Source: an uncultured Gemmataceae bacterium (lineage in GTDB: Bacteria > Planctomycetota > Planctomycetia > Gemmatales > Gemmataceae). From it: a stretch of DNA of 64,000 bases. A program made the position numbers and the translations under genes. The stretch spans positions 2,720,001-2,784,000 of the forward strand of contig CAVVPN010000003.1 of the NCBI GenBank assembly GCA_963750165.1, written 5' to 3'. A model generated the notes under the pieces. It had not been told where the DNA came from. It did no database searches and worked only from the letters and a program-made list of their open reading frames with translations. Positions 1 through 64,000 of this stretch are shown in pieces; the stretch's first letter is position 1; each line of letters begins with the position of its first letter.

Positions 1-1
1 G

Positions 2-193
2 CACCTGCTGACCGCCGCCTCCCCGCAGGAATGGCAGACGACCGTCGCGGACCTGTTCGACCAGCCTGAACGGCGGCGGCAACTCGGCGACGCGGGGCGG
101 CGCTTTGTCCTGAACCACCATCACTGGGATCGCTGCCTGGAGCCGATGGCCGCGCTGCTCGGCCTGCCCACGACCGCGGCCGCGGCGGTGTAG
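2..193 (+). CDS. C-terminal end of a GT4-type glycosyltransferase (partial, runs off window start)
   Basis: Frame from base 2 reads HLLTAASPQEWQTTVADLFDQPERRRQLGDAGRRFVLNHHHWDRCLEPM...AAAV-TAG, a typical GT-B C-terminal helix pattern (RRxLGxAGRxFV...xW). Confidence 0.7.
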   Translation, partial: HLLTAASPQEWQTTVADLFDQPERRRQLGDAGRRFVLNHHHWDRCLEPMAALLGLPTTAAAAV

Positions 194-252
194 CGCCGGC
201 GTGCCCCTCCTGAGACTGGCACGGCCAGTCCTCGGCTGTCGCCGCCTGACCG

Positions 253-313
253 AGCAAGGGGGCCAAGGAGGCCAAGGGGGCCAACTTTTTCATACGTCGA
301 GAAGCGGCGCCCT
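253..313 (+). repeat. Dispersed ~61-bp element with three 9-nt units (CAAGnnnGC) followed by CAACTTTTT; second copy at 60179-60239 on the minus strand
   Basis: Ungapped manual alignment to the reverse complement of 60179-60239 gives 48/61 identities. Confidence 0.75.
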
Positions 314-419
314 TGCTGCACCGGCTCCGCGACGCTCCGCCGCAACTTGCCTGAACGCCCTGCCGACATTTGGTTTCGCTCCGCCTGTTGAACTGCGATT
401 ACTGTCCCAACGGGTGACC

Positions 420-1927
420 ATGCGACTTCCCTTTCCATCACCAACGGCGGACCCACGGACGGACCCGCCTGTTGTCAGGGCAGCTTACTACTGGTGGGCG
501 GCGCTGTGTCTGCTGACGCTGGCCATCTACGGCAATCTGCTCCCCCTGAACTTTCAACCGCGGCCGCTCGGCCAGGCTGTGGCCGCCGTGTGCCAGTTGA
601 CGTTGATCGATCTCTGGGACGTGAACGCCCGCGGCGACTGGGTGCTCAGCACCGCCCTGTTCGCCGCCCTGGGCTTCACCCTGATGGCGGCGCGGTGCGT
701 CAACCGCGACCGCCGCGCCGACCTCCGGGCCGCCCTGATCGTGCTGCCGTTCGGCCTGTTGCTGAGCGTGTTCATTGAATTCCTCCAGGTGTTCTTCCCG
801 CCGCGCACCGTCTCGCTGAACGACGTGGTCGTGGAGGGAACCGGCATGCTCCTCGGTATCCTGGCGTGGGTCGGCGGCGGCCGGCGCTTCACGGAATGGG
901 TGCGCCGGCTCGGCTCGGCCACGACGCTCGCCGACCTGGCCAGCCATCTGCTGCCCGCTTACCTGGCGCTGACGGTCCTCATCCAGCTGGTCCCGTTCGA
1001 CCTGGTGCTCAGCCCGCGCGAACTGGGCCTCAAGGCCGCCGAGGGCCGGTTGTACCTGGTGCCGCTGGTTTCGCTGACCAAGGAACGCGGGCTGGCGGGC
1101 ATGCTCATCAAGGTGCTGGCCACTCTGGCTGTCTATTTCCCGGTGGGCTTTCTGCGCAGCTGGCCTCGAAGAAGCGCGACTGGCGCGAGGCGCTGCTGCT
1201 GGCGCTGGTGTTCCCGGCCCTGGTCGAAGCTTGCCAGCTGTTCATCTTCTCGCGCTACTTCGACACCACGGACATCGTGATGGGCGCGTTGGCCGTGCTG
1301 CTGGGCTGGTGGTGCGGGCGGGCCTTCCGCACCTCGCTGGCGCAGGAGCCGGACCTGGGGGCCGCGGAGCCGCTGACCCGGCCGCGCTCCTGGCGCTCGT
1401 GGGCGCTGCTGTTCGGCCTCGGCCTGGCGTGGCTGGCGGGAGTGCTGTATTTCAACTGGGAGCCCTTCGACTTCACCACCACCCTGCCGCCGCACGCACC
1501 CCGCGGGCCCCAGCGCTTGTCCTGGCTGCCACTGGTGGAATACTACTGGGAGAGCAAGTACAACGCCCTGGATCAGTTCTTGAAAAAGATACTGTCGTTC
1601 TTGCCGCTGGGCGTCCTGGCGGCCTTCGCCTCGCGGCGGCTGTACTCCCGGCGGCCGGTGCGGCCCCTGCTCGTGGCGGCCTTCGGGGTGGCCGCGGTGA
1701 TCGAGGCAGGCCAGTATTTCCTGCCGCTGCGCTTCCTGAGCACGACGGACCTCCTGGTGGAGTGCGGCGGCGCCTGGCTCGGCTTCCTGTTGGCCCAGCA
1801 CATCCGGGCCGTCCTGTGGGCCGAGATGACGCTCTACGGTTTCTTGAACCAATTTAAAAAGCTCGGCACTCCGCCGGCCTCCCCGCCGGGTGACCGGCCC
1901 ATGTTGCGGTGCTATCCTCCCCTTTGA
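420..1927 (+). CDS. Multi-VanZ-domain integral membrane protein, split by a -1 frameshift near 1155
   Basis: Three VanZ-like motifs: IEFLQVFFPPRTVSLNDVV, VEACQLFIFSRYFDTTDIV, IEAGQYFLPLRFLSTTDLL. ORFs 201..1280 and 866..1927 join at GFL/AQLASKK. ATG at 420. Confidence 0.75.
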
Positions 1928-2028
1928 TGGTAATATGTTGGGGCTGTCATTTCGTAACCGTTCTTCCAGAAAGCGTTCCTCCGGGAACGATCGGTTTCTG
2001 GTTGCTACCTGGTCCGAAGGGTGAACTC

Positions 2029-3498
2029 ATGGAATTGACCGAGGGGACTCCCACCCCGGGTGTGGCGGGTAAACTGGCGAAGCCGGCAGCAGTCTTGTTT
2101 ACCTTATTCGGCGTGCTCTTCTGCGTGCAGTGGCTGCTGGGGACGCTGATCTTCCCGATGTACAAGGGTCGGCTCATCGGCTACGCACCGGTGCTCCTGG
2201 GAGCGCTGCTGGGGATGCTCCTGTGTAATGAGCGCGTGCGGGGTTCGCTCAACCGCAGGATCAACTCCCTGTCGCGTGGGCAGTTTCTGTTCTGGGTGAT
2301 TGCGCTGACACTGGGACTGCGGGCCCTGGCGATCCTGTTCTTCCCCGTCGAGCCGACGAACGATCACAGCTTTTTCCACCGCTACGCCATCCACATCCTG
2401 GAAGGGAAAGGGTATGGGGGCATCCGCTGGGGGAACTTGCAACAACACCTCGGACCGAAGAGTGACCTGCGGGCTTTCTTTCCCCCCGGGATGACGTTTC
2501 TCCTGGTGGGGGGGTACGCGGTGGCCGGCCCCAGCCCGCTGGCGGGGAAGGCGCTGGTGACCCTGTTGTCGGTCGCGCTGGCGGTGCTGGTCTACGATGT
2601 CGGTCGCCGCGGAGCCTCCGAGGCGGTGGGGCGCTGGGCCGCGTTGTTGACGGCCTGCTGCCCCACGCTGGTGTTCTACTCCGCCACTCTGGGCTACGAG
2701 ACGGCCCTGGCGGTGGTGCTGGCGGCGGTCACCGACCTGGCCTTGCTGGCGCCGGCGCGACCGCGTGCCTGGCACGTGGCGGCGGCGGGGCTGCTGCTCG
2801 GGGCGGGCGCGCTGCTCAAGCCGGTCTGCCTGTTCGTCCCTGGGCTGCTGCTGGTGTGGTGGCTGCTGGCTGGGGCCGGCTGGCGGGCGCCGCTGTATGC
2901 CGCGGCCTGCGCCGTCTGCATCGCGCTGGTCGTCGCCCCGTGGACCTGGCGCAACTACCTCGTCCTTGATGCGTTCGTCCCCATCTCCACCAACGGCGGC
3001 TACGTGCTCTGGTCCGCCAACAATCCTCTTTCCACAGGCATTCACATGGATGCGGAGCCCCTTGAGGGAGAGACGGACGAGGTGACGATGGACCGGATTC
3101 GGAGTCGGGCGGCGCGGGAGTGGATCGTTGCCAACCCCCTGGCCTTCGCACGCCTCGCCGCCATCAAATCCATGATTACCTGGGGCACTTCCAGTACGAT
3201 CATGTCCTACATCTCCAACGACCGGATGGTGGCGTGGCAGGAGGCGGCGAGCATGGCGGTCCTGAACGTGGCGTGGACGGCGCTGTTGGTGATTTGCCTG
3301 TTTGCTACCTGGCGCGGCGCCTGGGGCCACCCCGCATTCTTGATCCCCTGGCTCCTGCTTGCTTACTTCTTCGCCCTCCACCTGGTGTTTGAAGCCCACA
3401 GCCGTCACCAAATCCCCGTGGTGTGGATACTGCTGCTGCTGGCGGCCTGGGGGCTGGCCGGTCAGCGCCCGGCTGCGCGAACGTCAGTTCTGAACTGA
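2029..3498 (+). CDS. GT-C fold (ArnT/PMT, GT39/GT83-like) polyprenyl-phosphosugar glycosyltransferase
   Basis: Polytopic; first loop EPTND, AFFPPG, LLKP, PWTWRNY...STNGGY motifs; close paralog of 34211..35686. Confidence 0.8.
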   Translation: MELTEGTPTPGVAGKLAKPAAVLFTLFGVLFCVQWLLGTLIFPMYKGRLIGYAPVLLGALLGMLLCNERVRGSLNRRINSLSRGQFLFWVIALTLGLRALAILFFPVEPTNDHSFFHRYAIHILEGKGYGGIRWGNLQQHLGPKSDLRAFFPPGMTFLLVGGYAVAGPSPLAGKALVTLLSVALAVLVYDVGRRGASEAVGRWAALLTACCPTLVFYSATLGYETALAVVLAAVTDLALLAPARPRAWHVAAAGLLLGAGALLKPVCLFVPGLLLVWWLLAGAGWRAPLYAAACAVCIALVVAPWTWRNYLVLDAFVPISTNGGYVLWSANNPLSTGIHMDAEPLEGETDEVTMDRIRSRAAREWIVANPLAFARLAAIKSMITWGTSSTIMSYISNDRMVAWQEAASMAVLNVAWTALLVICLFATWRGAWGHPAFLIPWLLLAYFFALHLVFEAHSRHQIPVVWILLLLAAWGLAGQRPAARTSVLN

Positions 3499-3592
3499 TC
3501 TTCACGCCCGGAGAGAATGGAAGGCGAAAACCCTGTCGCACGGCTCGTGCTGTCCCACTGTCTCTCCATGCCCTCGTCTGTAATCATGGCAC

Positions 3593-3622
3593 AGTGTAAA
3601 CCTGTCTCACGAGGTTTACACT
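3593..3622. promoter_or_regulatory. Inverted repeat / putative enhancer-binding-protein site
   Basis: AGTGTAAACCT-N8-AGGTTTACACT (11-bp perfect IR), containing TGT-N12-ACA at 3603-3620, ~115 nt upstream of a sigma54 motif. Confidence 0.6.
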
Positions 3623-3735
3623 CCACCGCACTGAACCCGGAGCAAAACCAACTTGCCCAATTGTCTAGTTTGCAAGTCAATGTCATTATATAGTTTACTG
3701 CGAACGTTCGTGTGCGGTGCCGATTGCAATTCACG

Positions 3736-3751
3736 TGGCATCGGCTTTGCT
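3736..3751 (+). promoter_or_regulatory. sigma54 (-24/-12) promoter for the wzm operon
   Basis: TGGCATCGGCTTTGCT: GG-N10-GC with near-consensus TGGCA..TTGCT in an AT-richer intergenic region. Confidence 0.7.
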
Positions 3752-3887
3752 TCAGTAAAATTCGTCCCAGGCACCAGCAAAAGCTTGGCGGTTTCCCGGA
3801 TCGTGTTGACTCTGGCTCGAACCTCCTGTGATCGTCAAGGGTACCGCAACCCCGAGCGCTTCCATACCACCCGACCAGACTTGTTTC

Positions 3888-4865
3888 ATGAGTATGAACT
3901 TGACAACGCACCAGAACAGAACGCCCGCCGGCGTTGCTTGCAACCCTTCGCCAACCAGGGTCGTGGAGCAGAAGTCTGAGGGCGAGCCTGGCTGCGCCGA
4001 GCCGGAGAACGCGCACACAATGCGAGGAGCGGCCGCCGTGCCGCTGCCCGTGACGGTCATCGAGCGCGTGCCCGGCTGGCGCTTTGTGAACTTCGTCGAT
4101 CTGTGGCGTTACCGCGAACTGATGGTCTTCCTGACCTGGCGCGACATCAAGGTCCGCTACAAGCAGACCGTGCTCGGCGCCGCCTGGGCGTTGTTGCAGC
4201 CGCTGGCCACGATGGTGGTGTTCAGTGTCTCGTTCGGTCAGTTGGCTGGAGGCGGGACCGCGGAGGTGCCATACCCGCTGTTCGTCTTCGCCGGCCTGCT
4301 GCCCTGGTTCCTGTTCGCCAACTCGGTCAGTTCCGCCAGTCAGAGCGTGGTGGGCAACCAGAATTTGGTCACCAAGGTGTTTTTCCCGCGCCTGATCATT
4401 CCGGTCAGCGCCGCCGGGGCGGCGCTGGTGGACTTCGCCATCGGCTGCGGCCTGCTGGCGGCGCTCATGGCCTGGTACGGTGCTGTGCCCGGGTGGGCGC
4501 TCCTGCTGACGCCGCTGCTGGCGCTGGCACTGCTGCTGGCGGCGCTGGGAGTTGGCATCCTGCTGTCGGCCCTGACGGTGGCCTACCGCGACTTCCGCTA
4601 CGTCCTCGGCTTCCTGGTGCAGTTGTGGCTGTTCGCCACCCCGACGGTGTTTCTGGACGCGGACCAGGTGGTGGGGCCGCGCGGGCAGTGGTTGCTGCCG
4701 CTCAACCCGGCGCACGGCCTGATTAGCAACTTCCGCCGGGCGCTGCTGGGCCAGGAACTGGACCTGTATGCGCTGGCCGTCTCCGGGGCCGTCGGCCTGG
4801 CGCTGCTGCTGGTCGGGTGCCTGTATTTCCGGCGGGTGGAGAAGTCGTTCGCGGACATCATTTGA
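3888..4865 (+). CDS. wzm: ABC-2 polysaccharide exporter permease (start uncertain: 3888/3894/4020)
   Basis: LWRYRELMVFLTWRDIKVRYKQTVLGAAWALLQPL, KVFFPR, YRDFRY, LNP, FRRVEKSFADII. Confidence 0.92.
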   Translation: MSMNLTTHQNRTPAGVACNPSPTRVVEQKSEGEPGCAEPENAHTMRGAAAVPLPVTVIERVPGWRFVNFVDLWRYRELMVFLTWRDIKVRYKQTVLGAAWALLQPLATMVVFSVSFGQLAGGGTAEVPYPLFVFAGLLPWFLFANSVSSASQSVVGNQNLVTKVFFPRLIIPVSAAGAALVDFAIGCGLLAALMAWYGAVPGWALLLTPLLALALLLAALGVGILLSALTVAYRDFRYVLGFLVQLWLFATPTVFLDADQVVGPRGQWLLPLNPAHGLISNFRRALLGQELDLYALAVSGAVGLALLLVGCLYFRRVEKSFADII

Positions 4866-4887
4866 CCCACGGAGCCGGCGCGGACCG

Positions 4888-6240
4888 ATGAAAGGCCTCC
4901 TGTTCACTTACCTGATGACCTACGGCGGCGGCCTGATGTCGCTGTTCAACCCCTACTGGGGGTTTTTGATCTATGTTTGCTTCGCGATCATCAAGCCGGA
5001 GTCGCTGTGGCACTGGTCGGTGCCGCAGGGCAATTACAGCCGCATCATCGCCATCGCCCTCCTGCTGGGTTGGTCGATGAAGGGGTTCGGCAGCTGGCGC
5101 CTCGGCAAGGCGGGGCCGATGGTGGCGTGCCTGATCGGCTTCTTGCTGTGGATGGCGCTGTCCACGGCCCGCACGCCGATCGGCGTGCCCGCCTGGCCCA
5201 TGGTCGAGAGCCTCGCCAAGGTCATCCTGCCGGTGATCGTGGGCCTGACGCTCATCGACTCGGTGGTGAAGGTGCAGCAACTCGCCTGGGTCATTCTGCT
5301 GAGCCAGGCGTACGTCGCCCTGGAGTTTAACCTGGCGTATTTCGGCGGCTTCAACGCCCTACAGGCCATTGGCTTCGGCGGCATGGACAATAACTGCGTG
5401 GCCATCGCCCTGGTCACGGCCACCGGCTTCGCGTTCTTCCTGGGCCTGTACGCCAAGAAGCACTGGCACAGGGCTTTGGCCTTCGGCTCCGCGCTCGTTA
5501 TGACCCACGCGGTCATGTTCTCGTTCTCCCGCGGTGGCGTGCTCGGGCTGATCGTCACGGGAGGCGTCTCCTTCCTGCTGATCCCCAAGAAGCCCGTGTA
5601 CTACCTGTTCCTGGTCGTGGCGATCCTGATCGGCATCCGCATGGCCGGCCCCGAGGTGCAGAAGCGCTTCTCGACGACCTTCGCCAGCCGAGAGAAACGC
5701 GACGGGTCCGCCCAGCACCGGATCGAATTCTGGGGCTACTGTGTGAAATTCATGCAGAAGGAGCCGCTCCTGGGCATCGGCACGGCCCAGTTCCCCGATG
5801 CGATCGTCCGGGACGGGTGGCATAACAAGTCCGAAGCCCACAACCTGTGGCTGCAACTGGGGGCGGAGAACGGCCTGCCCTGCCTGCTGATGCTGGCGCT
5901 GTTCTACCTGATCTGCATGTTCCATTGCTGGAGGTTGCTCCGCAGCCGCGACCCGACATTGTCCCCCGAACTCAAGCAGCTGGCGACCATGGTCTTCGCT
6001 TCCCTGGTGGGGTTCCTGGTCACGACGCAGTTCGTCAGCCTGGTCGGTCTGGAACTCGGCTACTTCGTGACGCTGGTCGGGGCCGGGGTCATCCGGCTGA
6101 GTGGTGACCCGCAACAGCGGCTGGCGCAGGAGGCCGAGTTCGAGGACGATGAGGACGCTTACGACTGGGAAGCCGAGGAACACGAGGCCCCTGCCGATCT
6201 CGCTCCGGAGGGACAGGCCGCGCGGGCGCCTGTCGGATGA
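4888..6240 (+). CDS. O-antigen ligase (Wzy_C/WaaL) family protein, resembling exosortase-associated O-glycosylation ligases
   Basis: GGMDNNCVAIAL, SFSRGG, PLLGIG and AHNLWLQLGAENG motifs; multiple TM segments. Confidence 0.85.
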   Translation: MKGLLFTYLMTYGGGLMSLFNPYWGFLIYVCFAIIKPESLWHWSVPQGNYSRIIAIALLLGWSMKGFGSWRLGKAGPMVACLIGFLLWMALSTARTPIGVPAWPMVESLAKVILPVIVGLTLIDSVVKVQQLAWVILLSQAYVALEFNLAYFGGFNALQAIGFGGMDNNCVAIALVTATGFAFFLGLYAKKHWHRALAFGSALVMTHAVMFSFSRGGVLGLIVTGGVSFLLIPKKPVYYLFLVVAILIGIRMAGPEVQKRFSTTFASREKRDGSAQHRIEFWGYCVKFMQKEPLLGIGTAQFPDAIVRDGWHNKSEAHNLWLQLGAENGLPCLLMLALFYLICMFHCWRLLRSRDPTLSPELKQLATMVFASLVGFLVTTQFVSLVGLELGYFVTLVGAGVIRLSGDPQQRLAQEAEFEDDEDAYDWEAEEHEAPADLAPEGQAARAPVG

Positions 6241-6281
6241 CGTATTTCCTTCCGTCACTGTAACCGAGACGACCCACGAAC

Positions 6282-7613
6282 ATGACCGCCGCCATTAGCA
6301 TCGACCGGTTGTCCAAGCTCTACCGTTTGGGCCAACGCCAGGGCGAGTACCGCACGCTCCGAGAATCCCTGATGCAGGCCGGGGCCGGGGTCTATCGCCG
6401 GTTGCGCCGGCTCGCCCGCGCGGTCGCCGCCCCCGGCTGGGCCGACGAGGCAGCGGCGCCGGCCGGGTCGTACTGGGCACTGAAAGACATCTCCTGTGAA
6501 ATCGCCGCCGGCCAGGTCGTTGGCGTCATCGGCCGCAATGGCGCGGGCAAGTCCACTCTGCTGAAGATCCTGAGCCGCATCACCGAGCCGACCTCCGGCC
6601 GCTGCCAGCTGCACGGTCGCGTCGGTAGTCTGCTGGAAGTGGGCACCGGCTTCCACCCGGAGCTGACGGGACGGGAGAACATCTACCTGAACGGGGCCAT
6701 TCTTGGCATGACGCGCCGGGAAATTACCCGGAAGTTTGATGAGATTGTGGCTTTCGCCGAGGTGGACCGCTTCCTCGACACCCCGGTCAAACGCTACTCC
6801 AGTGGCATGTACGTGCGCCTGGCCTTCGCGGTCGCCGCCCACATGGAATCGGAGATCCTGCTGGTGGATGAAGTGCTGGCCGTGGGCGACGCCGCCTTCC
6901 AGAGCAAGTGCCTGGGGAAAATGGGCGAGGTCAGCAAATCCGGCCGCACCGTACTGTTCGTCAGCCACAACATGGGGACGGTCCTCAGCCTTTGTGAGCG
7001 GGCCCTGGTGCTGGACCGCGGCCAGTTGAGTTACATCGGGCCGGTGGCGCAGGCGGTGGAATATTACATGAGTAGTTCCAATACGCTCATGACCGGCGAA
7101 GGGGATCTGAGCAATCATCCGAACCGGACGCCGGGGTCGCAACGCATCTTTCGAGGGTTCCGCCTCCTCAACGGCTCCCGGAAGGCGACCGATCAGTTTA
7201 TCTGCGGGTCGCCGCTCACCGTGGAGTTGACGATCGAAGTGGAGGAGCCCAGGACGGACCTCCATGTTGGAATTGTGGTGGAAGACGCCGTCGGGTGCCG
7301 GCTGTTCACCGTGGGGACCTACCTGACCGACTCCGTCCCGGTCCTGAACGGGAAGCGTCATCGGGTTCTGTGTCATCTGGACGACCTGCCGCTGGCTCCG
7401 GGCCGATATTTTCTGTCGTTGAACGCAGGACCGTTCCACCACCAGGCGGCCACGGACGTGCTGGAGCAAGTCATTGCGTTTGAAGTCATCGCCGCCGATT
7501 ACTACGGCGGGGGCAAACTGCCCCACCCGAATCGGGGCCGTTTCCTGATGCGTTCCCGCTGGGAGGCGGCGGAACTTTCTGTCGAAGATGCAGTCGAATC
7601 CATGAGCCGGTGA
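6282..7613 (+). CDS. wzt: Polysaccharide ABC transporter ATPase with C-terminal Wzt-C carbohydrate-binding domain
   Basis: Walker A GRNGAGKS, YSSGM signature, LLVDEVLAVGD, VSH; extra ~170-aa C-terminal beta domain (PLAPGRYFLSL). Confidence 0.93.
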   Translation: MTAAISIDRLSKLYRLGQRQGEYRTLRESLMQAGAGVYRRLRRLARAVAAPGWADEAAAPAGSYWALKDISCEIAAGQVVGVIGRNGAGKSTLLKILSRITEPTSGRCQLHGRVGSLLEVGTGFHPELTGRENIYLNGAILGMTRREITRKFDEIVAFAEVDRFLDTPVKRYSSGMYVRLAFAVAAHMESEILLVDEVLAVGDAAFQSKCLGKMGEVSKSGRTVLFVSHNMGTVLSLCERALVLDRGQLSYIGPVAQAVEYYMSSSNTLMTGEGDLSNHPNRTPGSQRIFRGFRLLNGSRKATDQFICGSPLTVELTIEVEEPRTDLHVGIVVEDAVGCRLFTVGTYLTDSVPVLNGKRHRVLCHLDDLPLAPGRYFLSLNAGPFHHQAATDVLEQVIAFEVIAADYYGGGKLPHPNRGRFLMRSRWEAAELSVEDAVESMSR

Positions 7614-7653
7614 GCCCGGGGCCATTACTCAAGGGAAAGGTGACAGCGAAACC

Positions 7654-8433
7654 ATGTTCGCGATGCGTGATCCGTTGACCTCGGAGACCCCGGCGACCGG
7701 CCCCAGTTTGCCCGAGTGGGAGCGGCTTCAGGGGATGTGCAATCTGGTGGCGCGCGATTTCACCCTGGAAATCGCCGTGCGGCTGTCCCTGTTTGTCCCC
7801 GGACACATTGTCGAGTTCGGGGTTTACCAGGGGCAATCCACCATGGCCATCCGCCGCGCCCTCGACAAATGGTCGCGGGCGTACCCGCGCGGCCTGGCGC
7901 CGCGCAAACGCATTTTCGCCTGCGACTCCTTCCAGGGGTTGCCGGAGAAATACGAAAAACTCCAGGAAGGGGCCTTCGCCTGTGCGGTGCCGGACCTCCC
8001 CGGCGTGGACATCGTCAAGGGGTACTTTCAGGACAGCCTGACGCCCGAACTGGCGCGCGAAGTCGGCGCTGTCTCGTTCGCCCACCTCGACGCGGACCTC
8101 TACTCCTCCACGACCTGCGCCTTGACCTGGCTCACCCCGCTGCTGCACACGGGCAGCCTGCTATTGTTCGATGAGTTTCTCGGCGAACAGGAGTCGGAAA
8201 AGCGGGCCCTGGAAGACTGGTCGCGCAAGACCGGGTTGCAGTGCCTGCCGGTGGCGGAATTCCTGCGCCCTCCCAGCGGTCACGGCGACCGGCTCGACAA
8301 GCGGGCGCTCTATCAGGTGCTCGGGCCGGAACCAGGGTTGCCGGGCGGGGCCGAGTGGCGTCCCGAACCGCTTTCCTTCAGGGAACGCTGCGGCAACGCC
8401 TGCCGTCGAATTGCGTCCTGGTTCAAACGGTAA
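7654..8433 (+). CDS. TylF/MycF (NovP)-family O-methyltransferase
   Basis: EFGVYQGQS, CDSFQGLP, VKGYFQDSL, AHLDADLYSS, LFDE. Confidence 0.85.
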   Translation: MFAMRDPLTSETPATGPSLPEWERLQGMCNLVARDFTLEIAVRLSLFVPGHIVEFGVYQGQSTMAIRRALDKWSRAYPRGLAPRKRIFACDSFQGLPEKYEKLQEGAFACAVPDLPGVDIVKGYFQDSLTPELAREVGAVSFAHLDADLYSSTTCALTWLTPLLHTGSLLLFDEFLGEQESEKRALEDWSRKTGLQCLPVAEFLRPPSGHGDRLDKRALYQVLGPEPGLPGGAEWRPEPLSFRERCGNACRRIASWFKR

Positions 8434-8505
8434 CGCTGATTTCAGCCTGGCTCGCGCAGCCCAGGGGCGCGCGGATTCTTAACTCAGCGAGTGAGAGGAC
8501 AACAG

Positions 8506-9492
8506 ATGAGCACGCCAATGCTTCAGAACCCGGTGGCCCCGACCGCAGGGGAACTACCCCCGGAGGCCGCCGCCCGGTTGCGGGGGATCATTGACGGGAA
8601 CTATCACCGCGGCGGCCTGAAGTGCCAGCGGTTGTTCCGCGTGGACGACCAGTTTTTCGCGACTCTGGTGGCGGAAGTGAAAACATTGGTCGAGAAATAC
8701 ACGCCGTCCGCCGTCAAGGACAAAGACCATGTCACCAACTGGACGAACCCGTACGGGACCGCCGTCCAGTTCTCGCTGTTCAACGAGTCCGGCAAATTCG
8801 ACGATTTCTCGACGGACCACAACCGCACCCGGCAGGGCAAGCGGTTCCATTACGCCGAAGAATTCCCGACCCTGGCCCGGTTCATCGACGCATTCCCCCA
8901 CGCCTACAACATGCGCCTGAACGGCATGGGCAAAAAATCCGGCCTGTCGCCCCATGAGGAACACGTGGTGTCGCAGTCCTCGGACGGCAACCACGTCCAG
9001 GTCCGCGCTCGCTTCCATCTGCCCGTGGCCACGAACCCTGGGGCCGAGATGTTTCTCGATGGGGAAGTATTCCATTTTGAAGCGGGCTCGGTCTACTTCT
9101 TCAACAACGGTTGCATTCATTCGGCGTCGAACTCTGGCGAGACGTTCCGGTATCACTTTGTCTGGGACACGCTGCTGAACCAGGAAGCGCATGACTGGAT
9201 GTTCGTGGGCTCCCAACCTGCCCGCGAGGTGGAGTTCTTGCGGCGGCTCCACGGGGACGACACAGTGTGCCAGCCGTTGCGTCAGCTCCGCATCGGCGCC
9301 TACGCGCCCAGCGGCGAGGGGATGCGGCTGTACGACAAGTTCAAACTCAAGTACCTGCTGATCAAGCCGCACTGGTGGCAGAACTTTTACAACGGGCGCG
9401 AATACCGTCAGGTCTCGAAGATGCCGGTGCGCTGGTGGGAGTCCGCCACGGCGGACGCCGGGCAGATGTACGGTCACGACATCCGTGATTAA
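8506..9492 (+). CDS. Aspartyl/asparaginyl beta-hydroxylase-like 2OG-Fe(II) oxygenase
   Basis: LSPHEEH (HxE), RFHLPV.TNP, YFFNNGCIHSASN (distal His), RYHFVWD (Arg). Confidence 0.7.
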   Translation: MSTPMLQNPVAPTAGELPPEAAARLRGIIDGNYHRGGLKCQRLFRVDDQFFATLVAEVKTLVEKYTPSAVKDKDHVTNWTNPYGTAVQFSLFNESGKFDDFSTDHNRTRQGKRFHYAEEFPTLARFIDAFPHAYNMRLNGMGKKSGLSPHEEHVVSQSSDGNHVQVRARFHLPVATNPGAEMFLDGEVFHFEAGSVYFFNNGCIHSASNSGETFRYHFVWDTLLNQEAHDWMFVGSQPAREVEFLRRLHGDDTVCQPLRQLRIGAYAPSGEGMRLYDKFKLKYLLIKPHWWQNFYNGREYRQVSKMPVRWWESATADAGQMYGHDIRD

Positions 9493-9507
9493 AACGGGTT
9501 GCAGTCG

Positions 9508-9547
9508 TGTCCGGTAGCCGAAGTCTCACGACTTCGGCTACCGGACA
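9508..9547. repeat. GTAG-type REP-like palindrome
   Basis: 18-bp perfect stem TGTCCGGTAGCCGAAGTC / GACTTCGGCTACCGGACA, loop TCAC; core resembles the REPs at 51690 and 63404. Confidence 0.8.
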
Positions 9548-9584
9548 TCGCTACCGCCACGAGCGGAGATTACGGGAAGGGGAG

Positions 9585-10649
9585 ATGAGCATTCTCGACG
9601 GACTGCGCTGGCGCTATCAGAGCTACATTGCGCCGTATCGGGCTCTCTACCGAGGGCCGGGGACCATGGTGCGCCGCTACCTGGCGAACCGCAAGGCGCT
9701 GGCAGCCGAGCGCCCCGTGGCCTTCATCTACGCCGAGCCTTCCAACAGCGGCGACTACGCTTCGTATCTGGGAGTCCGGCATCTGGTAGGACAAGCTGGT
9801 GTGGAATTGTTTGCCGCGTCCCTGGCCCTGAAGGAGACGGTGCGGACACTATCCCGGCCGCCAGGGCCGGGTCGTCGGTGGCAGGCGGTGTTCGTCGGTG
9901 GCGGCGGCCTGTTCCAGAACTGTTTCGACGGCTTCTGGGAGCGGCTGCTGGAACTGGAAGTGCCGCTTGTGGTGTTCGGCGTTGGCGCCAACCAGGCGGG
10001 GAACTTCCGGCAGGTGTTGGCCCCGGAGATGCGCCGGCGACTGGTGGCGAAGGCCGTCGCGGTTCATGTGCGGGACCGCTTCACCCAGCAACTGTTTGCC
10101 GACTACCCAGGAGCATCCGTCACCGTCGGGGTCTGCCCGTCTGTGAATTACCTCCATGAAGCGGGGCGCGACTTGCCGAGAGCGGCCAGCCACCTGCTGC
10201 ACGTGTGCCACCCGGCAGACCTGAGCTTGACGGGGGTCAGTCTGCCGGAGTTGCGCGCGACGCTGCGGTCGCTGAGTGCGCGCCTGGGGTTGGCCTACGA
10301 TGAGACGGACCACCTGGCGGGTCTTGATGGCGGACTGTTGCGGCGGTACGCCCGTGCCGCTCTCGTGGTGTCCAGTCGGTTGCACGGCTGCATTTTTAGT
10401 TACGCCCTGGGCAAACCGTTTCTGGCGATCGAGTGTGACCGGAAAGTCGGCGCCTTCCTGGAGTGCCATGCACAGGACGCCCCTTGCCTGCAGGCCCGCA
10501 CGGCCCTGACCCGGCTCTCGCCGGACCTGCTCGCCGAGGCCGCCCGCCGGCCACCACAGTCGGATCGGCTGGCCCGGATGGCTGACAACGTAACCGTCAT
10601 GCGCGGCATTTGCGAAATGCTCTCTGACACTCCCGTCACCGCGGGATGA
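9585..10649 (+). CDS. Polysaccharide pyruvyltransferase family protein
   Basis: NSGD, VFVGGGGLF, FGVG, VHVRDRFT, VSSRLHGCIFSYALGKP, RKV motifs; RBS GGGGAG. Confidence 0.8.
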   Translation: MSILDGLRWRYQSYIAPYRALYRGPGTMVRRYLANRKALAAERPVAFIYAEPSNSGDYASYLGVRHLVGQAGVELFAASLALKETVRTLSRPPGPGRRWQAVFVGGGGLFQNCFDGFWERLLELEVPLVVFGVGANQAGNFRQVLAPEMRRRLVAKAVAVHVRDRFTQQLFADYPGASVTVGVCPSVNYLHEAGRDLPRAASHLLHVCHPADLSLTGVSLPELRATLRSLSARLGLAYDETDHLAGLDGGLLRRYARAALVVSSRLHGCIFSYALGKPFLAIECDRKVGAFLECHAQDAPCLQARTALTRLSPDLLAEAARRPPQSDRLARMADNVTVMRGICEMLSDTPVTAG

Positions 10650-10667
10650 CCTCTTTGGGGCACTGGA

Positions 10668-11597
10668 ATGAAGACGATTTCTCTCAACAATGCGACGGAA
10701 GCACGGCAGCCACTGCCGCCACCGAAGCGAATCGACCCGCCCACCGAGGCGCCGGACCCGCGCAAACTGGCAGGCTTGTTCCCCCCGTTTTCCAAGGGGC
10801 GGCGTGCGTTGACCGAGCACCGCGCCATCCTGAACCGCTTCAGCCCCGCCGCGCCGCCGTACGTCTCCTGGAACCTGGCCCGGTACACGAAGACCCTCGG
10901 CCTGCTGTCGAACTTCCTCTCCGCGGGCAACCGTTGGCTGGACATCAGTAGCGACCCCTGGTTCTGTCTGCTCGCCAACCAGCGCTTCCCTGGCGTGGAC
11001 CTCACTTCCACCGCGCTGACGACGGAGGAGGTGGACTTCCGTGAAGCTTCGGGCGGCGGTTGCTACCGACACACCCCCGTCGCTCTGGAACTGTCCGAGA
11101 AGACCACCGAGTTCCGGGTCGGCACCGGCTATGACGAGGTGACGGCGTTCGAGGTCATCGAGCACCTGCAGTTTCACCCGACCCCGTTTTTGATGGGGGT
11201 CAGCGATGCCCTGCGGGACGGCGGCAAGCTCATACTGACGACACCGAACGTCGCCTCCTGGAGCGTTATCTATCGGCTTTTCCGCGGCCAGCCGCCGCAC
11301 CAGACCCGGGCGTACGGCGGCCCCATGGATCATCGCAAAGAGTATACTGTCCATGAGATGAAGCTGTTGCTGAACTCTGCGGGCTTTCGCGTCGATTACA
11401 TCAGAACCTTTAACTGCTACACGAACGACCGCCTGGGGGTGTTGGCGAACGCCCTCTACCTGGGGGTACTCGGCTGGCACGCCGCCACCCTGCGGGCCGT
11501 CCCGGTGCGCAATTTGCTATTCCGAAGCGGATCGACGATGCTGATCGCCGCCACCAAGGTGGGCCCCTGTCAGCCGTCCGAAGTCATTGAGGTGTAG
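10668..11597 (+). CDS. Class I SAM-dependent methyltransferase
   Basis: YDEVTAFEVIEHL, LRDGGKLILTTPN, HRKEYT. Confidence 0.8.
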   Translation: MKTISLNNATEARQPLPPPKRIDPPTEAPDPRKLAGLFPPFSKGRRALTEHRAILNRFSPAAPPYVSWNLARYTKTLGLLSNFLSAGNRWLDISSDPWFCLLANQRFPGVDLTSTALTTEEVDFREASGGGCYRHTPVALELSEKTTEFRVGTGYDEVTAFEVIEHLQFHPTPFLMGVSDALRDGGKLILTTPNVASWSVIYRLFRGQPPHQTRAYGGPMDHRKEYTVHEMKLLLNSAGFRVDYIRTFNCYTNDRLGVLANALYLGVLGWHAATLRAVPVRNLLFRSGSTMLIAATKVGPCQPSEVIEV

Positions 11598-11640
11598 TCG
11601 CAAACCGTTCCGGCCCGTGAGCACTGTGGGTAAGGCGTTC

Positions 11641-12540
11641 ATGAAAATCTCCACCATCATCCCGGCTTACAACGCCGCCAAATTCATCCGGCAGAGCGTC
11701 ACGTCTGCCCTCGCGCAGCAGGGCGTCGATCACGAAGTCATCGTGGTCGATGACGGCTCCTTGGACGGGACCTGGGAGGCGTTGGCACCGTTCGGCAGCG
11801 CCATCCGCAAAGTGCGCCAGGCCAACGCCGGCCCGAGCCCGTCGCGCAACCACGGCGCCCGCCTGGCCACGGGCGAGTGGCTGGCCTTCCTGGACGCGGA
11901 CGACGAGTGGCTGCCGAACAAACTCGCCCGGCAGCTGGCGCTGGCGGACGCCCAGACCGGCATGGTGTACACCGACATCCTCAACTTCGGCCATTGCCCG
12001 CACGTGACCGAGCGGTTCTCGGACATCGTCCCGTTGTGGGAGGGGGACATCTTTGAACGCCTGCTGGTCGGGAATTTCGTGCCGACTTCCAGTGTGATGA
12101 TACGCAAGGACTGGTTCGACCGTTTGGGCGGCTTCGATGAGTCCCTGCGGGTCTGTGAGGACTGGGACCTGTGGCTGCGCTACGCGGGCCAGGGGGGTGT
12201 CGTCCGTCTGGTCCGCGAACCGCTGTCGCGGTATCGCTGGCACCAGACCTCGGCGAGCCGCAATCACGAACGCATGTTGAACGGGCGTCTCCAGGTCATC
12301 AAGCGTGCGCTGGCCATGCCGCGGACCCGGAATGTGCCGCGGGGCGTCCTCACCCAGGCGGTGGCCAACGCCTGGATGGCCTCTGCCTGGATGGCCGCCG
12401 AACACGACCAGCGCAAGGCCATTCACTGGTATCTGCGCTCGGTGTCGCTGTGGCCCTGGAACTTCCAAGTGTACAAGGAGATCGTCAAGTGCTGCCTCGA
12501 GCTGATGTGGTCCGGGTCGGTGTCGATGCGCGCTGCCTGA
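11641..12540 (+). CDS. GT2 glycosyltransferase
   Basis: ISTIIPAYN, VVDDGS.DGT, AFLDADD, EDWDLW. Confidence 0.92.
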   Translation: MKISTIIPAYNAAKFIRQSVTSALAQQGVDHEVIVVDDGSLDGTWEALAPFGSAIRKVRQANAGPSPSRNHGARLATGEWLAFLDADDEWLPNKLARQLALADAQTGMVYTDILNFGHCPHVTERFSDIVPLWEGDIFERLLVGNFVPTSSVMIRKDWFDRLGGFDESLRVCEDWDLWLRYAGQGGVVRLVREPLSRYRWHQTSASRNHERMLNGRLQVIKRALAMPRTRNVPRGVLTQAVANAWMASAWMAAEHDQRKAIHWYLRSVSLWPWNFQVYKEIVKCCLELMWSGSVSMRAA

Positions 12541-13658
12541 ACACGCTTCACCTGCGCGGCATGGGCAAGTACATGTGGCAGGTAATCAACCACCTCTCGG
12601 CAACGGGCGAGGTGGACTGGCACCTGTTTTCGGATCGGCCCGACTGGCCTCTGCACGTGCCCGAGGAGGCCCGGGTGCGGCTGGACGTGTTCGAGCAGCG
12701 CGGCGAACGGTTTCGGCTCTGGGAACAGCTGGCGTTGCCCCGGGCGGCGCGGCGGGCGGCCGTGGACGTGCTCCACTGCACCGCCACCACCCTCCCCTGG
12801 TGGCAGCCGGTCCCCACCGTGGTGACCCTGCACGATGTCATCCCCTGGCTGACGGACGACACCGTCTGGTGCTCACGGTTCTTCCGCCGCGTGCTGGCCC
12901 GGGCCTTTTGGAAGTGCGCCGCCATCGTCACCGTCAGCGAGTATTCGCGGCAGGACATCATTCGCCTCTGGCCGGGCCTGGCGGACAAGGTCCACGCGAT
13001 CCTGCACGGCATCGACCGCGGCTACCTGGCGGCCACGCCGGCGCCGTTGCCGGACGCCCTGCAGGTGGCGGGCGTCCGCTCGCCCTACCTGCTCTACCTG
13101 GGCGGCGAGATGGAGCGCAAGCGCCTGCAGTGGGCCACGCAGATCCTGGAGCGGCTGGGAGATCCTGAGCTGCAACTGGTCGTGTGCGGTGTGGACGAGG
13201 CGGCCCAGGAGCGCGTCCGCGGACGGCTGAAGCCGGAGTTACACCGACGGCTGTGCTTCCTCCGCTTCATTTCCGAGGAGGACATGCCACGGCTGTACCA
13301 GAACGCAGCCGCGGTGCTCTATCCGACGCTGTACGAGGGGTTCGGCTTCCCGGTCGTTGAGGCCCAGGCCGTCGGCACGCCCGTGCTACACAGCGCGGTC
13401 AGCAGCCTGACGGAACTGCAAGGGCCGGGCTCGGTGGTGCTGCCCGTGGAGGACCTCGGCGCCTGGGTTGATGCCTGTCGCGCCCTGGTGGCGGAGCGGG
13501 GGCGCACTCCGCAACCGAACGAAACGTCCCGGCAGTGGGCGCGGCGGTTCTCGTGGGAAGCGTCCGCGGAGCGCCACCTGGAAGTGTACCGCCGGGCCGC
13601 CGGCCGCGACGGCCGAAGTTCATGCGGCACAGGGGCTAGAAATTTGGCACCGCATTGA
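12507..13658 (+). CDS. GT4 glycosyltransferase (GTG start overlapping the GT2 3' end)
   Basis: VRVGVDAR, TLHDVIP, TVSEYSRQDI, YPTLYEGFGFPVVEAQAVGTPV, FSWEASA. Confidence 0.9.
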   Translation: MVRVGVDARCLNTLHLRGMGKYMWQVINHLSATGEVDWHLFSDRPDWPLHVPEEARVRLDVFEQRGERFRLWEQLALPRAARRAAVDVLHCTATTLPWWQPVPTVVTLHDVIPWLTDDTVWCSRFFRRVLARAFWKCAAIVTVSEYSRQDIIRLWPGLADKVHAILHGIDRGYLAATPAPLPDALQVAGVRSPYLLYLGGEMERKRLQWATQILERLGDPELQLVVCGVDEAAQERVRGRLKPELHRRLCFLRFISEEDMPRLYQNAAAVLYPTLYEGFGFPVVEAQAVGTPVLHSAVSSLTELQGPGSVVLPVEDLGAWVDACRALVAERGRTPQPNETSRQWARRFSWEASAERHLEVYRRAAGRDGRSSCGTGARNLAPH

Positions 13659-13754
13659 TCACAGAGTAAACTAGAGGGGAACCCTCGGGCACACTGCCCG
13701 ACGCCCTCACTGCCTGCCCTCCCTGCTCGACAGGCTCAATCTTCGAGGAACGTT

Positions 13755-16290
13755 ATGATCCGGTTCAACTGCCCTCACTGCCGCGCCAGCTTTCAGGTTC
13801 GCGAGGATCTGTCGGGGCGCGCGGGAACCTGTGCCAGGTGCGACCGCAAACTGCGCATCCCCCTCGCGCCCGTCCGCCGCTCGCTGCTGTTGCCGGCCCT
13901 GGCTGTGCTGACGCTGGTCGCGGTCGGCGGCCTCACCGCCTGGGTGGTCGCCACCAATCCCTTCGCCGGCTCCCAGGTCGAGGAGGGCGGGCAGCGTGCC
14001 GAATCCCCCGCCAGGCCCGCGGGCGACACCAGTCGGGGCCGGCCCGAGGGGCAGAAGAAGGGCGCCCTGGTGACTGCCGAGGGTGAAAAGAACCGGAAGA
14101 ACATTCCTGCCGAAAAGGAGCTAGCCCCGGCCGTCAACTCGACCCCCAATAAGTCCCCCGAGCGGGTGGTCGAGAAGAAGGAACTGGGAGAGAACACCAG
14201 CCCGGTCGAGGACAAGCCCCCCGTGCAGGTGGCCGAGAAAAAGGATCCGGGCAAGACCATCATCAAGAGCCTGGGAGGCGAGGCACTGTCCGCGGTGAAC
14301 CCGCCCAACGACGCGGGACAGGAAGCCAAAAAACCCGAGGAGCCGAAGAAGGCCCCGGAGCAACCGGGCGCGAAGCAGGCGCCCGCGAAGCAGGCCGCCC
14401 CCACGGTCAAACTGGCGGGCTGGAACGCGGTGGTTCGCTTCAAGATCGGCAACGAGGTGTACGTGGCGGCGCTGCCCAAGGAACTGGTCGCGGCGGCCTG
14501 GCTCGTTGGGCCGCTCGTCTCGGAAGGCCGGGTGGTGGTAGTGCCCGTGGAATCCCAGGACAAGGCCCACCCGTATTTGCGCGTGTTGTTCGACCTCCGC
14601 GCGTACAAGGGCGGCGGCAAGCGGCTGGACGTGACGGTGGAGAACACGCTGAACGTGGATGGGGCCACGGCCGTTACCTACGACGTGGACATCAAGGCGG
14701 GGGGCAAGACGCTCTTTCAGCGCGCCAACGTCAAGCACTACTACCTGGCGCGGTGGCGGAAGGTGTTCGCTCTCGGCTTGACCGAGTCCCTGGTGACGCC
14801 CGACTTTGAGCCCTTTATCCGAGCCAGGGCCATGCCGCGCTACCTGACCCGGGTGGCTGACCAGAACTACTCGACCGCGGGGGCGACCTTTGACCTGCTG
14901 AAACGCGGCGGTCTGGCGTACGACGCGATGGGGGCGCCGGGCGGCCGGCCCGAGTTAGGGCCCTACCCCGACTGGGTGGCCACCTACCAGGTCCACCGCA
15001 AGCCCCACCAACGCGCCTACCTGCTGGTCAACGGCGACCTGGCCGGCTCGCAACCGGTGCATATCCGCGAGGCGGACGGTACGCTCGTGTCGATTGACCG
15101 GCATCCCAAGTTCTGGCTGGACTTTCGCGGCAAGGACAACGGCCCGTTGGCCGACCGACCCAAAGGGGACTTGTCGGGTGCCGCCAGGGGTCCGCTCGGG
15201 CCAGACATGCAGCACCAGCCGTCGCTGGCGTACGTGCCCTATCTGGTGACCGGGGACCGCTTCTACGCCGACGAGATGAAGTTCTGGGCCAACTTCAACC
15301 TGTTGGCCGTCTCACCGTTCTACACGCGCAACGACAGTCAGGGCAGCCTCTTTGGGGATTTCGCCAACGGACCCAACGACTTTAGCCTCACCAACCAATA
15401 TGCCGGCGCCGCGCGGCACCGCCTGGCCGCTGCGCAACATGGTCGATGCGGTCGCTTACCTGCCGGACGACGACCCGGAGCGGACTTACCTGGCCCGGAA
15501 GCTGGAAAACAACCTGACCTGGGCCGACCAGTACGCCGCCAAACATGTCACGCCGCTGGGCACGTGTTTCGAGATGCACTCGGGGGCTCCACACACTAAT
15601 ATCAAGACAGGGGACCCGGTGATCTCCGTGTGGCAGAATAACTACCTGGCGTGGGCGCTCGACCATGCCCAGCAGCAGGGGTTCAAGGGCGGCCAGGCGC
15701 TGCGCGACCGGCTGGCGGACTTCCAGTTGAAGTTGTTCACTGGCGGCAAGGACTACCCGCGGGATTACGCCGCCCCTTACTACCCCCTCGTCGGCACGAT
15801 CGACAAGGCGAACAAGATCACCTTTTTCACCACCATGAAGGAACTGTTCGAGGCCACCAACCGCAAACCGGACGGTACGTTGTGGCCGCCGGTCCCCTTC
15901 AATGATTACGGCCGGGATGCCCGGCTGGCGCTGATGATTAGCATCCAGCAAGGCAAGAAGGAAGCCAAGGTGCCCTACGACTGGTTGATGACCCAGCTGG
16001 CCAGGGGCCGGCTCCAGGACGGCTTCGCCATCGCCCTGGAAACGGCCCCGAAGGCACCCAAGGCGGGCACTCCGCTCGGCAAGTACCTGTTGACCAGGGG
16101 CTGGGCGACCTTCGGGATTGCCCTGCCCCAGGGGGTAGCCAGGGGCGGCCTCAAGGTTGGCAAACTGCCGACCCAGACGGATGTGAAAACCACCTGGCCG
16201 GACGGCTCCATTCGGTTTGCCGTGGTGACCGCGTCAGTCGTCACGGCGGGAGCTTACTCGATTACCCCGGCCAAGCAGCCCGCTCAGTAA
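13755..16290 (+). CDS. Membrane-anchored protein: Zn-ribbon + TM + Lys/Pro/Glu linker + lyase-like domain (circularly permuted paralog of the giant protein C-terminus); -2 frameshift near 15408
   Basis: CPHC...CARC; hydrophobic LLLPALAVLTLVAVGGLTAWVV; ORFs 13755..15599 and 15352..16290 join to NQYAGAPRGTAWPLRN, exactly as in the paralog at ~36410-36455. Confidence 0.8.
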
Positions 16291-16333
16291 GGCGGCTGTA
16301 CGCCGCCCACCGCGTCTGTGTGAAGGAGAGGCC

Positions 16334-17287
16334 ATGGCAGTGGGTCAGCAAACCGAGGGGGAAGCGGTGAGCCGGGGGGCGCTCGTCCGCGTCCCGTGTC
16401 CGCTCTGTGAGGGGTCGGCCACGGGACGCGAGCGCAGCGTCAACGGCTTCACCCTGGAGCGCTGCCTGCACTGCGGGTTCGTCTTCGTCAACCCGCAGTT
16501 GCCCCCCAGCGCGCTGCTGGAGCAGTACGGTCACACCGATGTCGCGGCCCAACTCGCCGTCTGGGCACGCATCAACACCCCCACCATGCTCGCGGATTAC
16601 GACCGCGTGCTGGGGGAACTGGAGGCCGTGCTGCCGGGGCGCGGACGGCTGCTGGACTTCGGCTGCGGGCCGTGCTACTTCCTGGAGCGTGCCGCGGCGC
16701 GCGGCTGGGACGCGCACGGCGTGGAACTCGCCGGCTGGTCGCGCGAGGCGGCTCGGGTCCGCAATGTGACGGAGCGCCTGCACGTGGGCCTGCTCGCCGA
16801 CCAGCAATTCCCCGACGGCCACTTCGATGTGGTGTATTCGAGCCAGGTTCTGGAGCACCTGGCCCGTCCGAAGGCCGACCTGCGAGAGCTGTGGCGCGTG
16901 CTGCGGCCGGGCGGCGTCCTGTACCTCAACGTGCCGAACTACCACCGCCTGCCGGTGATGTTCCACATGGACGATTTTGTGCTCGACATGCCCATGGCGC
17001 ACGTCAATTACTTCACCCCGCGGAGCCTCGGCCGCCTGGCGGAGGAGTGTGGCTTCCGCGTGCTGCGCGTGACCACCTATGGCGGTCTGAAGTGGGAGAA
17101 CCTGCTCGGGCGATCCATCACCAGCGAGGTGGTGGACGCCGTGAACGCCCCCACCCAGGCCCCGCCCCCAACGAGCGTGCGCCGGCGCTCGCTGCCGGCA
17201 CGCCTGCTCGCGCCCCTGGTCAAGACGGTGGCCTACCGCTGGGCCAAACTCGGCCTGACCCTGGAACTGTTCGCCCGACGGCCGTAA
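16334..17287 (+). CDS. Class I SAM methyltransferase with N-terminal CxxC...CxxC
   Basis: CPLC, CLHCG, LLDFGCGPC, QVLEHL, LRPGGVLYLNVPN; RBS AAGGAG. Confidence 0.88.
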   Translation: MAVGQQTEGEAVSRGALVRVPCPLCEGSATGRERSVNGFTLERCLHCGFVFVNPQLPPSALLEQYGHTDVAAQLAVWARINTPTMLADYDRVLGELEAVLPGRGRLLDFGCGPCYFLERAAARGWDAHGVELAGWSREAARVRNVTERLHVGLLADQQFPDGHFDVVYSSQVLEHLARPKADLRELWRVLRPGGVLYLNVPNYHRLPVMFHMDDFVLDMPMAHVNYFTPRSLGRLAEECGFRVLRVTTYGGLKWENLLGRSITSEVVDAVNAPTQAPPPTSVRRRSLPARLLAPLVKTVAYRWAKLGLTLELFARRP

Positions 17288-17351
17288 GGCCGCGCCCGGT
17301 TCGTGCCCGCACGGTGGGAAACTTCAACCCTTGAAACGTCGAGGTAGGTTC

Positions 17352-18281
17352 ATGGCCTGGTTGGCAGAGCGAGTGCTGTATCGGCTCGTCAAGCTGTTTT
17401 ACCACACCGAGATTGCCCACAGCCGCCAGATGAAGGCGGCGGAGTCGGACATGGCCCTGTGCAGCGCGTACCGGCGCGGCGACGTGGTGCGCGTGCTCCG
17501 GGCCGCGCAGGCCTACGGCGTGCCGCTGGAGGGCCGCACCGTCCTCGACCTGGGTTGTAGCGACGGCAGTCTCACCTCTCAGTACGTTCAGTACGGCCCC
17601 GCCGAGGTGATCGGCGTGGACGTGCGCGCCGAGGAGGTCGCCCGCGCCCGGCAGCTGGCCGCGGGGCCGGGACTGCGCTACCTGGTCAGCACGCCGGACA
17701 CCATCCCGCTGCCCGACGAGAGCGTGGACGTGGTCGTCAGCTACGACGTGTTCGAGCACGTAACGCAACCGGCCGTCATCCTCCGCGAGTGCAGCCGGGT
17801 GCTGCGGCCGGGCGGCCGGATGCTGATCGGCACCTGGGGTTGGTATCATCCCTTCGCCCACCACATGTGGGCGACCATGCCGGTGCCCTGGGCCCATGTC
17901 CTGTTCTCGGAGCGGACGGTGATGCGGACCTCCCGCCGTGTCTACCTTTCGCCCTGGTACGAGCCGCGCATGTACGACCTCGACGTGCACGGACACAAGA
18001 TCCCCGACAAGTACACGGCGGACGTGATCCCGGTGGATTACGTGAACAAGTTTTTGATCCGCGACTTTGAAGACGCCTTTAAGTCCACCGGACTGCCGTA
18101 CAAAATCAACCTGGAACCGTTCGGCTCCCGGTATGCGCGGTGGACCCGGCTGTTTCTGCGCTTCCCGTATCTGCGGGAATATTTCGCGTCCTACTTCTGG
18201 GCCACGCTGACGAAGCCGGAGCGGGGACAGGCCGCCGCCCAGGCCCGTCGCCAGCCCGCGGTTGTGTTGCAGGCGAATTGA
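17352..18281 (+). CDS. Class I SAM methyltransferase
   Basis: VLDLGCSDG, DVVVSYDVFEHV, RVLRPGG. Confidence 0.88.
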   Translation: MAWLAERVLYRLVKLFYHTEIAHSRQMKAAESDMALCSAYRRGDVVRVLRAAQAYGVPLEGRTVLDLGCSDGSLTSQYVQYGPAEVIGVDVRAEEVARARQLAAGPGLRYLVSTPDTIPLPDESVDVVVSYDVFEHVTQPAVILRECSRVLRPGGRMLIGTWGWYHPFAHHMWATMPVPWAHVLFSERTVMRTSRRVYLSPWYEPRMYDLDVHGHKIPDKYTADVIPVDYVNKFLIRDFEDAFKSTGLPYKINLEPFGSRYARWTRLFLRFPYLREYFASYFWATLTKPERGQAAAQARRQPAVVLQAN

Positions 18282-18334
18282 GTAGTTGGGCCGTTGTTTC
18301 CCGATCCGTATCTCGAGCCAGCGTGAGGTGCCTA

Positions 18335-19165
18335 GTGACTTCGAGTGCGCAACCCCAGACGGACTCACGACCCCTTGAGGCCAGCCTGAACCCGGGCGCC
18401 GCGGCGCACCTGCCGCGGTCAACCGATCAAGCCGAAGCCCGAGTGCGCGGGCTGCTGGAGCAGGTCTACGGTGTCGCCCGCGACGCAGGCGATGACGCCT
18501 TCGTGCGCGCGGGCATGAGCGTCTCCGAGCTGGTGCGGCTGTACGAACTGGTCAGCGCCAATGGCTGCCGCTCCGCTCTGGAAGTAGGCATGGCCACCGG
18601 CACCAGTTCCCTGGCGATCTGCGCGGCGCTTGGGGACAACGGCGGCGGGCGCCTGGCGTCGATTGACCCGTTCCAGTCGTCGGCCTCCGGCTACGCTTCG
18701 GCAGGGGTCGAGAACCTGCGGAAAGCTGGGTTCGAGGGCGCGCACCGCCTCATCGAGCGGCCCGACTATCTCGCCCTCCCCGAATTGCTCGCTCAGGGGG
18801 AGCGGTTCGATTTCATCCTGATCGATGGCTGGCATTCGTTCGACTTCACCCTCGTGGACCTGTTCTACGCGGATCTGCTGCTGCGGACGGGTGGGGTGCT
18901 GGCGTTTCACGACACCACGGCCCCCCAGGTTTACAAGGCGGTTCGCTTCCTGGAACTGCACAAGCCGTACGAACGCCTGTCCCCGCCGTTGGCGAGGCAT
19001 ACCCCGTCTCTGGTCGGCAAGGTGGCGCGGCGCGTGCGGACCTGGCTGCGAGGCCCGGCTGCCCTGGCCGGGGCGAAGGAACGGCGTGAGAAATGGCGGA
19101 TGTTGGCCGCTTACCGCAAACAGGCCGATTCGCAAGTCGCCGAGGACCACGGGACACGGTTTTAG
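18335..19165 (+). CDS. Methyltransf_24-like O-methyltransferase
   Basis: LEVGMATGTS, SIDPFQ, FDFILIDGWHSFD, GGVLAFHD; GTG start after GAGGTG. Confidence 0.82.
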   Translation: MTSSAQPQTDSRPLEASLNPGAAAHLPRSTDQAEARVRGLLEQVYGVARDAGDDAFVRAGMSVSELVRLYELVSANGCRSALEVGMATGTSSLAICAALGDNGGGRLASIDPFQSSASGYASAGVENLRKAGFEGAHRLIERPDYLALPELLAQGERFDFILIDGWHSFDFTLVDLFYADLLLRTGGVLAFHDTTAPQVYKAVRFLELHKPYERLSPPLARHTPSLVGKVARRVRTWLRGPAALAGAKERREKWRMLAAYRKQADSQVAEDHGTRF

Positions 19166-19214
19166 GCCCCGCGTTCGCGAACACCGCCGGCGGATTGGTG
19201 AAGGAACCGTCGTC

Positions 19215-20177
19215 ATGCTCCACCGACTCAGGAAACACCTGGCGTACAGCTACTTCAAGTATCGCACCGGGGGGATTTGCTCCACCCCGCCGCTGCCCTG
19301 CGACCCCGCCGCCGGCTGCGAAGTCCACACCATGCTCGGGGCGCGCGACCTGCCGATGTACCTGCTGGCGGTCAAGTCGCTGCTGCGCTTCGGGCCGCCG
19401 GTCGGTGTCGTCATCCACTCCGACGGCACCCTGACGAGCCGTGAGGTCAACCTGCTCCGCAATCAACTCCCGGGCGCCCGACTCGTGGACGCCGCCGAGG
19501 CCGACGCCCGCGCCCGCACCGCCCTGGGGGCCGACTCCTTCCTGTGGCGCTGCCGCGGCTTCGATGTCAACTACCGGCGGCTGATCGACACGGAGTTGTG
19601 GTGCAACACCCCCAAGCGGATCATCATGGACTCCGACGTCCTGGTACTGCGGCCGCCGCAAGAGGTCATCGACTGGGTCGAGCGCGGCGACGGCCCTTTC
19701 CTCATCGGCGTTCCGCCGAAGAACGCCGGCCCCACCGAGAAGGACACCGACCTGTCCAAGGTCCACGTCCAGGGCGTCTTCCGCGTCAAGTTGCAGGAGA
19801 TCGCCGCGGGCGTGGGGCTGCCGGCCGAGTTCCTGGACGGCACCACCGCCGGCTTCTACGGCTGCACCAACGAACTGTCGCTCGACCGCGTGGAGCGGCT
19901 CGTCAAAACGTGCCTGGACCTGAAGCTGCCACTGCATCACTGGGGCAGCGATCAGTGCATGGTCATCTACCTGCTCTCGGTCACCCGGGCGGTCCGGCTC
20001 AACCCGGAGTTGTATCTCAACTTCTGGCCGGAGGATCTGCCGCGCGTCGCCGGCGCCCACGTCGTCCACTTCCTGGGCACCAACCGGTTTTACAAGCATG
20101 TGTATACCAGCGAGGCGGTGAAAGTCGTCCGGGCGCTCCAGGCCGGGCAGGCGGTCCCGGCCCGGAATCCAGCGTGA
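19215..20177 (+). CDS. Putative GT-A fold glycosyltransferase
   Basis: IHSDGTL, IIMDSDVL (DxD), SDQC, VVHFLG; context within the glycan operon. Confidence 0.55.
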   Translation: MLHRLRKHLAYSYFKYRTGGICSTPPLPCDPAAGCEVHTMLGARDLPMYLLAVKSLLRFGPPVGVVIHSDGTLTSREVNLLRNQLPGARLVDAAEADARARTALGADSFLWRCRGFDVNYRRLIDTELWCNTPKRIIMDSDVLVLRPPQEVIDWVERGDGPFLIGVPPKNAGPTEKDTDLSKVHVQGVFRVKLQEIAAGVGLPAEFLDGTTAGFYGCTNELSLDRVERLVKTCLDLKLPLHHWGSDQCMVIYLLSVTRAVRLNPELYLNFWPEDLPRVAGAHVVHFLGTNRFYKHVYTSEAVKVVRALQAGQAVPARNPA

Positions 20178-20192
20178 CCGAGCGAGAGGCGC

Positions 20193-22223
20193 ATGGCTAA
20201 CACTCTGCTGATCGAACCCCCGGCGAACACCGTGGCCGCGAAGGTCCCCGGGTTCCGCTGTGACGACCACGGCAAGCCGGTCCTCCCGGCGTCGCCGGAG
20301 GCGCTGTACGCCTTCGGCGACCTGATCCGCCGCACCGAACAGCTGATTCTGGCGCAGTTCGGCCGCGGTCTGGTGTCCGGCACCACGCACACCTGTCTGG
20401 GCCAGGAATTGTGCCAGATGGCGGTGGTGCGCGCCCTCGACCACCCCGCCGATGCGGTGCTGTCCAACCACCGCAACCACGGCCACTTCCTCACCTACTC
20501 CGGCGAGTTCGTCGGCCTGGTGGCGGAGGTCATGGGCCGGCAGCGCGGCGTGTGTGGCGGCCGCGGCGGCAGTCAGCACCTGGCCTATCGCCACTTCCAC
20601 AGCAACGGCGTGCAGGGCGGTATGGCCGGCATCGGCGTCGGTCTGGCCCTGGCCCGCCAGCGCCGCCGGGAGCGGGCGGTTGTCGCCGTCCTGGTCGGCG
20701 ACGGCACCCTGGGCGAAGGGCTACTGTACGAGAGCCTGAACCTGGCCGGCGTCTGGCAGGTGCCGGCCCTGTTCGTGGTGGAGCACAACGGCATCGCCCA
20801 GACCACCTGCACCGCGGACACCGTCGCCGGCACCATTGAGGACCGCGGTCGTGCCTTCGGGCTGCCGGTCTGGCGGCTCGACGACGCCGACCCGGACCTG
20901 TTCCACCGAGCCGAGGCCGTCGTCGCCCAGGTGCGCGACAGCGGCCGGCCCGGCTTCCTGGTCATCGACACCCGCCGCCTGGGGCCGCACAGCAAGGGCG
21001 ATGACCTGCGCCCCGCCGCGGAGATGGAGGCCATCCGGACGCGCGACCCGCTCGCCGCCCTGGGGCGGCGCCTCCCCGAGTCGCTGCGCCGCGGCATCGA
21101 GGAGCGCAACGCCGCCTTCCTGCAACAGGTCGAAGCCGAGGCCGCCGCCTCCCCCGAGGCCCGCGACCAGGAGCCACCGCGGCACCTCTTTACCGCCGCC
21201 GCCGAGCCCGCCCCGGCACCGCCGCCGAGCCCGCCCCGGGCCAACGTCCGCGCCGCGCTCAACGCCGGCCTGCGCCACCTGCTCGACAGCGCGGATGACA
21301 CCCTGCTGCTCGGCGAGGACCTGCACGACCCCTACGGCGGCGCCTTCAAGGTGACCGCCGGCCTGTCCACCGACTTCCCAGGACGCGTCCTGTCCACGCC
21401 GATCAGCGAGGCCGGCATCGCCGGTGTGGGCATCGGCCTGGCCCTGGCCGGCCTGCGGCCCGTCGTGGAAGTCATGTTCGCGGACTTCCTGACGCTGTGC
21501 CTGGATCAGCTGTACAACCACGCGGTCAAGTTCCCCGGCGTCTTCCCCGACCTGCGCGTGCCGCTGGTGGTGCGCGCCCCCAGCGGCGGACGGCGCGGCT
21601 ACGGCCCGACGCACAGCCAGAGTCCGGAGAACCTGTTCACCGCCGTCCCGGGCTTGACGGTGGTCTTCGGCAGCCACCGCCACGACAACGGCCGCCTGCT
21701 GGTCAACGCCAGTCAGGGTTGGCCCTACCCGGTGCTATTCTTCGAGCACAAATTGCTCTACAGCGAGACGCAGGCCGCGGGCGATTACCGGCTGCTGGCC
21801 GCCGTCGCCACGGACGCCGCGGCGGAGCTGTTCCCCACTCTGGTGCGCGGCGGCGGCCAGCCCGACGTGACCGTGCTGACCTATGGCGGTATGCTGCCGG
21901 TCGTGGAGGAAGCGGTCCGCCGCCTGGAGGAGCGCGAGGAACTCGCTGTTGAGGTGGTGGTGCCGGCGCTGCTGGCGCCGTTCCCGCGCACGACGCTGGT
22001 CGGCCATCTGCGCGACCGGCCGCGCGTGGTGGTGGTGGAGGAAGCTCATCATCAGTTCGGCTACGGCGCGGAAGTGCTGGCCAACCTGCTGGAGGCCGGC
22101 TTCCGTGGTCGAGCGCTGCGGGTCGGCACACCACCGGTGCCCCTGGCTTCGGCCCGCAGCCTGGAGAAACAGCTCATCCCGGACGCGGAGGCGGTCGCCC
22201 GCGCGGTGCTGCGACTGTTCTGA
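20193..22223 (+). CDS. Fused thiamine-diphosphate-dependent 2-oxoacid dehydrogenase E1 alpha-beta
   Basis: GQE, SNHRNHGH, GDGTLGEG...HN ThDP motif, HSKGDD; beta part GEDL, TPISEAG, EVMFADF, GPTHSQ, FEHK. Confidence 0.92.
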   Translation: MANTLLIEPPANTVAAKVPGFRCDDHGKPVLPASPEALYAFGDLIRRTEQLILAQFGRGLVSGTTHTCLGQELCQMAVVRALDHPADAVLSNHRNHGHFLTYSGEFVGLVAEVMGRQRGVCGGRGGSQHLAYRHFHSNGVQGGMAGIGVGLALARQRRRERAVVAVLVGDGTLGEGLLYESLNLAGVWQVPALFVVEHNGIAQTTCTADTVAGTIEDRGRAFGLPVWRLDDADPDLFHRAEAVVAQVRDSGRPGFLVIDTRRLGPHSKGDDLRPAAEMEAIRTRDPLAALGRRLPESLRRGIEERNAAFLQQVEAEAAASPEARDQEPPRHLFTAAAEPAPAPPPSPPRANVRAALNAGLRHLLDSADDTLLLGEDLHDPYGGAFKVTAGLSTDFPGRVLSTPISEAGIAGVGIGLALAGLRPVVEVMFADFLTLCLDQLYNHAVKFPGVFPDLRVPLVVRAPSGGRRGYGPTHSQSPENLFTAVPGLTVVFGSHRHDNGRLLVNASQGWPYPVLFFEHKLLYSETQAAGDYRLLAAVATDAAAELFPTLVRGGGQPDVTVLTYGGMLPVVEEAVRRLEEREELAVEVVVPALLAPFPRTTLVGHLRDRPRVVVVEEAHHQFGYGAEVLANLLEAGFRGRALRVGTPPVPLASARSLEKQLIPDAEAVARAVLRLF

Positions 22224-22300
22224 CGCTGGCCCAGCCCGTAGGATACACGGACAGGGCCTCCCACCCCGTCGCCGAACCAGACACTCCGGAACAGACCGTC

Positions 22301-23395
22301 ATGCCTTACCCGCTGCGTGTACCGCGTGTCAACAACAATGACGACTCCGCCCGGCTGCTGCGCGTGCTCGCCCAGAAGGGCGAGGCCGTGCGGCGCGGCG
22401 CCGTGGTCGCGGAGATCGAAACGGACAAGTCGGTGGCCGACGTGGAGGCCGAGCAGGACGGCTACGTCCTCCAGATCGTCGGCGTCCCCGGTCAGGAAGT
22501 GGCCGTCGGTGGCGTTCTGCTCTGGCTGGGCGACCGGCCCGATGAGCCCGTGCCGGCGGCGGACGAGTCGGGGCCGACGCCGGTTGCCGCCGCCAGCGCG
22601 GAGCCCACGGCCAAGGCCCGGGCCTTGCTCGCCGAGCACGGCCTGCGGACCGAGGAGGTGCCGGCCACGGGAGAGCGGCTGACCGTCGCAGACGTGGAGG
22701 CGTTCCTGGCGCGGCGTGCCGCCGGGGCAGGGCCGGCGCCGGCGCCGAAGTCCAAAGGGCCGGGGCCGCTCGCCGCCGGGGAGACGCGGCCGCTGACGGT
22801 GGAGGAGCGCGGCATGCTTCACACCGTCACCTGGCACCGCGACGAGGCCGTGGCTACTTACCTGGAGATGGAGTACGACCCGAAGCCCTGGGATGCGCAC
22901 GCCGCCACATTCGCGACGGAACGCAAGTTGCTGCTCAGTCCGCTGCTGCCCTTGCTGGCCCACCGCCTGGCCGAGGTGGCGCGGGCCACGCCCCGGGTCA
23001 ACGCGACCCTGGTGGACGGGCAGTTTTACCAGTATCGGCAGGTGAACCTTGGCTTCACGGTGCAGGCCGGTGAGCTACTTTACCTGGTAGTGGTGCAGGA
23101 CGCCGGCGCCCTGGACGCGGCCGGCTTCGTCAACCGCCTGGGGGAGCTGCAACGCCGGGCGGTGGCACGGAAGCTGCGGGCCGAGGAGACGCAGGGCGCG
23201 ACGGTCGGCTTCACCAGCATGGCCCGCTGGGGCGTGCGGCAACACGTGCCGGTGCTGCCGCCCTACTGTTCGCTGATGGTGGCCCATGCCGCGCCGCGCC
23301 AGGGCGGGCCGGCGGTGCTGGGCGCCAGCTACGACCACCGCGTGCTGAGCGGTTTCGACGTGGTGCGCGTGCTCCAGCAACTGACCCAACCGTGA
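22301..23395 (+). CDS. E2-like acyltransferase: lipoyl domain + subunit-binding domain + short catalytic domain
   Basis: IETDKS lipoyl-Lys motif; TAKARALLAEHGL...LTVADV; C-terminal SYDHRVLSG. Confidence 0.85.
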   Translation: MPYPLRVPRVNNNDDSARLLRVLAQKGEAVRRGAVVAEIETDKSVADVEAEQDGYVLQIVGVPGQEVAVGGVLLWLGDRPDEPVPAADESGPTPVAAASAEPTAKARALLAEHGLRTEEVPATGERLTVADVEAFLARRAAGAGPAPAPKSKGPGPLAAGETRPLTVEERGMLHTVTWHRDEAVATYLEMEYDPKPWDAHAATFATERKLLLSPLLPLLAHRLAEVARATPRVNATLVDGQFYQYRQVNLGFTVQAGELLYLVVVQDAGALDAAGFVNRLGELQRRAVARKLRAEETQGATVGFTSMARWGVRQHVPVLPPYCSLMVAHAAPRQGGPAVLGASYDHRVLSGFDVVRVLQQLTQP

Positions 23396-23410
23396 GGCCG
23401 GGGGGAACCC

Positions 23411-23677
23411 ATGAACTTGCAACGCGATGCCGTCAAGGCTGCCATCCACGGCCGCGTGGTGGAGCTGGCGCGCCGGCTCGGCGGCGACCCCAGCGGGTTC
23501 ACCGACGATGACCTGTTGCCAGCCACGGGCCTGCTCGACTCCGCGGCACTGCTGGAACTGGTGGCGTGGTACGAGGCCGAGTACCGCCTGACGCTGCGGC
23601 AGGAGGACATCAACATCGACAACCTGGGGTCGGTCAACGCCATGACGGACTTCGCACTTGCCCGTCGGGCGGACTGA
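23411..23677 (+). CDS. Acyl carrier protein
   Basis: 88 aa, acidic, GLLDSAALLELV phosphopantetheine-Ser motif, NLGSVNAM. Confidence 0.88.
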   Translation: MNLQRDAVKAAIHGRVVELARRLGGDPSGFTDDDLLPATGLLDSAALLELVAWYEAEYRLTLRQEDINIDNLGSVNAMTDFALARRAD

Positions 23678-23686
23678 GGCGCCACC

Positions 23687-24705
23687 ATGCAACGCGAACT
23701 CATCCAGATCCCGGAAAGCACCGGCCCACGTTGTCGGTGGTGATCCACACAGAAGAAGAATTCGAGTGGGGCCGGCTCGACCGCACGGCTACTGCCGTCA
23801 CCCACATGGACCACATCCGCCGCGTCCAGGACCTGTTCGACGAGCAGGGGATTGTGCCGACCTACGTGGTGGACTACCCGATTGTGGACCAGGACGCCGG
23901 CTGTCGTCCGCTGCTGGACTTCGCCGCCGATGGCCGCGCCGTGATCGGCGCCCACCTGCACCCGTGGGTGTCGCCGCCGCACGTCGAGGCGCTGAACTTC
24001 TTCAACTCGTATCCTGGCAACCTGCCCTGCGATCTGGAGCGCGAGAAGCTGACGCAGCTGACGGAGCGCATCGCCGCGCGCTTCGGTGTTCGGCCGACGG
24101 TGTACCTGGCCGGCCGCTACGGCTTCGGCCCCAACACCGCGGCGCTGCTGGAGGACCTGGGCTACGAGGTGGACGTCAGCGCCATCGTGCCGCTGGACTT
24201 CAGCGGCGACGGCGGGCCGGATTATTCGGGCTACACCAACCATCCGTACTGGTTCGGCCGGCGCCGCCGGCTGCTGGGACTGCCCTGCACCGGCGACTTC
24301 GTGGGCTGGTTGCCCGGCGGCAAACGGCGGCTCCACTGGCTGGCCTCGCGGCCCCTGGGGGAGCGGTTGCGGCTGCGCGGCGTGCTGGCGCGGCTCCGGG
24401 CGGTGGAGCGCATGAGCCTGACCCCCGAGGGGCACACCAACGCGGAACTGCGCCGCCTGACGCGCTCCCTGCTGCGCCGCGGCTTCCGCACCTTCGTGTT
24501 CAGCTTTCACTCGCCGTCCATCCAGCCCGGCTGCACCCCCTATGTCCGCGACGCCCACGAACTGCGGACCTTCCTTGACAACTGCCGCGATTACTTCACC
24601 TTCTTCCTGAAGGAGCTGAACGGCGTCGCCCGGACGCCGTTGCAGATTCGTGCTGACCTGGAGCAGCCCTGTGCGGTCGCGGCACCGCTGGCCGTCCAGT
24701 CGTGA
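23687..24705 (+). CDS. Polysaccharide deacetylase (WalW-like); -1 frameshift in the A-run at 23715-23717
   Basis: ATG 23687 MQRELIQIPE joins KHRPTLSVVIHTEEEFEW; PTYVVDYP, GAHLHPWVSPP, AGRYG, FSFHSPS.PG.TPYVR. Confidence 0.8.
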
Positions 24706-24714
24706 GGCGGTCAG

Positions 24715-25500
24715 TCACTGCTTCTGAATGTACCACTTCTGATAATTGTCGCGCTCGATCTCGACCGGCCGCTCCGGCCTGTCCGCCAGGAACTCGTCGA
24801 TGGCCTGGTTGCAGCCCGGCCACGGTGGGTCATTGTACTCGTCGAAAAGGATGATGCCCCCAGACGACAGGCGCGGATAAAAGAACTCCAGGCACTCCTT
24901 GTAAGACTGGTAGATGTCGCAATCCAGGTGGACGAAGCAGAACCGACGGTCGGCGAAGGCAGGCAGGGTGGCCGCGAAATAACCCCTGGTGACGCGAACC
25001 ACGTCCCCCAGCTGGAGCCGTGCGATCTTTTCCAGGACCGTCTCGTAGGAGGTTTCGTTGAAGCCGCCGACGCGCTTGTCGCTGCTGGCGGCGCCGCCGA
25101 GGCGGATGTCAATGTTGACGGCCTCGTCGAAACCCTCGAAGGAGTCGAAGCCGAGGACGGCCTTGGCGAGTTGATGCTGCTTGACGTACAGGCCCAGCGC
25201 CAGCAGACTCGACGCCCGGAAGACGCCGCACTCGGCCACGTCGCCGGGCACCGCGGCGGTGCGCCCCAGCAGTTCAAACAGGATGTTGATGTTCGACTCG
25301 CCCTCGGGCGACTTGACCGGTTTGGGGCGGACGGCGCGCGGCACCTTCACCTCGAGCAGTCGCGCCCACCGGGCCGGGCAGCGCTCCACGGGGGTGTTGC
25401 GCAGGACGGCGTACGCGACCGCCTGGGCCGTGTGCCGCGCGCCTGTGCGGTGCCAGAGCCAGCTTCGCAGCCGTTTCCACAGAGGTTTGGGTTCACTCAT
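24715..25500 (-). CDS. TylF/MycF-family O-methyltransferase
   Basis: GDVAECGVFRASS, FDSFEGF, RGYFAATLP, VHLDCDIYQS, GGIILFDEY, WPGC. Confidence 0.88.
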   Translation of the reverse strand: MSEPKPLWKRLRSWLWHRTGARHTAQAVAYAVLRNTPVERCPARWARLLEVKVPRAVRPKPVKSPEGESNINILFELLGRTAAVPGDVAECGVFRASSLLALGLYVKQHQLAKAVLGFDSFEGFDEAVNIDIRLGGAASSDKRVGGFNETSYETVLEKIARLQLGDVVRVTRGYFAATLPAFADRRFCFVHLDCDIYQSYKECLEFFYPRLSSGGIILFDEYNDPPWPGCNQAIDEFLADRPERPVEIERDNYQKWYIQKQ

Positions 25501-25527
25501 GGTCGCCGCCTCCCGCCCGGCCTGGCG

Positions 25528-26382
25528 TTACACGTTCAGGGCCACAATCTCCGAATACAGGTTCGCCATGTCCGCTTCGCCAAGGGTGTCGCTGCGGTAC
25601 ATCTTGTCAGGGAAGCCACCCACCTGGGCCGACAACCGCGGTCGGCGCGGCAGGAACCGCGATTCGATGCGCGTGCTCAGCATACCGTGCCGCAGCAGGA
25701 AAAAGCGCCCCAGGGTGAAGCGGTAGCGCAGGAACAGTTCCGGATCACTGACGGCCAGCACCGTCGCGCAGGGCAGTCGTTTCAGCAGTCCCTTGCGGTA
25801 GACGACGTGACAGAAGGCGCCCGGCCGACCCACGGCCACGTGCCGTAGCCAGTGCAGGTGGCGGTGGTCGCGGAAGACCTGGACGTCCGCGGGCGCCAGC
25901 ACGCGCTCCAGCGCCGCCGGGTCGGTCACCACGCGCACGCCCGGAATCCAGCCCGGCAAGTTGGGCAGCACTGTCATGCGCACGTCCATCGGCTTGAACT
26001 TGAGGAAGCGCAGCGCCCCCGCCACCACCGCAGTCGGTGTCAGGTCGGTGAAGTGAAATCCTGGTTGGGCGACGAGCGTCATCGCCAGGCGCAGGCTGTG
26101 GGCGCGGTACGGCTCCAGGACGCACCAGCTGGTGATGTTGCAGAACCGCTCCGGTTGACCGCGAATGACCCGCTCCGCGTAGATGGCGCCGATGCCGCCG
26201 CCGATCTTGCCTTTGGCGTCGCGGAGCAGAAAGCCGTGATTGGGCATCGCCAGCCGCCAGTCCTGACGGAACGCGGTCACCCAGTCCGCCACGGCAATCC
26301 GCGGGTTCAGGTGCTCGTGCAGGAACGCGCAGAACTCCGGCAAGTCCTCGTCGCGGATGGGGTGGATCGTCGGCAGCGACAT
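25528..26382 (-). CDS. Hypothetical protein, probable GNAT-fold acyltransferase
   Basis: IHPIRDEDLPE start, FCNITSWCVLEPYR (GNAT motif A-like), LRFLKF. Confidence 0.55.
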   Translation of the reverse strand: MSLPTIHPIRDEDLPEFCAFLHEHLNPRIAVADWVTAFRQDWRLAMPNHGFLLRDAKGKIGGGIGAIYAERVIRGQPERFCNITSWCVLEPYRAHSLRLAMTLVAQPGFHFTDLTPTAVVAGALRFLKFKPMDVRMTVLPNLPGWIPGVRVVTDPAALERVLAPADVQVFRDHRHLHWLRHVAVGRPGAFCHVVYRKGLLKRLPCATVLAVSDPELFLRYRFTLGRFFLLRHGMLSTRIESRFLPRRPRLSAQVGGFPDKMYRSDTLGEADMANLYSEIVALNV

Positions 26383-26504
26383 GCGTGCAGCAGTCCGAAG
26401 GGTGATGGCATACGTCGGGGCCGGGGGCAGTGTATGAATCCTGCTGTCCCAAACAAGAGGGAAACACCCCCATCAGGCAGGTTTACAAAGTGTCTGGCGT
26501 GCAG

Positions 26505-26522
26505 TGTCAATCTCGGTTTACA
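26505..26522 (+). promoter_or_regulatory. Putative enhancer site TGT-N12-ACA
   Basis: TGTCAATCTCGGTTTACA, the same TGTC-N6-GGTTTACA layout as 3603-3620; extra GGTTTACA/GGTTACA half-sites nearby. Confidence 0.55.
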
Positions 26523-26650
26523 ACAGGGTTACACCTGTCGGGAGGGGCACCGGTTCGCCACCCAGGCCCCTCCACATTGTATTTTCTAAGACCTGTTCCT
26601 GGAAGAAGTTATAGAAAAATCGCCGCTTCTGATCTGGTGAGAGCGTGGCA

Positions 26651-26667
26651 CGGCACCAACTTTGCCA
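26651..26667 (+). promoter_or_regulatory. sigma54 (-24/-12) promoter for the 26788-35686 operon
   Basis: CGGCACCAACTTTGCC: GG-N10-GC with GGCAC and TTTGC. Confidence 0.65.
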
Positions 26668-26787
26668 GAAGAAGAGGTGAATTCCCCATTGCTGTTGGAC
26701 CGCGACGGGTCGAGGCGGTGACCGGATGACCCAACCATCACCTTACGACCAAACATCCCCGCACGAGCTACCAGGCGTGAGCCGACT

Positions 26788-27867
26788 TTGAGCGACCGCA
26801 TCCAACCCACTTTCGATCCCCCCACCGCTGAACCGGGTCCCGCGGTGTCTCTGACTCCCCCGTCGGCTCGCCGCCGGCCGCACGCCTGGCGGCACCGGCT
26901 GCTCGTCGTGGCCAAACTGGGGTTCGCGGCCGCTCTGCTGACCTGGCTGTTCGTCAGCGGCCGGCTGGAGCTGGGCGGCCTGGCGGCGCTGGCGCCGTCC
27001 GCTGCCACACCGCTGGTCGTGGCCCTGGTCGCAGCCTGGCTGCTGTTGCCGGCGGTGCGCTGGTGGTGGCTGCTGCGGCTCCAGCACCTGCAAACGTCGC
27101 TGCCGCGCGTGCTGGCGCTGAGCTGGGTGGGCTACTTCACCACCTGCTTCCTGCCGGGAGCGACCGGCGGCGACCTGGCCCGGGCTTACCTGATTTGTCG
27201 CCGCCACCCCGGACTGCGGTTGCGGGCGCTGGCGAGTGTGGTGGTGGATCGCGCCGTGGGCATGTACAGCCTGCTCCTGCTGACGACCCTGTCCGGCGTG
27301 TGGTTGGTCTGCCGTCAGGGCCTGTCCCCGGCGATCGCCAACCTGGCCTGGCTGACCCTGACGCCCCTGGCGGCCATGACCCTGGGCGGAGCGATCCTGC
27401 TGTTCCAGGCTCCGCGCGAGGCGGGTCTGCGGCTGCTGCCGCGACGCTGGCGGCCGGCGTGGCGCAACTATTTGGGAGCGTATCGGGCCGGGCTGACCGG
27501 CGTGCTGACCTGCCTGGGACTGTCCCTGGCCAGCAGCGCCGTGGGCGTCCTGGCTCTGGCCGCGGTGGCGGACCTGCTGGGCCACCCCCTGCCGTTGGGG
27601 GTCGCCTTCCTGGCCGGGCCCCTGGTGTTCCTCAGCAACTGCCTGCCCGTGAGTCCCGGCGGAATCGGCTTCGCGGAAGCCACCTCGGACGTACTGTTGA
27701 ACTCCCTGGGCATCCTGGGCGGGGCCGAGATGATGCTGCTGTTGCGCATCTTCACCGTGGCTCTCTCCCTGCCCGGCGCCCTGGGGCTGCTGCATCCGGG
27801 GACCACGGAAACACCTGGCCCAGTCCAGCCGGGGGCGGAACCAGTCGCCGCGGCGGCGACCGCCTGA
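26788..27867 (+). CDS. Lysylphosphatidylglycerol-synthase TM / UPF0104 flippase-like membrane protein
   Basis: AVRWWWLL, FLPGATGGDLAR, SVVVDRAVG, LPVSPGGIGFAE. Confidence 0.82.
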   Translation: MSDRIQPTFDPPTAEPGPAVSLTPPSARRRPHAWRHRLLVVAKLGFAAALLTWLFVSGRLELGGLAALAPSAATPLVVALVAAWLLLPAVRWWWLLRLQHLQTSLPRVLALSWVGYFTTCFLPGATGGDLARAYLICRRHPGLRLRALASVVVDRAVGMYSLLLLTTLSGVWLVCRQGLSPAIANLAWLTLTPLAAMTLGGAILLFQAPREAGLRLLPRRWRPAWRNYLGAYRAGLTGVLTCLGLSLASSAVGVLALAAVADLLGHPLPLGVAFLAGPLVFLSNCLPVSPGGIGFAEATSDVLLNSLGILGGAEMMLLLRIFTVALSLPGALGLLHPGTTETPGPVQPGAEPVAAAATA

Positions 27868-27902
27868 ATGGACCGACTTCTCACGCAACACGAGGCTTTT
27901 TC

Positions 27903-28963
27903 ATGACGCCGACCAGCCAATCGGACGGGATCCTGACCCTCGCCGCACCGCCCACGCACCCGGAGGTTGGGTCGCCGACGCCGGCGGTCGCCGACCGGCA
28001 GGGCGGGCTGCTGGCACGGGTGCTGCCGTACGTCTCCATCGCGCGCCCCGACCACTGGTTCAAGAACGTCTTCATGGTCGCCGGCGTGATGCTGGCCCTG
28101 TTCTGCCATCCCGAGACGCTCGGCTGGGATCGCCTCGTGCCCTTCCTGTGCGCCGTGGCGGCCACCTGCCTGCTCGCCTCCAGCAACTACGTCATCAACG
28201 AAATCCTGGACGCGCCCAGCGACCGCAGCCATCCCAAAAAGCGTTTGCGTCCCATCCCGTCCGGCGCGTGTGGCTGCCGCTCGCCTACGCCGAGTGGGTC
28301 CTGCTCGGCGCCGCCGGTCTGCTGCTGGCCCAGACGGTGAACTGGCCGTTCTTCTGCGCCGGCCTGTTCCTGCTGGTCATGGGCATCATCTACAATGTGC
28401 CGCCGCTGCGCTCCAAGGAAGTGGCCTACGTGGACGTGCTGTCGGAGGCCATCAACAACCCCATCCGGCTGCTGCTGGGCTGGTTCGTGATGACGGCGAC
28501 GTTCTTCCCGCCGGTGTCGCTGCTCATCGCTTACTGGATGATCGGCGCCTTCTTCATGGCGACCAAGCGGATGGCCGAGTACCGCTCCCTGGGCGACCGG
28601 AGCGTGGCCGGGGCCTACCGCAAGTCGTTCCGCCATTACACGGAGGAGAGCCTGCTCGTCAGCATGTTCTTCTACGCCACCAGTTTCGCCCTGTTCCTTG
28701 GCGTCTTCATCATCCGCTACCACCTGGAGCTGATCCTGACCTTCCCGCTGCTGGCCGGTTTCGTCTGCTACTATTTGCACATCGCCTTCAAGAAGGACAG
28801 CGCCGCCCAGGCTCCGGAGAAGTTGTATCGCGAGAAGGGCCTGACGCTTTACCTGGTCGTCTGCGTGCTCGCCTTCTTCCTGCTGATGTTCACCAACATC
28901 CCCGTGCTGTACAAGTTCTTCAACGTCACCGCCTCGCCGGTGGCGCCGCTGTGGGAGTTTTAA
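27903..28963 (+). CDS. UbiA-family prenyltransferase (polyprenyl-phosphate phosphoribosyltransferase-like); -1 frameshift near 28265
   Basis: ARPDHWFKN, NYVINEILDAPSDRSHPKKRLRPIPSG joins RVWLPLAY...; TKRMAEY. Confidence 0.82.
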
Positions 28964-29006
28964 CCGTCGGCCCGGCGCTGTCTTTGACCAAAGGATACGG
29001 CTCGCA

Positions 29007-30464
29007 ATGAGTTCAACGCTTGTCCTCGGCCTGGCTGCCACCGGGGCCGCCCCGGCGGCGCCGGCCGCGGCCACCGAGCTGTCGCCCGTCGCCGCTCGCC
29101 GGGCCCTGTTCTGGATCCTCCTGCTCGGCGCCGTCGTTCGGCTGGCGCTGTTGCTGTGGTCCTGGAACCAGCCGCTGTCCATCGAGGACGAGCAGCACTA
29201 CCACCTGCTGGCGGTCAACCTGGTCCGTTACGGCGAGTTTGCCGACGCTCCCGGCGAGCTGACCTCCATCCGGCCGCCGCTGTTCCCGTTCCTGGTGGCC
29301 GGCGTGTACGCGGTCTGCGGCACCGAGGCGCTGGCGGCGGTCCGGCTGCTGCAGGCCGTGCTGAGCCTGGCGACGGTGCTGATCGCTTACCGGCTGGGCG
29401 TGGCGGTCGCTTCGCGGCGCGTCGCCCTGTGGTTGGCGAGCGCGCTGTGTTTCTACCCGTCGCTGCTGGGCTTCAACACCCTGCTGTTGACCGAGGTGCT
29501 GTTCACCTTCCTGCTCAGCGCCTTCTGCCTGCTGGTGGTGCTGTCGGTGCGCCGCGGCTCGCTGGCGGGCATGGCGGCGGCGGGCGGCGTGCTCGGACTG
29601 GCCGCTCTGACGCGCAGCGTCATGTGGTTGTTCCCGCCGGTGCTGGCCGTCTTCCTGCTGTTCGCCTGGCCCGGGCCGCTGTGGCGACGCCTGGCCGCGG
29701 GCGCCCTGGTGGGCCTGGCGTTCGCGGCCGTCATCGCTCCGTGGTCGATCCGCAACACGCAGTTGCAGAAGGTGTTCACGACCATCGACGTGATGGGCGG
29801 CCGCAATTTCATGATGGGCAACTACCGCTATACCCCCCTGTACCGGTCCTGGGACGCCATCGGCCTCAAGGGGGAGGAGAGCTGGGCGTACGAGGTCAGG
29901 ATGACCTATCCCGCCGCGGAACGGGACACGCAGGGAAAAATTGATAAGCTGGCGCTGCGCCAGGGGCTACAATTTGTGCGGGAGCACCCGGGACTGACCC
30001 TGCTGCGCGATCTGGTGAAGTTCTTCGACTTCTGGGGCCTGGAGCGGGAGTTGGTTGCCGGCGCCGTGCGCGGCTACCTCGGCCCGCTGTCGAAACCGGC
30101 GCTGGCCCTGGTGGCGCTGGCGATCTTCGGCAGTTATGCCCTGGCCGTGTTGCTGGCCCTGTTCGGCCTGGTGATGGCGCCGCCCGCTGATCGACGGTCC
30201 TGGTGGTTCCTGCTGCTGGTGGTGGTGTTCGTCTGCGGCATGCACACGCTGGTGTTCGGCCACTCGCGCTATCACCTGCCGCTCATGCCGATCGTCCTGC
30301 TCGGCGCCGCCTGTGCCTGGGTGCAGCGCCGGCAGCTCTGGCAACAGCGGCGCAGCCGGGCCTTCCTGGCGGCGTGCGGATTGTGTGGCGTCCTGCTGGT
30401 GGGCTGGCTCTGGCTGTTCGTGGCCGTTGACCTGAAACTGTTCCTGAGCGCGATGGGCGGTTGA
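29007..30464 (+). CDS. GT-C fold (ArnT/PMT-like) glycosyltransferase
   Basis: IEDEQHY acidic loop, RPPLFP, LLTEVLF, LTRS, PWSIRN, RYHLPLMP. Confidence 0.82.
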   Translation: MSSTLVLGLAATGAAPAAPAAATELSPVAARRALFWILLLGAVVRLALLLWSWNQPLSIEDEQHYHLLAVNLVRYGEFADAPGELTSIRPPLFPFLVAGVYAVCGTEALAAVRLLQAVLSLATVLIAYRLGVAVASRRVALWLASALCFYPSLLGFNTLLLTEVLFTFLLSAFCLLVVLSVRRGSLAGMAAAGGVLGLAALTRSVMWLFPPVLAVFLLFAWPGPLWRRLAAGALVGLAFAAVIAPWSIRNTQLQKVFTTIDVMGGRNFMMGNYRYTPLYRSWDAIGLKGEESWAYEVRMTYPAAERDTQGKIDKLALRQGLQFVREHPGLTLLRDLVKFFDFWGLERELVAGAVRGYLGPLSKPALALVALAIFGSYALAVLLALFGLVMAPPADRRSWWFLLLVVVFVCGMHTLVFGHSRYHLPLMPIVLLGAACAWVQRRQLWQQRRSRAFLAACGLCGVLLVGWLWLFVAVDLKLFLSAMGG

Positions 30465-30547
30465 CCGGACGATTCTTCCAGGGAATTTTCACTCGCATCC
30501 CTGGGGTCGGCGCTCGTCGTGACCGTTTTGTGTACTGGGAAGCAATT

Positions 30548-32467
30548 ATGCCCGGAATTTGTGGCGCCCTGAGTGTGACTCCTCGTTCGGACCCGGACGG
30601 CCTGGTGGCCGAGATGGTCCGGCGGATGAAACATCATCCCTGGTACGTCGAGCAGCAGCACGCCACTGCCGCCGGCGATCTGACGCTGGGACAGGTCACG
30701 CTCGGCCACGGGAACGCCGTCCCTCAATCCGGGTCCAACGAGGACGGCTCGCTGTTGGCGGTGATGGAAGGCGAGTTGCACAACTATGACGAGGAGCGGC
30801 GCCGTCTGGAAGCGGCCGGCCACGTCTTCCACTCCGACAGCCCGGCCGAACTGCTGGCGCACGGCTTCGAGCAGGAGGGCAAGGCGTTCTTCCGCCGCCT
30901 GAACGGCCTGTTCGCGGTCGCGCTGTGGGACGCGGGCCGACGGCGGCTGTACCTGGCCAATGACCGCTTCGGCATCAAGGCGCTGTATTACAGTCAGGCC
31001 GCCGGCAAACTGCTGTTCGCCTCGGAGGTCAAGGCGCTGCTGGCCGACCGGCACTTGCCGCGGGCGGTGGACCCGCGTGGGGCGGCCCAGTTCTTTACCT
31101 ACGGCCACCTGTTCGGGGAAGACACGCTGCACCAGGGCGTGCGGCTGTTGCCGGCCGCGGGCTGGCTGACTTACGACGCGGCCGAGGATCGCCTGACGGT
31201 GGAGCGCTACTGGCGTTTCGAGCCCGGAGCGGTCGCAGCGCCGGCCAGCGAGCCGGAGCAACTGGACCGCCTCGCCGACGCCTTTCGGCGCGCGGTGGCA
31301 CGGCGGACGGGCGGCGACGAGCGATTGGGGCTGTCGCTTTCCGGCGGCCTGGACGCCCGGACGATCCTGGGCGTGGTGGCCGCCGACCGCGAACTCACCT
31401 CCGTCACCCTGGGCATCCCGGGCAGCATCGACCACTGCGTTGCCGCGGAACTGGCGCGCGTGGCCGGGCGGCCGCACCGCAACTTCGTGCTGGACGAGCA
31501 ATTCCTGTCGCGGTTCGAGGACCACCTGCGCTGGATGGTCCACCTGACCGATGGCCACTACCTGTCGCAGTGCATCGTCATGCCGACGCTGCCCGTCTAC
31601 CGCGACCTGGGCATTCAGGTGTTGCTGCGCGGCCACGCCGGCGAGTTGATGCACCTGGACAAGGCGTACAACTTCTCGCTCGACAGCGAAGGGCTGGCGC
31701 TGCGCGACAGCACCGCCCTGGAGAGCTGGCTGTGGCGGCGGTTGCAGACGTACATGCTGGACGAACTGCGCGAGCCGCTGTTCGCCCCCGGCTTCCACTG
31801 CGACGCTGCGGAGCTGGCGCGGGCCTCGCTGCGCGACTGCCTGGCGGAGACGGACGAGGTGACGCCGCCGGCCCAGCGCGTCAGCCATCTGTTCCTGGCC
31901 CAGCGGGTGCGCCGCGAGACCGCTCTGTCGATGCTCGAGTTCGGCTCGCTCGTGTCCATCCGGCTGCCGTACCTGGACAACGACCTGGTGGACGCGCTGC
32001 TGGCGGCGCCGGCGGCGCTGAAGTGGGGGGACCGGATCCAGGCGCACATCCTGCGGCGGCACCAGCCGGCGTTCCTGCGGGTGGTCAACACGAACACGGG
32101 GGCCCGCATGGGCGCGGGGCCGCTGGCGCGGTTCGCTGCCAAGGTGCGGCTCAAGGTGCTGGCCAAACTCGGCGTCGCCGGCTACCAGCCCTATGAGCGG
32201 TTGGGCCTCTGGCTGCGTCAGGAACTGCGGCCGCTGGTGGAGCGCTTGCTGCTGGATCCGCGCTGCCTGGACCGCGGCGTCTTCAACCCCTCGGCGGTGC
32301 AGGCGGTCGTGCGCCGCCACCTGGCGGGCCAGGCGAACCACACCTACCTGTTGATGGCGATGTTGATTTTTGAACAGGGCCAGCGCGAGTTTGTTGATGA
32401 CGAACGGGTCGGAGCCGGTGCGGCCGATCCCGTGGGCGTGCCGGTGGCCCTGAACGGGCCCGGCTGA
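30548..32467 (+). CDS. Asparagine synthetase B-like amidotransferase/amide ligase lacking the N-terminal Cys
   Basis: Starts MPGICG; GELHN, LNGLFAVALWD, DRFGIKALYY, FASEVKAL, LSGGLDART, GHAGE, RLPYLDNDLV. Confidence 0.85.
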   Translation: MPGICGALSVTPRSDPDGLVAEMVRRMKHHPWYVEQQHATAAGDLTLGQVTLGHGNAVPQSGSNEDGSLLAVMEGELHNYDEERRRLEAAGHVFHSDSPAELLAHGFEQEGKAFFRRLNGLFAVALWDAGRRRLYLANDRFGIKALYYSQAAGKLLFASEVKALLADRHLPRAVDPRGAAQFFTYGHLFGEDTLHQGVRLLPAAGWLTYDAAEDRLTVERYWRFEPGAVAAPASEPEQLDRLADAFRRAVARRTGGDERLGLSLSGGLDARTILGVVAADRELTSVTLGIPGSIDHCVAAELARVAGRPHRNFVLDEQFLSRFEDHLRWMVHLTDGHYLSQCIVMPTLPVYRDLGIQVLLRGHAGELMHLDKAYNFSLDSEGLALRDSTALESWLWRRLQTYMLDELREPLFAPGFHCDAAELARASLRDCLAETDEVTPPAQRVSHLFLAQRVRRETALSMLEFGSLVSIRLPYLDNDLVDALLAAPAALKWGDRIQAHILRRHQPAFLRVVNTNTGARMGAGPLARFAAKVRLKVLAKLGVAGYQPYERLGLWLRQELRPLVERLLLDPRCLDRGVFNPSAVQAVVRRHLAGQANHTYLLMAMLIFEQGQREFVDDERVGAGAADPVGVPVALNGPG

Positions 32468-32533
32468 GGCGGCCCCGCACTGCCCGCCCCACCGTCGAAA
32501 CCGGCTTCACTCAGGCTCGCCCCAGGAATTACC

Positions 32534-33472
32534 ATGGCGACTACGTTTTTACCTCCGCCCCCCCAGACACAGGGCCGCCCGAAGCCCCTGCGGATGCTGT
32601 TCGACCTGATGGCCCTCGCGCGTCCGCAGCAGTGGGTCAAGAACGGTTTCGTGCTGGCGCCGCTGCTGTTCAGCCCTGTCGCCTGGGAGCCAGCCGTCAT
32701 CGCCGCCGCCGTCCTGGCGACCGCCTGCTTCTGCGTCTGGTCGAGCAGCGTCTACTGCCTGAACGACGTGCTCGACGCCCGCGCCGACGCGCGGCACCCG
32801 CGCAAACGCTACCGGCCCATCGCGGCGGGGCGCGTCCGGCCCGGGGCGGCCGTCGCGGCGTGCGTCGTCCTGGCCGGCGCGGCGCTCGCAGTCGCTGGCG
32901 TGGCCGTGTCGCTACCCTTGCTGCTCTTCGGCGCCCTCTACCTGGCCAACAGCCTGGCCTACTGCCTGGTACTCAAGTACCGCGTCGTCGTGGATGTCCT
33001 GGCGATCGCCCTGGGCTTCGTCCTGCGGCTCCTGGGCGGTTGCGCGGCGATTGGGGTGGAGCCCAGTTCCTGGCTGCTGGTGTGCGGCTTTTCGCTGGCG
33101 CTGTTGCTGGGCTTCGGCAAGCGCCGCCTGGAGGTGGACGGGTTGGAGCGGGCGGCGGAGTTTCGTCCGGTGCTGCAATCTTACAGCCCGGAGAAGCTGA
33201 ACCTGCTGCTGGGCATCACCGCCTCAATGTGTCTGCTCTCCTACATGCTGTACACCGTGGCCCCGGAGACGGTGCGCGTCCATCACACCGACAAACTTGT
33301 GTACACGACGCCGTTCGTCGCCTACGGGGTCTTCCGCTACCTGTTGAAAGTCCAGGAGGGCCAGCACGACGGGCCCGTCGAGGTGGTGGTCAAGGACTGG
33401 ACCTTTTCGTTGAACGTCCTGTTGTGGGTTGCGAGCGTCTTCGCGATCCTGTGGCTGTCCGGTTCCTTGTGA
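32534..33472 (+). CDS. Decaprenyl/polyprenyl-phosphate phosphoribosyltransferase (UbiA family)
   Basis: ARPQQWVKN, YCLNDVLDARADARHPRKRYRPIAAG, DVLAIALGFVLRLLGG, GKRRLE, YGVFRYL. Confidence 0.87.
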   Translation: MATTFLPPPPQTQGRPKPLRMLFDLMALARPQQWVKNGFVLAPLLFSPVAWEPAVIAAAVLATACFCVWSSSVYCLNDVLDARADARHPRKRYRPIAAGRVRPGAAVAACVVLAGAALAVAGVAVSLPLLLFGALYLANSLAYCLVLKYRVVVDVLAIALGFVLRLLGGCAAIGVEPSSWLLVCGFSLALLLGFGKRRLEVDGLERAAEFRPVLQSYSPEKLNLLLGITASMCLLSYMLYTVAPETVRVHHTDKLVYTTPFVAYGVFRYLLKVQEGQHDGPVEVVVKDWTFSLNVLLWVASVFAILWLSGSL

Positions 33473-33484
33473 GTCCCCCAAGCC

Positions 33485-34174
33485 ATGCACGCGCACCCTG
33501 AGCAACCGCCCCTGGCCGATCCCACGACCCCGCTGGCCGTGTTCGACTTCGACGGCACCCTGGTGCGGAGCGATTCGTTCCTGCCGTTTTTGCTGAGCTA
33601 CGGCTGGCGCCGGCGCCGGTTCCTGGCCCTGCTCACGCTGCCGTTCTACCTGGCCCTGTATGCCCTACGGATCCTGTCGGATCGGGCCGCCAAGGAGCGC
33701 GTCCTCATCGCTTTCCTGCGCGGCCAGTGCAGCGCCGCCATCGCCGAGCACGCGGACCGGTTCTGCCGGAACTGGGTGCAGCGCCGCCTGCGGCCGGAGG
33801 TGGTCGCGCGGCTGCGCGAGCACCAGGCGGCGGGTCACCGGGTCGTCCTGCTGTCCGCCAGCCCGGACGTTTACGTCCCGGCCGCGGCCAACCATTTGGG
33901 CATCAGCGAGGTCATTTGCACCCGCGTGGCCGTCGTCAACGGCCGCTGTGACGGGGCGCTGGAGGGCGGCAACTGCAAGGGGCCCGAGAAGGTGGCGGCA
34001 CTCCGGCGCTACCTTGGGGCGGACTCCCCGCCGCCGGCGTCGTGGGCGTACGGCGACTCGAAGAGTGATCTGCCCGTGTTGAACTGGGTGGGCGAGGGCT
34101 GGTTGGTGCGGCGCAAACGCCTGGTCCGCCTGAGCCCGACCGACCGTATCGTCGGGAACCCTGTCGGGGTGTGA
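33485..34174 (+). CDS. HAD-IB family phosphatase
   Basis: FDFDGTL, LSAS, NCKGPEK, AYGDSKSDLP. Confidence 0.9.
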   Translation: MHAHPEQPPLADPTTPLAVFDFDGTLVRSDSFLPFLLSYGWRRRRFLALLTLPFYLALYALRILSDRAAKERVLIAFLRGQCSAAIAEHADRFCRNWVQRRLRPEVVARLREHQAAGHRVVLLSASPDVYVPAAANHLGISEVICTRVAVVNGRCDGALEGGNCKGPEKVAALRRYLGADSPPPASWAYGDSKSDLPVLNWVGEGWLVRRKRLVRLSPTDRIVGNPVGV

Positions 34175-34210
34175 CTGGCTAGGCGGTCGAACCTTGTTGA
34201 GGGCGGTGCG

Positions 34211-35686
34211 ATGGGCATGCGCTGGCTGTTCAGTGTGCGCGGGCTTGCGCAACTTTTCGGGATCCTGTTCTGCCTCCACTGGGGCTGCACGATGCTCGCC
34301 TTCCCGCTCTACAAGGGCCGACTGGAAGGATACGCCCCGGTCGTCCTGGGGTTGCTGGTGGGCGGGGCCCTCTGTGTGCCCGGGGTGCGCCAGGGACTAT
34401 CCCGGTGGTTGCTCGCCTGGCCGAAGACACGCTTCCTCCTCGGCCTGGTGGTGCTCGCGCTGGCCCTGCGCCTGGCCGCCATCCTGGTGTTCCCCGTCGA
34501 ACCCGTCAACGACCACCGATACTTCCACCGCTATGCGGTCAACCTGCTCGACGGCAAGGGCTACGGCGGCATCCCCTGGCCGCACCTCCGTCACCTCGAT
34601 GGCAACGGCGGCCTCCGGGCGTTCTACCCGCCCGGCATGACCTTCCTGCTCGCCGCCTGGTATCAGTTGACCGGCGCGGGAGCGATCAGCGGGAAGGTGT
34701 TGAACTGCCTGATCGGCACCGGCATGGTGCTGCTCCTGTACGACATCGGCCGGCGCCTGCGGGGGAACCTGGTCGGTCGCTGGGCCGGGTTGACTGCGGC
34801 GGTCCTGCCCACCCTGGTATTCTACAGCGCCTCGCTGGGCTATGAAATCGTGCTGGGAACCCTTTTCTGCCTTGTCCTGGAGATCACGCTCATCTGTCAG
34901 GAACGGGTGAGGTGGTATCACGCGCTGGCGCTCGGCCTCGTCCTTGGGTTCGGCACGCTCGTCAAGCCGGTGTGCCTGCTCGTGCCGGGACTGCTGCTGG
35001 TCTGGTGGCTGTGGCTGGGGTTGGGATGGCGGTCCCTGGCCTGGACCGCGGTCGTCCTGGTCGTTCAGGCGGCCGTCGTGGCGCCCTGGACGGTGCGGAA
35101 TTACTACACCTTCCACCAGTTCGTGCCCGTCTCGACGAACGGGGGGTACGTCCTTTACAGCGCGAACAACCCCGAGTCGTACGGCTTCCACATGCCGGTA
35201 GAGCCGCTCCCTGGGGAGACGGACGAGGTGGCGATGGACCGGGCACGTTCGCGGGCGGCGGTGAGCTGGATCCTGGCCCACCCGGCCGACTTCCTCCGAC
35301 TGGCTGCGATGAAGACGACCATCACCTGGGGGACGGCGAGCACCATTATGTCCTTCCTGTCCTGCGACCGGATGACGGATCGGGAAGAACAGGTGTGCAT
35401 GGCGACACTGAACACCGCCTGGACCGCCCTGCTCGTGGTGTGTTTCTTCGCCACCTGCCGAGCCCCGCTGTGGGGGGAGCGGCGCTTCCTGTTGGCCCTG
35501 CTACTATTGGTCTACCTGGCTGGGTTGCAACTCGTGTTCGAGGCCGAGAGTCGGCACCACATCCCCGCACTGGCCCCCCTGCTCCTGGTCGCCGCCAACG
35601 GCCTGGCGGCGCCCCCGCGCCGCCTCCCCCTCCGTGAAGCCACGGTCCAATCCCACACCGAACTCTCGTCGCTCCAGTCCTGCTGA
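34211..35686 (+). CDS. GT-C fold glycosyltransferase, close paralog of 2029..3498
   Basis: FPVEPVNDH, RAFYPPG, LVKPVCL, PWTVRNY...STNGGYVLYSANNP, GETDEVAMDR. Confidence 0.82.
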   Translation: MGMRWLFSVRGLAQLFGILFCLHWGCTMLAFPLYKGRLEGYAPVVLGLLVGGALCVPGVRQGLSRWLLAWPKTRFLLGLVVLALALRLAAILVFPVEPVNDHRYFHRYAVNLLDGKGYGGIPWPHLRHLDGNGGLRAFYPPGMTFLLAAWYQLTGAGAISGKVLNCLIGTGMVLLLYDIGRRLRGNLVGRWAGLTAAVLPTLVFYSASLGYEIVLGTLFCLVLEITLICQERVRWYHALALGLVLGFGTLVKPVCLLVPGLLLVWWLWLGLGWRSLAWTAVVLVVQAAVVAPWTVRNYYTFHQFVPVSTNGGYVLYSANNPESYGFHMPVEPLPGETDEVAMDRARSRAAVSWILAHPADFLRLAAMKTTITWGTASTIMSFLSCDRMTDREEQVCMATLNTAWTALLVVCFFATCRAPLWGERRFLLALLLLVYLAGLQLVFEAESRHHIPALAPLLLVAANGLAAPPRRLPLREATVQSHTELSSLQSC

Positions 35687-35752
35687 CCGGGGCGGGGATC
35701 GCACTCTGGCCACGGGCCGGCGAACGGTAGCCTTCCAGATGGTTTTGAACCC

Positions 35753-35778
35753 GGGGCCGGTCGGCGACGACCGGCCCC
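35753..35778. terminator. GC-rich hairpin between convergent genes
   Basis: GGGGCCGGTCG-GCGA-CGACCGGCCCC; no clear U-tract. Confidence 0.4.
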
Positions 35779-35800
35779 TGGGATCGATTGGGAATGACGA

Positions 35801-38800
35801 TTAGATTTGGCTGAAGGCGAAGCCGTTCTGAATGTCATTGAGCTGTGGCGCCAGCCAATTCAGGGCGGCCTGCGCCGCCGCCGCGTCTGGCCCCCCCTGG
35901 TGGATCAGCATCATCATTGCCATCCGGGCGTCCTGGCCGTAGTTGGTGAAGGCGACCGGCGGGTCCACGGTCCCGTTCGACTCGTTGTAGGTCGCGTTGA
36001 ACACCTGCTGGAGGTTGGTGAAATACGTAACGTGCCCCGAACTGTCGATGGTGCCGATTTGCGGGTAGTAGGGCGCAGCGTACGCCTCCGGGAAGTTCGG
36101 GCTGGTGAACAGGCTCAACTGGAACTCGTTCAGTTTGGTTTCCAGAATCTGGCCGCCGGTGAAACCCTGGTCAGCCGCGTGCTGGAGTGCCCACGCGAGG
36201 TAGTCGTCCTGCCACACGGACACAACGGGTTGTCCTTGCGCGATCGGACCCATGGCAACCCCCGCGTTCATCTCGAAATACGTGCCCAGCGGCGTGACGT
36301 GGGCGACGGCATACTGGTCGGCCCAGGTCAGGTTGTTTTCCAACTTCTGGACGAGGTAGGCCTTGTTCGGGTCAGCGTCGGGCAGGTAAGCGGCGGCGTC
36401 GGTGAGGTTGCGCAGCGGCCAGGCGGTGCCGCGTGGCGCGCCGGCATATTGGTTGGTGAGGCTCAGGTCGTTGGGCCCGTTGGCGAAGTCCCCAAAGAGG
36501 AGGCCCTCGCTGCCATTGCGCGTGTAGAAAGGCTGAGAGCCCAGCAGGCTATAGTTGGCCCAGAACTTCATCTCGTCGGCGTAGAAGCGGTCCCCGGTCA
36601 ACAGGTAGGGCACGTACGCCAGCGACGGTTGGTGCTGTTTGTCCGGTTCGAGCGGCCCCAGGGCCGTCGAAGACAGGTCTCCATGCGGCTGGTCGGCCAC
36701 TGGGGTATCGGAATACTGGCCGCGCTGGTCCAGCCAGAATTGCGGGTGGTTGTCGATGGTGACCAACGAGCCGTCGGCCTCGCGGATGTGGACCGGTTGC
36801 GAGCCGGCCAGGTTGCCGTTGGCCAGGATAAACGCCTTCTTGTTCTGGTCGGGATGGACCAGGTACTCGGCCACCCAGTCGGGGTAGGGCGCCAGCTCGG
36901 GACGGCCGCCGGGCGCTCCCATTGCGTCGTACGCCAGGCCACCGCGTTCCTCGATATCGAAGGTTGGGCCGGTGGTCGAGTACTGCACGTCGGGCACCGA
37001 GGACAGGTACTGCGGCAGCGCGTTGGCCTCGAAGTCTTTTTGCAGATCCGGCGTCGATTCGGCCTCGGTGAAGTTGAGGTCGAACGTCTCCCGCCAGCGC
37101 GTCAGGTAGTAGTCGTTAAACGTGTCGTGGTGGTAGAGGTTCTGACCATTGTAGTAGATGTCGGCGGAGGTGGCGATCACCGTGTCGCCCGTCACGTTCA
37201 GGTCGTTCTCAACCGTCACGTCCAGGCGGGTGGAGCCGTCCACGTATGAGCGGATGTCGAAGATCACGCGCAGGTACGGTTGCAGGGTGCCGTCGGCGGC
37301 AACCGGGTCCACGGTGAACCGCTGCTCCTTGACCAGCGGGCCGTTCAGCCACAGGTCGTTCGACTGCGTAGAGGGCACCGCGGCGGTGTACACGGTGCCG
37401 CCGATGTTGAACGACACCGAGGCATTGGGCAGCGTCGGCGTGAGGGCGGGGCCGGTCAGAGCGGGGGCCGCCGACAGGGGGAACACGCCCGCGGTGGTCG
37501 CGTGGACGGTCACGTCCGCGAAGCGGATCGAGCCGTCCGACCAGCGGGTCTGCACGTCGGTCTGGGTGGGCATGGTGCCGACCTGGACCCCCGTGGTGGC
37601 GAAGCCATCGGGCAGCGCCTGACCGAAGGTGGCCCAGCCCGGCGTCAGGGTGACCCCTTCTGTGTTGGTAACCACGGCGGTTGTGGTGGAGGTGACATTG
37701 ATCCCGTCCGAGTCCGTGACCGTCATCGTCACGTTGAAATTGCCGGCCGTGGCGTAGGTGTGGCTCGGCGAAGCCCCGGTGCTGGTGGTGCCGTCGCCGA
37801 AGTTCCAGGTGAACGTGTAGCCGGCCGCCGTGTCCGCCGGGTTCGGGTCCGTGACTGAGGGAGTAAAGACCGTGGGGTCGCCCAGGTAGTTGGTGTATGG
37901 GCCGCTCATGTTCACGGTCGGCGCCGTGTCGGTGGCGGTGATCGTATCGGTGCTGCTGAAGGTGATGCCGTTTTGGTCGGTGGCGGTCAGCGTGACGGCG
38001 AAGGAGCCGTGGTCGTCGGGAGTGAAAGTGAACTGCGCGCCGCTGCCGGTGGCGAAGGCAGTGCCGTTCTTGAGCACCTGCCAGGTGTACGTGTAGGTCG
38101 CCCCCGCGGGCGGGTTGCTGACGCTGCCGGTCAACGCGATCGCCGTGCCTGCCGGGCTCTGCCCCGACGCCGGCGCCCCCGTGATCTGCGCCTGCAGCCC
38201 CGCTTGGGTCACGGTGACGGTGGTCTGGGCCGCGGCGGAGCCGCCTTCCTGGTCCGTGACCGTCACGGTGACGGTGAAGGTGCCACCGCTGGCGTACGCA
38301 TGGCTCGGGGTGCTGGTGGCGGTGGCGGTGGTGCCGTCGCCAAAGTTCCAGTTGTAGCTGAAGCCGGCCGCCGTGTCCACCGCGCTCGGGTCCGTGGCGC
38401 TGGCGGTGAAGGCGACGCCGGTGCCCGCGATGCCCGTGTAGGGGCCGCCGAGGGTCACGGTCGGCGCCACGTAGTCGGCGGTGATCGTATCGGTGCTGCT
38501 GCCGGTGTCGCCGGACTGGTCGGTGGTCGTCAGCGTGACGGCGTACGAGCCGCGGTCGTTGGGGGTGAAAATGAACAGCGATCCGATGCCGGTGGCGAAG
38601 GTGGCGCCATTCTCGATCACGTGCCAGGCGTATGTGTAGGTGGACCCCGCGGTCGGGTTGCTGACGCTGCCGGTCAACGTAATCGCCGTGCCCGCCGGAC
38701 TGTGTGCCGATGCCGGCGCCCCCGTGATCTGCGCCTGAAGAGCCTGACCGGACCCGGTGGTGCCGGTTCCGGTGCCAGTGCCAGTCCCGGTTCCGGTTCC

Positions 38801-41800
38801 GGTGCCAGTCCCGGTTCCGGTGCCAGTCCCGGTGCCAGAGCCGGTGCCGCTGCCGGTGCCGGTGCCGGACCCGGTGCTGGTGGTCTGGTTGGTCACGGTA
38901 ACGGTGGTCTGGGCCGTGGCGGAGCTGCCGTTGTTCGTGACGATCAGGGTGACGGTGAAGGTGCCAGCGCTGGTGTAGCCGTGGCTCATGGTGGCGATGG
39001 TAGTGGTGGCGGAGGTGCCGTCGCCGAAGTTCCAGTTGTAGGTGAAGCCGGTCGCCGTGTTCGGGTCCGTGACAGAGACGGTGAAGGCGATGCTGGAGCC
39101 GACGACGCCCGCGTAAGGACCGCCGATGTTCGCGGTTAGCGCCACGTTGTCGGCGCTGACCGTCGTGCTGGTGCTGCTTTGCTGGCCGGCCTGGTTGGTG
39201 ACGGTCAGGGTGGCCACGTAGGTGCCGGTGGCGTCGGGGGTGAAGGTGAACTGCGCGCCGCTGCCGGTGGCAAAGACAGTGCCATTCTTGAGCACCTGCC
39301 AGGCGTCGGTATACGTCGCCCCCGACTGCGGGTTGCTGACGCTGCCTTGCAGCGTGACAGACGTGCCCTCCGGGCTGTGCCCCGATGTCGGCGCCCCCGT
39401 GATATGCGCCTGAGGGGCGGGGGCGGCGGCCACGGTGACGGTGGTCTGGGCGGTGCTGGCGGTGCCGTCCTGGTCCGTGACGGTCAGGTTGACGGTAAAG
39501 GCGCCACTGTTGACGTAGGTGTGGCTCGAGGTGGCGCCGGTGGCGGAGGTGCCGTCGCCGAAGTTCCAGCTGTAGGAGAAGCCGGCCGCCGTGTCGGCCG
39601 GGTTCGGGTCGGTGGCGCTGGCGGCGAAGGCGATACTGGTGCCCGCGACGCCCGCGTAGGGACCGCCAATGTTCGCGGTCGGGGCCACGTCGTCCGCGGT
39701 GATCGTATCGGTGCTGCTGCCGCTGTTGCCCAGCTGATTGGTGGCCGTCAGCGTGACGGCGAAGGAGCCGCGGTCGTTGGGGGTGAAGGTGAACTGCGAT
39801 CCGTTGCCGGTGGCAAAGGGGGCGCCGTTCTTGAGCACTTGCCAGACGTACGTGTAGGTGGACCCCGCGAGCGGGTTACTGACGCTGCCAGTCAACGTGA
39901 TCGGCGTGCCCGCCGGGCTGTGCCCCGACGTCGGCGCCCCCGTGATCTGCGCCTGAGGGACGGGGGCGGCGGCGGCCACGGTGACGGTGGTCTGGGCGGT
40001 GCTGGCGGTGCCGTCCTGGTCCGTGACGGTCAGGTTGACGGTGAAAGAGCCGCCGCTGACGTAGGTGTGGCTCGAGGTGGCGCCGGTGGCGGAGGTGCCG
40101 TCGCCGAATTTCCAGCTGTAGGAGAAGCCGGCCGCCGTGTCGGCCGGGTTCGAGTCGGTGGCGCTGGCGGCGAAGGCGATACTGGTGCCCGCGACGCCCG
40201 CGTAGGGACCGCCAATGTTCGCGGTCGGGGCCACGTCGTCCGCGGTGATCGTATCAGTGCTGCCGAGCGTGGCGCCAAACTGGTTGGTGGCGGTTAGCGT
40301 GACGGCGAAGGAACCGCGGTCGTCGGGGGTGAAGGTGAACTGCGATCCGATGCCGGTGGCGAAGGCGGCGCCATTCTTGAGCACCTGCCAGGCGTACGAG
40401 TAGGTGGCCCCCCCCGCGGGCGGGTTACTGATGCTGCCGGTCAACGTGATCGGCGTGCCCGCCGGGCTGTCCCCCGACATCGGCGCCCCCGTGATCTGCG
40501 CCTGAGGGGCGGGGGTCACGGTGACGGCGGTCTGGGCAGTGCTGGCGGTGCCGGCCTGGTCCGTGACGGTCAGGATGACGGTAAAGGTGCCACTGTTGAC
40601 GTAGGTGTGGCTCGGGGAGGCGCCGAAGGCGATGGCGCCGTCGCCGAAGTTCCAGCTGTAGGAGAAGCCGGCCGCCGTGTCGGCCGGGTTCGGGTCGGTG
40701 GCGCTGGCGGCGAAGGCGATGTCAGTGCCCACGACGCCTGCATAGGGACCGCCTAGGTTCGCGGTCGGGGCCACGTCATCCGCGGTGATCGTATCGATGC
40801 TGCTGAGCGTGGCGCCGAACTGGTCGGTGGCCGTCAGCGTGACGGCGAACGAGCCGCGGTCGTCGGGAGTGAAGGTGAACTGCGGGCCGCTGCCGGTGAC
40901 GAAGGCGGCGCCGTTCTGGAGCACCTGCCAGGTGTACGCATAAGTGGACCCCTGCTGCGGGTTGCTGACGCTGCCGGTCAACGTGATCGCCGTGCCTGCC
41001 GGGCTGTGCCCCGACGCCGGCGCCCCCATGATCTGCGCCTGAGGAGCGGGAGCCACGGTGACGGTGGACTGGGCGGTGCTGGCGGTGCCGGCCTGGTCCG
41101 TGACGGTCAGGATGACGGTAAAGGCGCCACTGTTGACGTAGGTGTGGCTCGGGGAGGCGCCGGTGGCGGAGGTGCCGTCGCCGAAGTTCCAGCTGTAGGA
41201 GAAGCCGGCCGCCGTGTCGGCCGGGTTCGGGTCGGCGGCGCTGGCGGCGAAGGCGATACTGGTGCCCGCGACGCCCGCGTAGGGACCGCCAATGTTCGCG
41301 GTCGGGGCCACGTCGTCCGCGGTGATCGTATCGGTGCTGCTGAGTGTGGCGCCGGTTTGGTTGGTGGCGGTCAGCGTGACGGCGAACGAGCCGCGGTCGT
41401 CGGGGGTGAAGGTGAACTGCGATCCGTTGCCGGTGGCGAAGGTGACGCCGTTCTTGAGCACTTGCCAGGCATACGTGTAGGTGGACCCCGCGAGCGGGTT
41501 ACTGACGCCGCCGGTCAACGTGATCGGCGTGCCCGCCGGGCTGTGCCCCGACATCGGTGCCCCCGTGATCTGCGCCTGAGGAGCGGGAGTCACGGTGACG
41601 GTGGTCTGGGCGGTGCCGGCGGTGCCAAGTTGGTCCGTGACGGTCAGGTTGACGGTAAAGGTGCCACCGTTGAGGTAGGTGTGGCTCGGGGAGGCGCCGG
41701 TGGCGGAGGTGCCGTCACCGAAGTTCCAGCTGTAGGAGAAGCCGGCCGCCGTGTCGGCCGGGTTCGAGTCGGTGGCGCTGGCGGCGAAGGCGATACTGGT

Positions 41801-44583
41801 GCCCGCGACGCCCGCGTAGGGACCGCCAATGTTCGCGGTCGGGGCCACGTCGTCCGCGGTGATCGTATCAGTGCTGCCGAGTGTGGCGCCGGTTTGGTTG
41901 GTGGCGGTCAGCGTGACGGCGAAGGAGCCGCGGTCGTCGGGGGTGAAGGTGAACTGCGATCCGCTGCCGCTGGCAAAGGCAGTGCCGTTCTTGAGCACCT
42001 GCCAGGCATACGCATAGGTGGACCCCGCGGGCGGGTTACTGACGCTGCCAGTCAACGTGATCGGCGTGCCCTCCGGGCTGTGCCCCGACGTCGGCGCCCC
42101 CGTAATCTGCGCCTGAGGGGCGGGGGTCACGATGACAGTGGTCTGGTCGGTGCCGGTGCCGCCGTTCTGGTCCATGACGGTCAGGATGACGGTAAAGGCG
42201 CCACTGTTGACGTAGGTGTGGCTCGGGGAGGCGCCGGTGGCGGAGGTGCCGTCACCGAAGTTCCAGCTGTAGGAGAAGCCGGCCGCCGTGTCGGCCGGAT
42301 TCGAGTCGGTGGCGCTGGCGGCGAAGGCGATACTGGTGCCCGCGACGCCCGCGTAGGGACCGCCAATGTTCACGGTCGGGGCCACGTCGTCCGCGGTGAT
42401 CGTATCGGTGCTGTCGAGCGTGGCGCCGGTTTGGTTGGTGGCCGTTAGCGTGACGGCGAACGAGCCGGCGGCGTCGGGGGTGAAGGTGAACTGCGGGCCG
42501 CTGCCGCTGACGAAGGCGGTGCCATTCTGGAGCACCTGCCAGGCGTACGTGTAGGTGGACCCCTGCTGCGGGTTGCTGACGCTGCCGGTCAACGTGATCG
42601 GCGTGCCCTCCGGGCTGTCCCCCGACATCGGCGCTCCCGTGATCTGCGCCTGAGGAGCGGGAGCCACGGTGACGGTAGTCTGGGCGATGCTGGCGGTGCC
42701 GGCCTGGTCCGTGACGGTCAGGATGACAGTAAAGGCGCCACTGTTGAGATAGGTGTGGCTCGGGGAAGCGCCGATGGCGGTGTCGCCGTCGCCGAAGTTC
42801 CAGCTGTAGGAGAAGCCGGCCGCCGTGTCGGCCGGGTTCGGGTCGGTGGCGCTGGCGGCGAAGGCGATGTCAGTGCCCACGACGCCTGCATAGGGACCGC
42901 CGAGGTTCGCGGTCGGTGCCACGTCGTCCGCGGTGATCGTCGTGCTGGTGCTGCTCTGTTGGCCCGCCTGGTTGGTGGCCGTCAGCGTGACGGCGAAGGA
43001 GCCACGGTCGTCGGGGGTGAAGGTGAACTGCGCGCCGCTGCCAGTTGCGAAGGCGGCGCTATTCTTGAGCACCTGCCAGGTGTACGTGTAGGTGGACCCC
43101 GCGAGCGGGTTACTGACGCTGCCAGTCAACGTGATCGGCGTGCCTGCCGGGCTGTGCCCCGACGCCGGCGCCCCCGTGATCTGCGCCTGCAGCGCCAGGT
43201 CGGCCACGGTGACGGTGGTCTGGGCGGTGCCGCTGTCGCCGGCCTGGTCCGTGACGGTCAGGGTGACAGGGAAGGTGCCAGCGCCGGCGTAGCCGTGGCT
43301 CATGGTGGCGGTGGTAGTGGTGGCAGTGGTGCCGTCGCCGAAGTTCCAGTTGTAGGAGAAGCCGGCCGCCGTCTCGACCGGGCTCGGGTCCGTGGCGCGG
43401 GCGTTGAAGGCGATGCTGGAGCCGACGACGCCCGCATAGGGACCGCCGAGGTTCGCGGTCGGCGCCACGTCGTCCGCGGTGATCGTCGTGCTGGTGCTGC
43501 CCAGCTGGCCCGCCTGGTCGGCGGCGGTCAGGGTGATGGCGAAGGAGCCGATGCCGTCGGGGGTGAAGGTGAACTGCGGGCCGCTGCCGCTGGCGAAGGC
43601 GGCGCCGTTCTTGAGCACCTGCCAGGCATACGTGTAGGTGGGCCCCTGCTGCGGGCTGTTGACGCTGCCGGTCAACGTGATCGGCGTGGCCGCCGGGCTG
43701 TGCCCCGACGCCGGCGCCCCGTGATCTGCGCCTGCAGCGTCGAGTCGGTCACGGTGACGGTGGTCGGATTCGTGCCGACGGTGGGCCAGTCCCCGAAGAA
43801 TTCCGGGGAGGTCAGGATCAGGACCGCCACTTTCTCCAGGGAAGAATCGACGGTGGGGATCGTGCCGACGAACTGCTGGACGTTGAGTGGGTACTGGGAG
43901 TTGTCCGTGTCATGCGCCGTGGTGTAAGCCAGGCTGTGGAACCCAATGATGTCCCCGGGATCCTGGTCCTGCAGGCCGCGGACAAAGCCGGTGAGACCGG
44001 GCGCGTCCGCCGTGCGGTTCAGCAGGCTGACGTAGTCATTCCCGACCACCAGGGTCTCATTTTCCTTGGTAGTCAGGATGTCCAGGGCCACGGTGGCGTA
44101 ACTCTTTGGGGTTTGCAACTGCGCCGTCCAGCCCGATAGCTCCGCGTAACTCGGGGCGCGGCCGAGCAGGTTCTGGTAGAGCGACTGCACGAATTTGGTG
44201 GGGCCCGGGTGGTCGGCCAGGTATTCCGGCGAGGTCAGCAAGGCGGTCTGAACCTGAACTTCACTCAGGCCGCCGTTGGTGAAGCGGTTGACCCAGTGCT
44301 GCCGCTCCGCGGGGGTTTCGGTGCGGTCCAGGAAGCTCTGGTAGTACGAGTCTACTTGCAGGCCGCGGTGCTCCGGCGACAGCCAGATGCTAGCCACCAG
44401 TTGTGTGGCTGAGGAGGTTTGATCCAGCTGCACGCCGGCGGTGACCTCGGCCGCGGTCGGCGAGCGGTGCAGCACCTGCAGGTACAGGCCGTTCACGTAA
44501 CTGGCTGCGTCCGGCACCAGGCGCGCTTCCAACGTCTCAACGCCAAGGTTAATCTGCTGTTTCTTCGTCGAGATGCGACCCAT
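35801..44583 (-). CDS. Giant (~2,927 aa) secreted/surface protein: planctomycete export motif, DUF4214-like repeats, 11 two-domain PKD/Ig units, Gly-Thr linker, C-terminal ~600-aa lyase-like domain; -1 frameshift in the C-run at 43717-43720
   Basis: MGRISTKKQQINLGVETLEARLVP; FVQSLYQNLLGRAP; 11 W[N/K]FGDG motifs; the first unit has GCGCCCCGTG where intact units have GCGCCCCCGTG. Confidence 0.88.
37670..43740 (-). repeat. Tandem coding repeat array, unit ~537-546 bp, 11 copies
   Basis: Homologous positions at 41107/41644/42181 are 537 bp apart; each unit starts with QA[Q/H]I[T/M]GAP. Confidence 0.92.
38748..38883 (-). repeat. Low-complexity (Gly-Thr/Ser)n linker
   Basis: TTSTGSGTGTGSGTGSGTGTGTGTGTG...TTGSG, encoded by 6-nt-period repeats. 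Confidence 0.9.
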
Positions 44584-44682
44584 GGGGAAACCTCGTGTTT
44601 GTTGATGCCCACCTTCCCGCAATGCGAACACGGAAAAGGTTGAGGCAAAGGACTTCATCCGACGGTTCCCACCGAGGGCTGG

Positions 44683-44698
44683 CGCACACCGAATGCCA
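44683..44698 (-). promoter_or_regulatory. sigma54 promoter for the giant protein gene
   Basis: Minus strand TGGCATTCGGTGTGCG (GG-N10-GC), ~100 nt before ATG 44583; TGT-N12-ACA at 44765-44782. Confidence 0.55.
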
Positions 44699-45426
44699 AC
44701 CCATTGGCACCCAGGCGCTGGTAGTGGATGACGCACGACGGCCGAAACCACGTTCAGGGTTGTGTGTGGGAGTGGGATTACACGTCATTAGTGAAGCGAC
44801 GCCGCACGGCGCAACTTCCTTGGAAAAGGGCTTGTTCCACAGCGGTTCTGCTGAAACCTGGAGCGATAACAGACCCGCGACTCAACCGCTCCACGGATAG
44901 ACCACGTGGAAAGGAAAATGCTTACAAAGCTCACCGGGTCGAATGGGCCAGAAGAATCGTTACGACCGGTCCCCTCGGCTTCAAGGCCTACGAGACACGC
45001 CTCGTTGCGAGATCAACGCCGGTGACTGTGTGTGGCACAGACCTAGGCCGTTGGATTACACGTTTACTCAAGTAAATGAAAAGTAGGTCTTGCGAGCAAG
45101 TTTGTCAATTGTGTTTTTTGCCTTTTTTTCTACTTTAGAGGCGATTTGTGGGGAATCTTCCGCTCCAATCCGCAACTTCGCGGCCGTCCGCAGACCAACC
45201 TGGGTTCATCTCCTGCCAAAGTCTGCACCCGCAGCCGACCCTCCGAATCGCCGGCCCCCGACCGTTACGTCTGTCTCAGCGCCTCGCGGTCAGCGCACGC
45301 GGCATCGAGTTTCTTGGCCAACTGGTGTTTCGTGGTCCGGTAACGGGACTGCATCGGCTGCCCTGATGGCCTGCGGGCCCACGAGAAATTGGGCTCTTTT
45401 GAACCATGCCTGAGATGAAACCGCCG

Positions 45427-47960
45427 CTATTCATTCCCCGAGCGTAACTCCCACCGCTGGCGTGTCCGATACGTCTCCACCACCCAGCGCCGGCCGTCGC
45501 CCCGGATCGTGACCGCCCCGTGCGTTGCCGTGCTGAGGAAGCGCACGCCCGCCCCCGCATACGCCGCCTCGGTGTCCCGGCTGCGCGGCGGCACCTGGCA
45601 CACAATCGCCACGCGCGGCGCCGTCCAGCCGATCAGCGCCGCGTGATCGACCGCCTTGCTGCCGTGGTGCGGCACCTGAATCACGTCCACCGGCACTGCC
45701 GGCAACAACCGCACCTGCTCCAGTCCCGCCCCCTCCAGGTCGCCGGTCAGCAGCAGCGACCGTTCGCCGTGCCGCAGACGCAGCACCAGGCTGCGCGTGT
45801 TCTCGATGCCGTCCGGCCCGTGCGGCGGCGGGTGCAGCACCTCGATGTCCATGTCGCCGGCGCAGGCGGTCGCCGCGCTTGACGATGCGCACCGGGACGC
45901 GATACCGCTCCAGCGCCGCAGCGCCGCCTCGACGCCGGGCGTGTCGCGCTGCGAAAAGCTCGGCGTCGTGCTGACCTGGCCGACGCTGAAGCGCTCCAGC
46001 AGCGCCGGAATGCCGTTGAAGTGGTCAAGGTCCGCGTGCGACAGGAACACCTCGTCGATACGGCGGACGCCGCGGCTCCACAGGAACGGCGCGATGTGGC
46101 GGGCGGTCACGTCGGGGCCGGCGATGGCGCCGGCGTCGTAGAGCAGCACGCGGCCGTCCGGCGTCTCGATCACCGTGCAACCGCCGTGACCGACCGCGAC
46201 GAACGTGCAGCGCAGTTCGCCCGGCGGCCAGCGCAGCAGCGCCGCCAGGCCGACGCACAGCCACAGCGCCGCCAGCAGTGCCGCCGGCCGCCAGTGTCGC
46301 CGGAGTGCTGGCACCGTCAGGAAGGCGAGCAGGCCCGGGTAGAAGACCCACAGCCACCAGACCGGCACGTCGCCGACATAGGTGTAGGCGCCGGCCAGCC
46401 GTCCGCGGCGCTGACGAGCACGTCGCAGGCGCCGAGCGTGACGTGCAGCAGCCACACGGCCGGCTGCGCCAGCGGCCAACACCACGGCGCCAGCGCCAGC
46501 ACCACGAAACCCGCCACCAGCGCGATGGAGGTCAATAACAACAGCGGCGGCCCCAGCACGACGCTAACCGGCGACACCAGATGCGTCCACGACACGGTGA
46601 GCGGTAACAGCGCCAGCCAGACGGCGAGCGTCACGGCATAGGCCGCCAGGATTTGCTTGCCCGTCCAGAGCAGGGCCTTTTGCCACGCCGGCCGCGCCGC
46701 CCAGATCAGTTCCTCCACGGGGTCGGGCGGCGCGGTCGCCCACCAGGGGCCGACGCCCCAGCACAGCACCGCCACCGCCAGGAACGAGAACTGACAGCCC
46801 CAGTTGAACACGTCCGTCGGGTTGAGCAGCGCCACCAGCAGCCACGCCAGCGCGAAGGCGTTCGGCAGCAGCACCGGCCGCTTCAGCAGCAGGCCGCCGC
46901 AGAAGGCGCAGACCATGACCGCGGCGCGCAGCACCGGCGGCCGGCCGCCGACCAGCACGGTGTAGCACAGCAACAGCGCCGTCACCGCCAGGCCGCCGCG
47001 CCGCCGCCGTACGCCCGCCAGCCGCAGCAGCGCCCACGCGAAGCCGGCCAGCACCACCATGTGCTGTCCCGAGATCGCCAGCACATGAATGACGCCGGTG
47101 CGGATGTACTTCTGCCAGTCCGCGCGCGTCAGTGTCGAGCCCTCGCCGAGCAGCAGCGCCATCGCCAGGCCCGCCTGCGGTTCCGGCAGCGCCTCGGCGA
47201 ACAGCCGCTGACCGCCGCCGCGCAACAGCGCCACCAGGCCGGCGGCGTGCCACGGCCAACGCCGATCCGTCAGCGTGACGCCATCCGGGCCGGGCCGCAC
47301 CGCCAGCACGGCGCCGATGTTCTGGTCGCGCAAATACTCGGCGTAATCGAACTCGCCCGGGTTGCCCGGCGACAGCGGGACGCTGAGGTTGCCGACGACC
47401 TCGATAGCGTCACCGCCGTGCAGTTCCGGCACCGGGCCGCGGGCGACCACCTGCGCCAGGCCGGACGCCGGCAGCCAGTCGTCGCGGCCCATGATCTGGC
47501 GGACGCGCAGCACGAACTGCGTCGAACCGCTCGGCGGGCGGGCGCGGAGCGGGTCGCGCGGCGGCGGCGCCGTCAGCACTGGCTCGCGCTCGACGGTGCC
47601 GCGCAGCAGCGCGGGCCGTGGTTCCGGCGCGGCGCAGTGGGCCACGTCTTCGGCCGGCGTCGCGCGGCGGTAGTGGTGACCGGCGGCCGCCAGGGCCGCG
47701 ACCGCCGCCCAGAGGAAGCAGGGGGCCAGCCCCGGCCGGCCGACGGCCTGGGCCCGCGCCCAGGCGCCGAGGGCGCCGGCGACGATTAGCAGGCCGACCA
47801 GGGGCGCCACGCCGAGGTGGCGGTCGAGGAGGATGCCCGCGCTGGCGGCGAGGGCCAGCGGCACCAGCGGCGCCTGCCAAACCCCGGCGCCAGTGGTGGG
47901 TTGGGTGCTGAAGGCCTGCACCAGCGTCGGGGCCGCGGCGGGGACCAGAGGCGAAGCCAT
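45427..47960 (-). CDS. comEC: ComEC/Rec2 competence protein (OB-fold, Competence and metallo-beta-lactamase domains); frameshifts near 46392, 45919 and 45861
   Basis: NPGEFDY, TGVIHVLAISGQH, VLRAAVM, GCQFSF, VGHGG, LSHADLDH, LLTGDLE, VPHHGS. Confidence 0.92.
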
Positions 47961-48093
47961 GACGGGGCCTCTCGGGGAAGGTGGTTGATCGATAATGTAT
48001 ACCCGGAGCGGGTGCTTGACCGGGGCGGGGCAGGATGAAACAATAGTCAGGGTCCGCATCCCTAACTCGCTCGCACTACGATGGGAGGCGATC

Positions 48094-48975
48094 ATGACAC
48101 GCAAAGCACTGGTCGTGGAAGACGAGCAGGACACCGGTCTGTTGCTGGCCGAATACCTGCGCCGCTGGGGCTTCGAGCCGACGGTCCTGACCGACGGGAA
48201 CCCCGCCATCTCGTGGGTCCGCGAACACCAGCCGGACCTGATCCTGCTCGACCTGCTCTTGCCGGGCACCGACGGCTTCACCATCTGCGAGAACCTCAAA
48301 CTGGAGCGGCAGACGAACCTCATTCCGATCATCATGATTACGGCCCTGATCGCTCCGGAGGACAAGGTGCGCGGCCTGAAGGTCGGCGCCAACCAGTATC
48401 TGACCAAGCCCTTCACCGGCGCCGACCTCAACAAGGCCATTCAGGAAGTCATCGCCTGGCGGCAGGATCTGGAGCACAACGGCACTGAGGGCGAGGTCCA
48501 CTTCCACCTGCAGAGCGACACGCAACACCTGGACGAGTTGAATCACCTGCTCGGGTCGCTGTTCCTGTTCAGCGGCCTGGCACAGCACCAGGTGAAGCAG
48601 CTGACGACGGCGGTGCGTGAGCTGGGCACCAACGCCATCGAGTGGGGCCACCAGAAGCAGAAGGACCGCATCGTCACGGTGGTCTACCGCATCGACCCGG
48701 AGAAGGTGACCATCGTCATCCGCGACACCGGCTCCGGTTTCAACCCGAGCAACGTGCCGCACGCCGCCACCACGGACGACCCGGTCGGCCACATGATGGT
48801 GCGCGAGACGCTGGGGCTGCGCGAGGGCGGCTTCGGCATTCTGATGTCGCGCGGTCTGGTGGACGACCTGCAGTACAATGAAACCGGCAATGAGGTGCGG
48901 CTCATCAAGTACTTCCCGCCCCAGGCACATCTGAAACCGGACCAGAACGGATCGCAGGAGACGGTGCAGAAATGA
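48094..48975 (+). CDS. Response-regulator receiver fused to an RsbW-like (anti-sigma) HATPase domain
   Basis: VVEDE, LLDLLLP, MITA, LTKPF; ELGTNAIEWG, IRDTGSGF, GGFGILM, YNETGN. Confidence 0.88.
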   Translation: MTRKALVVEDEQDTGLLLAEYLRRWGFEPTVLTDGNPAISWVREHQPDLILLDLLLPGTDGFTICENLKLERQTNLIPIIMITALIAPEDKVRGLKVGANQYLTKPFTGADLNKAIQEVIAWRQDLEHNGTEGEVHFHLQSDTQHLDELNHLLGSLFLFSGLAQHQVKQLTTAVRELGTNAIEWGHQKQKDRIVTVVYRIDPEKVTIVIRDTGSGFNPSNVPHAATTDDPVGHMMVRETLGLREGGFGILMSRGLVDDLQYNETGNEVRLIKYFPPQAHLKPDQNGSQETVQK

Positions 48976-50043
48976 GCGCTTTTGTGGCTCGGGTTTTCTG
49001 CCCCCTCCGATGGACGTTGCTCGTCCTGGTATTGTGCTGCCTGTTCGCGGCCGGCTGCAGCAGCGGCGGCAAGAGTCGCGTCGTGCTCTACTGTGCCCAG
49101 GATCGCGAGTTCGCCGAGGACGTGCTCAACACCTTCGAGAAGCGCAGCGGCTGGCCGGTGACGACGCGCTTCGACAGCGAGGCGAACAAGGCGGTCGGCC
49201 TGTACGAGGACTTGGTGCGCGAGGCCCGGCAGCCGCGCTGCGATGTGTACTGGAACAACGAGATCATCGCCACCCTCCGCCTGGCAAAGCAGGATCTGCT
49301 GGAGCCCTACGACAGCCCCGCCGCGGCCGCGTTCCCGCCGCAGTGGCGCGCAGGACCACACCTGGCACGCCTTCGCCGCCCGCGCTCGCATCCTGCTGCT
49401 CAACACCAAGCTGCTGCGCGACCGCGGTATCCCCGAGGACCAGTGGCCGCGCAGCCTCGACGATTTGACCGACCCGCGCTACTCAGACCAGATCGCGATG
49501 AGCAAACCGCAGGCCGGCACGTCGGCGACGCAGGCGGCGTGTCTGTTCGTGGCGTGGGGCGACGCGAAGGCCAAGGCGTGGTATCGCGGCCTGCGCAAGA
49601 ACGGCGTGCAGTTGGTGGCGGGCAACAAGCAGGTCGCGGAGGGCGTCGGTCAGGGTCAGTTCGCCATCGGCCTGACCGACACCGACGACGCGATGGCCGA
49701 GATCGAGGCCGGGCGGCCAGTGCGCCTGGTCTTCCCCGACGCGGACGCACCACCGAACAGCGGCCGCGGCGTGTTGTTTATCCCGAACACGGTGGCGCTG
49801 ATCCGCGGCGGACCCAATCGCGACGGCGGCCGGCAGCTGATCGACTATCTGCTGAGCGAGGAAGTCGAGGCAGAGCTCGCGAAGGCGGGCTATCACATTC
49901 CGCTGAACCCGGCTGTGAAAGTGGAGTTGCCGGAGGCGATGCGGCCGGCGCGGTCGGCGCGGCAGCTGCCGGTCGATTTCGAGCGCGCGGCGGCGCGGTG
50001 GGCGGAGGTGCAGGCGTTTCTGCGCGAGGAGTTCGGGTTGTGA
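48972..50043 (+). CDS. ABC transporter Fe(III)-type substrate-binding lipoprotein; -2 frameshift near 49348
   Basis: Lipobox FAAGC, VVLYCAQD, PRCDVYW, then FAARARILLLN, GLTDTDD, IPNTVALI in the 49243 frame. Confidence 0.85.
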
Positions 50044-50090
50044 GTTGGTTCGTGGGGCAGACAGGAATGTCTGCCCCACGAACCAACTCA
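50041..50090. repeat. REP-like palindrome / bidirectional terminator filling a convergent intergenic gap
   Basis: 23-bp perfect stem TGAGTTGGTTCGTGGGGCAGACA, loop GGAA; both stop codons form the stem base. Confidence 0.85.
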
Positions 50091-51504
50091 CTTCTTCTTC
50101 GCCCGCTCCCAGATCGGCCCATACACTTCCTTGTCGAACGGCGGGCAGCCCGTGGCGAACTGCCCCTGTTCGTTGTGCTTGGCGCGCATCAGTGCGGTGC
50201 AGTAGCTGAAGGTGCGGCAGACACGCTTACGGTCGAGCCGGCCGTGCTCCTGCAACTGGCGCACGAAGTCCGGCTGCGCGAAGGCGGCGCGGCCGACGCC
50301 CACGAAGGTGACGCGGCCGGCGCTGATGTTGGCGGCGCCGGCCTGCGGCAGAAATTCCTGCAAGTAACTGTACCCGCTGCCGACCACCGGCAGGTCCGGA
50401 AAGCGCTGCTGCACCTGGCCCGCGAGGGCGAAATGACGGGCGACGCCGTGCAGCGGATGCTCCGGTGTCTCGTAACCGTCCGGCGGCGGGTACTCGAACG
50501 GCCGCGCCACGTGCGGCGTCGCGTATGGGCTGCCCATGCTCACGTTCACCAGTGCCACTCCCAGCTGCCGCAGTTCCTCCACATACGTCAGCGGCTCCGT
50601 CAGGTCCGACTTCAGCGGCTGCTCGGCGCTCGTGCCCCAGGCGCTGAGCACTGGCGGCTGCCACGGGCACGGCTCGCCGTCGTCACCGCCCGGCCGTTTG
50701 CGAAACGGCACGCAGTCGAAGACATTGAGCCGCGTCGCCACGATGAGGCCGGGCACCTCGGCGCGGATGCGGCCGATGATCTCGCGCCAGCCGCGTGCGG
50801 TTCTCCAGGCTGCCGCCGTATGGCCCCGGCCGCGTCCGCGCCGCCAGCAGTTCGTTGAGCAGATAACGATGACATTGCTTCACATCGACGAACTGAAAGC
50901 CGAGCTGATACGCCAGCCGGGCCACGGTCACGTAATGGTCGGTCAGGCGTTTCAGCTCGTCGTCGGTCAGCAGCGGATAGTCCGCGTCCACGGTGCGGCC
51001 GGTGGTTTTATCGACGACGGTGCGCGGGTCGAGGAGCGGGTCGTGAAAAGCAATCAGCGGCCGCCGATAGCTGTAGCGGCCGGAGTGGGTCAGCTGCAGG
51101 CCGACGATCAGATCGTCGTCGCTGCCGAACGCCGCGCGGTGGGCGGCGCGGCACTCGCGCAGCAGCCGGCCCAGGTCCGGCGCGGTGCGGTCGTTGAGCC
51201 ATAGCTGCCGCGCGTTGGCCCGACCCTCCTCGACGACCGCGGTGGCCTCGCCCCAGATGAGTTTGGCGCCGCCACCGCCGAAACGCTGATAGCGGCGGTA
51301 GGTCAACTCGTCGGGATGACCGTCGAGGGTGCCGTCACAGCCCTCCATCGGCTGCACGCACAGGCGGTTGCCGGCGCGCTGCGGGCCGACGAATGCGGGC
51401 TGGAACAGCGGCGTCAAATCCTCGCTGAACTCCAGGTCCAGGTCGAGGCGCGTGCATTCCGTGGCGAGGTCGGACAGACTGTGGAATTTGAAGTAACGGG
51501 CCAA
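50088..51504 (-). CDS. NADH:flavin oxidoreductase (Old Yellow Enzyme family); -2 frameshift near 50785
   Basis: NRLCVQPMEG, GLQLTHSGR, VDVKQCHRYLLNELL, YGGSLENRTR, VGVGR, CRTFSYC; TTG start. Confidence 0.88.
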
Positions 51505-51529
51505 CGCTTCCTCCCCTCGTCGTGGGCAT

Positions 51530-51654
51530 TAGAGCGGTTCGCGTTTGGGTAGCGCACAAGTCGTGGGACGGCTCTCCAGAGCCGTCAGCGTTCTCCCGAC
51601 GGCTCTGGAGAGCCGTCCCACGACTTGTAGTCCACGCGACTGGGAACCGCTCTA
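51530..51654. mobile_element. MITE-like element (TA-GAGCGGTTC...GAACCGCTC-TA) enclosing a 31-bp REP-like inverted repeat at 51556-51628
   Basis: TAGAGCGGTTC at 51530-51540 and GAACCGCTCTA at 51644-51654; internal perfect IR ACAAGTCGTGGGACGGCTCTCCAGAGCCGTC. Confidence 0.65.
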
Positions 51655-51689
51655 GGCACTGGGCATTGGGCATTATTGCAGATTGCGAC

Positions 51690-51759
51690 TGGGTGTAGCG
51701 GAAGTCGCCAGACTTCCGAGCAGCACCGGACGGAAGTCTGGCGACTTCCGCTACACCCA
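51690..51759. repeat. GTAG-family REP doublet
   Basis: 29-bp perfect IR TGGGTGTAGCGGAAGTCGCCAGACTTCCG with a 12-nt spacer; identical core at 63404. Confidence 0.88.
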
Positions 51760-51839
51760 ACTGCGAACCGCTCAAGTTATCAGATTTGCAATCGAGAACC
51801 TACACGGTTGCCCTGAACGGGAACCCGGATAACTAATGC

Positions 51840-52589
51840 CTAATGCCTGGTGGCAACCAGCCACAGCCGCTGCGCCCCCAGGCGGAACGGCTCATCCTGC
51901 AAGCCGCCGTAGCCCTGCATGTCGCTGAAGCCGTGCGCCCGCAACAGCCCGCACAGTTCCCGATACGTGTAGACACGCTGCGAGAAACTACGCTTCTCCA
52001 CCTGACCGTCGCGGATGAACGTCAGCTCCGGCTCGATCCGGCTGGCCTCCAGGTCGTAGCCGTTGCGGATCAGGAACACCATGTCGCCCACATCGTACCA
52101 GCGCTGCTCGTGGAAGTTCGGCAGCACCGCCTCGGCCGCCGTCGAGGCGTCGAGTACCAGCCGCGCCCCCGGCTTCAGCGCCCGCGCCAGCGCCGCCACG
52201 AACGCCGTGTTGCCCTCCTCGTCCAGGTAGCCGAAGCAGGTCCCCAGACAGTACGCCCCGTCGAAAACCGCCTCCCACGGCAGGTCGCGCATGTCGCCCT
52301 CGCGCCACTCCACCGCGACGCCCCGGCCGACCGCCGCCGCCCGCGCGTGCTCCAGGAACTCCGGGGAAAGGTCGATGCCCGTCACCGCGTAGCCACGCGC
52401 CGCCAGTTCCACGGCGTGCCGGCCGCCGCCGCACGGCACGTCCAGCACGCCCGCCCCCGGCGGCAGTTGCAGGTGCCGTTCGAGGAACTCCACCTCCGGC
52501 AACGTCACCTCCGGGGTGCCGTGGTGCAGCCACATCTCGACCGTGATGCCGGTGAAAAACGTCTGATACCAGTCCGCCGGAACACCCAT
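51840..52589 (-). CDS. Class I SAM methyltransferase
   Basis: VLDVPCGGGRHA, GIDLS, GDMRDLP, LKPGARLVLD. Confidence 0.9.
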   Translation of the reverse strand: MGVPADWYQTFFTGITVEMWLHHGTPEVTLPEVEFLERHLQLPPGAGVLDVPCGGGRHAVELAARGYAVTGIDLSPEFLEHARAAAVGRGVAVEWREGDMRDLPWEAVFDGAYCLGTCFGYLDEEGNTAFVAALARALKPGARLVLDASTAAEAVLPNFHEQRWYDVGDMVFLIRNGYDLEASRIEPELTFIRDGQVEKRSFSQRVYTYRELCGLLRAHGFSDMQGYGGLQDEPFRLGAQRLWLVATRH

Positions 52590-52789
52590 GTTACGCCTCC
52601 AACTCCTGGCCGTGACAAAAATAGCGGTGGGTGAAGTGAGACGAGAAGCTGCCTTCCCTGACAATTGTTATAGCATATGCCGGCGCACAAAACGGCGTGG
52701 TTTTTCTTGACTTCGCCCGGAGTTTCCGCGACGCTGAGCGCTCGGCAACCTGTTTCACCACTGTGGCATTCATGACGAGGGGGACCAAG

Positions 52790-53500
52790 ATGGTGCGGAA
52801 CGTGACGTGCTGGACGGCGGCGCTGGCCAGCGTGGCGGCGCTGGGGCTGACGCTGGGTCTGGCGGCGGCGCCGGCCCAGAACAAGGCGATCATGCCGTTC
52901 AACGGCAAGGATCTGACGGGCTGGAAATTCAAGGGCAACAAGGACAAGAGCAAGTGGATGGTCGGCAAGGCCAAATTAGACGAGAAGGCCCCGAACAAGC
53001 TGGCGGTGATGCCCTTCGTGCCCGGCGACCTCGTCAACGCGGCCGGCGGCGTGGACCTGTACACCGAGCAGAAGTTCGGCGACGGCGTCTTCGAGGTCGA
53101 GTTCATGGTGCCCAGGGGCTCGAACTCGGGCATCTATCTCATGGGCGAGTACGAGGTGCAGATCCTCGACAGCTTCGGCCGCAAAAAGGTCGGTCCCGGC
53201 GACCTGGGCGGCCTGTACAACGCCGCCGCTCCGAAGGTCAACGCGGCGAAGGCCCCCGGCGAATGGCAGAAGTTCGTCATTGACTTCCAGGCGCCGCGCT
53301 TCCAGGACGGCAAGAAGCTCAGCAACGCGAAGTTCGTGAAGGTGACACTCAACGACCAGGTGATTCACGAGAACGTCGAGATGAAGGGGCCGACGCCGGG
53401 CGGCCTGACCGGCAAGGAGGCAGCGACCGGGCCGCTGATGTTCCAGGGCGATCACGGGCCCGTCGTCTTCCGCACGATCCGGATCACGCCGAAGAAGTGA
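52790..53500 (+). CDS. DUF1080 (3-keto-disaccharide hydrolase-like) secreted protein
   Basis: Signal peptide; FNGKDLTGW, NSGIY, YEVQILD, GEWQ, FQGDHGPV.FR.I. Confidence 0.9.
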   Translation: MVRNVTCWTAALASVAALGLTLGLAAAPAQNKAIMPFNGKDLTGWKFKGNKDKSKWMVGKAKLDEKAPNKLAVMPFVPGDLVNAAGGVDLYTEQKFGDGVFEVEFMVPRGSNSGIYLMGEYEVQILDSFGRKKVGPGDLGGLYNAAAPKVNAAKAPGEWQKFVIDFQAPRFQDGKKLSNAKFVKVTLNDQVIHENVEMKGPTPGGLTGKEAATGPLMFQGDHGPVVFRTIRITPKK

Positions 53501-53510
53501 AGGTTTTTTC

Positions 53511-53567
53511 CGTGGTGCAGGCGGCCCGGCTGCACGCCAGCTGTACAGGCGGGCCGCCTGCACGACG
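53511..53567. repeat. Degenerate REP-like inverted repeat
   Basis: CGTGGTGCAGGCGGCCCGGCTGCAC versus GTACAGGCGGGCCGCCTGCACGACG (3 mismatches in 25). Confidence 0.6.
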
Positions 53568-53641
53568 ACAGAGGTGATTGCGAAGCCGCCGGCTGGGCGG
53601 TAGAGTGTTACTGGGAGAGTTGGTCCCTGCGAGGTATTGTC

Positions 53642-54616
53642 ATGTCGATGTCACTGCTGACGCTGACCTGTCTACTGCTGGTGCAGGCGCCCGCCAGCGA
53701 CCTCAAGCAGCGCGAGCGGCATCCGCTGGCGCCGAGCCTGCCGCTGCTCACCGCGAAGGAATACGAGGCCATCGACCGCGTGATCGACCGTCTCATCGCC
53801 GCCGACACCGGCAAGCTCAAGGGCGCCCAGGCGGCTCAGGCGCTCAAGGACTTTGCGGCCCTGGGGCCGGAGGCCATCCCCAGTCTGATCGAGGGCCTCA
53901 ACCACGCCGCAAACCTGCAGGACAGCTGCCCGGCGGTGCTCATCGCCAAGAAGCTCAGCCTGCTGCTGCGCGGCACCAAGGACATGCAGTTGCTGGACTA
54001 TGCGCGTGAGAACATCGGCAGTGGCGTGACGGCGAAGCGGCACACGGTGGTGCTGAAAGATCTCAAGGTGGCGTGCATGCTGCGCAAGTCGGCGCTGCAG
54101 ACGGCGGCGCTGAAGGAGAAGGGCGGGCTGGGCGGCCAGAAGCAGACGCAGCGCATGTCCACGGTGGAGCTACTGGCGGCGGCGGGCGCGGATCGCGGGC
54201 CGCGGTTGCAGGCGGTGCTGACGGAACTGGAGAAGCGGAGCGATCCGAAGGTGCTGCCGACACTGGCGCTGGCCGCAACCAGTTCCGAGGAGGAGACGAA
54301 AAAGCTGGGCCAAACCCTGCTGATCCGCCACCTCGGTCGGTGGAAAAGCGACGCCGTCAAGAAGCGCCTGGCAGATGAGAACAGTGCGGTTCGTGCCGCG
54401 GCGGCGAAGGTGGCCGGCCTCAAGAGCTATCGCATGCAGAATCAGCTGATGGATTTGTTGACCGACGACGACCTGGACGTGCGGCAGGCGGCGCGGCAGG
54501 CGCTGGTGCAGCTGAGCAAGGGCCAGGATTTCGGTCCGGCGCGGGACGCCACGGCCGAGGCGGTGAGCGAGGCACGGCGGCAGTGGCAGGCGTGCTGGGA
54601 CAAACAGAAGAAGTAG
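53642..54616 (+). CDS. Secreted HEAT-repeat protein
   Basis: Signal-like N-terminus; LGPEAIPSLIEGL, LADENSAVRAAAA, LLTDDDLDVRQAARQAL. Confidence 0.75.
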   Translation: MSMSLLTLTCLLLVQAPASDLKQRERHPLAPSLPLLTAKEYEAIDRVIDRLIAADTGKLKGAQAAQALKDFAALGPEAIPSLIEGLNHAANLQDSCPAVLIAKKLSLLLRGTKDMQLLDYARENIGSGVTAKRHTVVLKDLKVACMLRKSALQTAALKEKGGLGGQKQTQRMSTVELLAAAGADRGPRLQAVLTELEKRSDPKVLPTLALAATSSEEETKKLGQTLLIRHLGRWKSDAVKKRLADENSAVRAAAAKVAGLKSYRMQNQLMDLLTDDDLDVRQAARQALVQLSKGQDFGPARDATAEAVSEARRQWQACWDKQKK

Positions 54617-54632
54617 CTGCACCTGGGTGCTC

Positions 54633-55628
54633 ATGACACCGGTAGTGATGATCGCGGGCGACGGCATCGGCCCCGAGGTGATGGCGGCGACGCGGACCGT
54701 GGTCGGCGCCGCCGGCGCTCGCATCGACTGGGTGGAGGCGCACGCCGGCCTCGGTGCCGTGGAGCGCTACGGCGACCCGCTGCCGGCCGCCACGCTCGAA
54801 CTGATCCGCAAACACCGTGTCGCCCTCAAGGGCCCGTGTACCACCCCCATCGGTAAGGGTTACCGTTCCATCAACGTCCGGCTGCGGCAGGGCCTCGAAC
54901 TGTACGCCAGCGTGCGGCCGGTGCGGACGCTGCCCGGCGTTCAGCTGCCGTACAGCAACGTCAACCTCGTTGTGGTCCGCGAGAACACCGAGGGGCTGTA
55001 CTCCGGCCTCGAACACGTCGTCGTGCCGGGCGTCATCGAGAGTTTGCGGCTCATCACGAAGCACGCGGCGGAGCGGATCGTGCGCTTCGCCTTCGAGCTG
55101 GCCCGGCAGCAGGGTCGGCGGCGCGTGACCTTCTGCCACAAGGCGGACGTGTTGCCGCTGAGCGACGGCCTGTTTCTCGACACCGCCCGCGTCGTCGCGG
55201 ACGACTACCCTTTCCTGGAGTTCGAGGAACTGCACGTCGATACGCTGTGCCTGCAGCTGGCGCTGGACCCGACCGGGTTCGACGTGCTGGTGATGGAGAA
55301 TCTTTTTGGCGACGTAATCAGCGATCTGTGCGCCGGCCTGGTGGGCGGTCTGGGGCTGGTGCCGGGCGCGAACATCGGCAGCCGCTACGCGGTGTTCGAG
55401 GCGGTGCATGGCAGCGCCCCGGACATCGCGGGTAAAGGGCTGGCGAACCCGATCGCGCTGGTGCGCTCGGCGGCGCTGCTGTTGGAGCACATTGGCCAGC
55501 TCGACGCGGGGCGGCGCATCGAGGCGTCGGTGGCGCGGACGCTGCAGACCGGCCGCGGCCTGACGCGCGACCTCGGCGGCGACGGCACCACCACGACGCT
55601 GACGCAGGAATTGATCGCAAATCTGTAA
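54633..55628 (+). CDS. Isocitrate/isopropylmalate dehydrogenase family, probable NAD-IDH catalytic-type subunit
   Basis: GDGIGPEV, SINVRLR, VRENTEGLYSG, NLFGDVISDL, FEAVHGSAPDIAGKGLANP. Confidence 0.9.
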   Translation: MTPVVMIAGDGIGPEVMAATRTVVGAAGARIDWVEAHAGLGAVERYGDPLPAATLELIRKHRVALKGPCTTPIGKGYRSINVRLRQGLELYASVRPVRTLPGVQLPYSNVNLVVVRENTEGLYSGLEHVVVPGVIESLRLITKHAAERIVRFAFELARQQGRRRVTFCHKADVLPLSDGLFLDTARVVADDYPFLEFEELHVDTLCLQLALDPTGFDVLVMENLFGDVISDLCAGLVGGLGLVPGANIGSRYAVFEAVHGSAPDIAGKGLANPIALVRSAALLLEHIGQLDAGRRIEASVARTLQTGRGLTRDLGGDGTTTTLTQELIANL

Positions 55629-55631
55629 GAA

Positions 55632-55732
55632 TTAGCCACAGAGGACACAGCGGGCACAGAGAGAAAGAAAAGAGGAGGAGGAAGCAATTCTCTTTTTTTC
55701 CTCTCTGTGTCCTCTGTGTCCTCTGTGGCTAA
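55632..55732. repeat. Long hairpin of 9-nt-period CACAGAG units
   Basis: TTAGCCACAGAGGACACAG...CTGTGTCCTCTGTGGCTAA with a purine/pyrimidine-rich interior. Confidence 0.8.
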
Positions 55733-55753
55733 ATTTGTTTTGGAGAATGCTCG

Positions 55754-56749
55754 ATGGCGCTGCGCGTGACGCTGGTACAGGGCGGCGGTGTGGGCCTGGA
55801 TCAGGCGCCGGCCGTCAAGCGCATCCTCCAGGCCGCGGGCGTGGACATTCAGTGGGACGAGTGCTTCGCCGGCAACGCCGCCGTCGAGGCCGGCCAGCCT
55901 GCGCTGTCGCCCGCACTGCTTGAGTCCGTTCGCCGAAACGGCCTGGCCCTCAAGACCAAGCTGCTCGTCGCGCCGCACAAGCAGGGCAACTACAACGTTC
56001 AGTTTCGCCGGGCGCTGGGCCTGTTCGCCTCGGTGCGGCCGCTCAAGAACCTCCGCGGTCTGACCGCCCGCTTCCAGAACGTCGATATTCTGGTGATCCG
56101 CGAGCTGACCGAGGATCTGTACACCTCCATTGAGCACGAAATTGTGCCGGGCGTCGTGCAGAGCATCAAGGTCGTCACCGAGGCCGCCTGCCGGCGCTTC
56201 TTCCAGTTTGCCTTCGAGTGGGCGTGCGCCGCCGGCCGCAAGACCATCCACTGCGTCCACAAGGCCAACATCCTCAAAATGGCCGACGGCCTCTTCCTGG
56301 AGGTCTTCCGCACCACCGCCAAAGACTTCCCCGAGCTGCAAACGCGCGAGATCATTGTGGACAACTGCTGCATGCAACTCGTGTCGAAGCCGCAGCAGTT
56401 CGACGTGATGGTGATGGGCAATCTGTACGGCGACCTGGTGAGCGATTTGGGGGCGGGCCTGGTCGGCGGCGTCAGCGCCACGGCGGGCATCAACGTTGGC
56501 GACGGCATTCGCGTTTACGAAACGTTCCACGGCGGCGACCGCGACATCATTGGCGTTGATCGCGCCAGCCCGCTGCCGCTGCTGCTGCCGGCCATCGACC
56601 TGCTCGAGGGCGTCGGCCAGAAGGAGACCGGTCAGCGCATCTGCAACGCGGTCGAGACGGTGCTGACGGCTGGAGCAGTGCGCACGCCCGACCTGGGCGG
56701 CACCGCCACCACCACCGCGTTCGCCGACGCCATCATCCAGGCTTTGTGA
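55754..56749 (+). CDS. Second IDH-family paralog with a degenerate nucleotide-binding motif
   Basis: FASVRP, IRELTEDLY, HKANILKMADGLF, IVDNCCMQLV, NLYGDLVSDL; HGGDRDII replaces HGSAPDIA. Confidence 0.87.
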   Translation: MALRVTLVQGGGVGLDQAPAVKRILQAAGVDIQWDECFAGNAAVEAGQPALSPALLESVRRNGLALKTKLLVAPHKQGNYNVQFRRALGLFASVRPLKNLRGLTARFQNVDILVIRELTEDLYTSIEHEIVPGVVQSIKVVTEAACRRFFQFAFEWACAAGRKTIHCVHKANILKMADGLFLEVFRTTAKDFPELQTREIIVDNCCMQLVSKPQQFDVMVMGNLYGDLVSDLGAGLVGGVSATAGINVGDGIRVYETFHGGDRDIIGVDRASPLPLLLPAIDLLEGVGQKETGQRICNAVETVLTAGAVRTPDLGGTATTTAFADAIIQAL

Positions 56750-56761
56750 TCGAAATGAATT

Positions 56762-56855
56762 CACCGCGGAGAACGCAGAGCGCGCGGAGAGAAGACAAAG
56801 AATGATGAATGAAACACTTTTTGTCTGTTCTCTGCGCGCTGCGTTCTCCGCGGTG
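56762..56855. repeat. Long hairpin of 9-nt-period CGCRGAG units
   Basis: CACCGCGGAGAACGCAG...CTGCGTTCTCCGCGGTG between convergent genes. Confidence 0.8.
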
Positions 56856-56872
56856 CATTGTTTGTTGCGGGC

Positions 56873-57916
56873 TCACGCCTTGACGAGGTGACGGTCCAGC
56901 CACTCCAGCACCAGCTTGCGCATGGCCGGCGTCTCCTCGTGAGCGCAGTCGTACAACTCCACGCGGCAATCGCCCTTGCGACCGTAGCGGCCGTAGAGCG
57001 GCAGCAGGTGGTCGCGGACCTGCTCGACGCCGGCCGGCGGCGTCAGGGCGTCCTTGCGGCCGTTCAGGCTCAGCCGTGGCCGCGGCACGATCAGCTCGTT
57101 CATCTGCTGCGTCTGGAAGTGCTTGAGCAGCCGCGGCACGTAGTAATATGGGCCGTGGATCTCCAGCCGGCCCGTCCGTTCGTACGCCGCCCACTCGGTC
57201 AGGCAGCACAGGTCGATGCACAACTTGACACGCGGGTCCAGCGCCGCCAGCCACTGCGCCTTGGTCGAGCCCATTGACAGCCCCAGCGTGCCGACGCGGC
57301 GCGGGTCCACCTCCGGCCGCGACAGCAGGTACGTCAGCGCCTGCACCTCGTCGAACATCATCATGCCGAACAGCACCTGACCGTGCCAGAGCATCCGCTT
57401 GAACGTGTTCAACTCGCCGGTGTGGCCGTTCAGGTGGTGCTTGCGGCTGGAGAAACACCAGCTGTCGAAGGACAACGCGACGATGCCCTTCTCGGCGTAG
57501 ACCGGCGTGTAGGCCGGCATCACCTTGCGGCCCTGCAGCAACTCTTCCTTGCCGATGGTGTGGTCGCCGAAGTGGGCGTGGATGTGCAGCACCGCCGGCG
57601 CCGCCTTCGGCCGCTTCGCCGGCAGCAACAGATACGCGGGCGCCGCCTCAATGCCGTTGAGGTCCAGTTCCAGGACTTCGAGGTTGAAGTTGGCGTGCTT
57701 CTCGGTGCGGACCAGGCGGGCGGTCGGCTTGCGGCGCTCGGGCAGGTCACCGAGCAGGCCCCAGAGTTCCTTGCGGCGCCGCTCCTGAAAGGCGGTGAAC
57801 TCCTTGGGCGTCAGCGCCGGTTGCTGCGGCGCGGCGGGGGCGGCTGGGGTTGGGGCGTGGCCCGTCGAGGCGCCCGCCAGCGCGGCGGCGCCCTGCAAGA
57901 AGGTACGGCGGTGCAT
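56873..57916 (-). CDS. Tat-exported alpha/beta hydrolase (dienelactone hydrolase-like)
   Basis: MHRRTFLQG twin-arginine signal; GLSMG nucleophile elbow; G.KD..TP; AHEE. Confidence 0.85.
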   Translation of the reverse strand: MHRRTFLQGAAALAGASTGHAPTPAAPAAPQQPALTPKEFTAFQERRRKELWGLLGDLPERRKPTARLVRTEKHANFNLEVLELDLNGIEAAPAYLLLPAKRPKAAPAVLHIHAHFGDHTIGKEELLQGRKVMPAYTPVYAEKGIVALSFDSWCFSSRKHHLNGHTGELNTFKRMLWHGQVLFGMMMFDEVQALTYLLSRPEVDPRRVGTLGLSMGSTKAQWLAALDPRVKLCIDLCCLTEWAAYERTGRLEIHGPYYYVPRLLKHFQTQQMNELIVPRPRLSLNGRKDALTPPAGVEQVRDHLLPLYGRYGRKGDCRVELYDCAHEETPAMRKLVLEWLDRHLVKA

Positions 57917-57930
57917 CGGGGGAACCTCGG

Positions 57931-58449
57931 TTAGTCGCTCTGGGTGTGCTGGCCGACGTCCGGCGGCGCCGCCTCGGCGCGGGTCAGGAACACCAGCTGG
58001 CGGTTGCACATGCGGATCTCATCGCCAGGCTTGAGCCGGGTGGGACCGTTGATCTTCTGACCGTTGAGGAAGGTGCCGTTCTTGGAAGCGATGTCGTGCA
58101 GCTCACAGTGGTCGCCCGTCAGGTGGACCAGCACAGCACAGTGGCGGCGCGAAACGTAAGCGTCCTGGAGCACAACGTCATTGTCGGGCATGCGGCCGAT
58201 GGTGTTCAGGCCGACCTTGAGCGGGTAAACGTACTCGGCGTCCATCAAAACGAAGCGGGCCAGGGGGGCGTCGCCGCCGCCCTGCTTCTGAATGGCGGTC
58301 GGACTGCCGCCGGCCAGCGCTGCGAGGTGATGCTGCTCCGCCGCGATGGTTTCGCCGCCCCGGGCGTGCAACAACTGGTCGCGCGCGGCCCGGAACTCCT
58401 GCCGTCGTGGCGATTCCAGATGCACACTGTTCAAACGCGCGTCCGACAT
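57931..58449 (-). CDS. FHA domain protein
   Basis: TIGR..DNDVVL.D..VSRRHC, SKNGTFLNG, LKPGDEI. Confidence 0.92.
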   Translation of the reverse strand: MSDARLNSVHLESPRRQEFRAARDQLLHARGGETIAAEQHHLAALAGGSPTAIQKQGGGDAPLARFVLMDAEYVYPLKVGLNTIGRMPDNDVVLQDAYVSRRHCAVLVHLTGDHCELHDIASKNGTFLNGQKINGPTRLKPGDEIRMCNRQLVFLTRAEAAPPDVGQHTQSD

Positions 58450-58572
58450 CACGGCACCACGCAACCACCTGCGGGCGCTCGCTCCTGGGTCAGCAAGGCG
58501 GTTGGAAGGGAGGGTGCAATTAACACACTTTCTAATGGTAACGCACCCCGCGGTTGAGTCAAGTAAATCCTT

Positions 58573-59700
58573 TCAGGGAACGACGTAAAAATTGCCGTCG
58601 GCGCCAAGAATGGCAGTCGGCCGATTCTGGCCCGTCTGCGGCCCAGCGACGCCGCGCTCGGTGGTCGGCGTGCCGTCCGCGCGGTAGACCGCCCAGCGCA
58701 CCTGGCCGCCTTCCGCCCACACCAGCAGCACCTGGCCCTTGATGTTGGGCAGCGCCAGCGGGAAGGACTGCCTGGCTGTCCCCTGGTCCGGCGTGGTGAT
58801 CGACTTGCCCGCGAAGGTGGCGCCGCCATCGGTCGAGAACTTCCAGTACGCGCGGTTGCGGCTCATCCAGCTGACCGTGACGCGGCCCTTGCCATCGACG
58901 TTCAGCGGGATGCCCTGCATGGGACAGTTGGCCGCCCACTTGTCCTCGCTGACGCGGACGCACTTGAAGTTGTTCTCGGTGCCCTTGCCGCGCAGCAGCC
59001 ACGGGTCGCGCAGCCCCTTGTAGCCGCCGCGGAAGGCGATGTACAGTTCGCCGCCGGGGGCCACGCGCGCTTCCAGCCGGCAGCAACCGCACGCGGCGCC
59101 GCTGGCGGGGTGATCGCTTTTGAGCAGCTCGTTTTTGCTGAAGGTCGCGCCGTTGTCGGTCGAGCGCACCCAGATGATTGGCGAAGCGACCTCGCTCTCG
59201 GGGTCGCGCAGGAAGCCAGGGAAGCCGCCGGTCCACAGGACGTAAACATTGCCGCGGCCGTCGGCGGCCAGAGCGGCGTTGTCCAGGCCGTACTGCGGCT
59301 CCTCCAGACGGCGCGGCGGTGCGAACGTGCGGCCGCCGTCGGTGCTGCGCGTGTAATAGACGCCGCCGCCCTTCTTGTAAAAGCCGTGCCAGATGACGTG
59401 AATCGCGCCGTCCTTGCCCAGCGCCAACCGCGGGCCGCGCTCCATGCCGCAGGTGACGGTGTCGGCGTCGGGGTTCAGCTTGACGGGCTTGCTGAAGGTC
59501 TTGCCGCCGTCCCGCGACTGGACGTAAAAGGCGTTGCCGGGCTGGCCGGTGCCGTAGGTCAGGTGCAGGGTGCCGCGGGCGTCCACGGCCACGTCGGGCA
59601 CCTGACCGCGGTTGGGGGCACGCACGACGCGCACGTCGGCGCGGGCGAGGGCCGGTAGCCAGGCGGCGGCGAGCAGGGTCAGGACAAGGGTGCGAGGCAT
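58573..59700 (-). CDS. Secreted BNR/Asp-box (sialidase-like) beta-propeller protein
   Basis: Signal peptide; repeated SxDGGxTF; CGCCR and NCPMQG motifs. Confidence 0.85.
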   Translation of the reverse strand: MPRTLVLTLLAAAWLPALARADVRVVRAPNRGQVPDVAVDARGTLHLTYGTGQPGNAFYVQSRDGGKTFSKPVKLNPDADTVTCGMERGPRLALGKDGAIHVIWHGFYKKGGGVYYTRSTDGGRTFAPPRRLEEPQYGLDNAALAADGRGNVYVLWTGGFPGFLRDPESEVASPIIWVRSTDNGATFSKNELLKSDHPASGAACGCCRLEARVAPGGELYIAFRGGYKGLRDPWLLRGKGTENNFKCVRVSEDKWAANCPMQGIPLNVDGKGRVTVSWMSRNRAYWKFSTDGGATFAGKSITTPDQGTARQSFPLALPNIKGQVLLVWAEGGQVRWAVYRADGTPTTERGVAGPQTGQNRPTAILGADGNFYVVP

Positions 59701-59876
59701 GTCGATCTCCGGGAGAAGGCGGTGGCGGGCTGGCGATTCGGGTCGTCCTTGTTTCAGCATTATAACGCACCGGCGCGCCGTTCGTCTCCTGGTAAATGAG
59801 TGGCGGTGGCGCTGCACGACCAGTGGCGGCCCGGGTACAATGACTCCGCCCAGCTGGACCAACGACCGGAGTGCCG

Positions 59877-60330
59877 GTGAGCGAAGCGCGACCATTTCAC
59901 CGCCTGTTCGGCCTGTCCTGGATCGACTTTTTCCAGGGCACGACTGTCACCGTGGAAACCGAGAAGGATCTGTCGCTCAGGCGGCAGCTCGTCGATCTGG
60001 TGATCCTCCACAAGGGCCCCCGGCCGATCCCGCGGCGGCTGCCGGACGGCTTCGAGGACCTGGCGATGCACAACCTGGTGACGTTCAAATCCTTCCAGGA
60101 GGCGCTCGACGCCTGGGCGCTGCTCGAACTGGAGCAGTTCACAGTCGCGTGGACCACGAATGGCAGGCCGGCGCTGGCAGGGCGCCGAATCTCGACATGC
60201 AAAAAAGTTGGCGTTCTTGGCGTTCTTGGCGTCCTTGCTGTGGCATTGCAGGCCGCTGAAGGTCAGGCCCTGCCCGCCGTCTCACCCGTGCGCGATCCGC
60301 GTGCGAACCGCGCTAATCGGCCACTACGTC
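59877..60330 (+). pseudogene. Remnant of a conserved hypothetical (PD-(D/E)XK/Rpn-like) gene interrupted by a MITE
   Basis: HRLFGL...QLVDLVIL...LPDGF...HNLVTFKS.QEALDAWALLEL breaks at 60131; LIGHYV resumes at 60313 in another frame; no further homology evident. Confidence 0.6.
60132..60313. mobile_element. Degenerate MITE with GAGCRGTTC-type ends
   Basis: Left end (60129 CTGGAGCAGTTCACAGTCGCGTGGAC) matches the reverse complement of the 51630-51655 end (CTAGAGCGGTTCCCAGTCGCGTGGAC); right end GAACCGCGC-TA. Confidence 0.65.
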
Positions 60331-60396
60331 TCAAGACCAACGGCTCGTCCGACAAGCCGCAGTGAACGCGGGCTCCAGGCGCTGGTCGTCGGCTCA

Positions 60397-60532
60397 GTGA
60401 CTATCCCATATGCAAACTGTTGTTCACCTGTATGGCCGCTCAGGCAACTCCGTTAGGGGCGATTTTCCTTGAGATTTTCAGCCCTTGTGTTAGTGGCTAA
60501 TGTGAACGCTTGTCCGTATATGGGATAGTCAC
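60397..60532. mobile_element. 136-bp MITE with 15-bp perfect TIRs and a TCA target duplication
   Basis: GTGACTATCCCATAT...ATATGGGATAGTCAC flanked by TCA (60394-96, 60533-35); AT-rich interior. Confidence 0.8.
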
Positions 60533-61227
60533 TCACTCCGCCGGCGTGTCCGGTTGCACGTGGTCGTCGTCGTCGCGCCGGCGCCGTTCGCCAGACGGCC
60601 GGTGGTGACGGTCGCCCCATTTGTCCAGCGCCCCTCGACGCGCGGCAGTGGCCGGTCACCGCGCGGCAGCGAACGGTCGAGTTGCGCTTGCTGCCAGGCC
60701 TCCGGCGTCAGCGCGTCTGCCGGCAACCGCCGCGCACACTCCGCCACGAAGCGCGCCGCCCCCGGCACCAGCTTGTGGACGCGGAACTTGTAGCCGTCAA
60801 TCGCGTGCAGCACATACCACGCGTTCCCGAGGCTGTACGACACCTCTTCCAGCTCGTCCCAGGCGACGTACTCGGTGCCGCGCCACGGCGAGCGGCACGC
60901 CAACCCTTCATCGTCCGCGACCAGCCGGAAGCGCAGCGACTCCCACAGCAGCGGCGCGGCCAGAAAGGCGAACAGCGCGTAAATGCCGATGATGGCCGCC
61001 ACGTCGCCGTTGTCCTTCGGCGGCTGGAAGAACATCAGCACGGTGATGCCGAGCGGGATGACGAACGCCGAGAAAATGGCGAAGCCGCGCGTCCACCAGC
61101 TGTGTTTCAGGACCATCGCCCCTGGCGCGTCCTCCGCCGGCAGCCGGCCGAGCATGGCCAACCACGCCATCAGGCCGAAGCCGCCGAGCACCGCCACGGG
61201 GATGAGAAAGAGTAAACCCCAGTCCAC
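60533..61227 (-). CDS. Membrane protein with a bacterial PH-like domain; probable -1 frameshift near 60642
   Basis: Three TM segments, then ADDEGL..RSPWR....VAWDELEEV; adding one G gives the tail ...RRRRDDDDHVQPDTPAE-TGA ending at 60533. Confidence 0.6.
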
Positions 61228-61378
61228 AACGCACCCAACCTTTGCTTGAGCCGCCACGGGATGGCGTCAGTGTAGCGGGTCGCCGGAACCCCTGGCCAGA
61301 CGAACCCAGTATAAAGAATAATACAGGCCCTGCTATGGTTCCGCGGGGCAACGTCGGTCGGGAGGAGGGGGGCCCCCC

Positions 61379-62170
61379 ATGAACGCAGTGAAACTCGGCG
61401 TTAACCTGGAGTCCTTCGGCATGCCGTTGCGCCGCGCCCTGGCCGCGGCGCAGCAGCTGAGCGTGATCGGCGTGCAGATCGACGCGGCCGGCGACCTGGC
61501 GCCGCAGCGCCTGACGCAGACCGGCCGGCGCGAGTTCCGGAACCTGCTGCGCGCCCACAACCTCGAACTGACCGCCCTGAACTGCCCGCTGCGCCGCGGC
61601 CTCGACGTGGCCGAGAACCAGGAGGGGCGCATCGATCACGTCAAGAACGTCCTGTCGCTGGCCTTCGACCTGGGGCCGCGCATCGCCATCGTCCAGGCAG
61701 GCCGCGTGCCGGACGCCGAGGCGCTGGACGACCCGCGCGGCCGGCTGCTGACCGAAGCGCTCCAGACCCTGGGCGCCCACGGCGACCGCACCGGCACCAC
61801 GCTGGCGCTGGAAACGGGCCTGGAATCCGGTGAGGCACTGGCGGCCTACCTGAAGCGCTTCGACACCGGCGGCCTGGGTGTCAACTACGACCCGGCGAAC
61901 CTGCTGCTGAACGGCTTCGAGCCGTTCGCCGCCGCCCGGGCGCTGCGCGGCCGCATCAACCACGCCCACGCCCATGACGCCAGCCAGGCGCGCGCCAACC
62001 GTGCCGCCCAGGAGGTGCCGCTCGGCCACGGCGACCTCGACTGGTTGGCGCTGTTTGGGCTCTTCGAGGAGATCGAGTACCACGGTTGGCTGGTCGTCGA
62101 GCGCGAGGGCGGCACGGATCGGGCGCAGGACGTGGCGGCTGGCGTGGCGTTCCTGCGGCGTGTGATGTGA
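61379..62170 (+). CDS. Sugar phosphate isomerase/epimerase (xylose-isomerase-like TIM barrel)
   Basis: LALETG, VNYDPANL, HAHAHD, LGHGDLDW, WLVVERE. Confidence 0.88.
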   Translation: MNAVKLGVNLESFGMPLRRALAAAQQLSVIGVQIDAAGDLAPQRLTQTGRREFRNLLRAHNLELTALNCPLRRGLDVAENQEGRIDHVKNVLSLAFDLGPRIAIVQAGRVPDAEALDDPRGRLLTEALQTLGAHGDRTGTTLALETGLESGEALAAYLKRFDTGGLGVNYDPANLLLNGFEPFAAARALRGRINHAHAHDASQARANRAAQEVPLGHGDLDWLALFGLFEEIEYHGWLVVEREGGTDRAQDVAAGVAFLRRVM

Positions 62171-62192
62171 GGGCCGGTGCTTCGGGAAAGCG

Positions 62193-62399
62193 CTACAAGG
62201 GCGGCTCAGGCTGCCGTGGCGGCCGCACACGCGACACCTCAATGAGCAGCATCCACGTCAGCCGTGGTGGGTCATTGCGTGCCAGGCAGTCGCACTGGCG
62301 GTGAACGACTTCGCCGCCGGTGAATTCGCGACGGTCGCACACCGGGCAGCGCCACTCGCGCCGGACCTGATGCCGTAAGCGGCCCTGGGGCCCTTTCAT
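62193..62399 (-). CDS. Small Zn-ribbon protein
   Basis: WRCPVC...QCDC; 68 aa; RBS GGAGG. Confidence 0.6.
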   Translation of the reverse strand: MKGPQGRLRHQVRREWRCPVCDRREFTGGEVVHRQCDCLARNDPPRLTWMLLIEVSRVRPPRQPEPPL

Positions 62400-62415
62400 G
62401 GCCGTCCTCCCCACC

Positions 62416-63348
62416 TCAACGCTCCAGCACCTTGAAGTTGTCCAGTGCCTTCCGCAGTTCCGGCTCGGCGCTCAAAGTTGCGCTCCGCGCCCCGACAATC
62501 ACCTGATAGAAAAGTTCCTCGCCCTCGCGCTGCACCACCCGCAAGATGAACCTCCGCTCCTGGCCGCCGACGCGCTTGTCGATCACCGACTCGATCCAGT
62601 TCACCGGTTCGCCCTGCGGCCCCCGCTTCGTGTGGAGCACTTCCCAGTGGTCCGTCCGCGCCCCTGCCTTGCTGCCGAACACCTTGCCAATGTCCTCCGT
62701 GCGCAGCTTTTCCCGGCACTGCTCCAGGTACTGGTCCAGCGTGCCGTCCTGCCGCTCCGTCAGCACCAGGATGTGCGCGTCCTCCTCGACGTTGATGAGG
62801 AGCAGTTCCTCCAGGCTGCGGGCGTCCTGCGGGTTGAAGCCGTCCTTGTCCTTGACCGGCTGGTTCTTTTTGACGACCCCCCAGCGCTCCGACGGCCGCT
62901 CGATGGTGTAATTCTCGGTCTCACGTTTGATGAGCTTCGGCCCGGTGTAATCGAGTTTGCCGGTCCAGTACGCCTGGCCCATGAGGTTGCGCAGGCCCCA
63001 GCCCTCGGCGGCGTGATAGGCATACAGCGTCGCCACTGTCAGCAGCACGCCCAGGACGATGCCGGCCACCGCGTAGCGCTCGCCGGTGACCGCCTCGCGG
63101 TGGCGGCGGACGTGGACCAGCGCCGCCAGGCCGACGAGCACTGCGAGCACCGTGCCGACCACCGTGAATGCCCCGACCAGCGCCAGCAGCAGGCTTGCCA
63201 GCGCCAGGCCGCTGGTCTTGATGAGCGCCGGGTCGGAGCGCGGCACCGCGACCGGGTGCTGGCAGTCCGGGCAGGTGATCTGCTGGCCCGCAAAGTTCTC
63301 CGGGATGTCCAGACGCACGCCACAGGTGCATTTCAACGAGAGAGTCAT
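62416..63348 (-). CDS. Zn-ribbon + DUF4190-like membrane protein
   Basis: CTCG...CPDC; TSGLALASLLL...GLAAL...G...AVAGIVLG. Confidence 0.75.
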   Translation of the reverse strand: MTLSLKCTCGVRLDIPENFAGQQITCPDCQHPVAVPRSDPALIKTSGLALASLLLALVGAFTVVGTVLAVLVGLAALVHVRRHREAVTGERYAVAGIVLGVLLTVATLYAYHAAEGWGLRNLMGQAYWTGKLDYTGPKLIKRETENYTIERPSERWGVVKKNQPVKDKDGFNPQDARSLEELLLINVEEDAHILVLTERQDGTLDQYLEQCREKLRTEDIGKVFGSKAGARTDHWEVLHTKRGPQGEPVNWIESVIDKRVGGQERRFILRVVQREGEELFYQVIVGARSATLSAEPELRKALDNFKVLER

Positions 63349-63403
63349 GGTTGCCGCTCCTTACCCGTCGATTATACCACCGCGGCAACGCGCTGCAAAA
63401 CCC

Positions 63404-63463
63404 GTAGCGGAAGTCGCCAGACTTCCGGGCAGCGCTGCCCGGAAGTCTGGCGACTTCCGCTAC
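63404..63463. repeat. GTAG-family REP doublet forming a perfect 60-bp palindrome
   Basis: GTAGCGGAAGTCGCCAGACTTCCGGGCAGC|GCTGCCCGGAAGTCTGGCGACTTCCGCTAC. Confidence 0.92.
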
Positions 63464-63496
63464 ACCCACGGCTTCCGGCTTTCCTGGACCGGGCGG

Positions 63497-64000
63497 TCAC
63501 TCCGCGATCTCGATCGGCTGGCCGACGCGCGTCTTGCGCGACTCGCGGTGCCAGAGGTACGACAGCAGCGTCAACAGCAGCAGGCCCCAGAACGTCCAGA
63601 AGGGGATGTGGAACGCGCGGCCGTCGAGGAACGCGATGGTGTAATAGTCGCCGATGAGCTGGGGGACATCGGTGATGTGCTTGGCCACGTCCGGGCCAGC
63701 GTACTCCTCCACCTGCGGCGGCAGATTCGGGGACAACTCGCGAATGCGGTGCTCCACCACTTTGCCATCCTTGATGGGGACCGGACGGGGGCTGGCGTTC
63801 GCTTTTTTCTCCAGGCTCACCAGATCCGCTTTTTCCTTCTTGTCCAGGTTCTTCTTCTCGCTCAGCTCACTGAGCCGGGTTTGCTCGCTCGCCGTCAATT
63901 TCGCGGGCATCTCGATCATTTCCGACCTCAGAGGCGCGTTCCAGAACTGGATCATCAGCCACGGCACCAGCAGCGCCAGCGCCAGCAGCACCCAGGACAT
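63497..64000 (-). CDS. C-terminal part of a membrane protein (partial, unknown function)
   Basis: Open frame to the window end with two hydrophobic segments flanking a charged loop. Confidence 0.6.
   Translation of the reverse strand: MSWVLLALALLVPWLMIQFWNAPLRSEMIEMPAKLTASEQTRLSELSEKKNLDKKEKADLVSLEKKANASPRPVPIKDGKVVEHRIRELSPNLPPQVEEYAGPDVAKHITDVPQLIGDYYTIAFLDGRAFHIPFWTFWGLLLLTLLSYLWHRESRKTRVGQPIEIAE

Follow-up and report, generated by a model that had tools for sequence, protein, structure and literature searches.

A PL26-like three-part module in two circularly permuted orders within one surface-glycan locus of an uncultured Gemmataceae bacterium

The window analyzed here is the whole stretch of 64,000 nucleotides taken from an uncultured Gemmataceae bacterium (assembly GCA_963750165.1, contig CAVVPN010000003.1, positions 2,720,001 to 2,784,000). 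As shown in Table 1, it carries a surface-glycan cluster that encodes an ABC-2 permease, a Wzy_C ligase, Wzt, methyltransferases, a pyruvyl transferase, GT2, GT4, UbiA, PMT_2 and an asparagine synthase. Two genes of the locus encode the same module, built from a RIFT barrel, a beta-sandwich and an (alpha/alpha)6 barrel. The smaller one lies inside a same-strand operon, between a GT4 gene (12171-13658) and methyltransferase genes, and the giant one begins most probably near 44583, where it encodes a secretion-type leader followed by DUF4214 repeats. Each gene has its own frameshift, that of the giant being near 43720.

Table 1. Features of the locus, in window coordinates.
Feature	Position	Strand	Remarks
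Surface-glycan synthesis/modification cluster	3828..35686	+	Pfam scan
Small paralog, ~845 aa if read across one frameshift	13755..16290	+	Zinc ribbon, membrane helix, low-complexity linker, sandwich, barrel, RIFT
MJ0042-type CXXC zinc ribbon	13761..13844	+	TIGR02098 E 2e-4, 20.8 bits, just under the cut-off of 20.9
Predicted single membrane helix, residues ~44-66	13884..13952	+	Kyte-Doolittle 19-residue mean 2.2
Beta-sandwich of small paralog, residues 224-345	14424..14789	+	No special closeness to the giant's sandwich
(alpha/alpha)6 barrel of small paralog, residues 346-760	14790..16032	+	Sister to the giant's barrel
Tract of low synonymous divergence from giant gene	15204..15601	+	Likely recent gene conversion
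Frameshift in small gene	15409..15412	+	2-base shortfall against the paralog's codons; probably an assembly error
New linker, barrel C-terminus to RIFT barrel	16033..16089	+	
RIFT barrel, C-terminal in small paralog	16090..16272	+	61% to giant 2010-2070; PF19501 E 6e-4
Giant secreted protein, ~2,900 aa if read across frameshift	35801..44583	-	Leader, DUF4214 repeats, ~20 PKD repeats, RIFT, sandwich, barrel
(alpha/alpha)6 barrel of giant's domain	35804..37060	-	Carries the family's conserved polar residues
Beta-sandwich of giant's domain	37061..37426	-	
RIFT barrel, N-terminal in giant's domain	37466..37654	-	Six strands in model
PKD repeat stalk and Thr-Gly run	37676..43675	-	19-22 stretches by PF18911/PF00801

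The C-terminal domain of the giant runs RIFT barrel, beta-sandwich, (alpha/alpha)6 barrel, whereas the small membrane-anchored paralog, about 20 kb away, runs sandwich, barrel, RIFT; all parts are homologous, and their order is ABC versus BCA. By BLASTP, residues 224-554 of the small ORF at 13755-15599 matched giant residues 2084-2415 (62%, E 1e-133), and the ORF at 15352-16290 matched giant residues 2413-2622 (56%, E 1e-77). Residues 247-307 of this second ORF (window 16090-16272) matched giant residues 2010-2070 (window ~37650-37466) with 61% identity and an E of 1e-19, in such a way that the RIFT segment lies upstream of the core in the giant and downstream of it in the small protein. Identity over the core was 59%. 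A sequence-only reading had proposed a circular permutation here, in which segments 16090-16270 and 37650-37460 are homologous, and both claims are borne out, the homology by the last match and the permutation by the BLASTP order together with the survey of homologs described below. The shared blocks were found where that reading had placed them: RGGLAYDAMG at 14904 (+) and 36946 (-), HQPSLAY at 15213 and 36634, LFGDFANGP at 15348 and 36499 and, within the RIFT barrel, GWATFG at 16099 and 37639 and DGSIRFA at 16201 and 37537. Each module part has only two copies genome-wide at significant E. The cut of the permutation is the RIFT/sandwich domain boundary, not a point within a fold.

Natural circular permutation is a known kind of rearrangement, as in GH70 versus GH13, DNA methyltransferases, swaposin and concanavalin A, with permutation by duplication as its standard route, and here it is found within an uncharacterized PL26-like family. 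The present pair resembles those cases in having the same parts in rotated order with a short linker bridging the old ends, and differs from them in the cut at a domain boundary and in an apparent barrel exchange by gene conversion. Natural permutants are usually recognized between distant families, whereas here both orders lie 20 kb apart with barrels ~60% identical, so that the effect of chain order alone becomes testable.

We considered whether the small gene could result from a misassembled join or be a pseudogene in decay, with the rotated protein never made. Its frameshift is spanned by no reads: none were found over the breaks or the junction, the two 151-base pieces at >=99% from one soil DNA run falling elsewhere, and no RNA sequencing run carrying the locus was among the matches listed. 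Moreover, no rotated copy was found in the other genomes of the order, of which 2 of 266 have the family, and a DNA pattern modeled on the rotated joint retrieved seven metagenome loci, all in normal order, the pattern having matched signal-peptide text. Against such an origin, the reading frame continues across the junction through a natural linker, and the moved RIFT is not an assembly copy, as it differs from that of the giant at 12 of 25 fourfold sites. Three proteins from other metagenome samples have this junction as well, and the rotation is therefore no one-off misassembly. Frameshifts were also detected in RecG and one other among 16 test loci, as well as in three further genes within the window, and the conserved residues are intact on either side of the break in the small gene. 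The frameshifts of both genes are probably assembly errors, and we regard a misjoin or pseudogene as very improbable.

In the survey of homologs, the order of the giant turned out to be the family norm, with the RIFT barrel first in 277 of the 308 proteins classified. Rotated were the small paralog, P0103, P0154 and a fragment, P0189, the remainder being fragments. P0103 (655 aa) and P0154 have the rotated order as an intact single polypeptide, and the linker gap is 9-15 residues in all four. No rotated copy was detected in 71 genome loci, the junction fragment was matched by none of the 40 nearest relatives, and a search with the junction region of P0154 returned 30 proteins (12 new), of which only P0154 itself reached a coverage above 82%. 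As a marker of shared origin, a tyrosine that all rotated copies have five residues upstream of GW was tried and discarded, since it is present in canonical proteins as well. Tandem copies in head-to-tail arrangement, separated by 398-732 bp, were present in 3 of 65 loci; none of the 308 proteins was a fused tandem intermediate. One search returned no fewer than 500 members of the family, from planctomycetes, acidobacteria and others. Pfam and NCBIfam have no whole-domain family for it, Pfam giving a weak RIFT match only, and neither the family nor its rotation appeared in any paper of the literature searched, which lacked most subscription papers. It is a candidate new glycan-active family.

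Structure prediction, which the sequence-only reading had suggested for both orders, gave confident folds: the AlphaFold model of the giant's domain had a pLDDT of 94.3 and a pTM of 0.94, and that of the rotated homolog P0103 reached 91.2 and 0.91, respectively. Both models have the same strands and helices, and in P0103 the same six RIFT strands were predicted at pLDDT 96-98, even though the link between RIFT and core is present in only 4 of 130 alignment rows. The RIFT barrel is predicted to pack on the core in both orders, very probably in the same way, so that a linker of 10-20 residues from the end of the barrel could carry it. The fold of the intact rotated P0103 bears only indirectly on the refuting condition set by the sequence-only reading, a segment that never packs against the core. 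The best structural match of the giant's domain was the lyase PcRGLX (Z 12.5-12.9 over 460-484 residues, rmsd 4.2-5.2, 10% identity), followed mostly by sugar-acting barrels such as GH88, GH105 and cellobiose epimerases at Z 10-11, although Z values of 10-13 are unspecific for helical barrels, terpene cyclases and complement being at 9-10. When the rotated model was used as the query, the best 50 were barrel matches only, PcRGLX being absent, which is uninformative on RIFT placement.

PcRGLX is the PL26 exo-rhamnogalacturonan lyase of PDB entries 5XQ3, 5XQG, 5XQJ and 5XQO; it is compared here together with the YetA-like proteins (Pfam PF19501, PF21345 and PF21346). The giant's domain has the three-part architecture of the PcRGLX/YetA-like group, RIFT barrel, beta-sandwich and (alpha/alpha)6 barrel, in the same order, and its RIFT barrel is related by sequence. 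The likeness of the subdomain to this RIFT barrel, already pointed out from the sequence, was confirmed by PF19501 at E<=0.1 in 52 of 61 aligned members (best 4e-4); for the small paralog the match (20 bits) is below the cut-off of 22.1, and among Atlas neighbors PF19501 is present in 15-29% of members. A profile comparison with PL26-like proteins by hhalign gave an E of 5.5e-8 and a probability of 94.8, but the alignment ends just past the start of the sandwich, in such a way that only the RIFT end matches and the barrel does not. The differences are that PcRGLX has ~900 residues versus ~600 here, that the barrel motifs are unaligned and that the module lies here in a bacterial surface-glycan context. 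Neither PF21345 nor PF21346 gave a Pfam match at E<=0.001, and PF21346 had no match genome-wide. In sequence searches against solved structures, neither the domain nor its family profile nor that of the RIFT barrel found a meaningful match, and PcRGLX was absent at E<=10. No rotated form of this fold was reported in the literature searched.

The barrel keeps in both paralogs the polar residues R258, E260, H296, W314, D316, R318 and H348, and further Y357, R415, W419, R422, W488 and R584; about 30 of its polar or aromatic residues are 90-100% conserved over 185 cores of 40-50% identity. No catalytic residue could be assigned by comparison with a characterized enzyme, the PL26-like profile match covering the RIFT end only. 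We consider that the module is probably a glycan-acting enzyme, its assignment as a lyase specifically being tentative. PL26 enzymes act by exo beta-elimination on rhamnogalacturonan I, as described in PMC13501991. By structure, GH88/GH105 unsaturated uronyl hydrolases and AGE-family epimerases share the (alpha/alpha)6 barrel (Z 10-11.4 over ~280 residues), but they have no RIFT and sandwich domains, their identity is 6-13% and no sequence match was found.

The permutation could be real and the lyase reading wrong, the module being a non-catalytic glycan-binding or scaffolding one, or its barrel having another chemistry (hydrolase, epimerase). In favor of this, the giant carries the module at the end of its PKD stalk; Ig-like, FN3, dockerin and DUF4082 domains occur as fusion partners in the family; hydrolases and epimerases score about the same (Z 10-11) when the barrel is compared by itself; and the PL26 barrel is not matched by sequence. 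However, the conservation of the barrel residues is more typical of an active site, and many homologs are stand-alone secreted proteins, some next to catabolic genes, which makes this alternative quite unlikely. Forms that a non-catalytic module might take are an adhesin tip or a periplasmic guide for the polysaccharide.

The history of the two genes was studied separately for the barrel and the beta parts. Their description as close paralogs holds for the helical barrel but not for the beta parts, in such a way that the small paralog shares with the giant 53 rare residues over 415 barrel residues and only 2 over 192 beta residues. The origin of the permutation between these two paralogs, implied by the sequence-only reading, is thus not established, as only their barrels are sisters. 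Within the tract at 15204-15601, codons for identical residues differ at 15 of 97 positions, versus 93 of 245 outside it (1 of 200 shuffles as extreme), and an insert of ~15 residues common to both paralogs lies there. Outside this recent tract, the barrel tree still makes the two paralogs sisters (SH-aLRT 98.7) and rejects a clade of the three rotated proteins (p-AU 3e-5). By contrast, the maximum likelihood tree of the beta parts puts the rotated proteins together, with one canonical long branch, P0094; a tree with the paralogs as sisters is 33 lnL worse, yet not rejected (p-AU 0.09; 0.42 in a weaker search), so the conflict between the trees is significant on the barrel side only. As for rare beta residues, the giant shares 8-11 with P0123, P0001 and P0005, and the small paralog has no excess in common with P0103 or P0154. 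The signal grouping the rotated proteins comes wholly from RIFT columns, mostly polar ones, and the paralogs differ strongly in net charge of the beta parts, +11 in the basic anchored copy versus -12 in the acidic surface copy, so that convergence is possible. Gene conversion is marked by a stretch of lowered synonymous divergence and by trees that conflict along the gene; both are present, and we favor an older rotated gene with its barrel overwritten from the neighboring giant gene.

Alternatively, a duplication in this lineage could have been followed by rotation of one copy, independently of P0103, P0154 and P0189. When the whole core is used for the tree, the paralogs come out as sisters (0.98 / SH-aLRT 97) and a single clade of rotated proteins is rejected (p-AU 0.0015), and the unrejected sisterhood in the beta-part tree, the opposite net charges and the departure of the giant from conserved sandwich positions also suit this scenario. 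Nevertheless, the 2 shared rare beta residues are the lowest value among 7 barrel-matched pairs (itself included; median 11), the giant keeps rare beta markers with other homologs, and there is direct evidence of conversion between the two genes, so we judge a fresh local permutation somewhat unlikely. Under it, the beta parts would look unrelated only through compositional drift, structure and function being as in the favored explanation. Two or three independent permutations, drawn from the whole-core tree, were downgraded after the partitioned analysis.

Overall, the explanation that we prefer, with a probability of roughly 0.55, is a permuted pair of glycan-cleaving modules with an older rotation and an overwritten barrel. 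Either order would fold compactly into a likely glycan-cleaving enzyme, and the substrate of the pair would be the surface polysaccharide of the cluster itself, with one enzyme likely membrane-anchored and the other likely displayed on a long secreted stalk. The rotated gene would predate this locus, having arisen most simply by read-through of a tandem pair in which the leading RIFT was then lost; later, gene conversion from the neighboring giant gene would have overwritten the barrel of the rotated gene on more than one occasion. Gene conversion can make a rotation look recent and local though it is possibly older. A joint reading, which we hold doubtful, is that of a PL26-like lyase family with a position-independent RIFT barrel, its helical barrel repeatedly converted from the giant to the anchored copy, and both tracking a changing polysaccharide. 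If true, the two genes would be in concerted evolution as a permuted pair, and would offer a natural test of how chain order affects folding and activity. The rotated layout would place the catalytic barrel between two beta modules.

Glycan-clearing enzymes such as AlgL, PslG, PelA and BcsZ are encoded in polysaccharide synthesis operons. The small paralog is similar in that a glycan-acting barrel, predicted and likely facing the periplasm, is encoded within a synthesis cluster, and differs in belonging to another family and in being paired with a giant secreted copy. Among homolog loci, polysaccharide-synthesis genes adjoin L008, L009, L047 and L045, L007 has no more than an acyltransferase and a methyltransferase beside it, and sugar-catabolism genes adjoin L015, L022, L020 and L072. 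Glycan genes were absent at 5 of the 14 neighborhoods scanned: L013 and L048 have TCA-cycle genes, L060 and L041 have TctC, and L068 is little annotated. The gene of the rotated protein P0154 is also preceded by GT4.

The 624-residue domain that ends the giant secreted PKD-repeat protein (ORF 43675-35801, minus strand) and the membrane-anchored product of the small gene (13755-16290, plus strand) are paralogs whose parts follow a rotated order. In BLASTP the small protein aligned with giant residues 2084-2415 (62%, E 1e-133) and 2413-2622 (56%, E 1e-77), and its last 61 aligned residues matched giant residues 2010-2070 (61%, E 1e-19), in such a way that the segment opening the domain in the giant is homologous to the one closing the small protein. 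This supports the circular permutation proposed in a sequence-only reading, and the near-identical blocks named there were found in their places. No further significant copies of either part were detected in the genome beyond these two genes. The small protein starts with a zinc ribbon, followed by one membrane helix and a low-complexity linker, and the PKD repeats of the giant number about 20. In the PKD region (37676-43675, minus strand) two repeat types alternate in a double unit of ~186 residues, a Thr-Gly run is found near 38875-38760, and GC skew is strong across the gene. Directly ahead of the small protein's sandwich, VKLAGW (14409-14423, plus strand) loosely resembles the first strand of the RIFT barrel (V.LT.GW) and could be the scar of a lost N-terminal RIFT.

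Parts of the giant's C-terminal domain
Feature	Giant-domain residues	Basis
Six-stranded barrel	8-69	AlphaFold2 model
Beta-sandwich	85-200	AlphaFold2 model
Helical barrel	about 210-611	AlphaFold2 model

The model of the giant's domain was obtained from a 104-row alignment (pLDDT 94.3, pTM 0.94). The moved subdomain, earlier likened to the N-terminal barrel of PcRGLX/YetA (PL26-like) proteins, is indeed a RIFT barrel of the type seen in the PL26 exo-rhamnogalacturonan lyase PcRGLX, with matches to the Pfam model PF19501 in 52 of 61 aligned copies at E<=0.1; the C-terminal copy of the small protein (E 6e-4) stays slightly below the cut-off. Among 48,161 representative chains, PcRGLX was the best structural match to the giant's domain, over 460 residues at Z 12.6, with an rmsd of 4.2 and 10% identity, and the matches next in rank covered the barrel alone (Z 10-11). 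A profile comparison with seven PL26-like proteins, the first of which matches PcRGLX at E 1.5e-97, gave an alignment limited to the RIFT part (E 5.5e-8), and the sequence test for PL26 membership came out negative.

The order of the parts was classified with profiles of each of the three in 308 proteins, 306 of them fetched (including two fragments of the window's own) plus the two window proteins. The order RIFT-sandwich-barrel was found in 277, and sandwich-barrel-RIFT in 3, namely the small paralog and the homologs P0103 and P0154; the rest were two barrel-RIFT fragments (the window's own and the homolog P0189) and 26 fragments without RIFT. The fetched genome loci showed the normal order in 81 reading frames, the sole rotated gene being the window's own, and PcRGLX itself is RIFT-first, like the giant. 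Because these three sources agree, the homolog survey, suggested earlier for this question, identifies the giant's order as ancestral. Rotation is rare yet recurrent, with an identical cut and gaps of 9-15 residues; P0103 and P0189 are 79% identical and were therefore counted as one lineage. P0103, P0154 and P0189 all come from JGI metagenomes. In P0154, residues 1-106 come from the end of a GT4 glycosyltransferase whose frame continues into the rotated gene; this is probably an overlapping gene call, and less likely a fusion. Natural circular permutation is known from GH70/GH13, DNA methyltransferases and swaposin; its mildest form is a cut at a domain boundary, as here. What sets this case apart is that both orders share a locus, that the same cut recurs in other proteins and that the two domain orders apparently exchanged a barrel. 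A literature search, with most subscription papers outside its scope, found no description of the family or of its rotation.

The intact rotated P0103 was also folded (pLDDT 91.2, pTM 0.91), from an alignment linking RIFT and core in only 4 of 130 rows, P0103 included. The model showed the six RIFT strands as in the giant's domain (pLDDT 96-98) and a flexible linker (pLDDT 67-70). As a pTM ceiling near 0.83 was estimated for a dangling 62-residue barrel plus 33 disordered leader residues, the predicted structure keeps the RIFT in a fixed place, and in the rotated chain it would sit at the giant's RIFT site.

Regarding the history of the small gene, the whole-core tree first suggested independent permutations, with the two window proteins as sisters and a single rotated clade rejected (p-AU 0.0015). 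Their kinship is, however, uneven along the chain. In sliding windows over 184 proteins, the giant was nearest or second-nearest to the small protein solely at residues 344-644; for the sandwich its rank was 52-181, and for the RIFT 154. Of the rare residues common to both, 42 fall in the central barrel and its tail holds 11, which reach the last residues ahead of the new linker, so that the label of close paralogs holds for the helical barrel (53) and fails for the sandwich (2) and the RIFT (0). The giant has 8-11 rare beta residues in common with the homologs P0123, P0001 and P0005, and 2 with the small paralog. Synonymous differences between both genes drop to 15/97 in 15204-15601 versus 93/245 outside (1/200 shuffles as extreme), which marks this tract as a likely recent conversion. 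With the tract removed, the barrels still placed the paralogs as sisters (SH-aLRT 98.7) and rejected the rotated clade (p-AU 3e-5; 33 rows). In the ML tree of the beta parts (33 rows) the three rotated proteins formed a group that also took in a canonical long branch, and a tree constrained to make the paralogs sisters was 33 log units worse, not significant (p-AU 0.09); tree subsets held 33-48 of 185 rows, picked around four proteins of interest. Most simply, the small gene would be a mosaic, in which older rotated beta parts flank a barrel copied from the neighbouring giant. Against it, the beta-part grouping signal is restricted to RIFT columns, mostly polar, the paralogs are unlike in charge, and neither P0103 nor P0154 has an excess of rare beta residues in common with the small protein. 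Both paralogs carry a barrel insert of ~15 residues (15351-15407, plus strand; ~36500-36440, minus strand), located within the conversion tract and of low confidence in the giant-domain model; among 185 cores, 152 are of the short form.

The standard route to permutation is duplication, with read-through of a tandem and loss of its outer parts, and here a head-to-tail pair may have given the rotated order in this way. At least two whole copies occur in 7 of 65 genome loci (some on one contig), 3 of them head-to-tail and 398-732 bp apart; no fused tandem intermediate was found among the 308 classified proteins. Tandem arrays of two or three members occur at loci L032, L036, L046 and L077, the latter a Candidatus Doudnabacteria contig with two.

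The small gene consists of two overlapping ORFs split by a frameshift near 15409-15412, where a short GC dinucleotide run is two bases short with respect to the paralog's codons, and the giant's frame shifts as well, near 43720. The ORF upstream of the latter break (43672-44751, minus strand) has a leader, LEARLVP, of the type of secreted planctomycete proteins, and DUF4214 repeats, and enters the first repeat unit; it is very likely the giant's true N-terminus, starting at Met 44583 and cut off by the frameshift. Singulisphaera provided the best named homolog, which, taken with the leader, suggests a planctomycete. Frameshifts affect 3 of 17 test loci, including the small gene itself and RecG, and because they are common in this assembly, assembly error is the likelier cause of both breaks; neither is covered by reads of the sole public sequencing run found. 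A VanZ-like gene (201-1927, plus strand) and a UbiA-like gene (27063-28963, plus strand) are each broken across two frames, consistent with assembly indels.

Both genes lie within or abut a cluster coding for export, ligase and glycosyl-, methyl- and pyruvyl-transferase functions. The small gene is inside the operon, directly 3' of a GT4 gene, as is P0154. About 30 polar or aromatic residues of the helical barrel, 90-100% conserved, are retained in both paralogs. From fold, residue conservation and gene context we infer a glycan-cleaving enzyme. The anchored small copy would be at work outside the inner membrane, trimming or clearing polymer, and the giant copy at the cell surface. Exo-lyase chemistry on rhamnogalacturonan is described for PL26 in PMC13501991. 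A thiamine-dependent dehydrogenase with fused E1 alpha/beta parts and a lipoyl/acyltransferase are also encoded in the glycan cluster (20193-23395, plus strand) and may provide an acyl or branched-sugar modification. A scan of 94 proteins, covering parts of 14 homolog neighbourhoods, found polysaccharide synthesis genes in 4 of these, acyltransferase and methyltransferase only in 1, sugar catabolism genes in 4, and neither synthesis nor catabolism in 5. At the homolog loci L013, L048, L060 and L041 the neighbours are not glycan genes, being citrate synthase, aconitase, isocitrate dehydrogenase or tricarboxylate-binding TctC.
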